Source: a virus. From it: a DNA stretch of 64,000 bases. Under the pieces are notes generated by a model. It was not told where the DNA came from and ran no database searches. It saw nothing but the letters and a program-made list of their open reading frames with translations. Shown in pieces: positions 1-64,000 of this stretch (the stretch's first letter is position 1; each line of letters starts with the position of its first letter). Both the position numbers and the translations under genes were made by a program. Where the stretch lies: the IMG/VR virus record IMGVR_UViG_3300037502_003888, positions 36,643-100,642 of that record. One strand, 5' to 3'.

Positions 1-502
1 TGGAGAGATTGTGCGCCAGCGTGGGCTGCATGAGACGCCGCAGGTCCACCAATTTTGATGCATCAAGCCTGCTGAGTCGGTCAAGCTCTCGCACCACTGC
101 CTGCGTGCGCTGAGCCACAGTGGGCAATTGATCATAGCTCTCGTCCCACCAGGATCCAAAGGTCTGGAAACCCTGTTGCTGCAGCCAGGCCAAGGTACCC
201 TGCTGCCCTATCATCATGAATGGCACACCGCCCAACACAGCTTTCCAGGTTTTTTCCGTGACATAGATCCAGGGGTAATCGCCCATGGTTTCGGTCACGA
301 TGTACACGAATCCTTGCTGTATGTGCTGCACTGAGAATGTCCGGCACTCGTCTTGGGCCATGGCCATGAGTCGCTGGTCGCGATAACTGTTGCCCAAGAA
401 TCTCTGCTGGTGTTGCAGCATGATCCGCCACTGATCCGGGTCCAATTCTATGTCGTCATTGACACGCACCGGTGGATCAGTGACGCGCATGGTGATATTC
501 AT
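1..502 (-). CDS. GT10/fucosyltransferase-like 'TEKT' family protein, C-terminal half (runs off the window; absent from the ORF track)
   Basis: Manual translation from ATG at 502, which overlaps the upstream TGA as ATGA: MNITMRVTDPP...YIVTETMGDYPWIYVTEKTWKAVLGGVPFMMIGQQGTLAWLQQQGFQTFGSWWDESYD. The same motif occurs in 46741..47829 and 55789..56901. Confidence 0.7.
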   Translation of the reverse strand, partial: MNITMRVTDPPVRVNDDIELDPDQWRIMLQHQQRFLGNSYRDQRLMAMAQDECRTFSVQHIQQGFVYIVTETMGDYPWIYVTEKTWKAVLGGVPFMMIGQQGTLAWLQQQGFQTFGSWWDESYDQLPTVAQRTQAVVRELDRLSRLDASKLVDLRRLMQPTLAHNLS

Positions 503-1056
503 GCCCAGTGCCAGCTCACAGCACCGCGGTGCAATAGATCATGCTCGGCCAGGCAACACAGCGTGAACAAACGATGCTGTCTGCGCCGGTGATTCAAGCA
601 CACATACAACGGTCCGGGTTGCCAGGATTCAGGCAACATGGCCTGATCCAGCTGTGATCCCGCGGGAAAATCATACCACAGCGTGGTCTCGATCACTGTG
701 AGACAATGATCGCTGTTGCATATGGTGCGGGCCAAGTGCTGCAGATGATCCGTGATGCCGTGATGGTTGGTGAGGAAGATCAGCTTTTCCAGGGGTGTGT
801 TCCAGGCAGCACAACTGCGGAAGAAATTGTACACAGTGTTGCCGGTGATGCTGGTATGGTCGCAGTAGTCGGTTTCGTGGAACAAGATCACCGCACGCTC
901 ATCCTCAGCATATTGTTCGTCGGCTAGATCATTCATGGCGCGGCTGAGATCATGTGGTGCCAGATCTACTTCCATGAGATCCACCACATGCCGTATGCGA
1001 TAGCGCTGCCGTATCAAATCCAAGACTTCGGGCTGTATGCAACCATCCCACATCAT
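499..1056 (-). CDS. Hypothetical protein, probably the N-terminal half of the TEKT-family GT-like protein
   Basis: Coupled by ATGA overlaps at both ends. Its C-terminus LYVCLNHRRRQHRLFTLCCLAEHDLLHRGAVS resembles the mid-region of the two full-length paralogs. Confidence 0.65.
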   Translation of the reverse strand: MMWDGCIQPEVLDLIRQRYRIRHVVDLMEVDLAPHDLSRAMNDLADEQYAEDERAVILFHETDYCDHTSITGNTVYNFFRSCAAWNTPLEKLIFLTNHHGITDHLQHLARTICNSDHCLTVIETTLWYDFPAGSQLDQAMLPESWQPGPLYVCLNHRRRQHRLFTLCCLAEHDLLHRGAVSWHWA

Positions 1057-2066
1057 AGCGTTTGATAGATGCTGAGCAGCAGTTTTGGATCGTAATGGTC
1101 GCTCTGTATCTTGGTGATCTGGTCAGTGACGATCTGGTCCACGCTTTCAAATTTCACATGCCCCGGCGCTAGATCCTCTTCCACACCCGCTCTGCGCCCC
1201 GGCACCAGGCTCATCTCTCTGAGATTGTGTTGTCCCACGAAAGTCTCTTTGATGAAGTTGGCTTCTTCGTAGGAGATTTCTATGTCGAGATTTACGCGTA
1301 CATGCATCTTGGGACGCAGGAGCTCGGCACCGTGGTCGATCAGCGTAGACAGATTCCAGACATTGTATAGTGGCTGATCGGGCCAGGCATGATACTGCGG
1401 TTCTTCGCCCCACTCCAGGATCACGCAGCCTCGTTCAGCATCGCCGGCATCGGCGAAGTTGTGCGGGAACGCATTGCCGATGTAGGTGATGTTTTTCTTG
1501 GTCTGGCGTTTGTGGAAGTGTCCAGTGAACACATGTTCAAACCCCTGGAAATCTTCGCGATGAACTTCGCCATGATCCGGCATCTCTACCATGGCGTTCA
1601 TGAGATAGCCGGGCAGCTCAAAATGTCCAAACATGTATCGACCCTCGAGTCGTGCAATGCGCCGGTGGTCATCAGCTACCAACCACGGTGCCACCACGGC
1701 ATCGCCTTCGATGAGCCAGTCGTTGCAGATGCGCACACGGGAGAGATGTCGCGCCCACTCCACGCTCTGGATGTCACGACGGTCACGATAGTAGAGATCG
1801 TGATTGCCGGGTATAAACAGCACCTGATCAAAGTTGTCATTGAGATGCTCCAGGGCTCGCAGGCTGTAGTTCAGGGTCACGATGTTGATGCTGCTGCGAT
1901 GATTGTGCCAGTCACCTAGGAACATGGCTGTTTCACAGCCTTGATCGCGTGCCAGGGCCGTGGCCCACTGCACAAAGGCCAGGCAGTCTTCGTTGTGGGC
2001 CTGGCTGTTGCTCTTGAGACCAAAGTGTATGTCCGTGAAAATCATGGCACGGCGAAACAGATTCAT
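1053..2066 (-). CDS. Recombination nuclease subunit, T4 gp47/Mre11/SbcD-like metallophosphoesterase
   Basis: Motifs DIHFG, GDWH, GNHD, GHFE and GHFH; lies next to a gp55-like gene as in T4-like phages. Confidence 0.9.
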   Translation of the reverse strand: MNLFRRAMIFTDIHFGLKSNSQAHNEDCLAFVQWATALARDQGCETAMFLGDWHNHRSSINIVTLNYSLRALEHLNDNFDQVLFIPGNHDLYYRDRRDIQSVEWARHLSRVRICNDWLIEGDAVVAPWLVADDHRRIARLEGRYMFGHFELPGYLMNAMVEMPDHGEVHREDFQGFEHVFTGHFHKRQTKKNITYIGNAFPHNFADAGDAERGCVILEWGEEPQYHAWPDQPLYNVWNLSTLIDHGAELLRPKMHVRVNLDIEISYEEANFIKETFVGQHNLREMSLVPGRRAGVEEDLAPGHVKFESVDQIVTDQITKIQSDHYDPKLLLSIYQTL

Positions 2067-2068
2067 GG

Positions 2069-2950
2069 TTAATCCTCTAGGGGCATGATGGGGTTAAAGG
2101 CCTGGGGTGTCTTGGTCTGGCTGTATTGCCGAGTCCAGGAAGGATTGAGTCCGTTCATCTCCAAGATGTCATCACGGATGTTTTGATTCTTTTTCTCGAT
2201 GTTGAGGATGCGAGTGAAGCTGTTGGTGATGGCAGCAGTGTAGTAGGCAAAGGGATTCTGGGATTTTGATTCATCAAACTGCAGGCCGATCTGGCTGAGC
2301 TGCAGCAGGGCCTGACCGCGCATTTCCTCGTTGTAGGTATAGCCTCGCCAGTTTGATCTAGTGGCATAGCGTTCGCAGAGCTTGAGAAACATCTCTGCGA
2401 GTCTGCGTGTCATGTTGCCGTGATCCCGGCTATAGTGTCCGGTTTCTAGGTCGCCCTGCCAATGGCTTTTGCCCACGAGATATGGAATGCGATGCTCGTT
2501 CAAACGGTAGTGTTGGAACGGTGGAAAATTCACCCTGACATGCGTAGGATCCACGGCCACTTCCACAGCGATGTCTTCAGAGACTTCATCGAGGTCTTCT
2601 TCGATGTCCAGGAGATCTTCCAATCTCTGTTTTTTGGCCTGTGCTTTGGCGGGTTTTTTGGGCGCCATGGGTATGTGTTCCCAGGTCATGATCCTGAACA
2701 CCAGGTCTGTGTGTGCGATCTTTTTCTCGTTCTGTGGCTCACCGGTTTCCCGGGCTATGCGCGCTGCACGATTCCTGCGGGCCTCGGCTATGGTCCTTTG
2801 GTTGATCTTGCTCACAGAGGGCAGTATGATATCAAACTGATGATCTGTGCGTCGGTCTAGGAAACTGCAGTATGTGTTCTTGCTGAGATGTATTTCTTTG
2901 AGTATGTCTCGATTGTTGAGATAGTTCACGCGCGGTGGGGTAGTGGTCAA
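2069..2950 (-). CDS. Late-transcription sigma factor, T4 gp55-like
   Basis: YTYNEEM...FDESKSQNPFAYYT...NSFTRILNIEKK matches the gp55 core. A TTG start at 2950 follows AGGAGA; the track start at 3010 lies upstream of the predicted promoter. Confidence 0.85.
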   Translation of the reverse strand: MTTTPPRVNYLNNRDILKEIHLSKNTYCSFLDRRTDHQFDIILPSVSKINQRTIAEARRNRAARIARETGEPQNEKKIAHTDLVFRIMTWEHIPMAPKKPAKAQAKKQRLEDLLDIEEDLDEVSEDIAVEVAVDPTHVRVNFPPFQHYRLNEHRIPYLVGKSHWQGDLETGHYSRDHGNMTRRLAEMFLKLCERYATRSNWRGYTYNEEMRGQALLQLSQIGLQFDESKSQNPFAYYTAAITNSFTRILNIEKKNQNIRDDILEMNGLNPSWTRQYSQTKTPQAFNPIMPLED

Positions 2951-2972
2951 AGCCTTTCTCCTGTTTTTTGTT

Positions 2973-3000
2973 ATTGTACATGAATCTCGCGCGATGTCAA
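2973..3000 (-). promoter_or_regulatory. Sigma70-type promoter for the gp55-like gene
   Basis: TTGACA-N16-TACAAT on the minus strand, upstream of the RBS. Confidence 0.7.
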
Positions 3001-3034
3001 GCCTCGCCAAAAAACCAGTGTTTTTTGATCTGGG

Positions 3035-3040
3035 TAAATA
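3035..3040 (+). promoter_or_regulatory. T4-like late promoter TAAATA heading the baseplate operon
   Basis: TAAATA 17 nt before ATG 3058; the motif recurs before other structural genes. Confidence 0.65.
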
Positions 3041-3057
3041 CGTGATGGGGAAGATCT

Positions 3058-4596
3058 ATGGCATATGACGCGACGAGAGCCGCAGTATTTAATCGGCTCA
3101 TACAGTTAGGTTACAGCGAGCAAGAAGCACTGAACCAGGCCGGCATCTCTGATGCCGATGCCGGCAACTATTCCATAGGCAACAACGGGTCAATTGGCCC
3201 GCTGATCGATGGTTCTGGTGCTGCCAACAATCTAGCCGTTGATCCAGTGAGTCGCAGTGGTTACGCCCAGAATGCCAATCGCGGCGATGCGGCATTTGTG
3301 CCCACCGAGACACCGGGCATCAGCCCCTATGGCGAGCAGGACGATGTGTTTGAAGAGCCTCCCACCATACAACCCGGTGCACAGACCACATTTGACGAAT
3401 TTGGCAACATCACCTATCCCGTGGCCGACGATGGTGCTGCTTTTTCAGAGTTGCCCGACGATGATCTGGCTTTCCAACAGGGTGTGGATCCTGGACCGGG
3501 CTATGGCGAATCCGATGACAACTTGGCGTTTGAACCTGTCACAGAAAACCCTGGCGCGCAGACCACGTTTGATGAATTTGGCAACATAGTATATCCCACT
3601 GCTGATGATGGCGATGCCTTCAGCGATCTGCCCGACGATAACCTGGCCTATGGCCAAGGTGTGGATCCCGGACCGGGATATGGTGTCAGCGATGACAATC
3701 TAGCATTTGAACCCGTGCCTGTGGATCCCCAGGCCTTTGATCCTGCCACCCTGCAGGCTTCGGAGACCAAGGCTGCCTTGCAGCGTACCCAACAGCAAAG
3801 TGCCATACAACAGAGACAAAACGAGACCACACGTGGCGATTGGCGTGTGCGCCTGCGTCTGATGCCCGGTGCCACGTATCTTTACAAAGCCCCCGATGCT
3901 GATGTACTCAAGCCCTTGGTAGCCAGCGATGGTGTGATCTTTCCCTATATGCCGCAGATCCAGACCAATTATCAGGCCAAATACGACGCCTATGATCTGG
4001 TGCACAGCAACTATCGCGGGTATTTCTATCGTGGCAGCAGCGTGAATGAAGTGCAGATCACTGGCACATTCACGGCACAGGACACCAAGGAAGCAGAATA
4101 CGTGTTGGCAGTGATACACTTTTTCCGCTGCGTCACTAAGATGTTCTATGGCAAAGATCCCTTGCGTGGAGCACCGCCTCCGCTGGTACAACTCAGCGGT
4201 CTCGGTCAGTATCAGTTCAACAATCATCCCTGCGTGGTCAGCAACTTCAACTATAACTTGCCCAACAACGTCAACTATATCCGTACCACGCCCAACAACC
4301 AGGGACTCAACCTCACGCCGCGGCGCAATCTCTCGGGCACGCCCAGCAGCAACACTCTGGCCAGCATCGCCGCACGTCTCAGCAATGCCGGACTACCGAG
4401 AGGTGCCACACCCGAAAGACTGACCCTGGGCGAAGTGCAGGGAGTAGTGGCCGGCACCGAACAGAGCACCTATGTGCCCACCAAGATCGAACTACAGATC
4501 ACGCTGTTGCCCATACAGACTCGTCAGCAGGTCAGCCAACAGTTCAGCCTGGAGAATTTCGCCAATGGCAACCTCATCAAGGGAGGATTCTGGTAA
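3058..4596 (+). CDS. Baseplate/tail-tube-associated structural protein with an acidic repeat N-terminus
   Basis: First gene of the baseplate module. The C-terminal domain (GVIFPYMPQI...HSNY...F.AQD...GAPPP...YVPTKIELQITLLP) resembles tube-initiator-type proteins. Confidence 0.6.
   Translation: MAYDATRAAVFNRLIQLGYSEQEALNQAGISDADAGNYSIGNNGSIGPLIDGSGAANNLAVDPVSRSGYAQNANRGDAAFVPTETPGISPYGEQDDVFEEPPTIQPGAQTTFDEFGNITYPVADDGAAFSELPDDDLAFQQGVDPGPGYGESDDNLAFEPVTENPGAQTTFDEFGNIVYPTADDGDAFSDLPDDNLAYGQGVDPGPGYGVSDDNLAFEPVPVDPQAFDPATLQASETKAALQRTQQQSAIQQRQNETTRGDWRVRLRLMPGATYLYKAPDADVLKPLVASDGVIFPYMPQIQTNYQAKYDAYDLVHSNYRGYFYRGSSVNEVQITGTFTAQDTKEAEYVLAVIHFFRCVTKMFYGKDPLRGAPPPLVQLSGLGQYQFNNHPCVVSNFNYNLPNNVNYIRTTPNNQGLNLTPRRNLSGTPSSNTLASIAARLSNAGLPRGATPERLTLGEVQGVVAGTEQSTYVPTKIELQITLLPIQTRQQVSQQFSLENFANGNLIKGGFW
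3373..3720 (+). repeat. Intragenic tandem duplication with a ~177 bp (59 aa) period
   Basis: PGAQTTFDEFGNI.YP.ADDG.AFS.LPDD.LA..QGVDPGPGYG.SDDNLAFEPV occurs twice. Confidence 0.9.
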
Positions 4597-4895
4597 TGGC
4601 CGATTATGATGCTACCAGTCCCTATTATCTCACCCAGTACACGCAGTTCTTCCTGGACAGCATGGTCAATCGCCCCATACCCAAGGAAAGCGATGATATC
4701 CTGTTCACCATCAATCTCACATACCAATATCGTCCAGATCTCCTGGCCTATGACCTCTATGGCACACCTACGCTGTGGTGGGTATTCTACCAGCGCAATC
4801 CCAACACGCTGACAAAACCGCCACTGGACTTTGCTGTGAACACACAGATCTATCTGCCCAAAGAATCCACGCTGAAGTCGGCGCTGGGGTACTAA
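4596..4895 (+). CDS. Baseplate wedge protein, gp53/LysM-like
   Basis: YRPDLLAYDLYGTPTLWWVF motif, size and position. Confidence 0.8.
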   Translation: MADYDATSPYYLTQYTQFFLDSMVNRPIPKESDDILFTINLTYQYRPDLLAYDLYGTPTLWWVFYQRNPNTLTKPPLDFAVNTQIYLPKESTLKSALGY

Positions 4896-4898
4896 CCC

Positions 4899-7800
4899 AT
4901 GGCCGCGCCCGACATCCAACAACTACAGACACAGCGTACTCAACTCGAAAGTCGAGAAGCAGAATTACGGCAACAGCTCCGAGCTCTCGAAGAATCAGAA
5001 AATCCGTTGTACCGACAGCAGCGACAGCTCAATGCCCAGATCCGGGCACAGCGTACCATAGTACAAGATCCCGCGGCCACTGCGGCACAGAAAGATGAGG
5101 CCACGGCTCGGGCCACAGAACTAGAACAACAATACAATCAAATCAACAATCAGTTACGCATCACCAATGATCAGCGAGAGGCCTTGGCCCGCCAGATCTT
5201 GGACGTCACTGATCAGCTCATATCTATTGATCGACAGATCGAAGTAGCATCGCAAGGCAGATCCACCGAGCCTGCACCTGCTGCAACAGTAAGCCAACAG
5301 GTATCGCAAGATGCCGGCGATGGTCCCACACAGCCACCACCCCAGATCACACCCGGGCCCACCAATGCTGATTCTACACCCACACTGGCGGACGGTGGCG
5401 GTGACAGTGGTACCGACGCACCTACACGCACTTTCAATCAAACACAGACCGTGGGCAGTTCCAGCGCGCCCACACCGCTGCGCATTGAAATCACCACTAC
5501 CAATCGTGATGAAGAAAACGACGATGTCACTGGTGGTGAGATACCCAGCGAGACCGGGGCCCAGTTACCTCCGCCCAGAGTTTTGCCCGGCACTGCCAAC
5601 ACTTCGGGCACTGGGGCTTCGCGACCCGGTGCTGCCGCGGGCGAAGACACCGGTGCACAGTTGCCGCCCAGTTCGGCCACTAGACCACCGGCCGTGACCG
5701 GAGGTCTCAGCACCGACAGCAAGATCACACCACAGCCCAACATCTTGGATAAATTTGCCAACTATACCTATCAGGCCGCGGTGTATCTCATGAGTGACGA
5801 GCAGTATCGCACTTATCTGCGCACCGGCAAGCGCACTGTGACTGGGTACAATCTCCTGTTTCAGAGCGGTGGTGCCGCAGAAAACCAAGGAGGCGCACCA
5901 GGTGCTCAGCCCCAGAGCCCACAACAGGCCGGTGCACCTGCGCAGCCCAGCAACACCCAAGGTCGCAATCCTAATTTTCCCTTGGACTACTACATTGACA
6001 GCATCACCATAGAGAATCTCCTGCCAGGCAAGAGCACACAGAGTGCGCACTCGGTGCGCGAGCTCAAATTCACTGTGGTCGAACCTGCCAACATCAGCCT
6101 CATAGACAACATCTACAAAGCCGTGCAAGAGATCAAGCCCAAGGACGCTGCTGGCGCTGTGAACTATGCCGCGGCGCACTATCTCATGGTGATACGATTC
6201 TATGGATATGATCAAAATGGTGTGATACAAAAAGTAGGAGCTGCTGACCCTGTCACAGGACAGAGTGATCCCAATGCTGTGATCGAAAAGTTCATACCGT
6301 TCAAGATCAAAGACATCGCCTGGAGTGTCAGCAACAAACTCGTGACCTATGAATTCCAATGCGCGGTCACTGATCAGATGATCGCTCTGGGCACACGTCG
6401 CGGATCTGTGCCCGCTGATGTCGAACTCAGCGGTGGCACTGTGCGCGAGATCTTGGCAGGTGGTGTGATCTACAGCGGAACACCTGCCACCACTGAAGCA
6501 CCGGGATCGGCCACCACAGCTACTTCCAACCAAACCGATGCTGAAAGTGCCAGGCTCAATCGGCAGGCCGGCAATGCTCCGCCCACGGCCACTCGAGCGC
6601 CGCAGAAAGCCACTGCAGCGCCCAGTAAAACCGCCATCAAACAAGGGCTGATGCAGGCCATGAATGACATGCAGAAGCAACTGGTAAAAGATGGAGTGTA
6701 CGAAGTGGCCGACGAGTATGTGCTGGAGTTCGCTCCTGGGGCTGAAAGCATAGCCGATGCCACCATTACCAAACCCGGTGAAAAAACCGACAAGAGCCAG
6801 ACTCCCGTGGGGCCCGCGCCCAGCCAGCAAGCCAGTACCTTGAGTCCTGACAAACAGAGCATGGCCTCTACAGCGCGCAATCAGACCATAGTGGCTGGCA
6901 TGCAACTGATACAGGCCATTGACATCGTGGTTCGCAACAGCAACTACATCACCAATCAAGCGCAGGTACAGATACGTGATGACACCAGCGGGAGCCAGAC
7001 CAATCCCGCCAGTGGACGCAAAGGTGTGAATTGGTTCAATGTCACGTTCCGTGCAGAACCTCTCAAGTATGACAACAAGCGCAATGACTATGCCTATCGG
7101 GTCACTTACATCGTCAGCGTGTTTCCAGTGCAGGATTTTTTGAGTCTCTACTTCCCGCTGCCACTGTTCCGTGGCCTGCACAAGAGCTATCCCTACTGGT
7201 TTACTGGTATCAACACCGCGGTGCTGGACTACACCGCGACCTTCAACAAACTGTACAGTCTCACTGTGACCAGCAGCACTCCCAACTTTGATGCTTTGGC
7301 CAAAACACGTGAAAAATACACCTCCAACATGCGTGACATGGCTTTTTTCCAGTACCAGGCTCGCAGCACTGAAAGCCAACAGAACACACAGAGCAAGGCC
7401 AACGAGTTAGCAGCCAACGCCGCGGAATATCTCTACAACACCAGCGACAATGCCAACGCCAAGCTGCGCATCTTGGGAGATCCTGCCTGGATCGCACAGG
7501 GCAGTTTCACCGGTGCTGTCAGCGCAGAGACATTTACCTACAGTCCATTCCTGCCCGATGGTACCATAAATTTTGACAGCAATGATGTGTTGTTTGAGAT
7601 AGTGTGGCAGAGGCCCGAAGATTATGATATCAACACTGGTCTCGCGGATCCCTACAGCCGTACCAGCAAGCTCTATGGAGATCGACAGCCCCGGCAGAGC
7701 GTGGTATATCGAGCCACCACCGTGGAAAGCGAATTCCGTCAAGGGCGATTTGAACAGACAGTGAATGGCACCCTGTACCAATTTCCCTTGCCCGATGGTC

Positions 7801-8408
7801 GCAACGCAGCTCCGGCAGTGTATCGCGGTACTCAGACCGAGGGCGACGAAGGCGAAGCACAGGCACGACAGAACTTTGCACAACAGCAAGCCCAGGCCCA
7901 GGGAGTCAATCGAGCCAACGCGGCTTCGCCTAGCTCGTTGGCAGCAGCGTCGGCTGCTGTGGGTGCTGCCGGAGCAGCAGTGAATGCCTTGCCTGGTGCT
8001 GTGGCTCGTGGGGTCACGGACTTGGCGGGTGCCATACCTTCACCGGCCATCATTCCTGGATTCAGTGAAGCAGCCAGGATCGCTGGCTATGGCAATCCCG
8101 GAGCTATCAGCACACCGATCCCGGGTGCTGTGAATCTCTTGGGCGTGGCTGCCAGCACAGCTCGGACGCCGGGAGCGGGCTTGCCATCAGTGTTGCCCAG
8201 TTTGCCGCCTGCGGCACCCTCCAGCAACGGACAGAACGTGGGACTGGCTCCCCAGGACATCCAAGAAGCCGAGCGCATACAGGCCGAATCCGGCGATGCA
8301 CAGGCCATAACTCCGCAACAGGTAGCCAATAACCGGCTAATTAACGAGAGACTGAGCAGCGTGTTTGGACAGCCCAGTCGCCCGCAAACCATAGCGAGAG
8401 AAACCTAA
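4899..8408 (+). CDS. Baseplate hub-type protein with coiled-coil N-terminus and low-complexity ends
   Basis: 1169 aa between gp53-like and gp5-like genes; LRILGDP and V.S.FRQGRFEQT motifs as in hub proteins. Confidence 0.55.
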   Translation: MAAPDIQQLQTQRTQLESREAELRQQLRALEESENPLYRQQRQLNAQIRAQRTIVQDPAATAAQKDEATARATELEQQYNQINNQLRITNDQREALARQILDVTDQLISIDRQIEVASQGRSTEPAPAATVSQQVSQDAGDGPTQPPPQITPGPTNADSTPTLADGGGDSGTDAPTRTFNQTQTVGSSSAPTPLRIEITTTNRDEENDDVTGGEIPSETGAQLPPPRVLPGTANTSGTGASRPGAAAGEDTGAQLPPSSATRPPAVTGGLSTDSKITPQPNILDKFANYTYQAAVYLMSDEQYRTYLRTGKRTVTGYNLLFQSGGAAENQGGAPGAQPQSPQQAGAPAQPSNTQGRNPNFPLDYYIDSITIENLLPGKSTQSAHSVRELKFTVVEPANISLIDNIYKAVQEIKPKDAAGAVNYAAAHYLMVIRFYGYDQNGVIQKVGAADPVTGQSDPNAVIEKFIPFKIKDIAWSVSNKLVTYEFQCAVTDQMIALGTRRGSVPADVELSGGTVREILAGGVIYSGTPATTEAPGSATTATSNQTDAESARLNRQAGNAPPTATRAPQKATAAPSKTAIKQGLMQAMNDMQKQLVKDGVYEVADEYVLEFAPGAESIADATITKPGEKTDKSQTPVGPAPSQQASTLSPDKQSMASTARNQTIVAGMQLIQAIDIVVRNSNYITNQAQVQIRDDTSGSQTNPASGRKGVNWFNVTFRAEPLKYDNKRNDYAYRVTYIVSVFPVQDFLSLYFPLPLFRGLHKSYPYWFTGINTAVLDYTATFNKLYSLTVTSSTPNFDALAKTREKYTSNMRDMAFFQYQARSTESQQNTQSKANELAANAAEYLYNTSDNANAKLRILGDPAWIAQGSFTGAVSAETFTYSPFLPDGTINFDSNDVLFEIVWQRPEDYDINTGLADPYSRTSKLYGDRQPRQSVVYRATTVESEFRQGRFEQTVNGTLYQFPLPDGRNAAPAVYRGTQTEGDEGEAQARQNFAQQQAQAQGVNRANAASPSSLAAASAAVGAAGAAVNALPGAVARGVTDLAGAIPSPAIIPGFSEAARIAGYGNPGAISTPIPGAVNLLGVAASTARTPGAGLPSVLPSLPPAAPSSNGQNVGLAPQDIQEAERIQAESGDAQAITPQQVANNRLINERLSSVFGQPSRPQTIARET

Positions 8409-8411
8409 CAC

Positions 8412-9914
8412 ATGGCACAAGAAATACAACGCAGCCGGGGCCGGCCCAGTAACTATCGCCAAGATCGCGGTGGCATGTCCGCTGAGTATGGACCGTTTTT
8501 TGGCAAAGTCAAAAACAACGTAGACCCCACACGACAGGGCAGGCTGCAGGTCTATATCGAGACCTTTGCTGATGGCGATCCTGAAGATGACAGCAAGTGG
8601 GTCACGGTGAGCTACATGCCACCGTTTTATGGTGCGACTCCCCCAAATCTATCAGCCAACACTGGCGCAGGAACGTTTGCGCAGAACCAGTGCAGCTACG
8701 GCATGTGGTTTACTCCGCCTGACATTGGGCTGACTGTGGTATGCGTTTTCGTCAACGGTGACCGTAATCTCGGTTACTACATCGGCGTGGTACCCGAAAA
8801 CGGTATCACACACATGATACCAGCCATTGGTGCCGAAGCCAACTATATCAGCAGCAATCCAAACCAAGACACATATTTCGCCGACGCACCCTTGATGCCT
8901 GTGACCGAAATCAACAGCAGCAACGAACGGTTTGACAATGCGTCGCGGTTCTATGATCAAGAAAAACCCATACACTCGGTCGTGGCCAGTGCCATGTTCC
9001 AGCAAGGCATCTCCAAGGACACAGAACGTGGACCCATACAGAGCTCAAGCCAGCGCGAAAGTCCGTCTGCGGTGTTTGGTATTTCCACGCCTGGTGTGGC
9101 CATATATCAAGGCGGTCTCAAACCTTCAGACATCCGGGAACGGCTCAACAGCGGTGCCGTGAAACCACAGGACGTATCGGTGATAGGCCGCATGGGTGGG
9201 CATACCTTGGTCATGGACGATGGTGACATCGACGGGCGCAACCAGTTGTTTCGTTTGCGCACCGCCAAGGGCCATCAGATCATGATGAATGACAGCAACA
9301 ATTTCATCCACATCATACATGCCAACGGTCAGACCTGGATCGAGTTAGGTGTAGAAGGCACTGTGGATGTTTTCAGCACCAACAGCGTGAACGTACACAC
9401 CAATGGTGACATCAACATGCATGCTGATCGTGACATCAACATGTTCGCTGGTCGAGACATCAAGGTCAAAGCCAAGCGCCATATCATCACCGAAGCTGAC
9501 GTAGACTATCGACTCACTGCCAAGAATGACATGAGATTCTGGAGCAAAAACACCATTGGTGTCAAGGCCGATGGCACTCTGGCCATTCAGAGTGCAGATG
9601 GCAGCTGGAACGGTGGGTCTGCACTGAAGTTCACGGCTGGAGGCATTGACCTCAACGGGCCTGCAGCACCTGCGGTGCCCACACCACAGCCCATACAGAA
9701 AAAGCTCATGGACAACACCAAGTTTGACACCAGCAAGGGCTGGATCGTTGACAAGAACAAATTAGAAAGCATCGTGGATCGCGCGCCCACGCATGAACCA
9801 TGGCCCTATCACAATCTAGGCGTGGACACGCAGACCAGTCTAGAGACCGGACAACCCACGCCACCGCCCGGCGCGCCAGCAGTGCCAGCCGGGGTCAACA
9901 TCAGGCGAGACTGA
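8412..9914 (+). CDS. Baseplate central spike, gp5/VgrG-like (OB-fold plus beta-helix)
   Basis: VKNNVDPTRQGRLQVYI, YGMWFTPPDIG, GHTLVMDD, RTAKGHQIMM, followed by short beta repeats. Confidence 0.85.
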   Translation: MAQEIQRSRGRPSNYRQDRGGMSAEYGPFFGKVKNNVDPTRQGRLQVYIETFADGDPEDDSKWVTVSYMPPFYGATPPNLSANTGAGTFAQNQCSYGMWFTPPDIGLTVVCVFVNGDRNLGYYIGVVPENGITHMIPAIGAEANYISSNPNQDTYFADAPLMPVTEINSSNERFDNASRFYDQEKPIHSVVASAMFQQGISKDTERGPIQSSSQRESPSAVFGISTPGVAIYQGGLKPSDIRERLNSGAVKPQDVSVIGRMGGHTLVMDDGDIDGRNQLFRLRTAKGHQIMMNDSNNFIHIIHANGQTWIELGVEGTVDVFSTNSVNVHTNGDINMHADRDINMFAGRDIKVKAKRHIITEADVDYRLTAKNDMRFWSKNTIGVKADGTLAIQSADGSWNGGSALKFTAGGIDLNGPAAPAVPTPQPIQKKLMDNTKFDTSKGWIVDKNKLESIVDRAPTHEPWPYHNLGVDTQTSLETGQPTPPPGAPAVPAGVNIRRD

Positions 9915-9915
9915 C

Positions 9916-11550
9916 ATGAGCCAATACACGTTTAGTTTGCCTTCAACAGGTGGCACTGGTGGGTTTGATGCCATAGACAATCCCGCACCCACTGCAGCCA
10001 CGGCCACTGAACTGGTATACACTGGCAATGATGAACTGGTGTGGGACAGGGTCAACAGCACTAGGTTGCGCCGCGGTCTCCCGGGACTGGCGGCCATTGG
10101 ATACCCCAGGCCTGCGGTCAATCCCACGGTGGCTCCCGCAGGAGTAGAAACTTTTACAATACAAGGTCCTCCGGGATTGACCGAGGCGCAGGCACGGCAG
10201 ATTTTTGAACAGCAAAACCAAGCCGGTAGCCTGGTGGGATTACGGCCTGGCAACAACGTCAATGCCTTTACACAGGCCGCGGGCGGTCTGCCTGGAGCCA
10301 TAGGACAAGTCTCGCAGGCATCAGCCGGGGTGGGCGGATACAGCTACGGAAGCCTCGGTGGTGTGTTGAACAGCAACGGCACATCCGCATCAGCCCTGGC
10401 ACAAACCATTTCCAGTGGCCTCACGCCCACTGGGGCATCGGTGTTGACCGGGGTAACTGGTATCATCAGCAGCACGCCGGTGACCAATGGTATCAACACT
10501 GCTGACTTTGCGCTGCAGGCTCCGGCCGTGGCCAGCATCAGTGGTTTATCTGAGGTAGACGTGAGATCCACCATGGCACAGGCCAGCAAATTAGCGGGGC
10601 AAGGTGCGGATGCTGTGAGCAACACCCTGGGCGTAGGCAAATACGGCATGGACGCCACACAGCTAGAAGCCGCGGGATTGGTCAAAGCTGGAACCGCTGC
10701 ATCTTTCCTAGCACAAGGAGCCAATAGCCTGACTTCGGTACTGAGCAGTCCTGCTGTGTGGACGGGCAAAAACGGTGTCAACAGTTTGACTAATTTCTTG
10801 TCATCGCCCAGCAAGCAAGATCTCAGTTTTGAAAGCCTCATGAGCGCAGGGCTAGAAGCCCTCAAGGGACTGGGAGCGCCCCTGGCAGCACTGTCTCCGG
10901 GCAGTTTGGCCGGAGTGGCCATCAACGCAGCCAAGAGTGTGACTGATACCCTGTCCTGGGCCACAGGCGCCGCGCTGCCAGCCGGGGTCAAAAGCGCCTT
11001 TGATACCGCAGCACGCGACGGCAGCTACGCAGCCAACTTTGCACAGACCAAACTCAATTACAGCATGCTGCAGGAAGCTCCGGCCCTGCCGGCCATACAG
11101 ACCTGCGATCGACAGACCGTGGATGCTGCATCAGAACGCGTGGTGGGCAACGAAAAAGTACCCGAGGTCAGCTACACCGAACCGGTGCCTGAACTGGGAG
11201 TCAGCGAGCTTACTCGTAGATTCGGCAACGGTGTGTCTTTCCTGGAACGTGTCACTGACGAAGCCCTGGCAGCAGCACGCTCAGCCAATCAAGCCATCGC
11301 TGCGGGCAATCCTGCTGGTGCATTTGAGTACATCAACCGATTGACCCTGCTGCAGGCAGATTTGTCAGCGGCCAGTGGCAAGTTCCTGGAACGCCAGCGC
11401 AACGCTGAGGCGCTGGATCCGCCGGCCACAGATCTCGCCAATCAATACACCAAACTGCGCGAAGAAGCCGAAAACTTTACCAAGACCATAGAAAATGTCA
11501 TAGCCCAGTTGCGCGAGCGAGCCACAGCAGCAGCGGCTGCGACACCATAA
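9916..11550 (+). CDS. Ala/Gly-rich virion/baseplate protein
   Basis: Coupled position between gp5-like and gp25-like genes; central VGKYG...QLEAAG...VWTGKNG segment. Confidence 0.55.
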   Translation: MSQYTFSLPSTGGTGGFDAIDNPAPTAATATELVYTGNDELVWDRVNSTRLRRGLPGLAAIGYPRPAVNPTVAPAGVETFTIQGPPGLTEAQARQIFEQQNQAGSLVGLRPGNNVNAFTQAAGGLPGAIGQVSQASAGVGGYSYGSLGGVLNSNGTSASALAQTISSGLTPTGASVLTGVTGIISSTPVTNGINTADFALQAPAVASISGLSEVDVRSTMAQASKLAGQGADAVSNTLGVGKYGMDATQLEAAGLVKAGTAASFLAQGANSLTSVLSSPAVWTGKNGVNSLTNFLSSPSKQDLSFESLMSAGLEALKGLGAPLAALSPGSLAGVAINAAKSVTDTLSWATGAALPAGVKSAFDTAARDGSYAANFAQTKLNYSMLQEAPALPAIQTCDRQTVDAASERVVGNEKVPEVSYTEPVPELGVSELTRRFGNGVSFLERVTDEALAAARSANQAIAAGNPAGAFEYINRLTLLQADLSAASGKFLERQRNAEALDPPATDLANQYTKLREEAENFTKTIENVIAQLRERATAAAAATP

Positions 11551-11557
11551 GTACAGC

Positions 11558-11932
11558 ATGACCACCTTTATCGGTTTCAACACCATCAATCAGTTCAAGA
11601 AATTCACGCTGACTGATTTTGAGCTCATCAAGCGTGATCTCATCAATGCCTTTAACATACGCCAGGGTGAACTGCCCGGCAGGCCCAGTTACGGCACTGT
11701 GATGTGGGACTTCCTGTTTGAAAATCAGCTCAGCCAACTGCAGACTGACATCGAGCGCGAGATACAGCGTGTGGTGGGCGGCGATCCACGAGTGCAGGTC
11801 GATCAGCTGGTGGTTTATCCACAAGAAAACGGCATCCTGGTACAGCTGGAAGTCAGCACGGTCAATGGCGTAAATGCTGAAATACTCAGTGTATTTTTTG
11901 ATCTGCAGACGCGCCAAGCCAGTTACATCTAA
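11558..11932 (+). CDS. Baseplate wedge protein, gp25-like
   Basis: IRQGE...PSYGT..WDFLFE...DPRV motif; 124 aa. Confidence 0.9.
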   Translation: MTTFIGFNTINQFKKFTLTDFELIKRDLINAFNIRQGELPGRPSYGTVMWDFLFENQLSQLQTDIEREIQRVVGGDPRVQVDQLVVYPQENGILVQLEVSTVNGVNAEILSVFFDLQTRQASYI

Positions 11933-11954
11933 ACTGCGCGGTTTTTAGCCAAAA

Positions 11955-11960
11955 TAAATA
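11955..11960 (+). promoter_or_regulatory. Late promoter TAAATA upstream of the gp6-like gene
   Basis: Intergenic TAAATA 23 nt before ATG 11984. Confidence 0.6.
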
Positions 11961-11983
11961 ATCCATACACAAGGCGATGACCC

Positions 11984-14900
11984 ATGGCAGAGACCACTAG
12001 ACAGACCGCGATATTTGGGGTAGAAGACTGGAAACAGATCTACCAGACCTATCGCGAAGCCGATTTCCAGAGCTATGATTTTGAAACTCTGCGCAAAAGT
12101 TTTGTTGATTATCTCCGCCTCTACTATCCCGAGACTTTCAATGACTACATCGAAAGTTCAGAATTCATTGCTCTCTTGGATGTCATAGCATTCATGGGCC
12201 AGAGCCTGGCCTTCAGGACTGATCTCAACACACGAGAAAACTACATCGACACCGCAGAACGTCGGGACAGCGTGGTGCGCTTGGCCAACCTAGTGAGTTA
12301 CACTGCCAAACGCAATACCTCAGCCGAAGGATTCCTCAAGGTATTCAATGTCAGCACCACAGAAAATGTAGTGGATTACAACGGGGTGAACCTCAGCAAT
12401 GTCACCGTGGATTGGAATGATCCCACGAACCCCGACTGGCAAGAGCAGTTCACTGCCATCATCAATGCAGCGATGGTCAACAGCCAGAAAGTGGGTCGCC
12501 CCGGCAATCGCCAGACCATACTGGGTGTGCGCACCGACGAATATGCCATTAACCTGGTACCAGGATTCCTGCCAGTGATACCCTACAGCTCTGTGGTGGA
12601 TGGTATCAACATGCCGTTTGAAGCCATGAGTTCCAGCACCGTGGGTGAGAACTATGTGTATGAAACCGCGCCCCGAGCAGGCAGCGCTTTCAACATGCTT
12701 TACCGTGATGATCAGTTGGGATTTGCCAGTGCTGACACCGGATACTTCTTTTTGTTCAAGCAAGGCACCCTGCAGAATCAAGATTTCAATCTAGCAGAGC
12801 GCATAGCCAATCGCACAGTTGACATCAACATCGAAGGTATCAACAATCAAGACCGTTGGTTGTTCCAACTGGACGACGTGGGCACAGTGAATCGCGAGTG
12901 GCAATTTGTAGAAAACATCTATGCCGCAGCAGCCGAACAGAACCAGCAGTTGCGTCCTATCTACAGCGTGACCAGCCGCAGCAATGATCAGATCACTTTG
13001 GTGTTTGGTGATGGTGTGTTCAGCGAGATCCCTGTGGGTACCTTCCGGGCCTATGTGCGAGCCAGCAATGGTCTGCAGTACATCATCAACCCCGAAGAGA
13101 TGCAGAACGTAGTGCTGCCCATCAGCTACATCAGCCGCAACGGCAATCTCGAGACCATCACGTTTACCTGTGGTATCACTCGCCCGGTCAGCAACAGCCA
13201 GTCCCGCGAAAGTCTCGATGCCATCAAGCAACGTGCTCCAGCCAGATACTACACACAAAATCGCATGGTCAATGGCGAGGACTACAATCTGTTTCCGTTC
13301 ACGGCCTACAACAGCATCATCAAGAGCAAGGCCCTGAATCGTGCCAGTATCGGGACCAGTCGATATCTAGATCTTGTAGACAACACCGGCAAGTACAGCA
13401 GCACCAATATCTTTGGCAGTGATGGTGGACTGTGGCGCAACGATATCACGCCCACTATACTGTTCAGTTGGACCAATCGCAACGAGATATCAGATCTCCT
13501 CAGCAACCAAGTGGTTCCGGGACTGGCCCAGGCCGTGGTGAATCAATTCTACTATGCCAATTTTCCACGCAAGCTGGTCAATCTCTTGGACTTCAGTTGT
13601 TCGGCCACATATTCTGGGGTCACCAGCGGCACAGTGGAAACCACCAGCACAGACTTCGCACGCTATGCACAAGTGGGAGACACAGTGGTATTCACCGGCA
13701 CTGTGGCCGGCGGACTCATAGCAGATCTCACCTACTTCATACGATCCATATCCACGGTCACTACACAGACACCGTCGGGACCCACATACACCACAAATTT
13801 TTCTGTGAGCACTGCAGTGAATGGTGACCCCATAGTTCTCACCAGTACCGTGGCCACTATGCCAGCCACGCTGACCCTCAGCACTGCCAACACCACATGG
13901 CAACAGAGCACCACGCTGGCCAACGAAACCACAGGTTACTTCGAAAACTCCGCAGGTGCGCCTATCAGCGTAGGTAGCACTGTGACCACAGTGTTTGAGT
14001 TCGTGGCTGTGGGTTCGTTGATACGTTTCATACCACCCACGGGTTACTTTTTTGATCGCAACAACAGACTGCAGGTAGGCACGCCCACGAGGCCCGACGA
14101 GCGCCTTGAGATCTGGGCTGCACCGCAGCGTGTGGTGGGCGATGGCAGCAACGATGGGCAAGGCAATCTCGATGATGGGTCGGGTCCAGTTACACTCAAC
14201 AACTTTGTGCCCACTGGAGCCATAGTAGACACCATCATACCTCTGTTCATCACAGATATTCCGCTGTCGGTGCAGTCACTGATGGCCGAACAGATTGAGT
14301 TGTTTCGCAACTTTGGCATAGGCTACGACAACGACGGCAGCATCACTGGCACACCTTACAGCTGGTATATCATCACCAGCACCAATCTAGCCCAAGATGC
14401 TCCCTGGAGCCAGGCCTTTGCTGGCAATACTTCAGGCACCAACAAAGATGCATCATGGATGGTACAGTTCATAGTCCAGAACCAAAACTACACTGTGAGC
14501 TTCCGTGGTCTGGCCTACTACTTCGGATCAGTGCTGCAGACGAGATTTTTCTACTATGATGGCGGACAGATCTACGACAGTCGCACTGGCACAGTGATCC
14601 GCGACTATATCAATGTGTTGGCCGTGAACACCCAGCCCGACAGCACTGAAAATTTGCGCAGCGATATCTTCATGACCATCACTGGACAACCGGTAGAGAG
14701 TGATGGCTATGTGGATGACTTCCAGGTGCTGGTGGGATTCCGCGACAGCGACAACGATGGTGTGCCGGACAATCCTGACTTTTTTGATGAGATCGTGGCG
14801 CCGGATGCCAATCCCACTGACAAGCTGGTGTTCTTCCAGCGCATCGTGGATTTTGACAATCTCCAGAGATATGTGTTGGTCGAACCCGACGTGGTCAACA

Positions 14901-15703
14901 CCGATTATGCCACACTGGACGATGTGGAGTTGGTGAAATCTGAATGGTCACCAGGACAAGTTTTCTATGTGTATGATGAGGGTCTGTTCTATAGACTGCA
15001 GCTCACAGTGACTGGCACCAGAGAATTGGTACCGCAGACTGATTACATAAGCCGCACTGGCCGACAGGCTCTGTATTTCCAATATCGGCACAACAGTCCG
15101 CTCACGAGCCGCATAGATCCTGGCACCACCAACATCATCGATCTCTACGTGGTCACACAAGAATACTACACCAGCTATCAGAATTGGTTGCGAGACACCA
15201 CTGGCACAGTGTTGGAACCAAACCAGCCCACTATCAATGATCTCAGCACTGCCTATCAGGGACTACAGGACTACAAGATGATTTCTGACAACATCGTTGT
15301 AAACTCCGTGACATTCAAACCTTTGTTTGGAGCCAAGGCCGAACCCACACTGAGAGCCACGATCAAAGTCATACGTGCCCAAAACAGCGTGGCCAGTGTC
15401 ACAGAGATCAAGAGTTCAGTGTTGGCAGAAATGAACAGTTATTTCAGCATAGACAAGTGGAACTTCGGTGATACGTTCTACTTCAGTGAACTCGCTGCAT
15501 ATCTGCACAGGACTCTAGGAACCATAATCAGTTCGGTGGTGCTGGTTCCCTTGGATCCAGCCAAGAGCTTTGGCGATCTATACGAGATACGCAGTCAGCC
15601 CAATGAGATATTTGCCAATGCTGCCACAGTGGACAACATTGACGTGATCGAAGCGCTGACCAGCACCAATCTGCGCACAGCACCTGGCAGCGGAGTAATC
15701 TAA
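11984..15703 (+). CDS. Baseplate wedge protein, gp6-like
   Basis: DFETLRKS...FNDYIESS, TAERRDSV..LA..VSY, FGDGVF, ES...IKQRAP..Y.TQNRMVNGEDY. Confidence 0.88.
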   Translation: MAETTRQTAIFGVEDWKQIYQTYREADFQSYDFETLRKSFVDYLRLYYPETFNDYIESSEFIALLDVIAFMGQSLAFRTDLNTRENYIDTAERRDSVVRLANLVSYTAKRNTSAEGFLKVFNVSTTENVVDYNGVNLSNVTVDWNDPTNPDWQEQFTAIINAAMVNSQKVGRPGNRQTILGVRTDEYAINLVPGFLPVIPYSSVVDGINMPFEAMSSSTVGENYVYETAPRAGSAFNMLYRDDQLGFASADTGYFFLFKQGTLQNQDFNLAERIANRTVDINIEGINNQDRWLFQLDDVGTVNREWQFVENIYAAAAEQNQQLRPIYSVTSRSNDQITLVFGDGVFSEIPVGTFRAYVRASNGLQYIINPEEMQNVVLPISYISRNGNLETITFTCGITRPVSNSQSRESLDAIKQRAPARYYTQNRMVNGEDYNLFPFTAYNSIIKSKALNRASIGTSRYLDLVDNTGKYSSTNIFGSDGGLWRNDITPTILFSWTNRNEISDLLSNQVVPGLAQAVVNQFYYANFPRKLVNLLDFSCSATYSGVTSGTVETTSTDFARYAQVGDTVVFTGTVAGGLIADLTYFIRSISTVTTQTPSGPTYTTNFSVSTAVNGDPIVLTSTVATMPATLTLSTANTTWQQSTTLANETTGYFENSAGAPISVGSTVTTVFEFVAVGSLIRFIPPTGYFFDRNNRLQVGTPTRPDERLEIWAAPQRVVGDGSNDGQGNLDDGSGPVTLNNFVPTGAIVDTIIPLFITDIPLSVQSLMAEQIELFRNFGIGYDNDGSITGTPYSWYIITSTNLAQDAPWSQAFAGNTSGTNKDASWMVQFIVQNQNYTVSFRGLAYYFGSVLQTRFFYYDGGQIYDSRTGTVIRDYINVLAVNTQPDSTENLRSDIFMTITGQPVESDGYVDDFQVLVGFRDSDNDGVPDNPDFFDEIVAPDANPTDKLVFFQRIVDFDNLQRYVLVEPDVVNTDYATLDDVELVKSEWSPGQVFYVYDEGLFYRLQLTVTGTRELVPQTDYISRTGRQALYFQYRHNSPLTSRIDPGTTNIIDLYVVTQEYYTSYQNWLRDTTGTVLEPNQPTINDLSTAYQGLQDYKMISDNIVVNSVTFKPLFGAKAEPTLRATIKVIRAQNSVASVTEIKSSVLAEMNSYFSIDKWNFGDTFYFSELAAYLHRTLGTIISSVVLVPLDPAKSFGDLYEIRSQPNEIFANAATVDNIDVIEALTSTNLRTAPGSGVI

Positions 15704-18700
15704 TGGCACGCGTGAGATCAGTAGACTTCCTACCACAGATTTTCCAGACCGACACCAATCGACAGTTCCTGGCGGCCACGCTAGACACGCTGACACAGGA
15801 ACCTCAGTTCAAGAAAACCCAAGGCTACATCGGCCGGCGTGTGGGCCCGGGAGTAGACCCCAACGACGTCTATGTGATCGAACCCGACAAGACGCGCACT
15901 GATTACCAGCTGGAAGCCGGCATCGTTAGCCTGGTGCCTGACACCAATGAGATCAAAGATCTCATGACCTATCCCGGCCTAGCCGACGCGATATCGTATC
16001 AAGGCGGCGATGGATCACGATCAGATCGTCTCTATGAAAGTGATTATTACTGCTGGGACCCGTTTGTTGATTTTGACACTCTAGTGAACTTCAATCAGTA
16101 TTACTGGGTGCCCAACGGTCCTGATGTAGTAGATGTATCGGCCACGCCTATCCCAGCCACTGAACAATTCACTGTGAATCGTGCCAACGGCGTCTATACT
16201 GTGCCCGGGCAGAGTGGACCGAATCCCACGATCACATTGGTACGTGGTGGCAGCTATACCTTCAGCGTGGCACAGAATCGTGTGGAGACCATCAACTTCC
16301 GGGTGCAAAATCAAGGCGTATCGGCGTACCTCATCGATCGCCAGCCCAATCCTGCACTGACTCTGATACGCGGCAATACCTATGTGTTCCAGCTGAATCT
16401 GCGCGATAACTTCCCGTTCTGGATCAAGACCTTGCCCACACTGGGCGAAGCCGATGCCTATGATCAAGGAGTGCTGCGCAACGGTGCTGTGACTGGCAGT
16501 ATCACTTTCACAGTGCCACAGGATGCACCAGATCAACTGTATTATACCAGCCAAAACAACATCAGTTTGCAGGGCACCATCAATGTGGTGAATGGTCAGA
16601 GCGGCACAGGATCGGGATTCTGGATCCAGACAGCCCCGGGAGTGTCGGGCACATTGCCGGCCTATCCCAACATCAGCAGTCGCGATGTGCTGGGAGTACA
16701 GAACAACGGCATAGATCTCGGCCAGGTAGTGTTCAATGTTCCGCGCGTGACCGCACAGCAGTTCTACTACAATCTACCCAACTTTACCGTGGGCGTGGAT
16801 CTCCTGACAGATCTAAAGTTTGACGAGATCAACAATCAACCCTTGTTGGAGTTCATAGCTCGTACCGGCGGCATCGATGGCATCACCAATCTCATTGGTA
16901 GGACCTTGGTGTTTTCGACTCCCATCATCAGTCCCGAAGCCGGAGGGTGGTTCCGTGAAACGCTGTATGATCCCTTGGATCCCACACAGGCCAACAACGA
17001 TCTAGCAGGCAGCTATGACAGTTTGCCCTATGATCTCACCACGGTGATCCCGGCAGAAGATCGTCGCCAGCTCTGGCAGATCAGTACCATAACCAGCAAC
17101 GGCATCGCATACATCCAGCTAGAGAAAATTTCCAACATACCTGATCTGCACAAGTTTCCCATACGATTTGGTACAGTGTACAGCAACACAGTGTGGTACA
17201 AAACGCAGACACAGGATCTCGAGCGTGTGCCTCTGCTGTCGGCTGCCAGTGATACCTTGTACTATCAGGATGGCACTGATCCAGAAATTTATGGTGTGAT
17301 CAAACTGGTGGATGGCAACATCAACCAGGTGCTGTTTATCGACCAGATCGAAGGACAATCACAGTATACCAGCCCCAACGGTGTGGTGTTCACCAACGGT
17401 CTCAAGGTCAAGTTTACCGGCGATGTGGTGCCAGCCAATTATGCCAGCGGCACGGTCACGGTGGTGTGTACCAGCACACAGGCCGACATCAACGCCATCA
17501 CTACCTACAGCACTGATATACTGTATCCCAATCAACAAATAGTGTTCACTAGTCCCACAGTGGGTGGTCTCCAGCCTGGCATCACCTACTATGTAGGCAC
17601 CATAATCAATGAACTCCAGTTCACTGTGACTTTGGTACCCAACGGTGCCGACGTCGTCCTGCAGGATGGCAGTATCGCGCAGATGATCGGCACTGCTATC
17701 AATGATCGCCAATACTATGTGTCAGGTGTGGGCAGCAGCATCCGTCTGTTGCCTGTGACTGATTTCGTGACACCTGAAGAATACGTAGAGACCGAAGATC
17801 CCGATGGCAGCACAGTGACCACACAGCCCAATCTGCCTGATTATATTACCATAGATCGGGCCAGCATAGATCTCAACGCCTGGAGCCGCAGCAATCGCTG
17901 GTTCCACAAAGATGTCTTGGTGGCCACTGCCACCTACAACGACACCGAGATCAGTCTGCCCAATGAATATCGTGGCCGTAGGCCGATCCTGCAGTTCCGT
18001 CCAGGCATACGCTTGTGGAACATGGGCACACGCGGCAAGCAGCCAGTGAACATCATAGATTTCCAAGAGACTGATGCCTTCAGTGACATCGAAGGCAGTT
18101 TGTCTTACAGCACCGATGGCTATGCGCTTGAAAACGGCAGCCGAGTGATATTTGCCGCAGACATAGACCCCGAAGTGCGCAACAAGATCTATCAGGTAGA
18201 ATTCATCACCCCCGACAGCATACCTGATCTCATCGCACAACCCATCATACATCTGCGTTTGGCCGATGATGGTCTAGTGCTGGCCGATGACAGCACTGTG
18301 TGTCTCAATGGCGACACTCTCAAAGGCGTGACATTCTGGTACGACGGTGATCGATGGATACGCAGCCAGCAAAAGACAAGCATACAACAAGCCCCGTTGT
18401 ACAATGTCTATGACCTGCAGGGTCGCAGTTTCGGTGACAGCACTGTGTATCCCAGCACCAACTTTGCCGGCAGCAAACTGTTTAGCTATGCGCTGACATC
18501 ATCGAGCCAAGTGGATCCGGTGCTGCAGTTGCCGTTGCAATATCGCAACATAGCCAACATCGGCGACATCGTGTTTGACAACAATCTCTACAGTGATTCA
18601 TTTATCTATACATTGAATCGCGTGAGCCAGACCGTGCCCATCAGCACCGGTACTGTGCGTGAATACAGCAGCCGCACCCAGTATCGTAGACAGCTGGGCT

Positions 18701-21700
18701 GGCAGACCGCAGCCACTACCAGCAAGGTTTACCAGCAGTTCCGGTTCACCTACAACGGACAGGATCTGGTGCTGGACGTCCGGGCACAGGACGTGGTCAC
18801 GGTACCCAGCATCAAGATCTACGTGGAAAACGTGTTTGTTGATCCCAGTCAGTACAACTACACACGCACCAACAACAGCACCACTATTACTTTTGCCGAC
18901 GGCGTGGCCACGGGCAGCTTGGTAGAAGTACTGGTGTTGAGCGCACAGACCAGCAACGTGGCTTTCCGACAAGTACCGTTGAATCTCGAAAACAATCCTT
19001 TCAACGCCAACAGCGACAGCTTTACCCTGGGCACAGTGCGCCAGCACTATGATAACCTCTGTGAGAATCTCACGAATCTCCAGGGCGAGATCAACGGAGC
19101 CAACAACACCCGTGACCTAGGCAACATCGTGCCATTTGGCTTGACCATCCTGCAGCAGAGTTCGCCCCTGACCCTGGCTGGCTACTTCCTCAGGGATCCG
19201 GGTTATGACTTTTTCCAGGCCCTGATTTACAACAGCCGAGAGTATACCAAGTACAAGAATCTAATTCTGGACAATGTCACGCAGCAAGAACTGCAGTTCC
19301 AGACTGCGGCAGAGATCCTAGACACAGCCATAGAGAATCTCACCCAGGGACGCGTCAGCAATCAGCCGTTCTACTGGAGTGACATGTTGCCGTCGGGCGC
19401 AGTGTACACCGAGACAGTGTACACAGTGACCAATATCACCACCAATACTTTTGACACCACCCAGGTCTATGATTACGACACTGCCAACTATCTGGGTCTC
19501 AATGTCTACTTCCAGGATACCATACTGATTCGTGGACTTGACTACACAGTCAGTACCGATGCTCCGCAGATCACTGTGTTGTTTCCCCTGGCCGTAGGCG
19601 ATCAGATCGTGCTGCGTGAATACGCCACTACCTATGGCAGCTTCTGTCCCAACACCCCTACCAAGCTGGGACTGTATCCAGCCTGGCGCCCTGACATCAT
19701 CACAGTGCAGGGCAGTTTTGGACCCACACAGGTCATACGCGGACACGACGGCAGCCAGACGCCGCTGTTCAATGACCTACGTGACGATGTGTTGCTGGAA
19801 TTTGAGCGCAGGATCTACAACAATCTCAAGCTAGACAACAATCCTGTGCCCTTGACCATAACAGATGTGTTGCCAGGACAGTTCCGTGAAACTGGTTACA
19901 GTTTCTCTGAGATCAACACTTTGCTGAATCAGGATTTCCTGAGCTATCTGGCCTGGAACAAGCTGGATTATCGCACGCAGGATTATCGTGCTGACAACGA
20001 ATTTACCTGGAATTACAGCACTGCCAAGAGCAAACTAGATAACCGCAATCTCCTGGGTGCCTGGCGTGGTATCAATCGTTACTACTACGACACTGAACAA
20101 CCCGAAAGCACGCCCTGGGAGATGCTGGGATTCACCGTGGAACCGGACTGGTGGCAAGACAACTACGGTGCGGCTCCCTACACACAGAACAACTTGGTGT
20201 TGTGGGATGATCTAGCAGCCGGCGTGGTGCGCGATCCTGCAGGCGTGTATATCCGTCCGCAATACGCAAGGCCCGGATTGCAACAAGTTATCCCCACAGG
20301 CGATCAAGGTCAGTTGTTGAGCCCATTTGATTCAGTGGTGGGCACCTATGACAGCACACAATTCCGGCGCAGCTGGAGCCTGGGCGACGGCAGTCCTGTG
20401 GAAAGCAGCTGGTATAACAGCAGCAGCTATCCTTTTGCAGTGATGCGTGTGTTGGCCCTAACGAGACCCGCTAAATTTTTCGCGCTGTTTGCAGACCGCG
20501 ATCTCTACAAGTATGACAATGAATTCGGTCAGTACCTGTTGAACCAGCGCTATCGCTTGGATGCCAATGGAGTGCAGGTCTATGGCGATGGTGTCAGCAA
20601 GGCCAGCTACATCAACTGGATCGTGGATTACAATCGCCAGACCGGCATCAACAGCACTGACATCTTGGAAACCGATCTAGCCAACCTAGACGTGCGCCTG
20701 TGCTACCGCATGGCCAGCTTCAGTGACAAAAAACTCATCCAGGTCTACACCGACCGGGCCACACCTGCTGGGACCAACAACACCCTGTTGCTGCCGGATC
20801 AGAGCTACAATCTCCTGTTGTACAAAAACCAACCATTTTCCCGTGCCAGCTACAGCAGCGTGATCATACAAAATGTGCCGGGTGGTTACGCTGTGTTTGG
20901 TTATAGCACCACACAGCCTTTCTTCAATGTGCAGACATCTGTCACCAATGGACAACTAGACACCATTGGTGTGGGTTCGGTCCGGGTCCGAGTGCCCACG
21001 CTGTACCTCAACAAAGTGACCCAGGTACCCTATGGTTTCATATTCCGGGATCGCACCAGCGTGGTGGATTTCTTGTTGAGCTATGGAGAATTCCTCACAC
21101 GCCAGGGCCTAACATTTGACAGCATCGAAAATGGTTATGTGCTGGACTGGCGCCAGATGGCCGTGGAGTTCTTGTACTGGAGCCAGCAGGGTTGGGCAGA
21201 AAACACAGTGATCTCTATCAATCCCTTGGCCCTGCGCATGAGTGTCACACGGCCTGGAGCTGTGGTAGACAGCATCAATGTGCAGACCATAGAAAGCCTC
21301 TTGTTGGATCAGAATCGGCGCCAGTTCCCCACGCGCAATCTCGACATCGTGCGGCTGGAAAATACCTTTACTGTACGCCCCTTGACCGATCAAGTATTGA
21401 GTTACATTGATCTCAAATACACCAGCTTTGAACATGTCATCGTGTTGAACAATGCCAGTGAATTTGGAGATCTCATCTATGATCCCATCACCGGTGCTCG
21501 CCAAAGCCGATTGAATCTAGTGGCTGTGACCACCTCAGGCTGGAACGGCAGCATAGATACCCCAGGTTTCATACTCAACACTCCCACAGTGCAAGACTGG
21601 GATCGCACCAGGATCTATGCCAAGGGCGAGATTGTTCGCTACAAAGGTGCTTTCTGGAGCGCAGCCACCATAGTGCAACCCAGCGAGAGATTCAACTACA

Positions 21701-24700
21701 ACGACTGGCTGCAGAGCGACTACGCGGAGATTGAGCGCGGTTTGTTGCCCAACATCGCCAACAAGGCCGATCAGTTGATCAACAGCTACAACATCAATTC
21801 GGCCAACCTTGAAAGCGACAACGATCTCTTGAGTTATGGACTCATAGGATTCAGACCACGGCAATACATGAGCGCACTGAACCTCGATGACGTGAGCCAG
21901 GTCAATATCTATCGACAGTTCCTGGGCACCAAGGGAACTATCCGCAGCGCCGAGCTCATGAGCAATGCACGTCTGCGCAAAGAAAGTGCGCAGTATGACA
22001 TCTATGAAAACTGGGCAGTGCAACAAGGTGTGTACGGCGCCAATGCCAATCGCAGCTTCTTTGAGATACGTCTGAATCGCGCCTTGCTGGACAGCAATCC
22101 CAGCACCATACAGGTCACGGAACCGCAGCAGACCAGCACAGCAGACCAGTCAGTGCTGGTCAGCGATCTCTGGAGGGAAAGCTACTATATCACCAGCAGT
22201 GACATACTGCCAGTGACCACAGAGACCGTGACTGACACAGCATTGCCATCAGCGGGATATGTGAATCTCAACGACATCGACATCACTGTGTTTGATCTCG
22301 ATGATCCCAGCACCTTGGCCGCGGATCTCGACCGCATCGAAGATGGCACCAGCATCTGGGTGGCCAAGGTCAATGATTATGACTGGAACGTGTATGCCAG
22401 CCAGGCAGTGCCGGGTGTGATACAACATGTGTGCGACAATCTCGATGGCACCAGTATCGTGATATTCAGCAAGCAGCATGGCCTAACAGTCAATGATACC
22501 ATCATCATCAAACAATTTGACAGCGAGATTGATGGTGTGTATCGTGTGATCAGTGTGCCGACACTGACCAAAATCACCATTGAATTCAGTTTCACTGGAG
22601 ATCGCACAGTGGTCAACGGCACGGGTTTCGCTTTTGAGCTGGTCACACAACGAGTCTCTCAGTTCAGTGATGCTGTGGATCTCGCCTATGCCAATCTGCC
22701 AGTGCCGGGTGCCCGAGTCTGGATCGACAACGATGGTACAGGCCACTGGGCCGTGGTAGAAAAACGCCAGGTGTTCCTTGATCCTCTGGAACTGGCACCG
22801 CGTGACCTAGATGCGACCCAGGCCTATGGAACCAGTGTGGCACAGGCCACAAATGGTCTAGCATCATTTGTGGGCAGTTCAAGACTGGGATTCAACACCG
22901 GTGCTACCATAGGTGGTGTGTATGTGTATGTACGCGGCGCCAGTGAGATCTATCAACCCACCAGCCCCATACAAAATGCCGATGCTATCATGCAGCTCAT
23001 GGTGACAGGCGTGCGTGAACTGGGTTATAGTTTGGCCATGGGCGACAAAGACTGGGGCGCCAGCGGCGCGCCTGGCAGTCTCGGGCCCAGCAGCGAAGCC
23101 AACGTGGGCTATGTGGGTGCTTTTTATCGCGATCTAGAAACCTATCGCCCTGGCACCAATCCCTATGTGATGTGGCAATTGCTGACCAAACCGGGAAATC
23201 TCACAACGGCTGGCAGTCGCTTTGGCAACAGCATCGACATCAGCCGCGACGAACGCTGGATGTATGTGGGCAGTCCCGGAGAAAACAAAGTCTATGCCTA
23301 TGCTCGTGTGCCCGTGCCGGTGCAGCGCATCCAAGCCCAGGGCGACAGCAGTGAAAGCTATGACGTAGCCAGCGTGATCCAAGTTGAGTCAGGAGACCAA
23401 CTGACGGTCACCCTTGATGGTCAAGAATTGGTGTTTGGAACCCAATTCACTGTCACTACCTACAGCGTGCCTGGTGTTGGAACTCGCGTGGAATCTGTGG
23501 AATTTGCAGTGGCGCCGGGATCAGATCAACAAGTGGTGATCCAGCGTCGCACACAGCATCAGATCGATGGCGGCACCTACCGCACAGTACCAGCATCAGG
23601 CGGATCAGGCACTGGAGCTGAATTCATAGTGTACCGAGCCCGGCGAGATGTCACAGTGGTGGCTGAATCCGGTGGCATTGGTTACCAAGTGGGCGACAGC
23701 CTCACCATAGATGCTGCTGATTTTGATGGTGGAACTTCACCAGCCAACGACATCACCATGACAGTGACATCAGTCACAGCCGCGGGACAGGTCGTGGCTG
23801 TAGGCAGCGTGACTTACACAGCGCCGGCAGTGGTCAACACTTTTGACATCGGCCAATACCTGTTCACTGTGAGTTCAATCTACAGTTTCTCGGTGTTGGT
23901 GGATGATGTGCTGCAGCGTCCCAACATTGACTACACCTTTGACAGCAACACACAAGAAGTAACGTTCGTCAATAATCCAGCCGATGGATCAGTGATCATC
24001 GCTAGAGCCCAGAGCTATTGGCAGTTAGTAGACACACTCACAGTGGCTGGTCTAGACAGTGCAGCAGAATTCGGTGCCAGCGTGACCTGTACCACTGATG
24101 GTCGTCAGGTCATGGTGGGCACTCCCCAGCGCGAAGTCAACGGTGTGTTGCGGGCCGGTACTGTGTATGTGTTTGATCGTGACGTGCAGAGATTTGTGTA
24201 CGGCCAAGATCCCAGCAGCATCAGCTTCACGGTACTGGGCACAGTCACAGCACCAGTGTCAGTGCTGGTCAACAACACATTCTTGCAGGATCAAGCCATG
24301 GGAGTCATTGACGGGGTCAATACTTTTGTGGTCAGCGGCAACACCGTGACGTTGAACACTGACCTAGTGGTGGGCGATTTCCTAGATATCGAGACCAATC
24401 AGTTTGCTCTGTTGCAAGTGATCAATCAAGACACACCAGAAACCTTTGCCAATTTTGGACAGGCTGTGGATATTTGCAGCAATAACTGTAGCCTATATGT
24501 AGGCGCGCCCCAGAGCAGCCTACAGATCTACAAAGGCGGTGTGGTAGAACGCCTGGTCAATCAGGCCAGGATCTATGGCACCATCACCAGCACTGTGTCG
24601 GGTCCCACTCTCACAGCAGGCAATACCCTGAGAGTCAACAACCAGGACATCACAGTGCCCGCGGCCACGGCACAGGTCAGCAGTCTGCAAGGTCTGGCCA

Positions 24701-27700
24701 ATGCCATCAACAACGAAGTGCCCAATGTCACTGCAACAGTGAGTTCAGGGCGACTCACGGTGTCAGTGAGCAATCAATCCGCAGGTGTGCCTGGCAATCT
24801 AGTACAGGTATTGCCAGGCAGCGTAGGCACAGCATTTGATGATCTCGGATTTGATGTGTATGCATCAACACAGACCATGCTCAGCCCTTATGCCAGGGAA
24901 TTTGCTGGGTTTGGTTCTGCTATCAGTGTCAGCGACAATGCTACCCAGATAGTGGTAGGCGCACCCAACGGCAACATGTACATAGTACAGATTTTTGACG
25001 AAGATCCAGCACTGTTTGATGCTGGTGTCACTGATTTTTATTCAGAGATCGCCAACAGCGGTGCGGTGTATGTGTATGACTATGCTGAATCTGCCAACGG
25101 CAGCATCACCAACCCTGCCAAATTCATAGTCACACAACAGATCGAGATTCCCGATGTTGCCACACAGGATCAACTGGGCAGCGCAGTGAGTTATGTGCAG
25201 GGTCTGTTGTACATGGCAGCACCGGGCAGCGACAAGGACAGCGAAGGAGTAGACGACAGCCAAGCCAACTATGGCCGGGTCTATGTGGTAGACAATCCAG
25301 GTGCACAGAGCAGCTGGCGTGTGCTGCAGGCACAGCGTCCCGTGGTGGATATCAGGCTGTTGAACAGTGTGTTCTTGTACAATCTAGTGAGCTCCAGCAC
25401 CACAGAATTCTTGGATTTCTTTGATCCGTTGCAGGGCAAAATACTGGGAGCTGCCCGACAGAACATCGATTATATCGGTGCCGTGGATCCCGCAGGCTAC
25501 AACTCAGGTGGTGTGAATCTGCGCGGGACCACATGGACTGGCGATCATCAAGGCGAGATATGGTGGGATACCAGCACGGTGCGGTTCATTGATCCCAATC
25601 AGGACAGCCTCACCTATGCTGCACGGCGTTGGGGTCAGGTGTTTCCGGGCAGCAGCATAGATGTCTATGAGTGGATCACCAGCACTGTGCCTCCGGATCA
25701 GTATCCGGGTCCCGGGGTAGTTCGAGACATCGGCAGCTATTCGGTGCGAGCTGTGCTGCAGCGCGACGGTACCATAGTCACAGAATATTTCTACTGGGTT
25801 CGCAGCAGCACTGCAGTGGCCACACGCCGCGGCAAGACTCTCAGCACTGAGGCCATCTCTCGATACATCGAGAATCCCCGGGGCAGTGGCATCGCTTACC
25901 TCGCTGCCATCAATGCCAGCACCGTGGCCATCTACAACTGCGAACAGCTGATTGAAGCCCAGGACACAGTGCTGCACATTGAGTTTGACCAGCAGTTCAC
26001 CACAGACAATGTGCATGTGGAGTATCAGCTGGTTCCTGAAAACCGCGCTGATGGCTGGATCACCCCAGTGATCTATCGCAAATTGCAGGACAGCCTCTGC
26101 GGCGTGGATGAAGTCGGCAACAACGTGCCTGATATCTTCCTGAGCCCACCTGAGCGCTATGGCATACAATTCCGTCCGAGACAGAGCATGTTTGTGGACC
26201 GATACTCTGCTCTGGAAAATTTCGTGCAGCGAGTGAATTCTGTGCTGGTGCAGTTTCCCATATCAGAGACTCGTAGATTCGTGCTGCTGGACAGCGCAGA
26301 TCCTGAGCCCAGCGCGCAGAGTGGACTCTGGAACAAGCGTGTGGACAACATAGAACAACTGTCATTCCAGGACATCTATGCAGTGCCATTGGGCTACAGT
26401 TATCTAGTCAACAGCGACAGCACCCAGCAAGGTCTCTGGACCATCTACACAGTGATCTCGGGTCAGCTGTTGGGTCAGCGCCAACTGAGATTGGCACGAG
26501 TACAGAACTATCGTACCAGTGATTACTGGGATTACATCAACTGGGTGCGACCCGGCTACAATGACAGCGTGCGTCCCAAGATCGAAGTACAGAACTATGC
26601 TGATCTAGATACCTTGGTGGTTCCTGTGGGCACCAGCGTCAAGGTCTTGGCCAACAGCCAAGGCAAATTCGAGATCTGGTTGCTGGAAGACACCGGCTGG
26701 GAACGAGTGGTGCTGCAAGATGGTACCATAGCCCTGGATGATGTGCTGTATGATTACAGCCTGGGTCGATTTGGTTTTGATGCTGAAGTATTTGACGCAC
26801 AGTATTTTGATCAGGCACCCACCACCGAAACACGCAAGATCATACAGGCAGTGAATCAAGAATTGTTCATTGACGATCTCTTGATAGAACGCAATCGCTT
26901 GTTGGTGCTGATGTTTGAATACGTGCTGAGCGAAAATGTGGCTCCTGAGTGGTTGGTCAAGACCAGCCTGGTGGATGTGGATCACAGCGTGCGGGAACTG
27001 CTGCCATTCCAGAATTATCGCCGTGACAATCAGGAATTCGTGGAAGATTACGTCCAAGAAGTCAAGCCCTATCACGTGCAAGTGCGGGAATTCAATCTCA
27101 AATACTTTGGTATTGACACCTATCTCGGTGACCTCACAGACTTTGATTTACCTGCGTACTGGAACACTGCCCTCACAGTACCGCGTTTCACATCGCCGAT
27201 TCTCACACCTTATGCCATGAGCCTGCCCGAGCCCACCAATATATTGAGTGACGCTGCCAGCACCAATGGCATCTGGCAACAATGGCCCTATAGCCAATGG
27301 TACAGCAATTTCTTGCTGACTCTCACAGACATACGTGTGGTAGACAGTGGCACGGGTTACACCGGCATTCCTGAGATCATCATACAAGGTGACGCTGTGA
27401 TCCCGGCCACGGCCGTGGCGCGCATCAACATTGCCGGAGAAGTCATCGCTATCGATGTGTTGACCGCAGGTTCGGGGTATCGCAGCACACCTGTGATCGT
27501 GATCCAAGGTGGAAACGGCACCGGAGCCCGCGCCTACCCCACCATGCTCAATGCCACCACGCGTGAATTCCGTGTGAACATGAAGTTTGACCGGTATCAA
27601 TATCGCAGTGATATCGAAATGTGGAGTCCCGATGGCACCTACGAAAATGGTATCCTGGTCAGATATCAAGATCAAGTATGGCGTGCTGACAATCAGGACG

Positions 27701-30435
27701 GTAGCTCGGCCAACGTTGGTCCCACATTTGATCTCCAAAACTGGCAAGTGGTACCAGCTGGCCAGCTCAGTGGGCTGGATCGCACCAAGGGTTACTATGT
27801 GCCCGGGGTCAACATGCCGGGTCTCGACCTACCTTTGTTGATCGACGGGCTCGATTATCCTGGTGTACAGGTCAAAGGCAATGATTTCGTGGGCGGTTGG
27901 CCATTGGACGCGGAATACAGCAGCAGTTTCTTGGATATCTATCTGGGAACCCGGCCCACAGACATCAACGTAGATGGTGGCGAGTTCCTAGGTCCTTACG
28001 AAGGCCATGCACCGGAAGAACTTGTAAACGGTGCCATATATGACACCTTGGATCTGCGGGTGTACACACGTCCCGGTTCAGACTGGAGCGGCAACGGACA
28101 TGGTTTTGATCTGCGCACAGTGAATGTTCAGTGGACCACAGGATCCATCAGCTGGGCTGGACTATTGGATGCACCGGTAGAACTTTTGGTAAGCGATGCC
28201 ACACAGCGCCTGCAATTGGTGTTTGGCACGGACTATGACATCGACTGGGACGATCAAACCATAACCTTTACCAGCACCAGTCCTGTGCAGAGCGGCGACA
28301 TCATCAGCGTGGTTGTTTATGGCCTGGGCGGTGGTAGCCAATTGTTCACAGGCAACTACGTGGGTGCCAACATCGTGAATCAACAAGTGGTGGTGCCGGT
28401 GAACAGCAGCGAGATCAATCAAGTCGTGGTGTTCGTGGACGGGTCACAGGTCACCGCACCCACATTTGTACCCTACACAGCCCACGTGGCATGGACCATC
28501 CAACAGGGATATCAGCGCGGTACTGTGGTGTTGGAAAGCAACGTTTACTATCGGGCGATACAGACGGTGCCAGCCGGTGTGTTGTTGAGCAACCTCCAAT
28601 ACTGGCTGAGTTTCGTGCCCACGCTGGAGACTTTGGTGACATTGGCCTCGCAACCAGCGGCAACAGCCGGTGTCACTGTGGTGGTCATGGGTGATTTCTC
28701 AGTGCAGGCTGGGGCTTTCATACCAGGTCGCACCTATACCATAGCCACGCTGGGCACCACAGATTTCACTGCTGTGGGAGCTGCCAGCAACACAGTGGGA
28801 GTGAGCTTCGTGGCCACAGCACCGGGATCGGGATCCGGCACTGCCTACACCAACTACAGCTGGAGCACCCCACAGACACAGATAGTGACCGTGGATGCCG
28901 GCATCGCAGCTGATGGTATCATCACCTTGACCAACAGCATGACTGGTACTAATCCAGCCAATCTGGTGGTCACACGCAACGGGCTGCGTTTGACTGGTGC
29001 CAGCTGCCAGCGTTGGATCTCCAACGGCACGGAAACCAGTTTTGGTTTGCCGCAGCGAGTGGGCCCCAGTTTTGAACAGATCACTATCAATCCCAACACC
29101 GATATACAGGTATGGGTAGACAACATACTGCAGGTACAGAATTTTGGACCCATCGTTGGTGACTATTATGTCACTGCCTGGGGTGGCAGCAACGTTCCCG
29201 GCAGGCAAGTGGTGTTCAACAATCCACCGCTGGCAGGCAGCGTGGTATTGATCTCGCTCAACATCATTGACACACAGCTCACAGCCTATGAGGTCTACAA
29301 CAATCTCATAGAATTCTACGAGCCACTCAACATCGGTGATGTGATAGCAATCACCAGCTGGAATGACACCAGCCAGCAGGACATCACCACACAGGTTTTT
29401 GTGGGACCTGTGATATCCGGTGTCACTGCAGCCGAGCCCTATGACAGCACACCATACGATCAAGCCACGGTAGACAGCACACCGGGCAGTTTCAGCTATA
29501 CTCTGGGGCAGCCCTATGCGGTCAACGATTTCTTCTTGCAGGGTGATGTCACTGACGCTGGTAGATTGTGGGTCACCTTGGATGGTTATAGATTGTATGA
29601 GGGACAGGACTTCACAGTGGTCAACGGTGAATTGGTCTTGGCAGCTGGAGCCATAGGACAAGCACAGGTCTTGGTGGTCACATCTTTCACAGACAGCATC
29701 GTGCCCGAAGCCTGTGCTTTCCGTGTGTTCCAGGACATGCGCGGTGTGCAAGCTACCTATCGAATCACACCCCAGAGCACCACCACTGTGGCACAACCGG
29801 TTTATGAAAACAGCGATCGCATTTATGTCACAGATGTGTCGGTGCTGACTGAGCCCAACCTCCAGTCCAATGTCTTGGGTGTGATTACCATAGACGGCGA
29901 GCGCATCACTTATCGCAACCGTGATCTCAGCAACAACAGCATTTCGGGCCTGCGCCGCGGCACAGCAGGCACTGGTGCAGCTGATCATGCTGTTGGCGCA
30001 GATGTGTATGTCATGGGGCGCGACAATCTCTTGGCTGAACAATATCAAGACTACGTGGTGGGCGACACCACGCTGGGTGATGGCAGCACCACAGAGTTCT
30101 ATGCTCCCAGCATACCAATACCCCAGATAGGCGACAGCAGCCTTTTCGAGATTGAAAGCCTAGAAGTTTACGTAGGTGGTGTGCGACAACTTAGATTGGG
30201 GCAGCCCGGCAATAGCCAATATCGCTGGATATTCACCAATTGGGAACCCATCGGCATACAATTTGTGGTGAACGATGATCCCGTGGATCCACAATTAGCC
30301 CCGCCCCAAGGCGTAGAAGTCACCATAGCCCAGCGCAGAGGTACTTGGTGGTATGATGTCAGTACTGCAGCAGCTCGTGAACTCAGCCTGCAAGAAACAG
30401 ACACATTGCAGGCCAAGTTCTTGACCAATAGATAG
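15703..30435 (+). CDS. Giant 4910-aa virion structural protein (baseplate wedge/fibre-like, multi-domain)
   Basis: Uninterrupted 14.7 kb ORF after gp6-like; contains an EVKPYH wedge-type motif, FG-GAP-like blades and CBM-like motifs. Confidence 0.8.
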   Translation: MARVRSVDFLPQIFQTDTNRQFLAATLDTLTQEPQFKKTQGYIGRRVGPGVDPNDVYVIEPDKTRTDYQLEAGIVSLVPDTNEIKDLMTYPGLADAISYQGGDGSRSDRLYESDYYCWDPFVDFDTLVNFNQYYWVPNGPDVVDVSATPIPATEQFTVNRANGVYTVPGQSGPNPTITLVRGGSYTFSVAQNRVETINFRVQNQGVSAYLIDRQPNPALTLIRGNTYVFQLNLRDNFPFWIKTLPTLGEADAYDQGVLRNGAVTGSITFTVPQDAPDQLYYTSQNNISLQGTINVVNGQSGTGSGFWIQTAPGVSGTLPAYPNISSRDVLGVQNNGIDLGQVVFNVPRVTAQQFYYNLPNFTVGVDLLTDLKFDEINNQPLLEFIARTGGIDGITNLIGRTLVFSTPIISPEAGGWFRETLYDPLDPTQANNDLAGSYDSLPYDLTTVIPAEDRRQLWQISTITSNGIAYIQLEKISNIPDLHKFPIRFGTVYSNTVWYKTQTQDLERVPLLSAASDTLYYQDGTDPEIYGVIKLVDGNINQVLFIDQIEGQSQYTSPNGVVFTNGLKVKFTGDVVPANYASGTVTVVCTSTQADINAITTYSTDILYPNQQIVFTSPTVGGLQPGITYYVGTIINELQFTVTLVPNGADVVLQDGSIAQMIGTAINDRQYYVSGVGSSIRLLPVTDFVTPEEYVETEDPDGSTVTTQPNLPDYITIDRASIDLNAWSRSNRWFHKDVLVATATYNDTEISLPNEYRGRRPILQFRPGIRLWNMGTRGKQPVNIIDFQETDAFSDIEGSLSYSTDGYALENGSRVIFAADIDPEVRNKIYQVEFITPDSIPDLIAQPIIHLRLADDGLVLADDSTVCLNGDTLKGVTFWYDGDRWIRSQQKTSIQQAPLYNVYDLQGRSFGDSTVYPSTNFAGSKLFSYALTSSSQVDPVLQLPLQYRNIANIGDIVFDNNLYSDSFIYTLNRVSQTVPISTGTVREYSSRTQYRRQLGWQTAATTSKVYQQFRFTYNGQDLVLDVRAQDVVTVPSIKIYVENVFVDPSQYNYTRTNNSTTITFADGVATGSLVEVLVLSAQTSNVAFRQVPLNLENNPFNANSDSFTLGTVRQHYDNLCENLTNLQGEINGANNTRDLGNIVPFGLTILQQSSPLTLAGYFLRDPGYDFFQALIYNSREYTKYKNLILDNVTQQELQFQTAAEILDTAIENLTQGRVSNQPFYWSDMLPSGAVYTETVYTVTNITTNTFDTTQVYDYDTANYLGLNVYFQDTILIRGLDYTVSTDAPQITVLFPLAVGDQIVLREYATTYGSFCPNTPTKLGLYPAWRPDIITVQGSFGPTQVIRGHDGSQTPLFNDLRDDVLLEFERRIYNNLKLDNNPVPLTITDVLPGQFRETGYSFSEINTLLNQDFLSYLAWNKLDYRTQDYRADNEFTWNYSTAKSKLDNRNLLGAWRGINRYYYDTEQPESTPWEMLGFTVEPDWWQDNYGAAPYTQNNLVLWDDLAAGVVRDPAGVYIRPQYARPGLQQVIPTGDQGQLLSPFDSVVGTYDSTQFRRSWSLGDGSPVESSWYNSSSYPFAVMRVLALTRPAKFFALFADRDLYKYDNEFGQYLLNQRYRLDANGVQVYGDGVSKASYINWIVDYNRQTGINSTDILETDLANLDVRLCYRMASFSDKKLIQVYTDRATPAGTNNTLLLPDQSYNLLLYKNQPFSRASYSSVIIQNVPGGYAVFGYSTTQPFFNVQTSVTNGQLDTIGVGSVRVRVPTLYLNKVTQVPYGFIFRDRTSVVDFLLSYGEFLTRQGLTFDSIENGYVLDWRQMAVEFLYWSQQGWAENTVISINPLALRMSVTRPGAVVDSINVQTIESLLLDQNRRQFPTRNLDIVRLENTFTVRPLTDQVLSYIDLKYTSFEHVIVLNNASEFGDLIYDPITGARQSRLNLVAVTTSGWNGSIDTPGFILNTPTVQDWDRTRIYAKGEIVRYKGAFWSAATIVQPSERFNYNDWLQSDYAEIERGLLPNIANKADQLINSYNINSANLESDNDLLSYGLIGFRPRQYMSALNLDDVSQVNIYRQFLGTKGTIRSAELMSNARLRKESAQYDIYENWAVQQGVYGANANRSFFEIRLNRALLDSNPSTIQVTEPQQTSTADQSVLVSDLWRESYYITSSDILPVTTETVTDTALPSAGYVNLNDIDITVFDLDDPSTLAADLDRIEDGTSIWVAKVNDYDWNVYASQAVPGVIQHVCDNLDGTSIVIFSKQHGLTVNDTIIIKQFDSEIDGVYRVISVPTLTKITIEFSFTGDRTVVNGTGFAFELVTQRVSQFSDAVDLAYANLPVPGARVWIDNDGTGHWAVVEKRQVFLDPLELAPRDLDATQAYGTSVAQATNGLASFVGSSRLGFNTGATIGGVYVYVRGASEIYQPTSPIQNADAIMQLMVTGVRELGYSLAMGDKDWGASGAPGSLGPSSEANVGYVGAFYRDLETYRPGTNPYVMWQLLTKPGNLTTAGSRFGNSIDISRDERWMYVGSPGENKVYAYARVPVPVQRIQAQGDSSESYDVASVIQVESGDQLTVTLDGQELVFGTQFTVTTYSVPGVGTRVESVEFAVAPGSDQQVVIQRRTQHQIDGGTYRTVPASGGSGTGAEFIVYRARRDVTVVAESGGIGYQVGDSLTIDAADFDGGTSPANDITMTVTSVTAAGQVVAVGSVTYTAPAVVNTFDIGQYLFTVSSIYSFSVLVDDVLQRPNIDYTFDSNTQEVTFVNNPADGSVIIARAQSYWQLVDTLTVAGLDSAAEFGASVTCTTDGRQVMVGTPQREVNGVLRAGTVYVFDRDVQRFVYGQDPSSISFTVLGTVTAPVSVLVNNTFLQDQAMGVIDGVNTFVVSGNTVTLNTDLVVGDFLDIETNQFALLQVINQDTPETFANFGQAVDICSNNCSLYVGAPQSSLQIYKGGVVERLVNQARIYGTITSTVSGPTLTAGNTLRVNNQDITVPAATAQVSSLQGLANAINNEVPNVTATVSSGRLTVSVSNQSAGVPGNLVQVLPGSVGTAFDDLGFDVYASTQTMLSPYAREFAGFGSAISVSDNATQIVVGAPNGNMYIVQIFDEDPALFDAGVTDFYSEIANSGAVYVYDYAESANGSITNPAKFIVTQQIEIPDVATQDQLGSAVSYVQGLLYMAAPGSDKDSEGVDDSQANYGRVYVVDNPGAQSSWRVLQAQRPVVDIRLLNSVFLYNLVSSSTTEFLDFFDPLQGKILGAARQNIDYIGAVDPAGYNSGGVNLRGTTWTGDHQGEIWWDTSTVRFIDPNQDSLTYAARRWGQVFPGSSIDVYEWITSTVPPDQYPGPGVVRDIGSYSVRAVLQRDGTIVTEYFYWVRSSTAVATRRGKTLSTEAISRYIENPRGSGIAYLAAINASTVAIYNCEQLIEAQDTVLHIEFDQQFTTDNVHVEYQLVPENRADGWITPVIYRKLQDSLCGVDEVGNNVPDIFLSPPERYGIQFRPRQSMFVDRYSALENFVQRVNSVLVQFPISETRRFVLLDSADPEPSAQSGLWNKRVDNIEQLSFQDIYAVPLGYSYLVNSDSTQQGLWTIYTVISGQLLGQRQLRLARVQNYRTSDYWDYINWVRPGYNDSVRPKIEVQNYADLDTLVVPVGTSVKVLANSQGKFEIWLLEDTGWERVVLQDGTIALDDVLYDYSLGRFGFDAEVFDAQYFDQAPTTETRKIIQAVNQELFIDDLLIERNRLLVLMFEYVLSENVAPEWLVKTSLVDVDHSVRELLPFQNYRRDNQEFVEDYVQEVKPYHVQVREFNLKYFGIDTYLGDLTDFDLPAYWNTALTVPRFTSPILTPYAMSLPEPTNILSDAASTNGIWQQWPYSQWYSNFLLTLTDIRVVDSGTGYTGIPEIIIQGDAVIPATAVARINIAGEVIAIDVLTAGSGYRSTPVIVIQGGNGTGARAYPTMLNATTREFRVNMKFDRYQYRSDIEMWSPDGTYENGILVRYQDQVWRADNQDGSSANVGPTFDLQNWQVVPAGQLSGLDRTKGYYVPGVNMPGLDLPLLIDGLDYPGVQVKGNDFVGGWPLDAEYSSSFLDIYLGTRPTDINVDGGEFLGPYEGHAPEELVNGAIYDTLDLRVYTRPGSDWSGNGHGFDLRTVNVQWTTGSISWAGLLDAPVELLVSDATQRLQLVFGTDYDIDWDDQTITFTSTSPVQSGDIISVVVYGLGGGSQLFTGNYVGANIVNQQVVVPVNSSEINQVVVFVDGSQVTAPTFVPYTAHVAWTIQQGYQRGTVVLESNVYYRAIQTVPAGVLLSNLQYWLSFVPTLETLVTLASQPAATAGVTVVVMGDFSVQAGAFIPGRTYTIATLGTTDFTAVGAASNTVGVSFVATAPGSGSGTAYTNYSWSTPQTQIVTVDAGIAADGIITLTNSMTGTNPANLVVTRNGLRLTGASCQRWISNGTETSFGLPQRVGPSFEQITINPNTDIQVWVDNILQVQNFGPIVGDYYVTAWGGSNVPGRQVVFNNPPLAGSVVLISLNIIDTQLTAYEVYNNLIEFYEPLNIGDVIAITSWNDTSQQDITTQVFVGPVISGVTAAEPYDSTPYDQATVDSTPGSFSYTLGQPYAVNDFFLQGDVTDAGRLWVTLDGYRLYEGQDFTVVNGELVLAAGAIGQAQVLVVTSFTDSIVPEACAFRVFQDMRGVQATYRITPQSTTTVAQPVYENSDRIYVTDVSVLTEPNLQSNVLGVITIDGERITYRNRDLSNNSISGLRRGTAGTGAADHAVGADVYVMGRDNLLAEQYQDYVVGDTTLGDGSTTEFYAPSIPIPQIGDSSLFEIESLEVYVGGVRQLRLGQPGNSQYRWIFTNWEPIGIQFVVNDDPVDPQLAPPQGVEVTIAQRRGTWWYDVSTAAARELSLQETDTLQAKFLTNR

Positions 30436-30454
30436 GAGCGCTAAATAAATGATC

Positions 30455-30598
30455 ATGCAATCTCCTGCCAATAACACACAGCCCCGACCTGCTGACCCCG
30501 CCAAGCGGCCCAACGAACAAGGCAAAATCCTTGTGCAAGATTATTTCGTGATCAAGGATCGCGCCAACAATCAAGTGCTAGTAAAGGGACGAGGATGA
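30455..30598 (+). CDS. Small 47-aa protein (not in the ORF track)
   Basis: MQSPANNTQPRPADPAKRPNEQGKILVQDYFVIKDRANNQVLVKGRG; TAAATA at 30442 upstream; its stop overlaps the next ATG as ATGA. Confidence 0.7.
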   Translation: MQSPANNTQPRPADPAKRPNEQGKILVQDYFVIKDRANNQVLVKGRG

Positions 30599-31197
30599 TT
30601 ACCATACCCTGCATGATACAAGGTTTCGTCAAGATTTACGATCCGCTCAGCGGAGAAGTATTCGTTGACAAGAAAAACGCTATACATTATGAAAACATGA
30701 GCATCGCGCTGGCCCAGAGCCTCGCTGATCGCAATCTCGGATACATCTACGAGATGGTTTTTGGCAACGGTGGCAGCAGCGTAGATCCCACTGGTGTGAT
30801 CACTTATCTACCGCCCAATACCACAGGTCAAAACGCCGAACTCTATAACCAGACCTATGCCAAGGTAGTGGATGACAACAGCGCAGCAGATCTCGACCCT
30901 TTGAACAACAAACTCACGGTGTTGCACACCAGCAACGAAGTCTACACGGATGTGCTGGTGACCTGCCTCTTGGACTACGGTGAACCACCCGAACAGCAGG
31001 CCTTTGACAACAGCACACAATACAACGGTGAATTTGTGTTTGATGAATTGGGGCTCAAAGCCTGGAATGGCGCTGTAGATGATCTCAGGCTCATCACTCA
31101 TGTGATCTTTCACCCTGTGCAAAAGAGTTTGAACCGGCAGATACAGATAGATTATACCATCCGGATCCAGACTCTGAGCAATATCAATGCAGTATAA
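30595..31197 (+). CDS. Baseplate/tail-fibre attachment structural protein
   Basis: FGNGG, FDELGL and THVIFHPVQKS motifs typical of baseplate/fibre-anchor proteins; position in the module. Confidence 0.65.
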   Translation: MITIPCMIQGFVKIYDPLSGEVFVDKKNAIHYENMSIALAQSLADRNLGYIYEMVFGNGGSSVDPTGVITYLPPNTTGQNAELYNQTYAKVVDDNSAADLDPLNNKLTVLHTSNEVYTDVLVTCLLDYGEPPEQQAFDNSTQYNGEFVFDELGLKAWNGAVDDLRLITHVIFHPVQKSLNRQIQIDYTIRIQTLSNINAV

Positions 31198-31200
31198 ATA
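31193..31200 (+). promoter_or_regulatory. Canonical T4 late promoter TATAAATA
   Basis: Exact consensus 25 nt before the fibre gene ATG. Confidence 0.75.
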
Positions 31201-31225
31201 CGCGACTATTAACAGGTAACGCCAA

Positions 31226-33028
31226 ATGTCATATACCATTACACTAACAGATGGAACAGTTTTTGCCACAGTAGCGGACGGCACAGTCAACACCAGCAGC
31301 AGCATGGTGTTGGTGGGCAAAAACTATGCTGGTTATGGCCAGTTCTTGGATGAAAACTTCATTCATTTGCTGGAAAACAGCTCCAACACCACAGCACCCA
31401 CAGCACCGCTGACCGGGCAGCTCTGGTGGGACAAAGGCAACGGCCTGCTCAAAGTCTACAACGGTACAGTGTTCAAAACCATATCTGCAGCCACAGCGTC
31501 GGCCACAGCGCCCACGGGGTCTGTGGTGGGCGATCTATGGTGGGACACAGTAAACCTGCAACTCAAAGCCTGGACCGGCAGCAACTGGTTGGTCATAGGA
31601 CCGGGATATACCAGCAGCCAAGGACTCAGTGGAGCCATCACAGAGACCATCAACGACAACGGCGGTAACCCCAAGACCGTGGTGAGCCTCTATGTCAGCA
31701 ATCAACGCGTGGGCATGGTATATGATGGTACCAGTTTCATCCCCCAGGCCAGTCTTCTCAGCACGTTTCCCACGGTGTATCCTGGCATCACGCTCAGCAC
31801 GGCCAACACAGCGATATTCGCAGGCACAGCCAATAATTCTACATACCTAAACAGCCTAACCAGTACTCAGTTCATGCGCAGCGACACCAATACCAGTACC
31901 ACCGGTGTGTTGCGGGTGCTCAACAACACCGGCCTATTTGCCGGTGCTGGCAACGCTTTCAGCGCCAGCCAGAGCAGCAATGATGCTGTGGTGGCCAGCA
32001 CGATCTCTGGACAGAATCTCATTATCCGGGCCAACGTAGGCGGCACCCTTACTACCATAGCCACAGCCCAGGGCAGCAACGGTGCATTTGTAGTGGCCAG
32101 CGCGCTGAGTGTCAATGGTACGGCATCGGTGTCGGGCACGGTCACTGCTGGCAACGTAGCCACAGGCGGCACGGTCAGTGCCACTGGCACCATCACTGGT
32201 GGCAACGTCACCACTGCAGGCACTGTCACTGGCGCTACTATCAACGGCACCACAGTCAGCATTTCGGGCAACGTCACCGGTGGCAACATAATCACTGGCG
32301 GTATAGTATCAGCCACTGGCAACATCACAGCACCTTTTTACTTTGGAAACGGCTCGCAGCTCACAGGCATCGCTGCAGCAGGATCTGCGCAGAAGATAGC
32401 CAATGGTACCAGTGAAGCCAACGTAGGCACTCCCAATGGTAACATCAATATCAACATTGGCGGCACCAGCAACGTCGCAGTTTTTGCCACCAGCGGACAG
32501 GTACTCAAAGGCACCATCACTGTCAACACCGACGGCGGTGCCACTGCCATAGTCAATGGTGCTGCCAACGCCGTGGGCAACATTGGCAGCACTGCCAGGT
32601 ATTTCAACCGCGTGTTTGCCACCAGCACCACTGCTCTCTATGCTGACGTGGCCGAGCGTTTTGAAGCCGACGAAGTCCTGGAAGCCGGTACTGTGGTAGA
32701 GCTAGGCGGTGTCAAAGAAATCACTCGCAGCCGGGAACCGCTCAGCGAGCGGGTGTTTGGTGTGATCAGTTCCCGGGCTGCGTTCTTGATGAACGGCGGT
32801 GCTGGCGAAGATGACACACATCCTCCCGTGGCCATGACTGGCAGGGTGCCAGTCAAAGTCGTTGGTGCAGTGCGCAAAGGCGATCGACTGGTCGCCGCAG
32901 GTGATGGCCTGGCTCGGGCAGCCGCGCCAGGCGAAGCCACACCATTCAATGTGATAGGACGTGCTCTAGAGGATCGCACGGACAGCCATGGTGCAGGTGA
33001 GATTGAAGCCATAGTGACTATCAAATAA
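31226..33028 (+). CDS. Tail fibre protein with G-N-I/V-T beta repeats and a C-terminal peptidase-G2/chaperone-like domain
   Basis: N-terminal LVGKNYAGYG..ENFIHLLEN, GQLWWD and GDLWWD; TG.ITGGN repeats; C-terminal YADVAERF...GVIS...VAMTGRVPVKV..KGD. Confidence 0.8.
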   Translation: MSYTITLTDGTVFATVADGTVNTSSSMVLVGKNYAGYGQFLDENFIHLLENSSNTTAPTAPLTGQLWWDKGNGLLKVYNGTVFKTISAATASATAPTGSVVGDLWWDTVNLQLKAWTGSNWLVIGPGYTSSQGLSGAITETINDNGGNPKTVVSLYVSNQRVGMVYDGTSFIPQASLLSTFPTVYPGITLSTANTAIFAGTANNSTYLNSLTSTQFMRSDTNTSTTGVLRVLNNTGLFAGAGNAFSASQSSNDAVVASTISGQNLIIRANVGGTLTTIATAQGSNGAFVVASALSVNGTASVSGTVTAGNVATGGTVSATGTITGGNVTTAGTVTGATINGTTVSISGNVTGGNIITGGIVSATGNITAPFYFGNGSQLTGIAAAGSAQKIANGTSEANVGTPNGNININIGGTSNVAVFATSGQVLKGTITVNTDGGATAIVNGAANAVGNIGSTARYFNRVFATSTTALYADVAERFEADEVLEAGTVVELGGVKEITRSREPLSERVFGVISSRAAFLMNGGAGEDDTHPPVAMTGRVPVKVVGAVRKGDRLVAAGDGLARAAAPGEATPFNVIGRALEDRTDSHGAGEIEAIVTIK

Positions 33029-33029
33029 C

Positions 33030-34520
33030 ATGAGCATCGGTTCCGGTCAACTCATTGACACAGGTGATTACAATAGCTTTTTAAGTTGGGCTATGATTTA
33101 CATCGCCGGCAATGGCAGCAACACGCAGTACATGGGTTATGGCCAACCCGAAAGTTTTTGGGGAGCTACTTATGTGCAGACCGGAGAATTGATCACTGCA
33201 CAACAGTGGCAGAGACTCATTGGTATCTGTGCTAGTTTGGCTGCATATCAGCAAAACACTTTTGTCACTAATTTTCCACCTTCACCTTCCTCGGGTGAAC
33301 TTATTCCAGGTACCCTCAATTCTCTGACAAACATATTGATTGCCCTCATGCAACAATCCGGTTGGTCTGGATGGAGTGGTCCACAGTACACTGGATGGAC
33401 CGGACAATGTGCCAAGACCGCTGCTACACCAGCTGGAGTCTCTACCATAGAATTCAACAGCCAGGTAATTTTTGGTAGCTATGACGAAGCTCGATATTTC
33501 TGGAATGCTGGCGGCAGGGTCAAGATAGAGTTTAGCAAAAGCAGCACTGGACAACAAGGCGACGCGGATTGGAACAACTTAGCCAACAATGTCATGGCTG
33601 ATCTCTACGTGGTCAGTGGTGGCATACTGCGCCAGCAGACTCAGACCGGTTATCTACGACTCCAGGGGCAAACTTACTATGGTTTTGATGCGTTTGGTGG
33701 CACAGGAAATCCTGCGGTCTACAATAGGCTCAGTGGTTGGTACGATCTTCCGCCCGGCGGAGAATTCACCAAAGTCTATCAACAAAACAGTCCCAACACC
33801 CCTTACAACAACAACAGCATCGAAGTCTACATCAGCAAAAATGCCGCGCAGACACAGTTGAATATCCGCGCAGTCTGGACCAACAACGAAGGTGATCCAT
33901 TCAGTGGTGGTACGGCACCAAACGGTGCCACACCGGGCAGCGCACCTTGCATGATCACAACATATTTTCCGCCCGGTGGTGTGTCTCAAGGATTCTGGCC
34001 TGTGCAGAGCTGGGGCACTCCCTTGGTCAACTGCACTATTTCAGGGCAAGATCCAATCCCGCCGGTCCCGGTGTACACCACAACAAGCATATCTGTGTGT
34101 GATGAATCGAGCCTTCAGCCTAGTAGTTCTAACCCATTATGGGCTGCGTACAAATCCCAAGCTCCTAACACACCATTCTATCTCTTGCAACCAGATACCT
34201 ATGCACCCATGTTGGTGCCCACCTCTCCTCCCTTTAATAATGCCAATCTGGGCTTTGGACCCATATATGTCAACGAGGACTACGGAAATCCGGCCTTGGC
34301 ATCGGACTGGTTTACAATTTGTAATCTCAATTCTATGCCCAGCGGAGGTACGGTGTTTTATTGGATAGATACATCAGCAAGCATGAGCAGTGGAAGAGCA
34401 GTGGAGGCATCATTGAATTTGTTCCTCAGTAAATGTTCAGCAGCAAATTTGACTGCTATCCGTGCACCTACTAGAGGACGGGAGAACTGGTTAGCGCCGT
34501 TTGTACCGTTGCCTACCTAA
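33030..34520 (+). CDS. Fibre/receptor-binding-like structural protein
   Basis: GYGQ...ITAQQW and ARYFWNAGG motifs; follows the fibre gene; distinct C-terminal domain with IDTSASMS. Confidence 0.55.
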   Translation: MSIGSGQLIDTGDYNSFLSWAMIYIAGNGSNTQYMGYGQPESFWGATYVQTGELITAQQWQRLIGICASLAAYQQNTFVTNFPPSPSSGELIPGTLNSLTNILIALMQQSGWSGWSGPQYTGWTGQCAKTAATPAGVSTIEFNSQVIFGSYDEARYFWNAGGRVKIEFSKSSTGQQGDADWNNLANNVMADLYVVSGGILRQQTQTGYLRLQGQTYYGFDAFGGTGNPAVYNRLSGWYDLPPGGEFTKVYQQNSPNTPYNNNSIEVYISKNAAQTQLNIRAVWTNNEGDPFSGGTAPNGATPGSAPCMITTYFPPGGVSQGFWPVQSWGTPLVNCTISGQDPIPPVPVYTTTSISVCDESSLQPSSSNPLWAAYKSQAPNTPFYLLQPDTYAPMLVPTSPPFNNANLGFGPIYVNEDYGNPALASDWFTICNLNSMPSGGTVFYWIDTSASMSSGRAVEASLNLFLSKCSAANLTAIRAPTRGRENWLAPFVPLPT

Positions 34521-34546
34521 CACCTACGAGATCTAACCAATCTAAG

Positions 34547-34575
34547 TTGCTCAAAGCTGTATCTCCTGCTACAAT
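34547..34575 (+). promoter_or_regulatory. Sigma70-type promoter heading the glycosyltransferase/radical SAM island
   Basis: TTGCTC-N17-TACAAT with an extended TGn, ending 5 nt before ATG 34581. Confidence 0.6.
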
Positions 34576-34580
34576 GCGGC

Positions 34581-34886
34581 ATGGACCCACAAGATTTCTA
34601 TCAACAGGCGCGACAGAGATTTGATCACGAAACAGCGCGTCGTGTATTGCGCGAAAAATATCAGGCCAAGCTAAATTTTGGCTTTGCTGGTGGCATGTTC
34701 AAGGCCACTCCCGAACTCATGGTATTCCTGGCCACATGGCCTCACGACACCATGGTGCTGCTGGATCTCTACGAAAATCCCATAGAAGTCAACCGGCCGG
34801 AACTGTTGGAGATCATGCAGCAGCGCTGGCAAGAACAAATGAACGCCTGGCACGCAGAATTACAAAAACTCACAGCCCAAAGATGA
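34581..34886 (+). CDS. Hypothetical protein
   Basis: 101-aa ORF right after the promoter; ATGA-coupled to the next gene. Confidence 0.7.
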   Translation: MDPQDFYQQARQRFDHETARRVLREKYQAKLNFGFAGGMFKATPELMVFLATWPHDTMVLLDLYENPIEVNRPELLEIMQQRWQEQMNAWHAELQKLTAQR

Positions 34887-35686
34887 CCACGGGCGCAGTG
34901 ATTTTGGCCTATGACACCGCTGGCACGGCGTATGTCGACATGGCGGGATGGTGTGCTGCCCGAGTGCAACAATGGTTGGACGTACCTGTGAGCCTCATCA
35001 CAGACCGTGACGTGGATGACAGTAGATTTGATCAAGTGATCACGCACACCACTGATGGTCTCAATCTCCGATATGATCCATCAGCGCGCCGACAATTGCC
35101 TTGGCATAACCACACACGCTGCGATGTGTTTGATCTCTCGCCATATGATCGTACCTTGGTGCTGGACGCGGATTTCGTGATCAACAGCACGGACCTCCGT
35201 GACATCCTGCACCGCGGGCCATCGTTTCTGGCGCATCGCAAGGCCTATAATCTCGCCACAGGACTTGAACTGTGTGAGCTCAATGAATTTGGGCGATATC
35301 GCATGCCCATGTGGTGGGCCACGGTGATTATTTTTGATCGCAATCGTGAAAATCATATCATGTTTGAAGCCTGGCGCATGATACGGGATCATTGGCATCA
35401 CTACTGCAATGTCTACAGCATCGATCAAAAACTTTTCCGCAATGACTATGCCATGAGCATGGCCTTGGCTCTGATGTCAGGACACACCCTGCAGGTGCCG
35501 GCCATCCCCTGGAATTTGGCCACAGCCATGCCTGGAACCGAACTCTCACTATCCCAAGATCAACGGGAGTTCCGTCTGTCGTATCGCGACAGCCAAGACA
35601 GGATTCGTTACATCACACTGTGTGATCAAGATTTCCATGCCATGGACAAAAAACATCTAGGAGATATCGTTGCCGGATCTTCGTGA
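34883..35686 (+). CDS. GT-A glycosyltransferase-like protein (GT8-like)
   Basis: LSPYDRTLVLDADF DxD motif, WATV and FRND; start reassigned to the ATGA overlap at 34883. Confidence 0.7.
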   Translation: MTTGAVILAYDTAGTAYVDMAGWCAARVQQWLDVPVSLITDRDVDDSRFDQVITHTTDGLNLRYDPSARRQLPWHNHTRCDVFDLSPYDRTLVLDADFVINSTDLRDILHRGPSFLAHRKAYNLATGLELCELNEFGRYRMPMWWATVIIFDRNRENHIMFEAWRMIRDHWHHYCNVYSIDQKLFRNDYAMSMALALMSGHTLQVPAIPWNLATAMPGTELSLSQDQREFRLSYRDSQDRIRYITLCDQDFHAMDKKHLGDIVAGSS

Positions 35687-36404
35687 ACGCGGTTACTTGA
35701 TACCGGCCTTTGACACTGAGCACATAGATTATCAGCGCTGTGCCCAGCAGTTGCGAGACAGCATCTTGGCCTGGCATCCCACGGCAGACGTAACCATAGT
35801 GACTCTGGAACAATTACCCTACGGCGATCAAGGTGGACAGGCCAATGATTGGCAGCTATGGCATGTGAGCCCTTATCATGAAACCATCAAGCTCGAGGCC
35901 GACATGTTGGTCAGCAGTCCCATGGATCACTGGTGGAATCTTTTCCAGCTTCGCGACATGGTGATCAGTGTGGGAGCGCGAGATTTTTATAGCCAGCCTG
36001 CGCAGTCTAGATATTACCGTGAAACGTTTGATCGCAACGATCTACCTGATGTATACAACGCCATAACTTATTGGCGCTACAGTCGAACCGCCAAGGAATT
36101 TTTCCAGTGGTGTCAGCGCATCTGGCAGCAATGGGCTGTCTACAGGTCTCTGCTGCGCTTCAGCGATGATATTCCCACCACCGACGTGGTGTATGCCATG
36201 GCGGCCGTGATCATGGGCGTGGATCGCGTGACCTTGCCTGCGCTAGGTCCCACCATCGTACACATGAAACAACACATCATTGGCACGCAAGGTCCAGATT
36301 GGACGCAAGAACTGATATCAGAATATCACCACGGCAATCTCAGGATCAACACTGTGGCACAATGGGGCTGTGTGCATTATGTCAAGAAAGATTGGAAACC
36401 ATGA
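35670..36404 (+). CDS. GT-A glycosyltransferase-like protein, paralog of the upstream gene
   Basis: RGYLIPA, VSPYHETIKLEADM, TTDVVYA and VHMK; TTG start after AGGAG. Confidence 0.65.
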   Translation: MPDLRERGYLIPAFDTEHIDYQRCAQQLRDSILAWHPTADVTIVTLEQLPYGDQGGQANDWQLWHVSPYHETIKLEADMLVSSPMDHWWNLFQLRDMVISVGARDFYSQPAQSRYYRETFDRNDLPDVYNAITYWRYSRTAKEFFQWCQRIWQQWAVYRSLLRFSDDIPTTDVVYAMAAVIMGVDRVTLPALGPTIVHMKQHIIGTQGPDWTQELISEYHHGNLRINTVAQWGCVHYVKKDWKP

Positions 36405-36715
36405 CTCTGGGCCTAGCTGATGTGTATCCCGTGCCACCACAGTTGTTTAGACTGTATCATGATGCCCAAGGGCGTCCGCTTTTTTACAGCATGCAGGATC
36501 TACCAGGGTTGTACATCGACATATCAGTGGAAGAATTCCACCAAGCCAAATTCCGCGTGCGCGTGGTCAACGGACGCATAGAACCCATGCCGTTACCGCT
36601 GTATCCTCGGCTAGTTCCCAGTGATCATGGCCAGCTGTGTCATAAACAAGACGTGTGCATCATAAGCCAAGATGCCGACGCACAACATTGGAGCCTCAGC
36701 GATGAAACGAATTGA
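36401..36715 (+). CDS. Hypothetical protein
   Basis: ATGA-coupled start at 36401; overlaps the next gene. Confidence 0.6.
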   Translation: MTLGLADVYPVPPQLFRLYHDAQGRPLFYSMQDLPGLYIDISVEEFHQAKFRVRVVNGRIEPMPLPLYPRLVPSDHGQLCHKQDVCIISQDADAQHWSLSDETN

Positions 36716-37628
36716 TGTAGCAGATCTAGATTGTATATTCCTCACCTATGATGAGCCACAGCGTGAAGAATTTTGGGCCAAGCTGCGCAACATAGTGCCC
36801 TGGGCCAAGCGAGTTGATGGTGTCAAGGGCAGCGATGCTGCGCACAAGGCTGCTGCTGAAACCAGCAGCACAGAAAGATTCATACTGGTGGACGGAGACA
36901 ATCTCCCCGATGCTGGATTTTTTAATCTTGTGTTGGAATTCGCCTCGCCGGAATGGGAACGGGCAGTGTTTCGTTGGAGGGCTCGTAACCACGTCAACGG
37001 TTTGATGTACGGCAATGGTGGCATCTCCAGCTGGACGCGGGAATTTGTTCGCAGCATGCGCACTCATGAAAACACCGACGGGCGGGCAGAAACCCAGGTT
37101 GAATTCTGTTTTGATCCCTTGTATTGGCCCATGCACGATTGTTACAGCACCACTTATCCCAATGGTTCACCGTTCCAGGCCTGGCGTGCAGGATTCCGCG
37201 AGGGAGTAAAGATGTGCCTCAACAAAGGAGTCAAGCCCAGCCTGGCTGAATTCCAGGCCCAGGTGCATCAGCGCAATCTCGATAATCTCACTGTGTGGCA
37301 CAACATTGGCATGGATGCAGAAAATGGTATCTGGGCCATGGCCGGTGCGCGACAAGGCACATACATGACCATGCTGACACAGTGGAACTATCGTGAAGTA
37401 CAGGATTTCCAAGCCCTGGAGAGATTGTGGCGCACTGTGGAACACACAGATCCCAGAGTCATGGCCGGCAACGTGGGCATAGAGCTGCATGCGCAGTTGG
37501 CCCTGCCAGTGTCGATGTTGGAAGCCGAACAGAGCGCTTTTTTCAAACACCACTATCGCAGTGACTGGCACAATCTCGGTGTCATGACACGAGAGATGGA
37601 TGTGATCCGCCGCAGGGAAGGTTGGTAA
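36702..37628 (+). CDS. GT-A (GT2-like) glycosyltransferase
   Basis: IFLTYDE, RVDGVKGSDAAHKAAA, FILVDGDN (DxD) and AWRAGFREG. Confidence 0.7.
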   Translation: MKRIDVADLDCIFLTYDEPQREEFWAKLRNIVPWAKRVDGVKGSDAAHKAAAETSSTERFILVDGDNLPDAGFFNLVLEFASPEWERAVFRWRARNHVNGLMYGNGGISSWTREFVRSMRTHENTDGRAETQVEFCFDPLYWPMHDCYSTTYPNGSPFQAWRAGFREGVKMCLNKGVKPSLAEFQAQVHQRNLDNLTVWHNIGMDAENGIWAMAGARQGTYMTMLTQWNYREVQDFQALERLWRTVEHTDPRVMAGNVGIELHAQLALPVSMLEAEQSAFFKHHYRSDWHNLGVMTREMDVIRRREGW

Positions 37629-37632
37629 CGCC

Positions 37633-39030
37633 GTGACCTCCAAGGGAGATCAGAGTGATTTCATGGGGCGCGCACAGACCATGCATGACCAGTTGGGTCC
37701 TGCCATGTGCCTGGCCAAATGGAAACAGGTGAGCCTGCATCTCACCACCGGACAGAACAACAGTTGCTATCATCCGCCCCTGCATGCTATATCACCCGAG
37801 GACATCGCCCGTGATCCCGGTGCCTTGCACAATACCCAGCACAAAAAACAACAGCGGGTCATGATGTTGCAAGGTCAGCGTCCCGCAGAATGCCAGTACT
37901 GTTGGAACATGGAGGATCTCGGCAAGCTGTCAGATCGGCATTATCGCAGCGGCGAACCCTGGGCCGCCATTGATTTTGATCGCATCCAAGCCAGCACAGG
38001 GCTGGAAGATGACGTGATCCCCAGTTATGTAGAAGTAAACTTCAACCATGCCTGCAACCTCAAGTGTAGTTACTGCAGCCCACAGTTCAGCAGCAGCTGG
38101 GCCGACGAGATCGCACGTCATGGTGCCTATCCCACCAGCCAGCCACACAATGATCCTGCCCATTTCCAAGGCAGTCGCAGGCCCATACCCGTGCGTGAGC
38201 ACAACCCCTATGTAGAAGCGTTCTGGCAGTGGTGGCCCACGCTGTATCCACAGTTGGTGCATTTCCGCATGACCGGCGGTGAGCCGCTCATGGACCGCAA
38301 CACGCATCGCGTGCTGGACTATGTGATCGAAAATCCCAGCGCGAAACTGCATCTCAATGTCACCAGCAATTTTTCCGTGGATGAGCGACTATGGCAAAAT
38401 TATCTCGCCAAGGTCAAGACCATCTGTGATGGACGCATTGAACATTTCATGCAGTACGTCAGCGTGGATGGCTGGGGCGCACAGGCCCAGTACATGCGGC
38501 ATGGCCTGGATTTCGATCTGCTCTGGGATCGCGTGAATCAGTTCCTCACTGAAATACCCAGTTACAGCAGCATCACTTTCATAGTGACCATGAACAATCT
38601 GTCAGTGACCACACTGGAAAGTCTGTTTGCGGGCATCCTGGGCCTGAGGAAAACTCACAGCGAAACATATCAGAGGGTGTGGTTTGACACACCGGTGTTG
38701 CGAGAACCGGCCTGGCAGAGCCTGCAGATCCTGCCCGAAAGTTATGCTGACCATCTCGAACATCTCTGGGCCTGGATGATACGACAACGTGAACTGCCCA
38801 CGGATCCCTATCATGGTTTCAAGGACTTCGAAATACAACGGCTGGATCGTGACATAGCATGGATGCGCGAGGGTCACAACATGGAGCCAGCGCGCCTCAC
38901 ACAGCTCCGCGCAGATTTCTGGCGTTTTTTCTCCGAGCATGATCGCCGCCGCGGCACTGATTTCCTGGCCACTTTTCCCGAAATGCGCCAGTGGTGGGCG
39001 GAATGCCAACGCTGCGCTAACCTCGGTTAA
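37633..39030 (+). CDS. Radical SAM protein with N-terminal Twitch-type Fe-S domain (1 of 5)
   Basis: CNLKCSYC and TGGEP; N-terminal C..KW...SCYH...ECQYC. Confidence 0.9.
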   Translation: MTSKGDQSDFMGRAQTMHDQLGPAMCLAKWKQVSLHLTTGQNNSCYHPPLHAISPEDIARDPGALHNTQHKKQQRVMMLQGQRPAECQYCWNMEDLGKLSDRHYRSGEPWAAIDFDRIQASTGLEDDVIPSYVEVNFNHACNLKCSYCSPQFSSSWADEIARHGAYPTSQPHNDPAHFQGSRRPIPVREHNPYVEAFWQWWPTLYPQLVHFRMTGGEPLMDRNTHRVLDYVIENPSAKLHLNVTSNFSVDERLWQNYLAKVKTICDGRIEHFMQYVSVDGWGAQAQYMRHGLDFDLLWDRVNQFLTEIPSYSSITFIVTMNNLSVTTLESLFAGILGLRKTHSETYQRVWFDTPVLREPAWQSLQILPESYADHLEHLWAWMIRQRELPTDPYHGFKDFEIQRLDRDIAWMREGHNMEPARLTQLRADFWRFFSEHDRRRGTDFLATFPEMRQWWAECQRCANLG

Positions 39031-39038
39031 ATATCACC

Positions 39039-40379
39039 ATGCAAGATCTCGAATTCCGCCAGCAGGTGCTGGATCCAATCAGTGACAGTTTCTGTGGTGC
39101 CAAGTGGTACAATGCCACGATATGGTTGGGGTCGGGACAGACCACCAGCTGCCATCATCCTCCCGCGCATCACGTAAATATCGAGGATGTCAAGGCCAAT
39201 CCCCGTGCCCTACACAATACCCCGCAGAAAAAACAGGACCGGGAGGCCATGCAGCAGGGACGGAGGCCCGCGGGTTGTGAATATTGTTGGAAAATCGAAG
39301 ACATGGGCCGCGACGCTGTCAGTGACCGCGTGTATAAGAGCCGCATATATCCCATTGAGGCTCTCCATGCTGCGGCTGCGACTGCACCAGATCAAGACAT
39401 CAATCTACGCACTCTCGAGATCTCCTTTGATCGCACTTGTCAGTTCGCTTGCTCTTACTGCAATCCTGCTTTCTCTAGCACCTGGGTCAAAGACATCCGT
39501 GCTAATGGAGCATACACCCATCTTGTTTCCGACGGTCGTAACCACTTCACTCACACTCATGATAGCGCTCAACTTTTTCGCTTTGGAGAACGCAATCCAT
39601 ACGTGGACGCTTTCTTTGAGTGGTGGGAATCTGATCTACATCACACCCTGGAGGAGCTGAGGATCACCGGAGGTGAACCCTTGATGTCGGGTTACACCTG
39701 GCAGCTCATTGACTGGTTCCGTGACAACCCCGGCCGCAGCCGCACACGTCTGGCCATAAACTCAAATCTCGGCATGTCTTGGGATGTGATACAGCGCTTG
39801 TTAGACAGTTGTGCTGGCATAGAGCTTGATGTCTACACCAGCATGGAAAGCATAGGTCCACATGCAGAATATATCCGCGACGGCTTGGATTACACTGAGT
39901 GGTGCATGAACATGGAGCGTGTCATGCACAGCGGTAAATTACGGGCACTGCATGTGATGTGCACCATCAATGCCCTGTGCTTGGAAAGCCTGCCGGAATT
40001 CCTGACATATCTCATGCTGTGGAAACAGCAACATGGTGCTGACTTTCCCAATTTTACCTTGAACATCTTGCGTTTTCCCAGTTTCCAATCGCCCTTGGTG
40101 CTGCCCGACACAGTGCGCACGCATCACAGAGATAGATTGCAGTCATGGTTGGATCGTTGGGGCAACAACATGGCCTTGCAGCAACACGAACGTAATCATG
40201 TGCAGAGGCTCATAGATTATCTCGACGTGGTCAAGACACCACACAGTGATGCCTTTGATATGCCGGCACTGCACAATGACTTTGCACAGTTCTATCGGCA
40301 GTATGATCAACGCCGCGGCAAAGATTTCCGCGCTGCGTTTCCAAATCTACGGGAATGGTATGACTCAATATCAATATGA
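39039..40379 (+). CDS. Radical SAM protein with N-terminal Twitch-type domain (2 of 5)
   Basis: CQFACSYC and TGGEP; N-terminal CGAKW...SCHH...GCEYC. Confidence 0.9.
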   Translation: MQDLEFRQQVLDPISDSFCGAKWYNATIWLGSGQTTSCHHPPAHHVNIEDVKANPRALHNTPQKKQDREAMQQGRRPAGCEYCWKIEDMGRDAVSDRVYKSRIYPIEALHAAAATAPDQDINLRTLEISFDRTCQFACSYCNPAFSSTWVKDIRANGAYTHLVSDGRNHFTHTHDSAQLFRFGERNPYVDAFFEWWESDLHHTLEELRITGGEPLMSGYTWQLIDWFRDNPGRSRTRLAINSNLGMSWDVIQRLLDSCAGIELDVYTSMESIGPHAEYIRDGLDYTEWCMNMERVMHSGKLRALHVMCTINALCLESLPEFLTYLMLWKQQHGADFPNFTLNILRFPSFQSPLVLPDTVRTHHRDRLQSWLDRWGNNMALQQHERNHVQRLIDYLDVVKTPHSDAFDMPALHNDFAQFYRQYDQRRGKDFRAAFPNLREWYDSISI

Positions 40380-41619
40380 CAGCAGTGACCTAGCTCGACC
40401 CGTGGAGCTCAACACACGCGAAGAGTTCTTGCTGAAAAAAAGCCGCGTGTTCTGCATCTATCCATGGATACATTTGCATGCCTATCCCACCGGCGAGGCC
40501 TATCCTTGTTGTCATGCTGAGATGACGCATCCTGTGGGCAATTGCAAATCACAGACTCTCAGAGAGATCTGGCAAGGACCTGAGATGACTGGACTGCGAG
40601 ACAACATGTTGAACGAACGTGAAAGTCCTGCGTGTGCTAGATGTTATGAACAGGAAGCCTCGGGCTTCTTTTCAGGACGTCGCAGTGCCAACAAACATCA
40701 CGGGCATCACATCAAAAAATTACAAGACAATCCTTTTGAGATGACCTACTGGGATATCCGCTTCAGTAATCTCTGCAATCTCCGATGCCGCAGTTGTGGT
40801 CATATCTTCTCAAGCCAGTGGTATCAAGACCAAGCTGCCTTGGCCGGACCTGAGTGGCGCAAAACGCATCAGGTCCTGAACTATGCTGGCCGCACTGACA
40901 TCGACATGTGGGAACAGTTGCTGCCACACATTGATTACGTGGAGCAGATTTATTTTGCTGGCGGCGAACCTTTGCTCATGGAAGAACACTATCGCATCCT
41001 AGATGAGCTGGAACGCCGCGGTAGGTTTGACGTGCGATTGATCTACAACACCAATTTCACACACACGGATCTGAAAGGTCGTTCGGTGTTTGATTACTGG
41101 CGGCGATTTGAATCCGTGGCCGTGGGAGCCAGTCTTGATGCCATGGGCCCCAGGGCCGAATACATCCGCAAAGGCACTGACTGGGCACAGGTGGAAGCCA
41201 ACCGTCGTGCCATGCAAGAGATCTGCCCCCAAGTAGACTTCTACATTTCGCCCACGCTCAGTGTCATGAATGCCTGGCATCTACCTGACTTCCATCGGGC
41301 CTGGGTAGAACAGGGATTCATACAGGCACAGGATCTCAATGTCAACATCCTGCAAGATCCACGATATTATCGCATTGACATCGCTCCCCGGGGTTTCAAA
41401 CAGCAACTCCAGGATCGCTACCAGCAGCACTTGGAATGGTTGGCACCGCAAGATCCGCTGCAGAGAGCCACTGTGGGATTCCAGAGTGCTGTCACATTCA
41501 TGATGGCCACAGACAACAGCCATCTCTTGCCAGAATTCTGGCAGCGCACCCAGAAGCTGGATCATCTGCGACGGGAAGACGTGCTGGCCACATTGCCAGA
41601 ACTAAAGGAACTACAGTGA
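40360..41619 (+). CDS. Radical SAM protein with N-terminal Twitch-type domain (3 of 5)
   Basis: CNLRCRSC and AGGEP; N-terminal FCIYPW...PCC...GN...CARC; start reassigned to ATG 40360. Confidence 0.9.
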   Translation: MTQYQYDSSDLARPVELNTREEFLLKKSRVFCIYPWIHLHAYPTGEAYPCCHAEMTHPVGNCKSQTLREIWQGPEMTGLRDNMLNERESPACARCYEQEASGFFSGRRSANKHHGHHIKKLQDNPFEMTYWDIRFSNLCNLRCRSCGHIFSSQWYQDQAALAGPEWRKTHQVLNYAGRTDIDMWEQLLPHIDYVEQIYFAGGEPLLMEEHYRILDELERRGRFDVRLIYNTNFTHTDLKGRSVFDYWRRFESVAVGASLDAMGPRAEYIRKGTDWAQVEANRRAMQEICPQVDFYISPTLSVMNAWHLPDFHRAWVEQGFIQAQDLNVNILQDPRYYRIDIAPRGFKQQLQDRYQQHLEWLAPQDPLQRATVGFQSAVTFMMATDNSHLLPEFWQRTQKLDHLRREDVLATLPELKELQ

Positions 41620-42836
41620 AAATCCCGCACGATCAATTCTGTGTGCTGCCCTGGATCAGCCTAGAAGCCAGCCCCATAGGCACAGTGCGACCCTGCTGCC
41701 TGGCCCTGGACGAGATACCCGACGATCATGGCAACAAATTCAATCTCTCCACGGCTGATCTGTCAGAGATACAGAGCAGCGCTCACATGACCATGTTGCG
41801 ACAGCAATTCTTGGCCCAAGAACGACCCGCCACTTGCCAGCGCTGCTGGAACGAGGAAGATGCTGGTCGCACCAGCAAACGCATGCACACGCTGAATCGA
41901 CTGCAACACATGATCCAGGACGAGTCATGGGACTCGCAGGCCAAACCCCTGCAGTTCTTGGATCTCAAACTGGGCAACATCTGCAATCTAAAGTGCAGGA
42001 TCTGCGGATCGTGGAGCAGCAGCACCTTTGCGGCCGAGGAGCTGGCAGAGATCCCTGATCGAGATCAGCGACGCAGCAGTTTCCACTACACCATGTTGCG
42101 TGCCGGGGCATGGCCCAGGAACAGCCCTGATTTCTGGAGCCAACTGCAGCGCATACTCACACACATACGATACATTGAGTTCACCGGTGGCGAACCATTC
42201 ATGATCGCCGAACATTTTGAACTGCTGCAAACTCTGGTATCACAGGGCGTGGCCGCAAACATAGAGATACACTACAACACCAATGGCACGCATTTCCCCG
42301 AACACGCGCCGGAAATATGGCGACATTTCCAGCACGTGGAAATAGCATTCAGCATTGATGATGTAGATCAGAGATTTGAATATCAGCGCAGCGGTGCCAG
42401 CTGGACCGAAGTCAACGCCAACATCCAGCGCTTCCGTGAACTGCGACACAGCATGTCGAATATCACTCTGCAGGTATGCTGTACAGTGAATATTTTCAAT
42501 GTGTTGTATCTGTCAGAAGTGGCACAGTGGATACACCAGCAAGATTTTGATTTTGTGTACTGGAACATGCTGCATGATGCGCCAGAGTGGAGCATACGGA
42601 ATCTGCAGTGGGCGGCCAAACGTTTCGTAGAAAATCATCTGCGCTGGCAACAGTTCACTGACAGTGATCGCCAGGAGATCAATCGCATCGTGGAATTCAT
42701 GATGTCGGGTGGACTGACCTGGGATCGCAACATCGTTCCGCGCATATTGGAATTGGATCGGCGACGAGGTGAGAGGCTAGACCAAGTGGCACCTTTGTTG
42801 GCCTATGTGATAAAATATGACCCTCCCGCCAAATAA
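41616..42836 (+). CDS. Radical SAM protein with N-terminal Twitch-type domain (4 of 5)
   Basis: CNLKCRIC and TGGEP; FCVLPW...PCC...CQRC; GTGA-coupled GTG start after AAGGA. Confidence 0.9.
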   Translation: MKIPHDQFCVLPWISLEASPIGTVRPCCLALDEIPDDHGNKFNLSTADLSEIQSSAHMTMLRQQFLAQERPATCQRCWNEEDAGRTSKRMHTLNRLQHMIQDESWDSQAKPLQFLDLKLGNICNLKCRICGSWSSSTFAAEELAEIPDRDQRRSSFHYTMLRAGAWPRNSPDFWSQLQRILTHIRYIEFTGGEPFMIAEHFELLQTLVSQGVAANIEIHYNTNGTHFPEHAPEIWRHFQHVEIAFSIDDVDQRFEYQRSGASWTEVNANIQRFRELRHSMSNITLQVCCTVNIFNVLYLSEVAQWIHQQDFDFVYWNMLHDAPEWSIRNLQWAAKRFVENHLRWQQFTDSDRQEINRIVEFMMSGGLTWDRNIVPRILELDRRRGERLDQVAPLLAYVIKYDPPAK

Positions 42837-44115
42837 TCTCTGTCTGGCTCCATGGACGCACACCTATCTCAGTCCACAGACCGAAAGGCGGATGTGCTGT
42901 GCTAGCCGCGAACCAGCACAAAATTTCCAGCAGTACATAGACACAGCCGCTGGAACTGGGCGATACATCCCCATAACCCTAGAGCAACACTGGAACAGTG
43001 AACACATGCGAAGCGTGCGACGCCGGATGCTGGCCGGCGAGACCTTGCCTGAATGTGAAGTGTGCAATGACCGCCTGCTCAACACCGATGTGTATCGCGA
43101 TTATTTCTGGCATCTATTCCAGCACCTGTGGCCCGAGGTGCAGCGATCCACAGATGACACCGGTGCCACCACCATGCAGCCCGTGAGCTGGGATTACCGT
43201 TTCAGCAATCTCTGCAATTTCAAATGCCGCATGTGTGGTGACATGCTGAGCTCGAGCTGGGAGAGCGAACAGCGCCAGCACAACATGATAGACTGGGACA
43301 ATCCCAAAAATATCTGGATGCGTCCCACGGTGCGTGAAGAGATCTCGAGATTCCAAGACCAACAGATCGAACAGGAATTCAGTGCAGCAGTGGAACAGCA
43401 TCGCATACAGGAGATATACTGGGTGGGCGGTGAGCCTTTGATGTACGAGCAGCATTGGCGATACATGTCGCGTATCATTGAGTTGGGCGATGGCCCTGGA
43501 CTGTACGCACGTTACAACACCAATCTCAGCCGTTGTGAATATCGCGGACAGGATCTCTGGCGCGACATCTTGGCACATGTGCGCGATTGGCAGATATGTG
43601 CCAGTCTCGACGGTACCGGCCACATCGGAGAATATATCCGCACAGGATTGGATTACCAGGCATGGTTGGAAAATTTCCAGCGTGGAGTCACACACCAACG
43701 CCATCGGCGCCAGATGCGCATAGATTTTACCTTGACCTTGCCTGGACTGTGGGAAGTCATGAACATACGTGATCTCGCGCGTGGACTTGGCGTTGATGTC
43801 TTGGCCAAAGTCGTGTTTGCTTTTTCTCCGGAGATCATATGGAGTCCCTTGGCCTTGCCACGACATCTCTTGGAACCGCATCTAGCACGGCTGGAACGAC
43901 AGCTTGATGCTGGTGCCCTGCGAGATGTCATCACTAATCTGCGCCAACGTGCCACGTTCCAAGAGCAGTGGCCCGATCAGTACTGGGATGGACTGCGCCG
44001 TGGCAAGGCCCGTGTGCTAAAACTGGAATCGATCCGCCGGGCACCAGTGACCTTGGAATACATACTGAGTTATGATCCAAAAATCCTTGACTGGTGGAGA
44101 TCTATCCCCGATTAG
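42817..44115 (+). CDS. Radical SAM protein with N-terminal Twitch-type domain (5 of 5)
   Basis: CNFKCRMC and VGGEP; LCLAPW...MCC...CEVC. Confidence 0.9.
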   Translation: MTLPPNNLCLAPWTHTYLSPQTERRMCCASREPAQNFQQYIDTAAGTGRYIPITLEQHWNSEHMRSVRRRMLAGETLPECEVCNDRLLNTDVYRDYFWHLFQHLWPEVQRSTDDTGATTMQPVSWDYRFSNLCNFKCRMCGDMLSSSWESEQRQHNMIDWDNPKNIWMRPTVREEISRFQDQQIEQEFSAAVEQHRIQEIYWVGGEPLMYEQHWRYMSRIIELGDGPGLYARYNTNLSRCEYRGQDLWRDILAHVRDWQICASLDGTGHIGEYIRTGLDYQAWLENFQRGVTHQRHRRQMRIDFTLTLPGLWEVMNIRDLARGLGVDVLAKVVFAFSPEIIWSPLALPRHLLEPHLARLERQLDAGALRDVITNLRQRATFQEQWPDQYWDGLRRGKARVLKLESIRRAPVTLEYILSYDPKILDWWRSIPD

Positions 44116-45229
44116 AGTGGTGTTGCGAGATCCGCAACACCACAGCGATACCCTAGACTACGTGATAAGAGTCTATGATTCACCACTGGCCCGTGACTGG
44201 CACCAACAGTTACAACAGTTGCTCCGGGGCGGGTATGAATTAGAAAAAAATTTCTGTTTCTTGGGATTCCCTGACAATCCACGCACCACCCAATATCTCT
44301 GCAGTGAACTCAATCACCACATACAACGGATCAATCACAGTGACCTGGGATATCGCATAGATCTCTGGTTTGATGACCAGGCCATCTTTGCTCCAGACCC
44401 CACGTATGAGTTTGATCACATACATCCCGGACCCAATCATGATCTGTTTAATGCCTTGCACAATCATTTCGAGATACTGCAAGGCACTGTGGATTCTCTC
44501 AGTGTGTGGTATCTGCGTGCTGACCCCCAGACCAAATACAGCATACGCCAGCTCAACAACATCTGTCATGAGCTTGAAAGTCTCATACTGAGCCTGCGTC
44601 GTCGTGCCACGGCACCGCTGTGGATACGCCCCAGCCAGATCACCACATGGCTCACGGCACCGCGGTGTGATCTGTTGCCACATCATCGACAGGGGTTTGC
44701 GGAAAATGGATATGATCGGAGACTGGGCGGTGTATACATGCACTGGGCACAGATCGGCAAGACCTTGTTTGAAGTATGGCGCGACGAGGGCGCACCAGAA
44801 CTCACAAGCACGGTGTGTGAGGCCATAACACATCTCCGGTATTACAGTGGAGAATTTGACATAGAGTGGGCCCGTGACATCGTTTACGGTGAACAGGACT
44901 GGCACACCCGAGAACAAGATCAGTTCCGGCAGTGGTTGCAACACAACGACCTAGATCCCAGTGATCCTGAGCTGAGCCTGGGATACCTGCCCCTGGGGCA
45001 AGTAGATCTACAGGGCAGTTTTGGCACCACGGTGCCCGAAGAGATATGGCACATGCTCAGCAGCCATCTCGACATCTGGCGCATAGAAACCGCAGGCGTG
45101 GCAGCACAGTACGATCAGTGTTGGAGCGATGCTGATCACGAACAACAACAAATCCGCAGACTCATGGCGGGATATCAATATCATGGAGACAGTTATGAAT
45201 TGGCTACACAGGATCTGGGCACGCATTAA
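44072..45229 (+). CDS. Hypothetical protein within the radical SAM operon (start uncertain)
   Basis: 385-aa ORF overlapping both neighbours; LHNHFE, NNICHELE and YMHWAQIGKT motifs; family not recognised. Confidence 0.7.
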   Translation: MIQKSLTGGDLSPIRVVLRDPQHHSDTLDYVIRVYDSPLARDWHQQLQQLLRGGYELEKNFCFLGFPDNPRTTQYLCSELNHHIQRINHSDLGYRIDLWFDDQAIFAPDPTYEFDHIHPGPNHDLFNALHNHFEILQGTVDSLSVWYLRADPQTKYSIRQLNNICHELESLILSLRRRATAPLWIRPSQITTWLTAPRCDLLPHHRQGFAENGYDRRLGGVYMHWAQIGKTLFEVWRDEGAPELTSTVCEAITHLRYYSGEFDIEWARDIVYGEQDWHTREQDQFRQWLQHNDLDPSDPELSLGYLPLGQVDLQGSFGTTVPEEIWHMLSSHLDIWRIETAGVAAQYDQCWSDADHEQQQIRRLMAGYQYHGDSYELATQDLGTH

Positions 45230-45296
45230 ACTAGAGATACGTTATCGACGCAAGCTGCGTGAACTACGCAAACGCGATCCTTTTATCTACAAATGA
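45195..45296 (+). CDS. 33-aa basic peptide coupled to the carbamoyltransferase (not in the ORF track)
   Basis: GGAG RBS; MNWLHRIWARIKLEIRYRRKLRELRKRDPFIYK; its stop overlaps the next ATG. Confidence 0.7.
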   Translation: MNWLHRIWARIKLEIRYRRKLRELRKRDPFIYK

Positions 45297-46765
45297 AACA
45301 CATCTTGGGTGTGTCTGCGGGATTCCACGACGCTGCTGTCAGTGTGATCGATCACGACGGCAACATCGTGTTTGCCGGGCACAGCGAGCGCTACAGCAAA
45401 CTCAAAAATGATGCCGGCATCAGTCCGGATCTGTTGGAGGATTTGCCTGATGTAGAGTTCAGTGCCATGGCTTTTTACGAACGTCCTTGGGCACACAATT
45501 TACAGCAGTGGATATCCGGTCAGCGCCGCTACAGCCACTGGACCACCTGTGGTGCTCTGCGCCATCATCTCTCGCGCACACCTGTGAACAGCCGGAGTTT
45601 TCCGCACCACCTCAGCCATGCCGCTGCAGGATTCCAGACCTCTCCGTTCAAGAGCGCTGCAGTGGTGGTGATCGATGCCATAGGTGAACTTGACACCATA
45701 TCCATTTATCGTGCGGACTATGACACACAGGGTCAGGCACGATATCGGCGCGTGTGGCGCCAGGGATATCCTCACAGTGTGGGACTGTTTTACAGTGCTG
45801 TGACACAGCGCGTGGGTCTGCGCGCCGGTGATGAGGAATACATCACCATGGGCATGGCCGCCTACGGCACGCCGTTGCACCAGCACTACCTCGCAGACAA
45901 ATTCCTAGACGATGTGGGCACGGTCCGCTTCCGTGAAAATCTCCATCTAGGCATAGCATCAAATGAGCTGGGCTGGATGACGGATCAAGACATAGCGGCC
46001 TGCGCGCAGGCCATCACGGAAAAAATCATTGATGCCGTGATGCAGCGTGCCCGCCAACTCACAGGCGAAAGCAATTTAGTGTATGGTGGTGGAGTGGCCC
46101 TGAATTGTGTGGCCAATCGGCTGCTGGGACGGCATTTTGATCGCATATGGATCATGCCCAATCCCGGTGATGCTGGCAGCAGCCTTGGGGCTGCAGCCTT
46201 GGTGCTGGGACGCAAACTGCAGTGGCACGATGCTTTCTTGGGTCATCTCATACCCGGTGACTATCCCGTGCAGGCCATATTGGCCGAACTGCATCATTCC
46301 AAGATCGCAGGTGTGGCATCGGGTCGCGCAGAGTTCGGTCCCAGGGCTCTGGGCAATCGCAGCCTGCTGGCCGACCCCAGGCTGCCTGACATACGTGACA
46401 GGGTCAATGACATCAAACGCCGGCAGAAGTTCAGACCTTTCGCTCCAGTGATATTGCAAGAACACGCGGATCAATATTTTATCATGCCCCGGGGCTGGCA
46501 ACACAGTCCATACATGCAGACCGTGGCCAGCGTGCGCAGGCCTGATTTGTTCCCTGGCATCACTCACGTGGATTACAGCGCTAGGGTGCAGACCGTGGCG
46601 CCAGGCACTGGGGGTATACGCCAGCTGCTGGAGCAGTGGTATCGAGACACAGGTTGTCCCATGCTGCTCAACACCAGTCTCAATGTGCGCGGTGAACCCA
46701 TGGTCAATGATCGCAGCGACGCTGATAGATTCCAGGATCTCTACAAAGTAAAAGTCTTGAGTTGA
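45293..46765 (+). CDS. Carbamoyltransferase, NodU/CmcH family
   Basis: HDAA, ERYS..K, HHLSHAA, GGVALNC, GDAG, EFGPRALGNRS, FRPFAP and LLNTSLN. Confidence 0.95.
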   Translation: MKHILGVSAGFHDAAVSVIDHDGNIVFAGHSERYSKLKNDAGISPDLLEDLPDVEFSAMAFYERPWAHNLQQWISGQRRYSHWTTCGALRHHLSRTPVNSRSFPHHLSHAAAGFQTSPFKSAAVVVIDAIGELDTISIYRADYDTQGQARYRRVWRQGYPHSVGLFYSAVTQRVGLRAGDEEYITMGMAAYGTPLHQHYLADKFLDDVGTVRFRENLHLGIASNELGWMTDQDIAACAQAITEKIIDAVMQRARQLTGESNLVYGGGVALNCVANRLLGRHFDRIWIMPNPGDAGSSLGAAALVLGRKLQWHDAFLGHLIPGDYPVQAILAELHHSKIAGVASGRAEFGPRALGNRSLLADPRLPDIRDRVNDIKRRQKFRPFAPVILQEHADQYFIMPRGWQHSPYMQTVASVRRPDLFPGITHVDYSARVQTVAPGTGGIRQLLEQWYRDTGCPMLLNTSLNVRGEPMVNDRSDADRFQDLYKVKVLS

Positions 46766-47829
46766 TTCAACATGCTGTTGAATTCTCGATCCAGCACTGA
46801 CAGCAGTCCACCGCGGTAAAAATGATCCCAGTTATGTTGCACGATTGATCGGCTGTGGCGCCATATCTGTGCGCGATCTTGATGGCTGGCGCCGTCGATG
46901 TCGGCCAACAAGGCTGTGACGCGTTCCAGCCTACGTAGGTCGTTGGTTTCTTGATCATAGCTTTCGTCCCATAGATCATGGAAAGTGCGGAATCCATATT
47001 CCTTGAGATATTCTAGTGTGCCCGCTGGTGCCACCGGTATCAACAGCATGCCCAGGGCCATGGCTTTCATGGTCTTTTCAGTGAGATGCGTGCGATCTCC
47101 CCAGTACACGGTTTCCGTGGGCACATAAATCATGCTGTCATGCACTTCGGCATAATTGCCCAGGGTACTGCTGCTCATGAGCTGTTCGTGTTCGTTTTGG
47201 AAAAATCTCGGCAGTTCCAGTGATGCCAGCACATCCACGATGTCAGGATAAGCATGCCGGAACTTGTCGGCCACCACAAGGATGTCTGTGTGTTCGTAGG
47301 GACAGATGCGCGGCACACTGATATGATTGTGCATGAGTCCGTGGCGAGCCAACAGGTACACAAACAACACCCTGTGATCGCGCTCACCACCAATGATCCG
47401 ATTTGGGCTCATAAACGTGCGCCGGGGCATCACACGATGTGCAGGATGTTGCAGCAGGAGATTGCGATCGTAGCCACGATACCAATCCAACGCTGCCCAT
47501 CCATGGAAAAAATAATAGTGTGGTTGCCAGCCGTAAATATCTCGCAATCTACGCAGCTGGCCTCCGCGTTCACTCACTATCACAGCACCAGCACCGCTGC
47601 CCTGGGCGCGATCCATGATCTCGCTCCACAAGAATTGGTGATGTTGAAACTGCAGTGGTTCTTGATCATGCATGACCACATAGGCATGTGGATCAGCGGT
47701 CCGGAAACTCCGGAGATAAGGGATGTCTGCCGATCCGGGTGGATCACAGTAATACATGTCGCAATCAGGGAGATGACGTTGTATCCAAGGCCAGAACACA
47801 GTGTCGTAGATTTCATCGATACGTATCAT
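46741..47829 (-). CDS. GT10-like 'TEKT' family putative glycosyltransferase
   Basis: PTET...HLTEKTMKAM...G.LEYLKEYGFRTF..LWDESYD. Confidence 0.6.
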   Translation of the reverse strand: MIRIDEIYDTVFWPWIQRHLPDCDMYYCDPPGSADIPYLRSFRTADPHAYVVMHDQEPLQFQHHQFLWSEIMDRAQGSGAGAVIVSERGGQLRRLRDIYGWQPHYYFFHGWAALDWYRGYDRNLLLQHPAHRVMPRRTFMSPNRIIGGERDHRVLFVYLLARHGLMHNHISVPRICPYEHTDILVVADKFRHAYPDIVDVLASLELPRFFQNEHEQLMSSSTLGNYAEVHDSMIYVPTETVYWGDRTHLTEKTMKAMALGMLLIPVAPAGTLEYLKEYGFRTFHDLWDESYDQETNDLRRLERVTALLADIDGASHQDRAQIWRHSRSIVQHNWDHFYRGGLLSVLDREFNSMLNQLKTFTL

Positions 47830-50800
47830 GTTTGATATTTTTTATTTGGATCAGCGACCAACGGAGTTGCCTTGGGCTAGGCCTGCCAACAGCATCCAGC
47901 ATGCCCAGAGTCTGTCGAACACGCGGTATTTTTGGATCGCCACATACTTAGCGGACTACAGTGATTGGGACTGGCTTTGGGAGCCACCGCCTTGGCAAAG
48001 CCATCAGAGGCATGCCTGGGCCAGCCAATGGCAACCCGACAGCGGCACATACTTGGTGCCCAGGACCGGCTATCAAGACACCAACTATCACACTTGGCCG
48101 CAGATCCTGCGGTTACCCGACCCCTCGGCATGGCACATTCCACGTGCCGTGGATCCCAACAGCTTTGATTGGAGCTGGCATCCCAATCCCTTGGAACCAG
48201 ATTTTGAATATCACTTTGGCACTCAGTGGCAATGCTCGGGTGGTCCGATATATCCTGGCACAGCAGGCATCAAACTCTGCACGGATCAACGGGCCTTGGT
48301 CTTGCCAGATCGCAACCACTGGTGGATCCCCGATCACATCGACGATCACAGCATAGATTTCAGTTGGCATCCTAGTTTGCTTGAGCCACCGGCTGTGTAT
48401 CATTTTGATGCGGGCCGTGGTTGGCACAACATAGGTGGACCTGAATATCGTGTGCCTGGAGCGATTGGCGTCAAGTACATCCAGGATCTCGCCATCACCA
48501 CTCGTGGTGATCCTCAGTGCTGGTACATTCCCGACTGGATAGATCCTGCCAGCATAGATACCACATGGTGTCCCAATCCCAGTGATCCCGCCTACATCTA
48601 CGAATTTCCCGTGGAGTGGGGCTGGGATCATGTGGGCGGACCCGAGTATCGCGTGCCAGGTGCCCGTGAACGCAAATACGTCACAGATTTCGTGGCACGC
48701 ACACGTCCTGATCCCAGTAACTTTGAAGTGCTGGATCATTTGGATCCACACGACGATGTGTTCCGCTGGCGTCCCAATCCCAGAGACCCCGCGTATGTGT
48801 ATGTGTTTGGTAATCAGTGGTGGTCCGCGGAACAGAGGGCCAGCGCGGTGTATCGTGTGCCTGGAGCCACTGAGATCAAATACATGTCAGAGCCACGGGC
48901 ACGGCGCCTGGCCGTGCCCGAACACTATCGTATTTTGGCACAGGACGCTGAATTTGATCAGTCTTGGGAGCCCGATCCCGGTGACCCCGCCTACATCTAT
49001 GTGTTTGGTAATCAATGGCACCCACCCGAGATCATGCCTACGGTAGAATATCATGTGCCTGGTGCTGAAGAACGCAAGTTCATGGACCATCCACGGGCCC
49101 AGCTCACAGCCACCCACGACGATCTATGGAAAGCACTGGTGCCATGTTCCTGGGATCGCACATGGACGCCGGATCCTGGCGATCCACCTTATATCTATGT
49201 GTTTGGTAACCAGTGGCATCCCGGTGAGATCATGCCCACGCTAGAATATCATGTGCCAGGTGCCACCCAACGTAAATTTGTTGCCGACGTCGCAGCTACG
49301 TTGCCGCCTAGCCGAGAATTCTGGCACATACCCGAAGACGTCGACGCCGAGGCCATAGACTACAGCTGGTGCCCGGATCCTGGTGATCCTCCCTATGTTT
49401 ATCACTTTGGTTCAGAACATCAGACGTCAGTGGGCGTGACCTACACAGTGCCCGGAGCACAGGAAATCAAATTTGCTGGTGACATACCTTTGATTGACCG
49501 CCACCACAAAGCCATGATAGAGTCAGCAGCGTTTTTCATTGACTTTGGCAATCCACTGTCGGCCCAGAGATTCCAAGAGCTGCAGGCTAGATTGCCTGAC
49601 CTCGAGCGTGTGAGATATGTCAACAGCATGTTGGATACCCTGAGACGTTGTGCCCGGCGCAGCGACACGCCGCGTTTTTGGGCCGTGAGCAGCCACAATG
49701 ATTATCGTGATTTTGATTTTTCATGGCATCCCGAGACCTGGCAGCGGGGTATGATACATGTGTTTGGCACGCAATGGAACAAATGGAGTGATACTCTGCT
49801 GGTGAATCGCTGGGAGTTCGAGCGACAGAGCCCCTGGCAGACACAGATCGGAGATTTCTACAATCTCAATTTCGTATCCAATCAACGTGTCACGGCAGCC
49901 ACCGACGCTGCTGATATCATAGTGGTAGATCATGGTAACGCAGAAAGAGATCGTGTGATCGCGGACCTGGGCACTAGGCCCGGCAGAGTGGTACGCACTG
50001 CGAGATATTTTGACAACTATCTAGACACTCTACGTCGCGTGATCGATGACTCCACCCAGTCTCAGCACGTATGGATCTGCAGCACCCTGTGTGATTACAG
50101 AGAGTTTGACTTCTCTTGGCAGCCCGAAGTCTGGCAACGAGACATGATACATGTGTTCGCTTCGGGAAACAACAAGTTTGGGGATACTTTTTTGGTTCCT
50201 GTTGATGCCTGGCGACAGCAACAAAATAAGTTAGAGTTACTGGATTGGTTTGATACAGTGCATTATGTGGCCGACATCTCAGTGCCGCGATGGCCCATGC
50301 CCGTGATACGCCACAGCGAGGACACTCATGTGCAGCAGATACAACATACAGAATTCACAGCACCCTTGATGTTGTTTACAGTCAGTGATCAGCGATTCGA
50401 TCACATACCCACTGTCAGTATCTGGCGAGAGCGCACGGAAACCATCGTGCCTTTGGATTCCGGTGCCGAATCAGTGATAGTGCCACGGCGCGCTGTGGCC
50501 AGTATCCGTACCCAGCTCTATGATTATGCACACATAGACCGCACCCATAGATCCACATACAGTTGTAGCCCGTTGGACATTGTGTTCATCAGCCACGGCG
50601 AGGCCAATGCTGAACGCAATTGGGTTATGCTCCAGGAATCTGTATCCTCATGCCCCAACCAAATCCATCGCATTGACGGTGTCACAGGACGAGTGGCTGC
50701 ATATCAGGCCGCAGCCCAGGTCAGTGCCACGCCATGGTTCTTTGCTGTGTTTGCCAAGCTAGAGATCAACGCAGATTTTGACTGGGCATGGCAACCCGAT

Positions 50801-51259
50801 CGCATGCAGCAGCCCAAGCATTATATCTTCCATGCGCGCAATCCTGTCACGGGATTGGTGTACGGTCACCAGGCCATGATAGCTTACAATCGTGATCTAG
50901 TGATGAGCAACACTGGATCTGGTCTGGACTTCACACTAGATCAGCCACATGAAGTAGTGCCTGTGATATCAGGCACGGCTTGGTATGCTGATAGTGCTTG
51001 GATGGCCTGGCGCACAGCGTTCCGTGAAGCCTTGAAACTACGACACAGCTTGCCGGATGTGGAGAATCAATATCGCCTGCAGCAGTGGCTGGCACCAGGT
51101 CAAGGCGTCAACAGTGAGTGGAGCCAGCGCGGCGCAGAAGATGCTGTGGAATATTACGATAGTGTTGGGGGAGATTTCACAGCTCTGCGGAAGAGCTATG
51201 AGTGGGCATGGCTGTCTAGCTATGCTCTCTTGCGTAGAAATCTAACACCTGATCAATGA
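47828..51259 (+). CDS. 1143-aa protein with tandem Trp/Pro repeats and several degenerate GT-A-like modules
   Basis: The C-terminal domain aligns by eye with 36702..37628 (DIVFISHGE, RIDGVTG, ARNPVTGLVYG, AWRTAFRE); seven central repeats. Confidence 0.75.
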   Translation: MFDIFYLDQRPTELPWARPANSIQHAQSLSNTRYFWIATYLADYSDWDWLWEPPPWQSHQRHAWASQWQPDSGTYLVPRTGYQDTNYHTWPQILRLPDPSAWHIPRAVDPNSFDWSWHPNPLEPDFEYHFGTQWQCSGGPIYPGTAGIKLCTDQRALVLPDRNHWWIPDHIDDHSIDFSWHPSLLEPPAVYHFDAGRGWHNIGGPEYRVPGAIGVKYIQDLAITTRGDPQCWYIPDWIDPASIDTTWCPNPSDPAYIYEFPVEWGWDHVGGPEYRVPGARERKYVTDFVARTRPDPSNFEVLDHLDPHDDVFRWRPNPRDPAYVYVFGNQWWSAEQRASAVYRVPGATEIKYMSEPRARRLAVPEHYRILAQDAEFDQSWEPDPGDPAYIYVFGNQWHPPEIMPTVEYHVPGAEERKFMDHPRAQLTATHDDLWKALVPCSWDRTWTPDPGDPPYIYVFGNQWHPGEIMPTLEYHVPGATQRKFVADVAATLPPSREFWHIPEDVDAEAIDYSWCPDPGDPPYVYHFGSEHQTSVGVTYTVPGAQEIKFAGDIPLIDRHHKAMIESAAFFIDFGNPLSAQRFQELQARLPDLERVRYVNSMLDTLRRCARRSDTPRFWAVSSHNDYRDFDFSWHPETWQRGMIHVFGTQWNKWSDTLLVNRWEFERQSPWQTQIGDFYNLNFVSNQRVTAATDAADIIVVDHGNAERDRVIADLGTRPGRVVRTARYFDNYLDTLRRVIDDSTQSQHVWICSTLCDYREFDFSWQPEVWQRDMIHVFASGNNKFGDTFLVPVDAWRQQQNKLELLDWFDTVHYVADISVPRWPMPVIRHSEDTHVQQIQHTEFTAPLMLFTVSDQRFDHIPTVSIWRERTETIVPLDSGAESVIVPRRAVASIRTQLYDYAHIDRTHRSTYSCSPLDIVFISHGEANAERNWVMLQESVSSCPNQIHRIDGVTGRVAAYQAAAQVSATPWFFAVFAKLEINADFDWAWQPDRMQQPKHYIFHARNPVTGLVYGHQAMIAYNRDLVMSNTGSGLDFTLDQPHEVVPVISGTAWYADSAWMAWRTAFREALKLRHSLPDVENQYRLQQWLAPGQGVNSEWSQRGAEDAVEYYDSVGGDFTALRKSYEWAWLSSYALLRRNLTPDQ
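48131..49488 (+). repeat. Seven tandem ~65-aa protein repeats
   Basis: Consensus W.IP...D...D.SW.P.P.DP.Y.Y.FG.QW......P..EY.VPGA...K[YF]. Confidence 0.85.
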
Positions 51260-52325
51260 TGTATTCTACTTCGAGATCCGTGAGCTCAGGATACATGGGA
51301 AGGCTCAAGATCCTGCGGCTCAAGGCACTGGCCGAGCTCAGGATGTCGGGACCTGGCCACTGCCGGAACACGCCCTGTTCATGCAGCGGTTGGCTGTAGT
51401 GTACACGGGCTTCGATGTGCCGATCCGCCAGCCACTGCTGTAGCTGATCCCGGTGATCCGTGTCGATCACGAACTTATGCACGGCGTGTGTGTCAAAATT
51501 GTGTATGTCAATGAGGCAACGCGCCGGACTTCCCTTGAGACGTGTGATCCAGTAGTTGGCGATGTCACGCCGGCGTCGTTGCCAGGCATCTATGTAACGG
51601 CTTTTGACCGTGAGCTGTGCGCAGTCAACCTCGCTCATGCGACTGTTGGTACCCATGGCGCGATGATTGGGTTTGCCGTTGTCTCGGCACTCCCGCGCGA
51701 AATGCAATAGGTCGCTATGGTCAGTGACAATGGCACCACCGTTGCCATAGCAGTTGAGATTCTTGGTGGGATCAAAACTTATAGCTGCGCTGTGTCCTAG
51801 ACGCTGGCAGTTATTGGCCAACCAATGTTGGGCAGCATCTTCTACGATGGCGATGTTGCGCAATTGTACTCGATCAGCCAAACCTCGATTGTGCCATAGA
51901 TCGTTGATGTCCGCCCCATAGAGGCCTATCATGACCATGGCCTGGCAGGAGTTGATGGCATCCATGGATGTGATGCGAGCTACGCCGTATTCGTCGGTGT
52001 CCATGAACACCACATCCCAGCCCGCACGCATCCATGCATTGGCCGTGGCAGCGTAGGTCAGAGTTGGGATGGCCACCTGCGGTTGCATGGTATGCTGTTC
52101 ACGGAAATACGCTGCCATGATTTCTAGGGCCTGCGTGCCACTGTGACAGGTCACTGCGTATTTGACATGATTACGTCGCGCCAACCAATGCTCGAACTCA
52201 GCGGTGTAGTTGCCGTTCATGACCTGGCCTGATCTCAAGACCTCGTCAGTGATGTCCAGTATTTCCTTGCGCAGGGTGTTGTACTGCCGTTTGACGCCAA
52301 AAAAAGGTACGGTCAGCGTGCTCAA
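51216..52325 (-). CDS. DegT/DnrJ/EryC1/StrS PLP-dependent sugar aminotransferase
   Basis: SGTQAL, VEDAAQ, SFDPTKNL..YGNGG, NSRMSE and LSLPMYPEL. Confidence 0.92.
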   Translation of the reverse strand: MSTLTVPFFGVKRQYNTLRKEILDITDEVLRSGQVMNGNYTAEFEHWLARRNHVKYAVTCHSGTQALEIMAAYFREQHTMQPQVAIPTLTYAATANAWMRAGWDVVFMDTDEYGVARITSMDAINSCQAMVMIGLYGADINDLWHNRGLADRVQLRNIAIVEDAAQHWLANNCQRLGHSAAISFDPTKNLNCYGNGGAIVTDHSDLLHFARECRDNGKPNHRAMGTNSRMSEVDCAQLTVKSRYIDAWQRRRRDIANYWITRLKGSPARCLIDIHNFDTHAVHKFVIDTDHRDQLQQWLADRHIEARVHYSQPLHEQGVFRQWPGPDILSSASALSRRILSLPMYPELTDLEVEYIIDQVLDFYAREHS

Positions 52326-52567
52326 TCTTGACGGGGCCAGCGCAGATAATATTCCGTTACGAGCCTAGGGTCCGTGATCTCGCCGCGTATGGCCACATCG
52401 TAACCCCAGTACCTTGCGTCAGGTTGCGTGTAGTATCGCAGATCATGAGCATGCGCCATGACCCACTGGCCCTTGGCAGTTTCTTGCCATTCCAGCAAGG
52501 GTGCAGCGATCATGATATCAGGATCTTCCACATCGCCTATGTTGAATCTGTGGAACGTGATTTTCAC
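52322..52567 (-). CDS. Small hypothetical phage protein
   Basis: GTG start overlapping the thyX stop; VKITFHRFNIGDVEDPD...WQETAKGQWVM. Confidence 0.65.
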   Translation of the reverse strand: MKITFHRFNIGDVEDPDIMIAAPLLEWQETAKGQWVMAHAHDLRYYTQPDARYWGYDVAIRGEITDPRLVTEYYLRWPRQD

Positions 52568-53235
52568 GGTGCGATGAGACTGTCGGCCATGGGAAAAATC
52601 TTGGCTATGACCTGGGCACAGGCTCGCGCGATCTCCTGGTGTTCCAGTTGTGTGCCATTGGCCGCTCGCAGCTCGATATAGTGTATCCAACTGCGCAGGG
52701 TGCCGTTCATGTAGAGACGGCTCTCTGTGAGTCCTTCGGGCAGCACAGCACGCGCTTGTTCTTTGGCGATGCCATTGGTCACGGCCCATGTATAGGCCGT
52801 GCGTGCTGCCTGGATCACATGTTCTTGGTGTCTCCGCCACTCCTCCTGCAACTGGAAATCGTCTGTGGCTATGCTGTTCTGTCTATTTTTGGGATCTTGC
52901 AGTCTTGCATCTCGTACCACAAAATCAAGCTCTTGAGTTGGGTCGGCATACCGTTGGCTAAACTCTTGAAATGAGAATGAGCGGTGGCGTAGGATCTGTC
53001 GGGCGATGTCTCGGGTAGTGGTGATCTCGATGCAGGCTGACACCATTTCGAGTGGGCTCCAGTGCTGGTGCTGGATGAGGTATCTGATGAGCCGTTCTGA
53101 TGTCTCTGTGTTGTATTGATTGGCGGGGTTTGACACACGGGCGCAAAAGGCCACGAGGTCCTGCGCATCCTCGATGCCCTCTGCGGCAAATTCCTCTGTG
53201 GGTCTTGAATCGGATACCAAGCGAACATGCATCAC
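52564..53235 (-). CDS. thyX: FAD-dependent thymidylate synthase
   Basis: ARVSN, HWSPLE, RQILRHRSFSFQEFSQRY, KEQARAVLP and RSWIHYIELR. Confidence 0.95.
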   Translation of the reverse strand: MMHVRLVSDSRPTEEFAAEGIEDAQDLVAFCARVSNPANQYNTETSERLIRYLIQHQHWSPLEMVSACIEITTTRDIARQILRHRSFSFQEFSQRYADPTQELDFVVRDARLQDPKNRQNSIATDDFQLQEEWRRHQEHVIQAARTAYTWAVTNGIAKEQARAVLPEGLTESRLYMNGTLRSWIHYIELRAANGTQLEHQEIARACAQVIAKIFPMADSLIAP

Positions 53236-53534
53236 ATACCTTTCAGCAGTTTATCGGTTTCGGGCTGCACCAGTTCAGCCACGGCTTCAACATCTAGCAT
53301 GAAGTCTACATCTCGTATTATATCACTGAGTTCCGACAGTTGTCTAGTGATCAGCATCTCGATATCTTCGGTATCTACTCCCTGCCGGCGCAGCATCTGT
53401 ACATTGATGGTTTTTTGCCGGCGACCTTGGAGCTTGATGATGACCTTCTTGATGCATTCTACTGGTACGTCAGTGATGCAGACCTCATCGATGATGTGTT
53501 CCCAGCGACGTATGAATTCCTCACTGAACCGCAT
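53232..53534 (-). CDS. Hypothetical protein
   Basis: Coupled ORF MRFSEEF...WEHII...VPVECIKKV. Confidence 0.65.
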   Translation of the reverse strand: MRFSEEFIRRWEHIIDEVCITDVPVECIKKVIIKLQGRRQKTINVQMLRRQGVDTEDIEMLITRQLSELSDIIRDVDFMLDVEAVAELVQPETDKLLKGM

Positions 53535-54249
53535 CAGCCGCCACCGTCTTTTTGGGACGACCACGGCTTTTTGCAGGAGCCGGGGTTTCTGGCACTACGG
53601 CGTCACTGGCCCGTACGTTGGGAAACATTTTTTCAGCTTCTTTCTTGAGCCTGGCAGCCTCGGCCACTAGACCCTTGGCTTCGGTTTCCATGAGTTTGGC
53701 CTGGCTCAGCATGTTAGCAGCCAAGGCTTTGTCATCCAATGCACCAGTGGGCGATGCCTGCAAGGGCGCTGATCGTTGGCGCTGGCGCTGTTCTTCTTCT
53801 AGTTTCTGGCGCTTGAATTCCGCTTCGGCCTGGCGTTTTTTCTCGGGTGCCACGATACCTTTGTTGGCATCGATCTCGGCCATGCGTTTGGCAGCTTCAC
53901 TGCCGGTGTCGATCTCACGGATCAAACGATTGAGTTCGTCGAGTTTCACTGAACTCGTGGGTGTGGGCGTCACGATGATGTGTTCGGATGCTACTTTTTT
54001 CAGCATGCCTTCGCGGTGCAAGGCTTCTAAGATCGGCCGACCATCGGGCAATAGGTTGCGATGCAGGGCATCAGCCAGGCTGTTTGCAGACTGTCCCGTG
54101 GGGCTTTCGATGACCTTCATGATGGTGTCGTGTATGTGCGATGGTAGCACATCTGGATAGATCACCAAGCACATGTGATCGTTTCCGGGTATCTCCCGGA
54201 ACACAATGGCCACTTTGCGGTCGCCGTGTCTACCTATGTGTTTAAGCAT
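53521..54249 (-). CDS. Hypothetical phage protein with coiled-coil, basic C-terminus
   Basis: GGAG RBS, MLKHIG start, ends with a KSRGRPKK AT-hook-like motif. Confidence 0.75.
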   Translation of the reverse strand: MLKHIGRHGDRKVAIVFREIPGNDHMCLVIYPDVLPSHIHDTIMKVIESPTGQSANSLADALHRNLLPDGRPILEALHREGMLKKVASEHIIVTPTPTSSVKLDELNRLIREIDTGSEAAKRMAEIDANKGIVAPEKKRQAEAEFKRQKLEEEQRQRQRSAPLQASPTGALDDKALAANMLSQAKLMETEAKGLVAEAARLKKEAEKMFPNVRASDAVVPETPAPAKSRGRPKKTVAADAVQ

Positions 54250-54466
54250 TGGATTCTCCTTGATTGGCAGTGCCAGAATCGGGGTCGGTCTCAGACATGG
54301 CGTTGCTGTGATCTACAAAAGTCTTGAGCCTATCAAAAATAGGTCCAATAGAGCTCATCTCGTTGGCACGGAAAGCACCACGACTGCAGGCCACATCAAT
54401 GATGGTGACCAATGACGCCATGTCGGTCACGGTCAGAGTTGGTGGGATTGGGGTTTGATTTTCCAT
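54242..54466 (-). CDS. Small hypothetical protein (IDVACSRGAF motif)
   Basis: TAAATA 5 nt upstream; overlaps the next gene. Confidence 0.7.
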   Translation of the reverse strand: MENQTPIPPTLTVTDMASLVTIIDVACSRGAFRANEMSSIGPIFDRLKTFVDHSNAMSETDPDSGTANQGESNA

Positions 54467-54496
54467 GCAGATATTTACGTCAGATCTGCATGGAAA
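54460..54496 (-). promoter_or_regulatory. 13-bp perfect hairpin sequestering the ATG, with a TAAATA late promoter in the loop
   Basis: TTTCCATGCAGAT (54460-54472) pairs with ATCTGCATGGAAA (54484-54496); TATTTA at 54472-54477. Confidence 0.75.
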
Positions 54497-54505
54497 CTAG
54501 ATTTT

Positions 54506-55792
54506 TCAATGCCGGCCAGTGCGATGATCGTCGTACACGGCCCAGGTGCCAAACGGGGGATGTGGATCTCGGTCGCCGTGTATGATCCATACAGTGTCGC
54601 AGTAATTGTCATCGCCCCAGGATCCGCAGGGGTAACCATCTGTGAACACCACCAACTTGTTGGGCACTATGTCTTCGTTTCTGAGATGTGCAAAGATACA
54701 GTCAAAGTCCGTGCCGCCACCGCCGCGCAGTTCGTACTGATCTATGTCTTTGAGATTCTCTGAAGTGAACACTTCCACACCATACACATCAGTGTCAAAG
54801 CAGAACAAGTGTATGCGATACTGACCAAACTCGCTCATGATGCCGGCTACTTCAGACACAAAGTCACGGCCCTGTTGCTCGCCGATACTGCCCGACATGT
54901 CAATGGCCACTGCGATATCGATCATGAAGTCATTGTCCATGCCTGGCATCACAGCGTCATGATGCCAGTTACGCCGGCTGGGACGCATCCAAGTGTAGTC
55001 ATCTTTGATGGTGCTCTTGAGCTCGGTCTGGATCAGTTCACGCCAGTTCATGCGTGGCTCAGTCATGGCCGATATCATGCGTTTGACGCCGGCTGGGATC
55101 TGCCCAGCATTGTCACAGCTCTGCGCGGCATTGAGCACGGCCTCTTTGACTTCGTCACGCAGGCGCTCGCGCTCTTCTTTGCTCATGCGCACAGGACCTT
55201 TGCCGTCCTGGCCATCACCGTCGCCGGCACTGTCTTGATCATCGCCGTCCATGTGCTCGTCCAAGAGCTTGTCGATGAGATCATCGAGACTGATCTTTTC
55301 GGCATTTTCATAGAGATCGTCGTAGACCTCTTCACTGCTCATGCCATCGTACTTGTTGTCATAGAGGCACGGCACTGTGGTGATGAACTCACCCACGCGA
55401 TGTTTTTTGAGATCCGCGTTGACGCAGAAGTCATTGGCAATGTTCCAAAGTTTGGGATCACGATCTCCGCGACGCCCAAAGTGATCATACACCACGTGCA
55501 GGACTTCGTGTCCAAACAGGAACTCCAGTTCACGTGGCTTCAGCATGTTGACGAAGCGGCTGTTGTAGTAGAAGTGACGTCCGTCTGTGGCTGCAGTGGC
55601 CAACCACTCGTCGGCATTGACCAGACGCAGCCGCGTGGCCAAGTTACCAAAGAAACTGGCACGCAACAGCATGCCCACGCGAGCAGTGATCATCTTTTCA
55701 CGCGCTTCACGATCCACGCGCGAGTCCATGGGTCCAATGAGATTGGCAAATTTTTTGGCGTCGTCTTTGTTGACTGTGCTTTGCTGGGTCAT
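54506..55792 (-). CDS. vWA-domain protein with N-terminal HExxH metallopeptidase-like domain (DUF2201-type)
   Basis: TAATDG, HEVLH, DMSGS MIDAS motif, GGGGTDF and FTDG. Confidence 0.9.
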   Translation of the reverse strand: MTQQSTVNKDDAKKFANLIGPMDSRVDREAREKMITARVGMLLRASFFGNLATRLRLVNADEWLATAATDGRHFYYNSRFVNMLKPRELEFLFGHEVLHVVYDHFGRRGDRDPKLWNIANDFCVNADLKKHRVGEFITTVPCLYDNKYDGMSSEEVYDDLYENAEKISLDDLIDKLLDEHMDGDDQDSAGDGDGQDGKGPVRMSKEERERLRDEVKEAVLNAAQSCDNAGQIPAGVKRMISAMTEPRMNWRELIQTELKSTIKDDYTWMRPSRRNWHHDAVMPGMDNDFMIDIAVAIDMSGSIGEQQGRDFVSEVAGIMSEFGQYRIHLFCFDTDVYGVEVFTSENLKDIDQYELRGGGGTDFDCIFAHLRNEDIVPNKLVVFTDGYPCGSWGDDNYCDTVWIIHGDRDPHPPFGTWAVYDDHRTGRH

Positions 55793-56901
55793 GTCTGCTC
55801 CTCGATTATATCCATATTATACAATGAATTGAATTTCTGGTCAACCTGGCTGATCACGGCGCCAAACATGTGATCTACACGGTGCTGCCATCCACCTTCG
55901 ATGATCTGCATGTGGCGATAATTGTGCTCCAGCACTGGCAGCGCCTGCTGGTAGAATCGCTGGGCGCCCTGGGCCACTATGCTTTCCAGCTGATCCACCA
56001 TGGCTCGCACGCGATCCTGTAGATGGAAATAGTCATCGTAGCTCTCGTCGATGATGTCACCAAACGTCTTGAAGCCCAGGCTGTGCAGGAATTTTAGATA
56101 GTGTTGATTGGCCACCATGAGGAATGGTGTTTTGGTGACCATGGGTTTGATGGTCTTTTCGGTGAGGAAATATCCGTGACGATAAAATGTCTCGGGCACC
56201 ACTTCCAACCAGCTGTGGCGATAGAGATCCATGCTGGGATACCATTCGCGGCCATCGTCCCAGTGGGGCTGTAGGCCCAGCCAAGTGCTACGACGATGTT
56301 TGGCACTGACCCAACCACGGTCCAGCAGGCCGGGTCTGCTCTGGAGCTCGGTCCACAATGCCGCACGATGTGGTCGCGTGCGTTTGATGATCATAGTCAG
56401 CATAAAGTCTCGGCTCTGGGCATGCTTGTCCAGCCTCGTGCCTTCGATCCTCAGCATGCGGCACCAACGATTTAGTTCCCAAGGCAGGATCGAGATGTGC
56501 TGTAATCTCTGCATCCAATTGTGTTGGGTGGGTCGGGCATCCACCCAGATCCAGCACTGTTGCGGTGGGATCGAGGCATCTAATTTTTGCAACCAGCCCT
56601 GGCATCGGTTGATGATGTCAAAGCTGTCGTAGTTGGCCCAGACCAGCATGCGATTGTGCTGCAGATACTGCCTGATACGATCCCAGCATCTAGGCCATTG
56701 CAACATCAGTTCAAAAATCCCGCTGCTCAAGATCAGCACAGTGTCCTGGCACTCCAGGAGATCGTCGGGCACATCATATCTACGATCGGCCTGGGCAGTG
56801 CATTGCCATAGATCTCGTTTTTCGTAGCTCATGCGGTTGAAATCGAGATACTCAGTCAACAGGCTGAGATTTTCACTGTTGCAGTCAGCGATCCAGCGCA
56901 T
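55789..56901 (-). CDS. GT10-like 'TEKT' family putative glycosyltransferase
   Basis: VVPET...FLTEKTIKPM...PF...L..LGFKTFGDIIDESYD; start reassigned to ATG 56901. Confidence 0.6.
   Translation of the reverse strand: MRWIADCNSENLSLLTEYLDFNRMSYEKRDLWQCTAQADRRYDVPDDLLECQDTVLILSSGIFELMLQWPRCWDRIRQYLQHNRMLVWANYDSFDIINRCQGWLQKLDASIPPQQCWIWVDARPTQHNWMQRLQHISILPWELNRWCRMLRIEGTRLDKHAQSRDFMLTMIIKRTRPHRAALWTELQSRPGLLDRGWVSAKHRRSTWLGLQPHWDDGREWYPSMDLYRHSWLEVVPETFYRHGYFLTEKTIKPMVTKTPFLMVANQHYLKFLHSLGFKTFGDIIDESYDDYFHLQDRVRAMVDQLESIVAQGAQRFYQQALPVLEHNYRHMQIIEGGWQHRVDHMFGAVISQVDQKFNSLYNMDIIEEQT
55816..55844 (-). promoter_or_regulatory. Early sigma70-type promoter (conserved TTGACCA.AAATTC family)
   Basis: TTGACC-AGAAATTCAATTCATTG-TATAAT with a 17-nt spacer, followed by GAGGAG RBS. 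Confidence 0.8.
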
Positions 56902-56903
56902 GT

Positions 56904-57161
56904 CTAGTTCCTCTGATACTTCAGCGCGAACAGCGTGGCCATGCGTGGATCTCGCCAATAAAAATTAACGTGCCAGGCATTGCCGGGAACATCCCCGTCC
57001 AAGGAAAAGGTTGGTGCCCACTGCCAAGGCCGTCTAGGGCCGCTGGCACCAAATTCACGATGCACTGCACGCAGGAACTTCTGGAAGTCACTGTGGCTGT
57101 AGGGATCAAACTGCACCTGCACCACAGTGAACTCCGACAGTGGATCCTCTGAGTCAGGCAC
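56904..57161 (-). CDS. Small hypothetical protein
   Basis: GTG start overlapping the ATPase stop; ends ATLFALKY. Confidence 0.6.
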   Translation of the reverse strand: MPDSEDPLSEFTVVQVQFDPYSHSDFQKFLRAVHREFGASGPRRPWQWAPTFSLDGDVPGNAWHVNFYWRDPRMATLFALKYQRN

Positions 57162-58261
57162 TAGTCTGCTTTACTGCCCAAAATGTACTTGCCAAAGCGC
57201 TGATGGAACTCATCAAAGTGCTTGAGCTTGGTGGGCAAAAACGGGAGATTGTAAGTGGTCAGGGCCAAACGTGCGCCCATGACAGTGATCTCAGTCTCAA
57301 AATTGTCCATCATGAACCGGAAGAAGTAGTCAGCCATGGTGTTGAAATCTTTGTCTGCCACTCGGCGAACTTCCACAGCATCGCGCAGTTCATAGCACAG
57401 ACTTGTGACAAGACTGTACATGGCACTGACGTCTTTGACCTCTAGCTCTTTGACTTTGCCCGCCAAGATGTCCTGTGGATCCGGCATGCGGCTCGACACT
57501 TTGCGATGCGCCATGAACTTCACAGCCAAGCCCTCGCCCACAGCACCAGAGATTAGATCTGTGGCAGTGCTTTCGTCCATGTCATCATCTTCCAGGAGCT
57601 CGCTGACGAAAGTCCAGCTACGTGGCGTAGCGAACGCACGGCTGGCACTTTTTGAATCAAAGTCATAGAGATCCTGTTTTGCAAAAGTGAGATAGCCCAC
57701 TACATCTTTGTGGATGCCGCGACGCACGGCCCAGTCCTGCCATGCGCCAAAGTCTGCACGCATTTCGATGTGCAGGAAGCGATTGGCCAGCGGAGTAGGC
57801 ATGCGATATGTCACGCCTTTGTCCGATTCGCGATTGCCTGCAGCCGCGATCACTACATTGTCCGGCAAGACATAGCGACCGATGCGCCGATTCAAGATCA
57901 ACTGATAGGCTGCCGCCTGCACCGCAGGAGCCGCGGAGTTCATCTCGTCCAAGAACAACACCACAACAGGATACTGGCTGGCGAACTCCGCGTCAGGCAA
58001 GTCAATGGGCGGAGCCCAATCCATCTTGCCAGCGTCGCGATTGTAAAACGGAATGCCGCGCACGTCAGTGGGATCCATCTGTCCCAAGCGCAGATCGATC
58101 ATGAAACCGCCCAGCTCGTCAGCGATGCCAGCCACTACTTCACTTTTGCCAATGCCCGGAGGACCCCACAGAAAGATAGGCCGGCGTTTTTGGAATGCTT
58201 TGAGCAGGGCCTTGCGTGCGCCCACAGAAGTAACTGTGCGATGATCGCTGACAGCAGTCAT
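57161..58261 (-). CDS. MoxR-like AAA+ ATPase, partner of the vWA protein
   Basis: GPPGIGKS Walker A, LFLDE Walker B, AAGNR, LANRF and TPRSW. Confidence 0.9.
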   Translation of the reverse strand: MTAVSDHRTVTSVGARKALLKAFQKRRPIFLWGPPGIGKSEVVAGIADELGGFMIDLRLGQMDPTDVRGIPFYNRDAGKMDWAPPIDLPDAEFASQYPVVVLFLDEMNSAAPAVQAAAYQLILNRRIGRYVLPDNVVIAAAGNRESDKGVTYRMPTPLANRFLHIEMRADFGAWQDWAVRRGIHKDVVGYLTFAKQDLYDFDSKSASRAFATPRSWTFVSELLEDDDMDESTATDLISGAVGEGLAVKFMAHRKVSSRMPDPQDILAGKVKELEVKDVSAMYSLVTSLCYELRDAVEVRRVADKDFNTMADYFFRFMMDNFETEITVMGARLALTTYNLPFLPTKLKHFDEFHQRFGKYILGSKAD

Positions 58262-58295
58262 GTAGATCTCCTTGTTGAAAAATTAGTATAAAGCG

Positions 58296-58324
58296 ATTTT
58301 ACGCTGAAATGAATTTGTGGTCAA
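58296..58324 (-). promoter_or_regulatory. Early sigma70-type promoter
   Basis: TTGACC-ACAAATTCATTTCAGCG-TAAAAT with a 17-nt spacer. Confidence 0.75.
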
Positions 58325-58342
58325 CCGTGAGGTTAGTACCCG

Positions 58343-58570
58343 CTAACATCCGCGCTCGGCGTCGCGATGCGTGCCCGCGATGAGATCCACGATGTCTTGC
58401 TTGAGGTCAGCGATCTCTTGATGCGGAACATAGAAGTCCGTGCGTGGATCCCAGTATTCTCCGGCCCGTGGATCGTAATATAGCACGCGGCCGTTGGGGT
58501 AGTGGAACGGACCTTCTAGGCCCTGGCGTGGTCCAAAATTTGGATCGCGTTGGAAAACCGTGTAACCCAT
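58343..58570 (-). CDS. Small hypothetical phage protein
   Basis: GAGGAG RBS and its own promoter; GLEGPF...LYYDP..GEYWDP.TDFYV. Confidence 0.75.
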   Translation of the reverse strand: MGYTVFQRDPNFGPRQGLEGPFHYPNGRVLYYDPRAGEYWDPRTDFYVPHQEIADLKQDIVDLIAGTHRDAERGC

Positions 58571-58593
58571 GCTGTCTCCTCACTGTAACCCAT

Positions 58594-58622
58594 ATTATAG
58601 CAGGCAGCGAATTTCTGGTCAA
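58594..58622 (-). promoter_or_regulatory. Early sigma70-type promoter
   Basis: TTGACC-AGAAATTCGCTGCCTGC-TATAAT with a 17-nt spacer. Confidence 0.8.
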
Positions 58623-58984
58623 CTGGGTGTCTTCTGGCTGTCCCCGGGCAAGACCCTGTGGTTATCTTCCACGCTGTCGGCGGTTGACACTTCCATGACA
58701 CTGCCAGCCTTGTAGCACACCAGCTGATGTGGCATCAAGGGAGGGTTGTGCCAGGTGTCGCCGGCACGCAGGATCTGTTCGTGCAGTTCGGCGGTCTTGG
58801 TGTCGATCCAGCGCACTACAAACTCACCGCTCTGTACCAGCCATGATTCGTCTTTGTGGGCATGGAAGTGCATGCTGAATCGTCGTCCCGCTTCAAAAGT
58901 CATGATCTTACCGCAGTATTGATCCGTGGTGGCCCAGATCATTTCATGTCCCCAGCCTTTGTCCACGCGTCCTTGTAGTCTCAT
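58619..58984 (-). CDS. Cupin-fold sugar isomerase/epimerase-like protein
   Basis: KGWGHE, SMHFH..KDE, PHQL, EVST and R..PGD. Confidence 0.8.
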   Translation of the reverse strand: MRLQGRVDKGWGHEMIWATTDQYCGKIMTFEAGRRFSMHFHAHKDESWLVQSGEFVVRWIDTKTAELHEQILRAGDTWHNPPLMPHQLVCYKAGSVMEVSTADSVEDNHRVLPGDSQKTPS

Positions 58985-59751
58985 TGGATCTCCTCGAGTC
59001 GGGGTGCATAGACCCCCAGATGCTGCACTGTCACGGCCGCGGCTCTCACAGCAAAGGCCGTGGCCCTGGCCAGGTCCCCCGCCATGAGATACTCGCGTGT
59101 GAGCGCAGCCAAGAAAGTGTCACCGGCGCCGCACACGTCACTGACTTCTACCTGTGGTGCGGGAAATGTGCGTTCGGGCTGCCTTGCTTCCAGCAGCATG
59201 GCACCTCGGGCGCCCAGGGTCACGATCATGACTTCTGCGGTGCTGCTGCGAGCACGGTGTTCAGCTTCGTTGATCTTGACTATGAAGCCAGTCAATCGGC
59301 CCAGATCAGGCTGTTTGGTATCAATGAATATGGGTCCTTGATATACACGCCTGAGATCCCGCAACAACCTTCCATCAATGAATCCCTTGGCATAGTCTGA
59401 TATCACTATGGCCTGGGCCCAGGTCAGGTCCGAAACAGCGATGCTGTCAAAATCCAGGGCTTGATTGGCGAGGTCGTCGTCGATCCTCAGGATGTGTTGC
59501 CGGCTGCGTATGTCTATGATGCGTGTTTTGGTACTGGGCTCGCTGAGATATTCGCGCACCTCGCAGCCCAACGACAAGAGATTTTCTCGCACATTGCCGG
59601 CCATGCCGGGTTTGGTGTCCTGATGTGCGAATTTGAACACCGGCACTGGTGCTTCGGGACTGATGCGGTCTACCGTGCCATAACGGTAAACATCAATGCA
59701 GTTATCGCCCAGCAGCAATACGCGCAATGGTGGATGTGGTTGAGTGACCAT
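58981..59751 (-). CDS. PfkB-family heptose-7-phosphate kinase (HldE/RfaE kinase domain-like)
   Basis: RISPEAPVPV, GMAGNV..N, SDYAKG and DVCGAGDTF. Confidence 0.88.
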   Translation of the reverse strand: MVTQPHPPLRVLLLGDNCIDVYRYGTVDRISPEAPVPVFKFAHQDTKPGMAGNVRENLLSLGCEVREYLSEPSTKTRIIDIRSRQHILRIDDDLANQALDFDSIAVSDLTWAQAIVISDYAKGFIDGRLLRDLRRVYQGPIFIDTKQPDLGRLTGFIVKINEAEHRARSSTAEVMIVTLGARGAMLLEARQPERTFPAPQVEVSDVCGAGDTFLAALTREYLMAGDLARATAFAVRAAAVTVQHLGVYAPRLEEIQ

Positions 59752-60103
59752 CTAGTGTGTTTACGAATCTTATGCTACCACAGAGATCTCCACCGATGAT
59801 GGCGCGATCCCGGTAATCACTGCCTTTGACCATGATGTCGGGTGCGTACTCGGCGATGACATCTCGCAATCCTTGATCGCTGTCGAACACCGTGACTTGG
59901 TCCACACATCGCAAGGCTTCCAACAAGGCCTGTCGCTCGGCCTGGTTGCGTATGGGACGATCCGGACCCTTGAGCTCGCGCACACGCCGATCTGAATCTA
60001 TGGCCACGTGCAGGTGATCGCCCCAGCTCCGGGCCTGTTGCAGCAAGGTCAGATGGCCCCAGTGCAATAGGTCAAAAACTCCGTTAACGAAAATCTTGGT
60101 CAT
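59702..60103 (-). CDS. Heptose-1-phosphate nucleotidyltransferase (HldE domain II/RfaE2-like)
   Basis: NGVFDLLHWGH, SD..V..LKG..RPI, KGSDY and GHSTT. Confidence 0.88.
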   Translation of the reverse strand: MTKIFVNGVFDLLHWGHLTLLQQARSWGDHLHVAIDSDRRVRELKGPDRPIRNQAERQALLEALRCVDQVTVFDSDQGLRDVIAEYAPDIMVKGSDYRDRAIIGGDLCGSIRFVNTLDGHSTTSTIARIAAGR

Positions 60104-60110
60104 GTGTGTA

Positions 60111-60139
60111 ATTATAGCTGAGCCACATCATGTTGTCAA
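60111..60139 (-). promoter_or_regulatory. Perfect-consensus sigma70 promoter for the heptose genes
   Basis: TTGACA-N17-TATAAT, 7 nt upstream of ATG 60103, with no SD. Confidence 0.85.
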
Positions 60140-60152
60140 TATAAGTATCTTG

Positions 60153-60668
60153 ATGTATTGGACAGGTTTGATCCTCATGGATTGCTGGGGCGGCGGATGG
60201 CATCAACGCTGCGGTAAAAGCGCGGCGTTTTATCAGCGCATCATAGATTTCATCCAGGCACGCTGTATCACGGTGCACACCATCATAGATGCCTGTTATC
60301 CCATCGACGGCGCGTTTGAGCCTGATCCTGCGTTGTATGCTATCCCTAGCCATCAACGACGCAGGGATGTGTTGGACTGGGATCGTTTCTCTGATCAGGG
60401 CTTCAACCAAGGCGCATGGATCTTGGCCGGACAGAGCTGGAATCAATGCATACACCAGCGTCGATTGGGCGTGATACGCTACAGCACGCACAATCACTTA
60501 AGGTGTGAGCTCTACAGCCATCCTGATCTCATAGATCGGGTGCCACGCCAGGACGGACCCGTGACCGATCAGGATCTCGCCGCAGATACTCTTGTGCGCT
60601 GGGAACCCCGGCCCCAGGGATTCTGGCGTGTGGCACATGCCCGTTATAATCCACCACCCTGGTTGTGA
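60153..60668 (+). CDS. Hypothetical protein, possibly isochorismatase-like fold
   Basis: TAAGTA 5 nt before ATG 60153; LILMDCW and LAGQSWNQCI. Confidence 0.5.
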   Translation: MYWTGLILMDCWGGGWHQRCGKSAAFYQRIIDFIQARCITVHTIIDACYPIDGAFEPDPALYAIPSHQRRRDVLDWDRFSDQGFNQGAWILAGQSWNQCIHQRRLGVIRYSTHNHLRCELYSHPDLIDRVPRQDGPVTDQDLAADTLVRWEPRPQGFWRVAHARYNPPPWL

Positions 60669-60720
60669 TTTGTGTTGGTGCCGCATGCCTGGCACTACAT
60701 AGCAGTAGGAGGACACAATC

Positions 60721-60846
60721 ATGGCAGACCCACGCAGCAAACCCAAGCAACCTCGAGCCAAGACCGCGGCCCCACCGCCTGCAGCACCCAAAAACATGCC
60801 GCCCCCGCAGCAGCCCGTGCGCCGGCAGTCGGGGCGCGGACGCTAG
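60721..60846 (+). CDS. 41-aa basic Pro-rich peptide (not in the ORF track)
   Basis: AGGAGG RBS; MADPRSKPKQPRAKTAAPPPAAPKNMPPPQQPVRRQSGRGR; followed by a terminator. Confidence 0.65.
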   Translation: MADPRSKPKQPRAKTAAPPPAAPKNMPPPQQPVRRQSGRGR

Positions 60847-60852
60847 AAACAG

Positions 60853-60878
60853 AAAAGCCCGCTTGCGCGGGCTTTTTT
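60853..60878. terminator. Intrinsic, probably bidirectional, terminator
   Basis: AAAAGCCCGC-TTGC-GCGGGCTTTTTT between convergent genes. Confidence 0.9.
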
Positions 60879-61350
60879 ATATGGAACCGTAACGGGCGAT
60901 GCGATCAGCCGCGTAACTGGCAGCGAACGCCTCGGGTTTGACCATGGGTATGACATTGCAGGTGCCGCGTATGTAACCTATGGCCTGTTGTATCACACAG
61001 TTTGATCCGGCCATTTCACTGGGATTGATGTCTAGATGCACTTGCACGTCACGGTCCGACAGTACCGGTGCCAGTCGTTGGAACATCTCGCTCACACGGT
61101 ATACCTCATTCATGAGACGCATGCTGGGCCTGTCGGCGCGCTGGTCAAAATCCCTCTCACGCGTGATCTCCCCAAATATCTTGCAGCCATGGCGCCCATC
61201 CCTATGTACCACCACAGCCACTGTGTACTCCGCCCACCACACCCGTTGTATCTTGAATCGGATGCTGTCGGCACCGAGATAGATCCTGGTGTTGGGTCCT
61301 TGATTGCGGATAAATTCTGATACTTGATGTACGTCTATGGTCTGACTCAT
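60877..61350 (-). CDS. RNase H-like YkuK (DUF458) family protein
   Basis: IYLGADS, RLMNEV, VHLDIN, VKPEAFAASYAAD; AGGAG RBS. Confidence 0.85.
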   Translation of the reverse strand: MSQTIDVHQVSEFIRNQGPNTRIYLGADSIRFKIQRVWWAEYTVAVVVHRDGRHGCKIFGEITRERDFDQRADRPSMRLMNEVYRVSEMFQRLAPVLSDRDVQVHLDINPSEMAGSNCVIQQAIGYIRGTCNVIPMVKPEAFAASYAADRIARYGSI

Positions 61351-61366
61351 GATAGCTCCTAGATGT

Positions 61367-61441
61367 TGGCAGGTCCTGAGGGAATCGAACCCCCGTCCGG
61401 AGTTTCGAAGACTCCTATTCTATCCATTGAACTAAGGACCT
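61367..61441 (-). tRNA. tRNA-Arg(TCG)
   Basis: Cloverleaf: acceptor AGGTCCT/AGGACCT, anticodon arm GGAGT-CTTCGAA-ACTCC, T-loop TTCGATT, encoded CCA. Confidence 0.9.
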
Positions 61442-62126
61442 AAAAATTCATGGCAAATTCTGTGTCTTTGGCATTGTTGGGCATGTCCAGCTGATGTGGC
61501 AGTGTCAGTGAAGAATCATATCGCATGTTGTGTGCGCTGCTGAGGGTTATCTCGAGAAATCTCGGAACCACGTTGCCGTCGATGTTCCAGTAACCCCAGT
61601 TGTTGACATGCAGATGCACCAACTGCAACCCACACTTGCTGATAAAATTTGTGATAGTGTTGTAATTGTCCCATTGATCTATGTCATGCACTTCCATGAC
61701 CATGCCCGTCCATGCCTGTCGGGTATCCAGCAGGTCCTGGAAGATGTCATATTCGCCGCCCTCGATGTCGCATTTGAGAAAAACATTGCTGCGACCGGCC
61801 AAGATCTCGGCCACGGTCACCGTGGTATCACTGCTGACGTTAGAGACCTTGAGTAAATCCAGTCGATTGGGATCAGTGAAAAATTCTCGTCGCTCGGCAC
61901 AGTCAGTGTTGACGTCAGGGTCATAGGCCTGTACCGGACAGCCCACCTGCTGACAAAATTGTTGTTCAAAGCGCCAATCGTTGCCAACACCCATGCTGAC
62001 CAGTAATTGGGTCCTGCTGAGATCGGCCTGATTCACTAGATATCCGCCGTCATTGTCGTTGCCTAGGCGCACTAGATCATCGCACCTCATGGGTTGAAAT
62101 ATTTTGGGTAAACGTATGTTGAACAT
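61440..62126 (-). CDS. FkbM/Methyltransf_21-like SAM-dependent methyltransferase
   Basis: RLGNDNDGGY, SMGVG.DW.FE, LKCDIEGGEY, EVH and HVNN; start reassigned to ATG 62126. Confidence 0.75.
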   Translation of the reverse strand: MFNIRLPKIFQPMRCDDLVRLGNDNDGGYLVNQADLSRTQLLVSMGVGNDWRFEQQFCQQVGCPVQAYDPDVNTDCAERREFFTDPNRLDLLKVSNVSSDTTVTVAEILAGRSNVFLKCDIEGGEYDIFQDLLDTRQAWTGMVMEVHDIDQWDNYNTITNFISKCGLQLVHLHVNNWGYWNIDGNVVPRFLEITLSSAHNMRYDSSLTLPHQLDMPNNAKDTEFAMNF

Positions 62127-62145
62127 GTATGTCTTTCCTATGGGA

Positions 62146-62964
62146 TCACTGATCTCGCAATGATTGTAGACAATCGATCCAGGCTCGATGATAACACACC
62201 ACGCTGTCGGGGTCAAAGTCGTCTAGACCCAACGATTCATACAGTTGGGCGATATTGTGCGCTGTGGCATCACTGTCACGGAACCAACTGCAATTCCAAG
62301 TCAGACGCTGCTGTTGAAGATACTGCATCACATGTTCCTGGCTCTGCACTGTTCTATGTATCCAGCTTTGGTGCACGTCGCGATCTTCGCGCAGCAGCCA
62401 GTCTGGCAAGGCGAGATACTGTTGCATGTTTTGCGGTGGTGATTCGGGCCAGTCTGCGCCGCGCAGCCTGTTCCATGCTCGTTGCAAAGGTGTGTGTTCT
62501 CGCACTGTGTCCTGCGGTTGGCCTGGTCTGATCCATGCCACAAAATCTTCGGTGTCTTGGAATTGTATCACCCTGGCCTGGCGCCAGATATCAATCAATC
62601 CCTGCAACACTGCCAGGCTGTGTGCCACGCTGAAGAACAACAGAACACCGTGGCTGAGTTCATACATCACTGGGTGGAATCTCGCAGGTTCACTGAAATA
62701 CTGTGTGGTACGATAGAGTTGCACATCACCTAGATCGAGATCAGTCCAGCGCCGGGTTTGATGTTGGCATCGATCCAGGCGACGCAGCAACAATCGTAGT
62801 TTGAACTCGGGATCGATGCGCCCGGCCAGTTGCTGTTGGGCCAGCCAGCTGTGTTGCATCACTGCACCACGGCTCAGGGCCAAGCAATTGATCAGGAATT
62901 TTCCACCGGCTCCGGGTGGATAATAGGCGATCACAGCACTGCGGGTGTCGTGATTGATGGTCAC
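62146..62964 (-). CDS. Hypothetical protein with an N-terminal P-loop/sulfotransferase-like glycine loop
   Basis: GTG start overlapping the upstream TAG; YYPPGAGGKFLINCL; internal W..LRGADWP motif. Confidence 0.5.
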   Translation of the reverse strand: MTINHDTRSAVIAYYPPGAGGKFLINCLALSRGAVMQHSWLAQQQLAGRIDPEFKLRLLLRRLDRCQHQTRRWTDLDLGDVQLYRTTQYFSEPARFHPVMYELSHGVLLFFSVAHSLAVLQGLIDIWRQARVIQFQDTEDFVAWIRPGQPQDTVREHTPLQRAWNRLRGADWPESPPQNMQQYLALPDWLLREDRDVHQSWIHRTVQSQEHVMQYLQQQRLTWNCSWFRDSDATAHNIAQLYESLGLDDFDPDSVVCYHRAWIDCLQSLRDQ

Positions 62965-63749
62965 TAAAAGCCCAGGTACTTCCTTCGCACAAAATCCAAC
63001 CGCCAGCGCCAATGGCCGGGGTCTGAGTTTGTTTGATTCCAGGGATTGGTCCATGGATTGACCCATCGCCAGTCATTGCCCCACTTGTTGGTCATGTACT
63101 CGTATTCATTGATAACACGTCCGGCATCGATGCGCTCTTTAAGCCCAGGCTCAGTGCGCCAGGTCTGGCTGCCGTTTGATCCATAGTCGTCGTTGGCTCC
63201 AGGCCCGTGTTGGTATGCGCGATCCATGATCACGCGGTTGATGGGACGATGCGCTAGACGCATCACATAGTCTAGATCTTCGGCATAGGCTGGGTAGAAG
63301 TTTTCATCAAACAATCCATAATCTCGGATGATCCAGTCGCGTATAGAAAACAGGCTCCAGCTGCCTATGCCGTGATCACCACCGCTGCCATGCACCATGC
63401 CCACAGCTGGATCCTCCGCGTGTGTGGCCATGTCCTGTAGGAATCCTGGGTAGAACGCTATGTCATGTCCGCAGATGATCCAATACGGTGACATCATGCT
63501 GCTCTTGATTATGAGGTTCCATGCACCAGCACATCCTATGTTGGCCGGCATGTGTACCACATGGAACTGCTGTATGTGTTCATGTCCAGCGCGTTGCAGT
63601 GCATCAAGTTCGGCAGTGATCTCGCCGCGACCGTTGTTGTTGATCAAGATGTATCGTTCAACGGGATAGTCTATGCTGGCTATCTGGCGTTGTATCCAAT
63701 GCACGCCGTTGACGATGGCAGATCCCATGACAGGTATTGCAGTGCTCAT
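62964..63749 (-). CDS. GT2-family glycosyltransferase
   Basis: LINNNG, NIGCAGAWN, GHDI and GLFDENFYPAYAEDLDY. Confidence 0.85.
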   Translation of the reverse strand: MSTAIPVMGSAIVNGVHWIQRQIASIDYPVERYILINNNGRGEITAELDALQRAGHEHIQQFHVVHMPANIGCAGAWNLIIKSSMMSPYWIICGHDIAFYPGFLQDMATHAEDPAVGMVHGSGGDHGIGSWSLFSIRDWIIRDYGLFDENFYPAYAEDLDYVMRLAHRPINRVIMDRAYQHGPGANDDYGSNGSQTWRTEPGLKERIDAGRVINEYEYMTNKWGNDWRWVNPWTNPWNQTNSDPGHWRWRLDFVRRKYLGF

Positions 63750-63763
63750 AGGCAATACTTAGT

Positions 63764-63856
63764 TGGCGGAAGAGGTGAGACTCGAACTCACACACCCATC
63801 TCTGGGCCTTCGGTTTTCAAGACCGCTGCCGCTATGCCGATTCGGCTAACTCTTCC
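63764..63856 (-). tRNA. tRNA-Ser(TGA)
   Basis: Acceptor GGAAGAG/CTCTTCC, loop CTTGAAA, long variable arm, G discriminator, CCA. Confidence 0.9.
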
Positions 63857-63860
63857 TGAT

Positions 63861-63938
63861 TGGTACCCCTGGTGAGATTCGAACTCACAGTGCTTCTCCT
63901 TTTGAGAGAGACGGCTTTGCCAATTTGCCCACAGGGGT
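63861..63938 (-). tRNA. tRNA-Leu(CAA) with short variable region
   Basis: Acceptor ACCCCTG/CAGGGGT, anticodon arm TCTCT-CTCAAAA-GGAGA, T-loop TTCGAAT, ACCA end. Confidence 0.85.
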
Positions 63939-63944
63939 GAGAGG

Positions 63945-64000
63945 TGGTGCGGCAGGTGGGACTCGAACCCACAGGTCTCGGGATTTTAAGTCCGGGGCGT
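63945..64000 (-). tRNA. tRNA-Leu(TAA), 5' part outside the window
   Basis: Loop CTTAAAA, T-arm GTGGG-TTCGAGT-CCCAC, ACCA end. Confidence 0.8.

Follow-up and report, generated by a model that had tools for sequence, protein, structure and literature searches.

An uncultured giant lake phage (a jumbo phage) carries a putative radical-SAM sugar-tailoring operon directly behind its tail-fibre genes. In the window analysed here, a stretch of 64,000 nucleotides, a run of co-directional, overlapping genes at 34.6-52.3 kb encodes three GT-A-like proteins, five radical SAM enzymes, a conserved protein (unk385), a peptide and a carbamoyltransferase; downstream of the last lie genes for a GT10-like protein, for a repeat protein whose GT module lacks DxD and for a DegT aminotransferase, with HldE-like, cupin, FkbM and GT2 genes following at 58.6-63.7 kb. 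All these genes had been listed in an earlier note on this DNA and were found where it placed them, and its tightly coupled run is borne out by overlapping same-strand genes with coupled starts and stops. Our best explanation, held with slightly less than even confidence, is that both stretches form a conserved, cytoplasmic, late-expressed module that builds and edits an unusual glycan or glycoconjugate, with a virion protein as the likeliest acceptor.

Layout and conservation of the island

31226..34520, plus strand: two fibre/virion structural genes (products of 600 and 496 aa) with PHROG matches to virion structural and tail-fibre families, syntenic in relatives
34581..34886, plus: p101, small conserved protein, opens the run and is present at 74 of 80 loci
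34880..35686, plus: GTa, putative glycosyltransferase, GT-A/GT8-like, GTb paralogue, D96xD98 invariant in orthologue columns
35670..36404, plus: GTb, putative glycosyltransferase, GT8-like, glycogenin profile match, GTa paralogue, invariant E76xD78
36401..36715, plus: p104, small conserved protein kept in relatives (the ORF of about 138 aa of the earlier note)
36702..37628, plus: GTc, best-conserved GT-like protein, GT-A-type N-domain predicted from the model, invariant D74-G75-D76
37633..39030, plus: rS1, N-terminal-twitch radical SAM, NF033640 at 312 bits, CxxxCxxC in 114 of 114 orthologues
39039..40379, plus: rS2, N-twitch radical SAM, NF033640 match, the paralogue that RsoM2USA retains as well (51% identity)
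40360..41619, plus: rS3, N-twitch radical SAM, NF033640 at 392 bits, Pfam SPASM N-terminal to Radical_SAM
41616..42836, plus: rS4, N-twitch radical SAM, NF033640 match
42817..44115, plus: rS5, N-twitch radical SAM, NF033640 match
44072..45229, plus: unk385, conserved protein, cyclophilin-like barrel with helical insert in the model (AF2 pLDDT 79)
45195..45296, plus: pep33, conserved micropeptide of 33 aa with C-terminus ...RKRDPFIYK, stop codon overlapping the carbamoyltransferase ATG
45293..46765, plus: CmcH, NodU/CmcH-family carbamoyltransferase (Pfam; PHROG 1601), nearest solved structures NovN, GdmN and TobZ
46741..47829 (46741-47673 if the start is residue 53), minus: GT10l, GT10-like protein, position conserved
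47828..51259, plus: rep1143, 1143-aa repeat protein, C-terminal module GTc-like, lacking DxD
51216..52325, minus: DegT/DnrJ/EryC1-type sugar aminotransferase (Pfam, 203 bits)
58619..60103, minus: cupin, HldE-domain-I-like kinase and HldE-domain-II-like nucleotidyltransferase (Pfam cupin, PfkB, cytidylyltransferase)
61440..63755, minus: FkbM-like methyltransferase, 306-aa protein and GT2 glycosyltransferase (Pfam)

The order fibre-p101-GTa-GTb-p104-GTc-rS1..5-unk385-pep33-CmcH-...-GT10l-rep1143-DegT hardly varies across about 150 related viral contigs, five of which belong to complete genomes of 337-364 kb with terminal repeats, and the island stands behind the fibre genes in every relative. 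The synteny that the earlier note had proposed to look for is thus present, and the failure to co-occur in relatives, which it had named as counter-evidence, was not observed: the genes co-occur there, far above chance. Relatives L007 and L008 have the HldE-like and cupin genes within the island, between GTb and p104; moreover, unrelated low-GC phage lineages repeatedly combine GT-like genes, pep33, CmcH and other radical SAMs. These data support a conserved, fibre-linked module; adjacency to fibre genes is by itself no proof of a functional link. The p104 ATG overlaps the GTb stop codon, and searches of Pfam and PHROG gave no family match for p101.

A late-type TAAATA motif is common to the baseplate genes, the fibre genes and the island, and five of its nine occurrences in the window stand 5-25 nt upstream of gene starts, including the following:

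31195..31200, plus: TAAATA (within TATAAATA), late-promoter-like, 25 nt upstream of the fibre gene p600 (motif scan)
39028..39033, plus: TAAATA, 5 nt ahead of the rS2 start codon

The former is likely to start a transcription unit running into the island, and the latter agrees with the late promoter that had been proposed at 39028. A second late promoter, proposed at 63756, is unsupported, since no TAAATA was found there and a tRNA-Ser gene (63764-63856) ends at this place.

Proposed sugar supply and transfer

The gene identities, the intact catalytic motifs, the tight coupling, and the conservation and linkage across relatives are established by the analysis; that the substrate is a sugar, all of the reactions and the acceptor we infer. 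As a first step, the HldE-like, cupin and DegT enzymes would supply activated, partly aminated sugars. The genes at 58619..60103 form a candidate NDP-heptose-type sugar activation set; the heptose kinase/transferase reported there is recovered as an HldE-like kinase and nucleotidyltransferase, but both fall under the equivalog cut-offs, and Pfam found the cupin, FkbM-like and GT2 genes reported at 58.6-63.7 kb. The DegT assignment holds, and the nearest NCBIfam models of this protein are PseC and dTDP-4-amino-sugar transaminases, all under cut-off.

In the second step, the three GT-A-like transferases with their DxD motifs, together with the GT10-like protein, would place these sugars onto an acceptor produced within the infected cell. 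GTa and GTb are paralogous (hhalign 99.3%), and GTb weakly matches glycogenin/GT8 over its N-terminus and DxD region (profile, E 0.02). The cultured, distant Ralstonia phage RsoM2USA has a GTc homologue with 37% identity. The three GT-A proteins of the earlier note are present, with DxD/ExD motifs invariant among orthologues and a GT-A-type model for GTc (pLDDT 68; VIA Z about 7), but none has a Pfam, NCBIfam or PHROG name, and from sequence and model their assignment as glycosyltransferases is weak. The best Foldseek match of the GTc model is the capsid glycosyltransferase A64R of PBCV-1 (prob 0.91), which was counted for a protein acceptor inside the cell. GT10l was correctly noticed and is conserved in position, but its GT10 identity is only a lead (Atlas 0.80), and it is a paralogue of p389-type genes, which are inserted sporadically. 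No Pfam, NCBIfam or PHROG family matches rep1143; the pseudo-GT noticed there is its C-terminal module, which aligns to GTc (E 1e-7) with FAK in place of DGD.

Radical SAM enzymes, carbamoyltransferase and micropeptide

All five radical SAM enzymes reported at 37633-44115 pass the NCBIfam model NF033640 (N_Twi_rSAM; cut-off 170 bits) with scores of 273-392 bits. They have an invariant CxxxCxxC and four N-terminal Cys in common, and these residues are retained in 114-128 orthologues of each. Their mutual identity is low (18-32%) and that of the orthologues of each is high (58-69%), which indicates five anciently diverged and separately maintained functions. As a third step, each would make one distinct radical edit at unactivated carbons, the candidates being oxidation, epimerisation, dehydration and C-C/C-X bond formation.

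A reaction, substrate and structure were looked for in NF033640 and none was found, the family being only catalogued. In rS1-rS5, as in the family generally, the Cys domain for the auxiliary cluster precedes the CxxxCxxC core in the chain; what differs here is that one phage late operon holds five diverged members. They have the radical SAM core and an auxiliary Fe-S domain in common with BtrN and BlsE, which act on sugars, and with anSME, SkfB, PqqE and MftC, which act on peptides, but in the latter enzymes, sugar- and peptide-directed alike, the auxiliary domain is C-terminal. The similarity is far too low for reaction transfer: even the closest radical SAMs of solved structure are very remote (best E 6e-7), and the weak secondary profile matches include BlsE, MoaA, viperin, SkfB and several peptide maturases.

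Bacteroidota loci with N_Twi radical SAMs contain MT-GT2, GT11-like, GT-C-like, polysaccharide deacetylase, GDSL and NodU/CmcH genes, and one NF033640 homologue is fused to GT2. At the same time, in the bacterial locus G080 PhyH and WelO5-type oxygenases take the place of glycosyltransferases, and another homologue is fused to a subtilase, so the family is not exclusively glycan-linked. The reading of the island as glycan synthesis and tailoring has indirect support, namely the bacterial loci, the GT2 fusion, the L007/L008 arrangement and the sugar aminotransferase. TPR and Sel1 fusions also occur in the family and were counted for a protein acceptor inside the cell.

In the fourth step, CmcH with its DPFIYK micropeptide partner would place a carbamoyl group onto a hydroxyl via carbamoyl-AMP, the chemistry expected for its family. 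The carbamoyltransferase is verified by Pfam (Carbam_trans_N 128 bits, Carbam_trans_C 165 bits) and shares the two-domain Kae1/YrdC-type fold family with NovN, GdmN, TobZ and NodU (E 1e-53 to 1e-36), but it is shorter (490 aa versus 576-702) and is preceded by the coupled 33-aa peptide. The peptide noticed earlier is real: pep33 is conserved in 46/46 relatives reaching that position and translationally coupled to both neighbours, and its final ~20 residues are almost invariant, far above unk385, which is only ~40% identical among relatives. As for unk385 itself, it has no Pfam, NCBIfam or PHROG family match, and its model resembles cyclophilin folds weakly (VIA Z about 8). Across many phage lineages pep33 is a near-universal partner of carbamoyltransferases; in 100 of 120 contigs bearing the DPFIYK motif, a CmcH gene follows it in the same orientation. 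The earlier note gave pep33 no weight in its interpretation.

Since the peptide tracks the carbamoyltransferase so widely, a pathway in which pep33 itself is substrate or carrier is a live rival, although we consider it unlikely. Its invariant C-terminal tail would receive sugar (e.g., on Tyr, in the manner of glycogenin self-glycosylation), radical SAM edits and a carbamoyl group, yielding a glyco-RiPP-like product or a small molecule carried on the peptide, as in mycofactocin, PQQ or HypF-HypE logic. SPASM/twitch radical SAMs are classically peptide maturases. The conservation and coupling of pep33, the maturase-like secondary matches, the subtilase fusion and the glycogenin resemblance of GTb would suit such a pathway, as would the trio of rS2-type radical SAM, peptide and CmcH in RsoM2USA, and other lineages in which peptide and CmcH occur together with GTc-like genes and different radical SAMs. 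However, the peptide follows the carbamoyltransferase rather than the radical SAMs: most of the 120 motif-bearing contigs show no N_Twi radical SAM within the fetched stretch, the DPFIYK peptide is absent from bacterial N_Twi loci and from Vibrio phage K566, and no RRE/PqqD-like recognition domain was seen. In addition, DUF5989 (Pfam PF19451), likewise a small protein adjoining a carbamoyltransferase (12/12 bacterial loci), has an L-K-x-L-W-type N-terminal start and a C-terminal PFIY motif in common with pep33. The bacterial protein is encoded downstream, contains a membrane helix and terminates in APFIYTLF, whereas the phage one is encoded upstream, contains a basic helix in its stead and terminates in DPFIYK; the DUF5989 HMM does not match the phage peptide, and the hhalign probability is only 23%. 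The membrane helix beside carbamoyltransferases suits an accessory or anchor role over that of a substrate.

Possible acceptors of the proposed glycan

The module probably builds an unusual, decorated sugar on a phage-made target. Modification of a host polysaccharide, LPS or capsule precursor during infection, e.g., as a superinfection block, appears improbable to us. It would fit the polysaccharide-type loci of the bacterial radical SAM and CmcH homologues, the glycosyltransferase, methyltransferase and UDP-glucose dehydrogenase genes that adjoin the carbamoyltransferases of cyanophages and pelagiphage HTVC008M, and the HldE-like genes, which point to heptose, an LPS sugar; but the island contains no membrane protein, flippase, polymerase, ligase or polyprenyl-phosphate transferase, none of its proteins has a membrane-like segment and all look soluble, and in every relative the module keeps its place in the late structural part of the genome, downstream of the fibre genes, rather than with early or moron genes.

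A phage 5-hydroxymethylcytosine carbamoyltransferase of the same enzyme family was described by Yang et al. 2021 (PMC8670742), where carbamoyltransferases on unmodified contigs adjoin glycosyltransferases. DNA hypermodification, which the earlier note had offered as an alternative (ALTERNATIVES), would here mean decoration of 5-hydroxymethyl-pyrimidines in phage DNA by CmcH and the glycosyltransferases. It could draw on a nearby ThyX gene, but ThyX yields ordinary dTMP and the module lies within a late structural block. Moreover, the active enzymes of PMC8670742 co-occur with ThyA-type (dCMP) hydroxymethylases, whereas the neighbours here are GT-like and neither PF00303 (ThyA-type) nor a C5 DNA methylase was found in the five complete island-bearing relatives (337-364 kb). 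This alternative is thereby weakened, to the point that we regard it as very improbable. A Tet_JBP search of the same five genomes gave no match, its positive control being silent there as well.

A virion protein, i.e., the fibres encoded just upstream, is the most likely acceptor, given the adjacency, the soluble enzymes and the TAAATA motif shared with structural genes; of the virion proteins that the earlier note described as Ser/Thr/Asn-rich, the fibres have only a moderate Ser/Thr content (18-22%). Virus-encoded glycosyltransferases near structural genes decorate virion proteins in the chlorovirus PBCV-1 (capsid; A64R, PDB 2P72) and in mycobacteriophages (Freeman et al. 2023 as cited in PMC12619734). 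Those systems employ glycosyltransferases only, to which the island adds five radical SAMs, a carbamoyltransferase with its micropeptide, an aminotransferase and sugar activation.

Conservation and gene content of the island

The gene island behind the fibre genes, interpreted in the earlier note as a candidate virion-glycosylation system, holds up as a real, conserved, late-operon tailoring module, and most plausibly this module is glycan-directed; of the two late promoters invoked for it, the one at 63756 falls away. The source is an uncultured jumbo myovirus with a record of 100.6 kb in IMG/VR (estimated 29% complete), 64 kb of which are covered by the window, and its baseplate wedge protein shares 32-38% identity with the counterparts in Atu_ph07, Phosso, SCTP-2, the RaK2 group, and RsoM2USA. 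Upstream of the island, PHROG scans identify baseplate hub, wedge, virion, and fibre proteins, and two features lead directly up to it:

15703-30435, + strand: ORF of 4910 aa between the baseplate wedge and the fibre genes, ahead of the island
31226-34520, + strand: two fibre-like genes directly 5' of the island

The C-terminal part of the 4910-aa ORF is 35-58% conserved in relatives.

The genes at 34581-46765 all lie on the + strand, each overlapping or nearly abutting the next, in the order p101, GTa, GTb, a 104-aa protein (p104, with an ATG overlapping the stop codon of GTb), GTc, five radical SAM genes (rS1-rS5), a 385-aa unknown (unk385), a 33-aa ORF (pep33), and a NodU/CmcH-type carbamoyltransferase. 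When the genes were checked singly, the island content read from the sequence alone was confirmed. The DegT aminotransferase further downstream is unambiguous (PF01041 above the gathering score, 203 bits, residues 18-360). Beside it, ORF p172 (52322-52840, - strand) overlaps thyX (52564-53235, - strand) by about 280 nt; the true gene here is probably a shorter one, with a product of about 85 aa that is conserved in relatives at the position between DegT and ThyX.

Co-occurrence of these genes in related genomes, on which the glycan proposal had been made to depend, is borne out. An IMG/VR scan with the radical SAM alignment returned more than 576 relatives, and in the best 80 of them gene order between the fibre genes and the carbamoyltransferase hardly varies. 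A further scan, with the carbamoyltransferase as anchor, revealed after it a variable insert of 0-6 kb and then conserved downstream genes in about 60 loci, ordered GT10-like, repeat protein, DegT, small ORF, ThyX, p242, DUF2201, and MoxR. The carriers include five genomes of 337-364 kb that are complete and have terminal repeats, and one relative (L083) has a reduced island with two radical SAM genes only. By megablast, the island has no match in cultured phages. The distal genes at 58.6-63.7 kb encode a cupin, an HldE-domain-I-like kinase, an HldE-domain-II-like nucleotidyltransferase, an FkbM-like methyltransferase, and a GT2 protein; since HldE-like and cupin genes stand inside the island, between GTb and p104, in two relatives (L007 and L008), these distal sugar-activation genes are tied functionally to it. 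They are interleaved with three phage tRNA genes on the - strand: Arg-TCG (61367-61441), Ser-TGA (63764-63856), and Leu-CAA (63861-63938).

A single-protein scan of bacterial contigs with a radical SAM protein found only two phage-like contigs, both binned into a Haliscomenobacter MAG. These contigs (L084 and L085, 148 and 183 kb, MAG Haliscomenobacter sp. EUL_031) each carry the full set of five radical SAM genes and the peptide, with proteins 71-73% identical, and are either mis-binned phage DNA or a lead to a host in the Saprospiraceae.

Radical SAM enzymes and glycosyltransferase-like proteins

All five radical SAM proteins score above the cut-off of the NCBIfam model NF033640, N_Twi_rSAM (273-392 bits; cut-off 170), at a mutual identity of 18-32%. 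The cysteines of the CxxxCxxC motif (C141, C145, and C148) are invariant across the five paralogues and retained in all 114-128 orthologues of each; four N-terminal cysteines (C26, C45, C87, and C90) are invariant in rS1-rS5 as well, and in rS3-rS5 a Pfam SPASM-type Fe-S domain lies N-terminal to the Radical_SAM core. Each paralogue has its own orthologues at 58-69% identity, which, together with the preservation of the cluster motifs in all of them, argues that the five copies are old and have been separately maintained.

The family to which they belong comprises 5813 clusters at 50% identity with E of 1e-30 or better. Our literature searches found no paper on this N-terminal twitch radical SAM family, and nothing specific on radical SAM enzymes or carbamoyltransferases of jumbo phages. 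The nearest solved structures are remote, and a homologue search with rS3 yielded close same-clade orthologues only, with no functional context. In Bacteroidota, N_Twi radical SAM genes occur in 4 of 400 sampled genomes, besides one phage-contaminated MAG, and invariably in clusters of two to four. Their neighbours in the first of these genomes are a methyltransferase-GT2 fusion, a GT-C-like protein, and a GDSL enzyme; in the second, a polysaccharide deacetylase, a GT11-like protein, a GDSL enzyme, and a NodU/CmcH carbamoyltransferase lie nearby. Some homologues are fused to other domains: TPR repeats (three cases), Sel1 repeats, GT2, and a subtilase. Taken together, neighbours and fusions favour sugar-linked chemistry, possibly on protein-borne substrates. 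The evidence is not uniform: the third of these genomes (G080:C2:1208000-1227999) offers a different, oxygenase-rich context, in which two N_Twi radical SAM genes are accompanied by five PhyH dioxygenases, a WelO5-like halogenase/hydroxylase, a methyltransferase, and a T9SS-secreted protein that has an endosialidase-chaperone domain. The cultured Vibrio phage K566 has four N_Twi radical SAM genes in one cluster (161.5-168.3 kb) with unannotated neighbours; no DPFIYK peptide or carbamoyltransferase was found in the 25 kb examined.

The three proteins GTa, GTb, and GTc, described in the earlier note as GT-A enzymes, are the weakest part of its observation. Scans with Pfam, NCBIfam, and PHROG yielded no family for them, nor for unk385, the GT10-like protein, the 1143-aa repeat protein, p101, or p104, and no curated glycosyltransferase family model (Pfam, NCBIfam, or named PHROG) matched GTa, GTb, or GTc. 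What stands are the motifs invariant in alignments of 14 orthologues each, D96xD98 in GTa, E76xD78 in GTb, and D74-G-D76 in GTc. GTa and GTb are paralogues (hhalign 99.3%), and profile searches against PDB sequences produced nothing more than a weak glycogenin/GT8 match for GTb, running through the DxD region (E 0.02). In the AlphaFold model of GTc (pLDDT 68.5), the structural neighbours of residues 12-157 are all GT-A or nucleotidyltransferase folds, the matches being weak (VIA Z up to 7.4), and the top Foldseek match is the PBCV-1 capsid glycosyltransferase A64R (prob 0.91, E 6e-3). We take the three proteins as GT-A-like and probably active, and do not assign them to any named glycosyltransferase family.

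The remark that the 1143-aa repeat protein contains a pseudo-glycosyltransferase proved right, because its C-terminal module is GTc-like (BLASTP 1e-7) with FAK in place of DGD. The label "GT10-like" for the gene at 46741-47829 (- strand) is a lead only: neither Pfam nor NCBIfam matched PF00852 or an equivalent, the nearest Atlas clusters with a Pfam family carry PF00852 at 0.78-0.80 in a language-model comparison, and the protein matches structurally phage proteins fused to an NDP-sugar epimerase/dehydratase domain. It has a paralogue in the window, a p389-type gene (55789-56958, - strand), with which it has a C-terminal module in common (BLASTP 9e-13). Copies of this pair are sporadic in relatives (L004-L183), standing between different radical SAM genes or after the carbamoyltransferase, and scatter as if mobile. 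The model of unk385 (pLDDT 79) combines a cyclophilin-like barrel with a helical insert, and its structural matches are weak (Z about 8).

The carbamoyltransferase and its micropeptide

The carbamoyltransferase matches both Carbam_trans_N (128 bits) and Carbam_trans_C (165 bits) above gathering scores, and among solved structures NovN, GdmN, and TobZ come closest to it. The pep33 ORF immediately before it (45195-45296) overlaps the end of the unk385 gene on one side and, with its stop codon, the ATG of the carbamoyltransferase on the other. It was found in 46 of the 46 related loci reaching that point, with the last 20 or so residues almost invariant and ending in RKRDPFIYK. In RsoM2USA, an unannotated counterpart lies between orthologues of rS2 (51% identity) and of the carbamoyltransferase (43%); the neighbouring proteins _200, _201, and _203 have no similarity to unk385 or GTb. 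The same phage also encodes a GTc homologue.

A search with a degenerate DNA pattern for K-x-D-P-F-I-Y-K-stop matched at least 120 viral contigs. Among the 120 matches listed, a carbamoyltransferase follows 3' on the same strand in 100, within about 15 nt in 64, and many of these contigs belong to unrelated low-GC lineages with carbamoyltransferases just 29-48% identical. This pattern argues that pep33 is first of all the partner of the carbamoyltransferase. In some of the low-GC lineages (L291 and L187), genes similar to GTa, GTb, and GTc and other radical SAM genes are again present. No DPFIY peptide was found near the carbamoyltransferases of P-SSM2 and HTVC008M. Some relatives (L078 and L016) have two copies of the peptide, and in three other loci (L188, L199, and L250) the DPFIYK tail closes a longer frame with a Cys-rich, C-x-x-C-type segment, no carbamoyltransferase being found in the fetched stretch.

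The peptide may be an accessory or anchor subunit, or a regulatory leader peptide; by analogy with HypF-HypE, a precedent for a substrate tail, it may also serve as such a tail. A precursor of a radical SAM-dependent RiPP should track its maturase; pep33 tracks the carbamoyltransferase, not the N_Twi radical SAM genes, and the bacterial and Vibrio-phage loci of the latter are without a DPFIYK peptide. A serious rival to the glycan module is nonetheless a peptide-scaffolded product, in which the micropeptide would be the carrier or primer and the glycosyltransferase-like enzymes, the five N-twitch radical SAM enzymes, and the carbamoyltransferase would build on its invariant C-terminal tail. 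We consider this unlikely; if true, the product would be glycosylated, radically edited, and carbamoylated, and the pathway would be of an undescribed kind spread over hundreds of phage genomes.

A similar arrangement exists in bacteria. DUF5989 (PF19451) occurs in 114 of 301 Bacteroidota genomes and lies directly 3' of a carbamoyltransferase homologue in 12 of 12 loci; it has a membrane helix and ends in APFIYTLF. Like pep33, it is a small protein adjoining a carbamoyltransferase, with N-terminal L-K-x-L-W and C-terminal PFIY. The resemblance is suggestive, and homology could not be demonstrated: the DUF5989 HMM matched neither ten phage peptides nor a six-frame translation of the source record, and hhalign gave a probability of 23%. 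Nothing specific on DUF5989 was found in the literature.

Candidate acceptors and apparent late transcription

The acceptors weighed (DISCRIMINATING) were DNA, the host envelope, and the virion. Carbamoyl modification of DNA has a precedent, as a phage carbamoyltransferase of the same family carbamoylates 5hmC; active 5hmC carbamoyltransferases co-occur with ThyA-type hydroxymethylases, and those on unmodified contigs adjoin glycosyltransferases (PMC8670742). In contrast to that system, in which a ThyA-type dCMP hydroxymethylase supplies 5hmC (PMC8670742), the source record lacks PF00303, as do five complete relatives, with control genomes positive. A C5 methylase is likewise absent from the five relatives (control positive); a Tet_JBP search of the same genomes gave no match, the control being silent too. 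We largely reject DNA as the acceptor and give it very little probability. Remodelling of the host envelope is opposed by the lack of a membrane-like segment in any island protein, by the absence from the island of a flippase, polymerase, ligase, and initiating transferase, and by the locking of the module into the late structural block.

The link to the virion consists of adjacency to the fibre genes and shared late-type motifs. The exact TATAAATA occurs once in the window, and the shorter TAAATA is the informative motif: five of its nine occurrences sit 5-25 nt before gene starts, far beyond chance given that about 0.75% of positions would qualify by our own arithmetic. The genes behind these five encode a virion protein, the baseplate wedge, the p600 fibre, rS2, and a small ORF; with the motif before structural, fibre, and radical SAM genes alike, the island appears to be transcribed together with the fibre genes. 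Virion glycosylation would fit this, though it is not thereby proven. The late promoter proposed at 63756 was rejected: no promoter motif is present, and the end of a tRNA-Ser gene lies close by, at 63764.

A few mycobacteriophages and giant algal viruses are known to glycosylate their particles with enzymes of their own, and these are plain glycosyltransferases. Relative to this, the island would be a variant centred on a radical SAM family for which our searches found no paper, distinguished by the coupling of glycosyltransferase-like enzymes to five members of that family and by the carbamoyltransferase-micropeptide pair, the peptide having been overlooked by gene callers. The module is retained in hundreds of abundant freshwater jumbo-phage genomes. 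Knowledge of its product would assign chemistry to a family of more than 5,800 clusters at 50% identity and account for the widespread "Nol-like" phage carbamoyltransferases, and could show how giant phages shield or tune their fibres. As RsoM2USA carries a reduced module, the question is testable in culture.

At two sites, 39028-39041 and 54477-54464 on the - strand (TAAATATCnnCATG), TAAATA stands exactly 5 nt before the ATG. Since a ribosome-binding site would not fit into this gap, the late transcripts may lack a leader.
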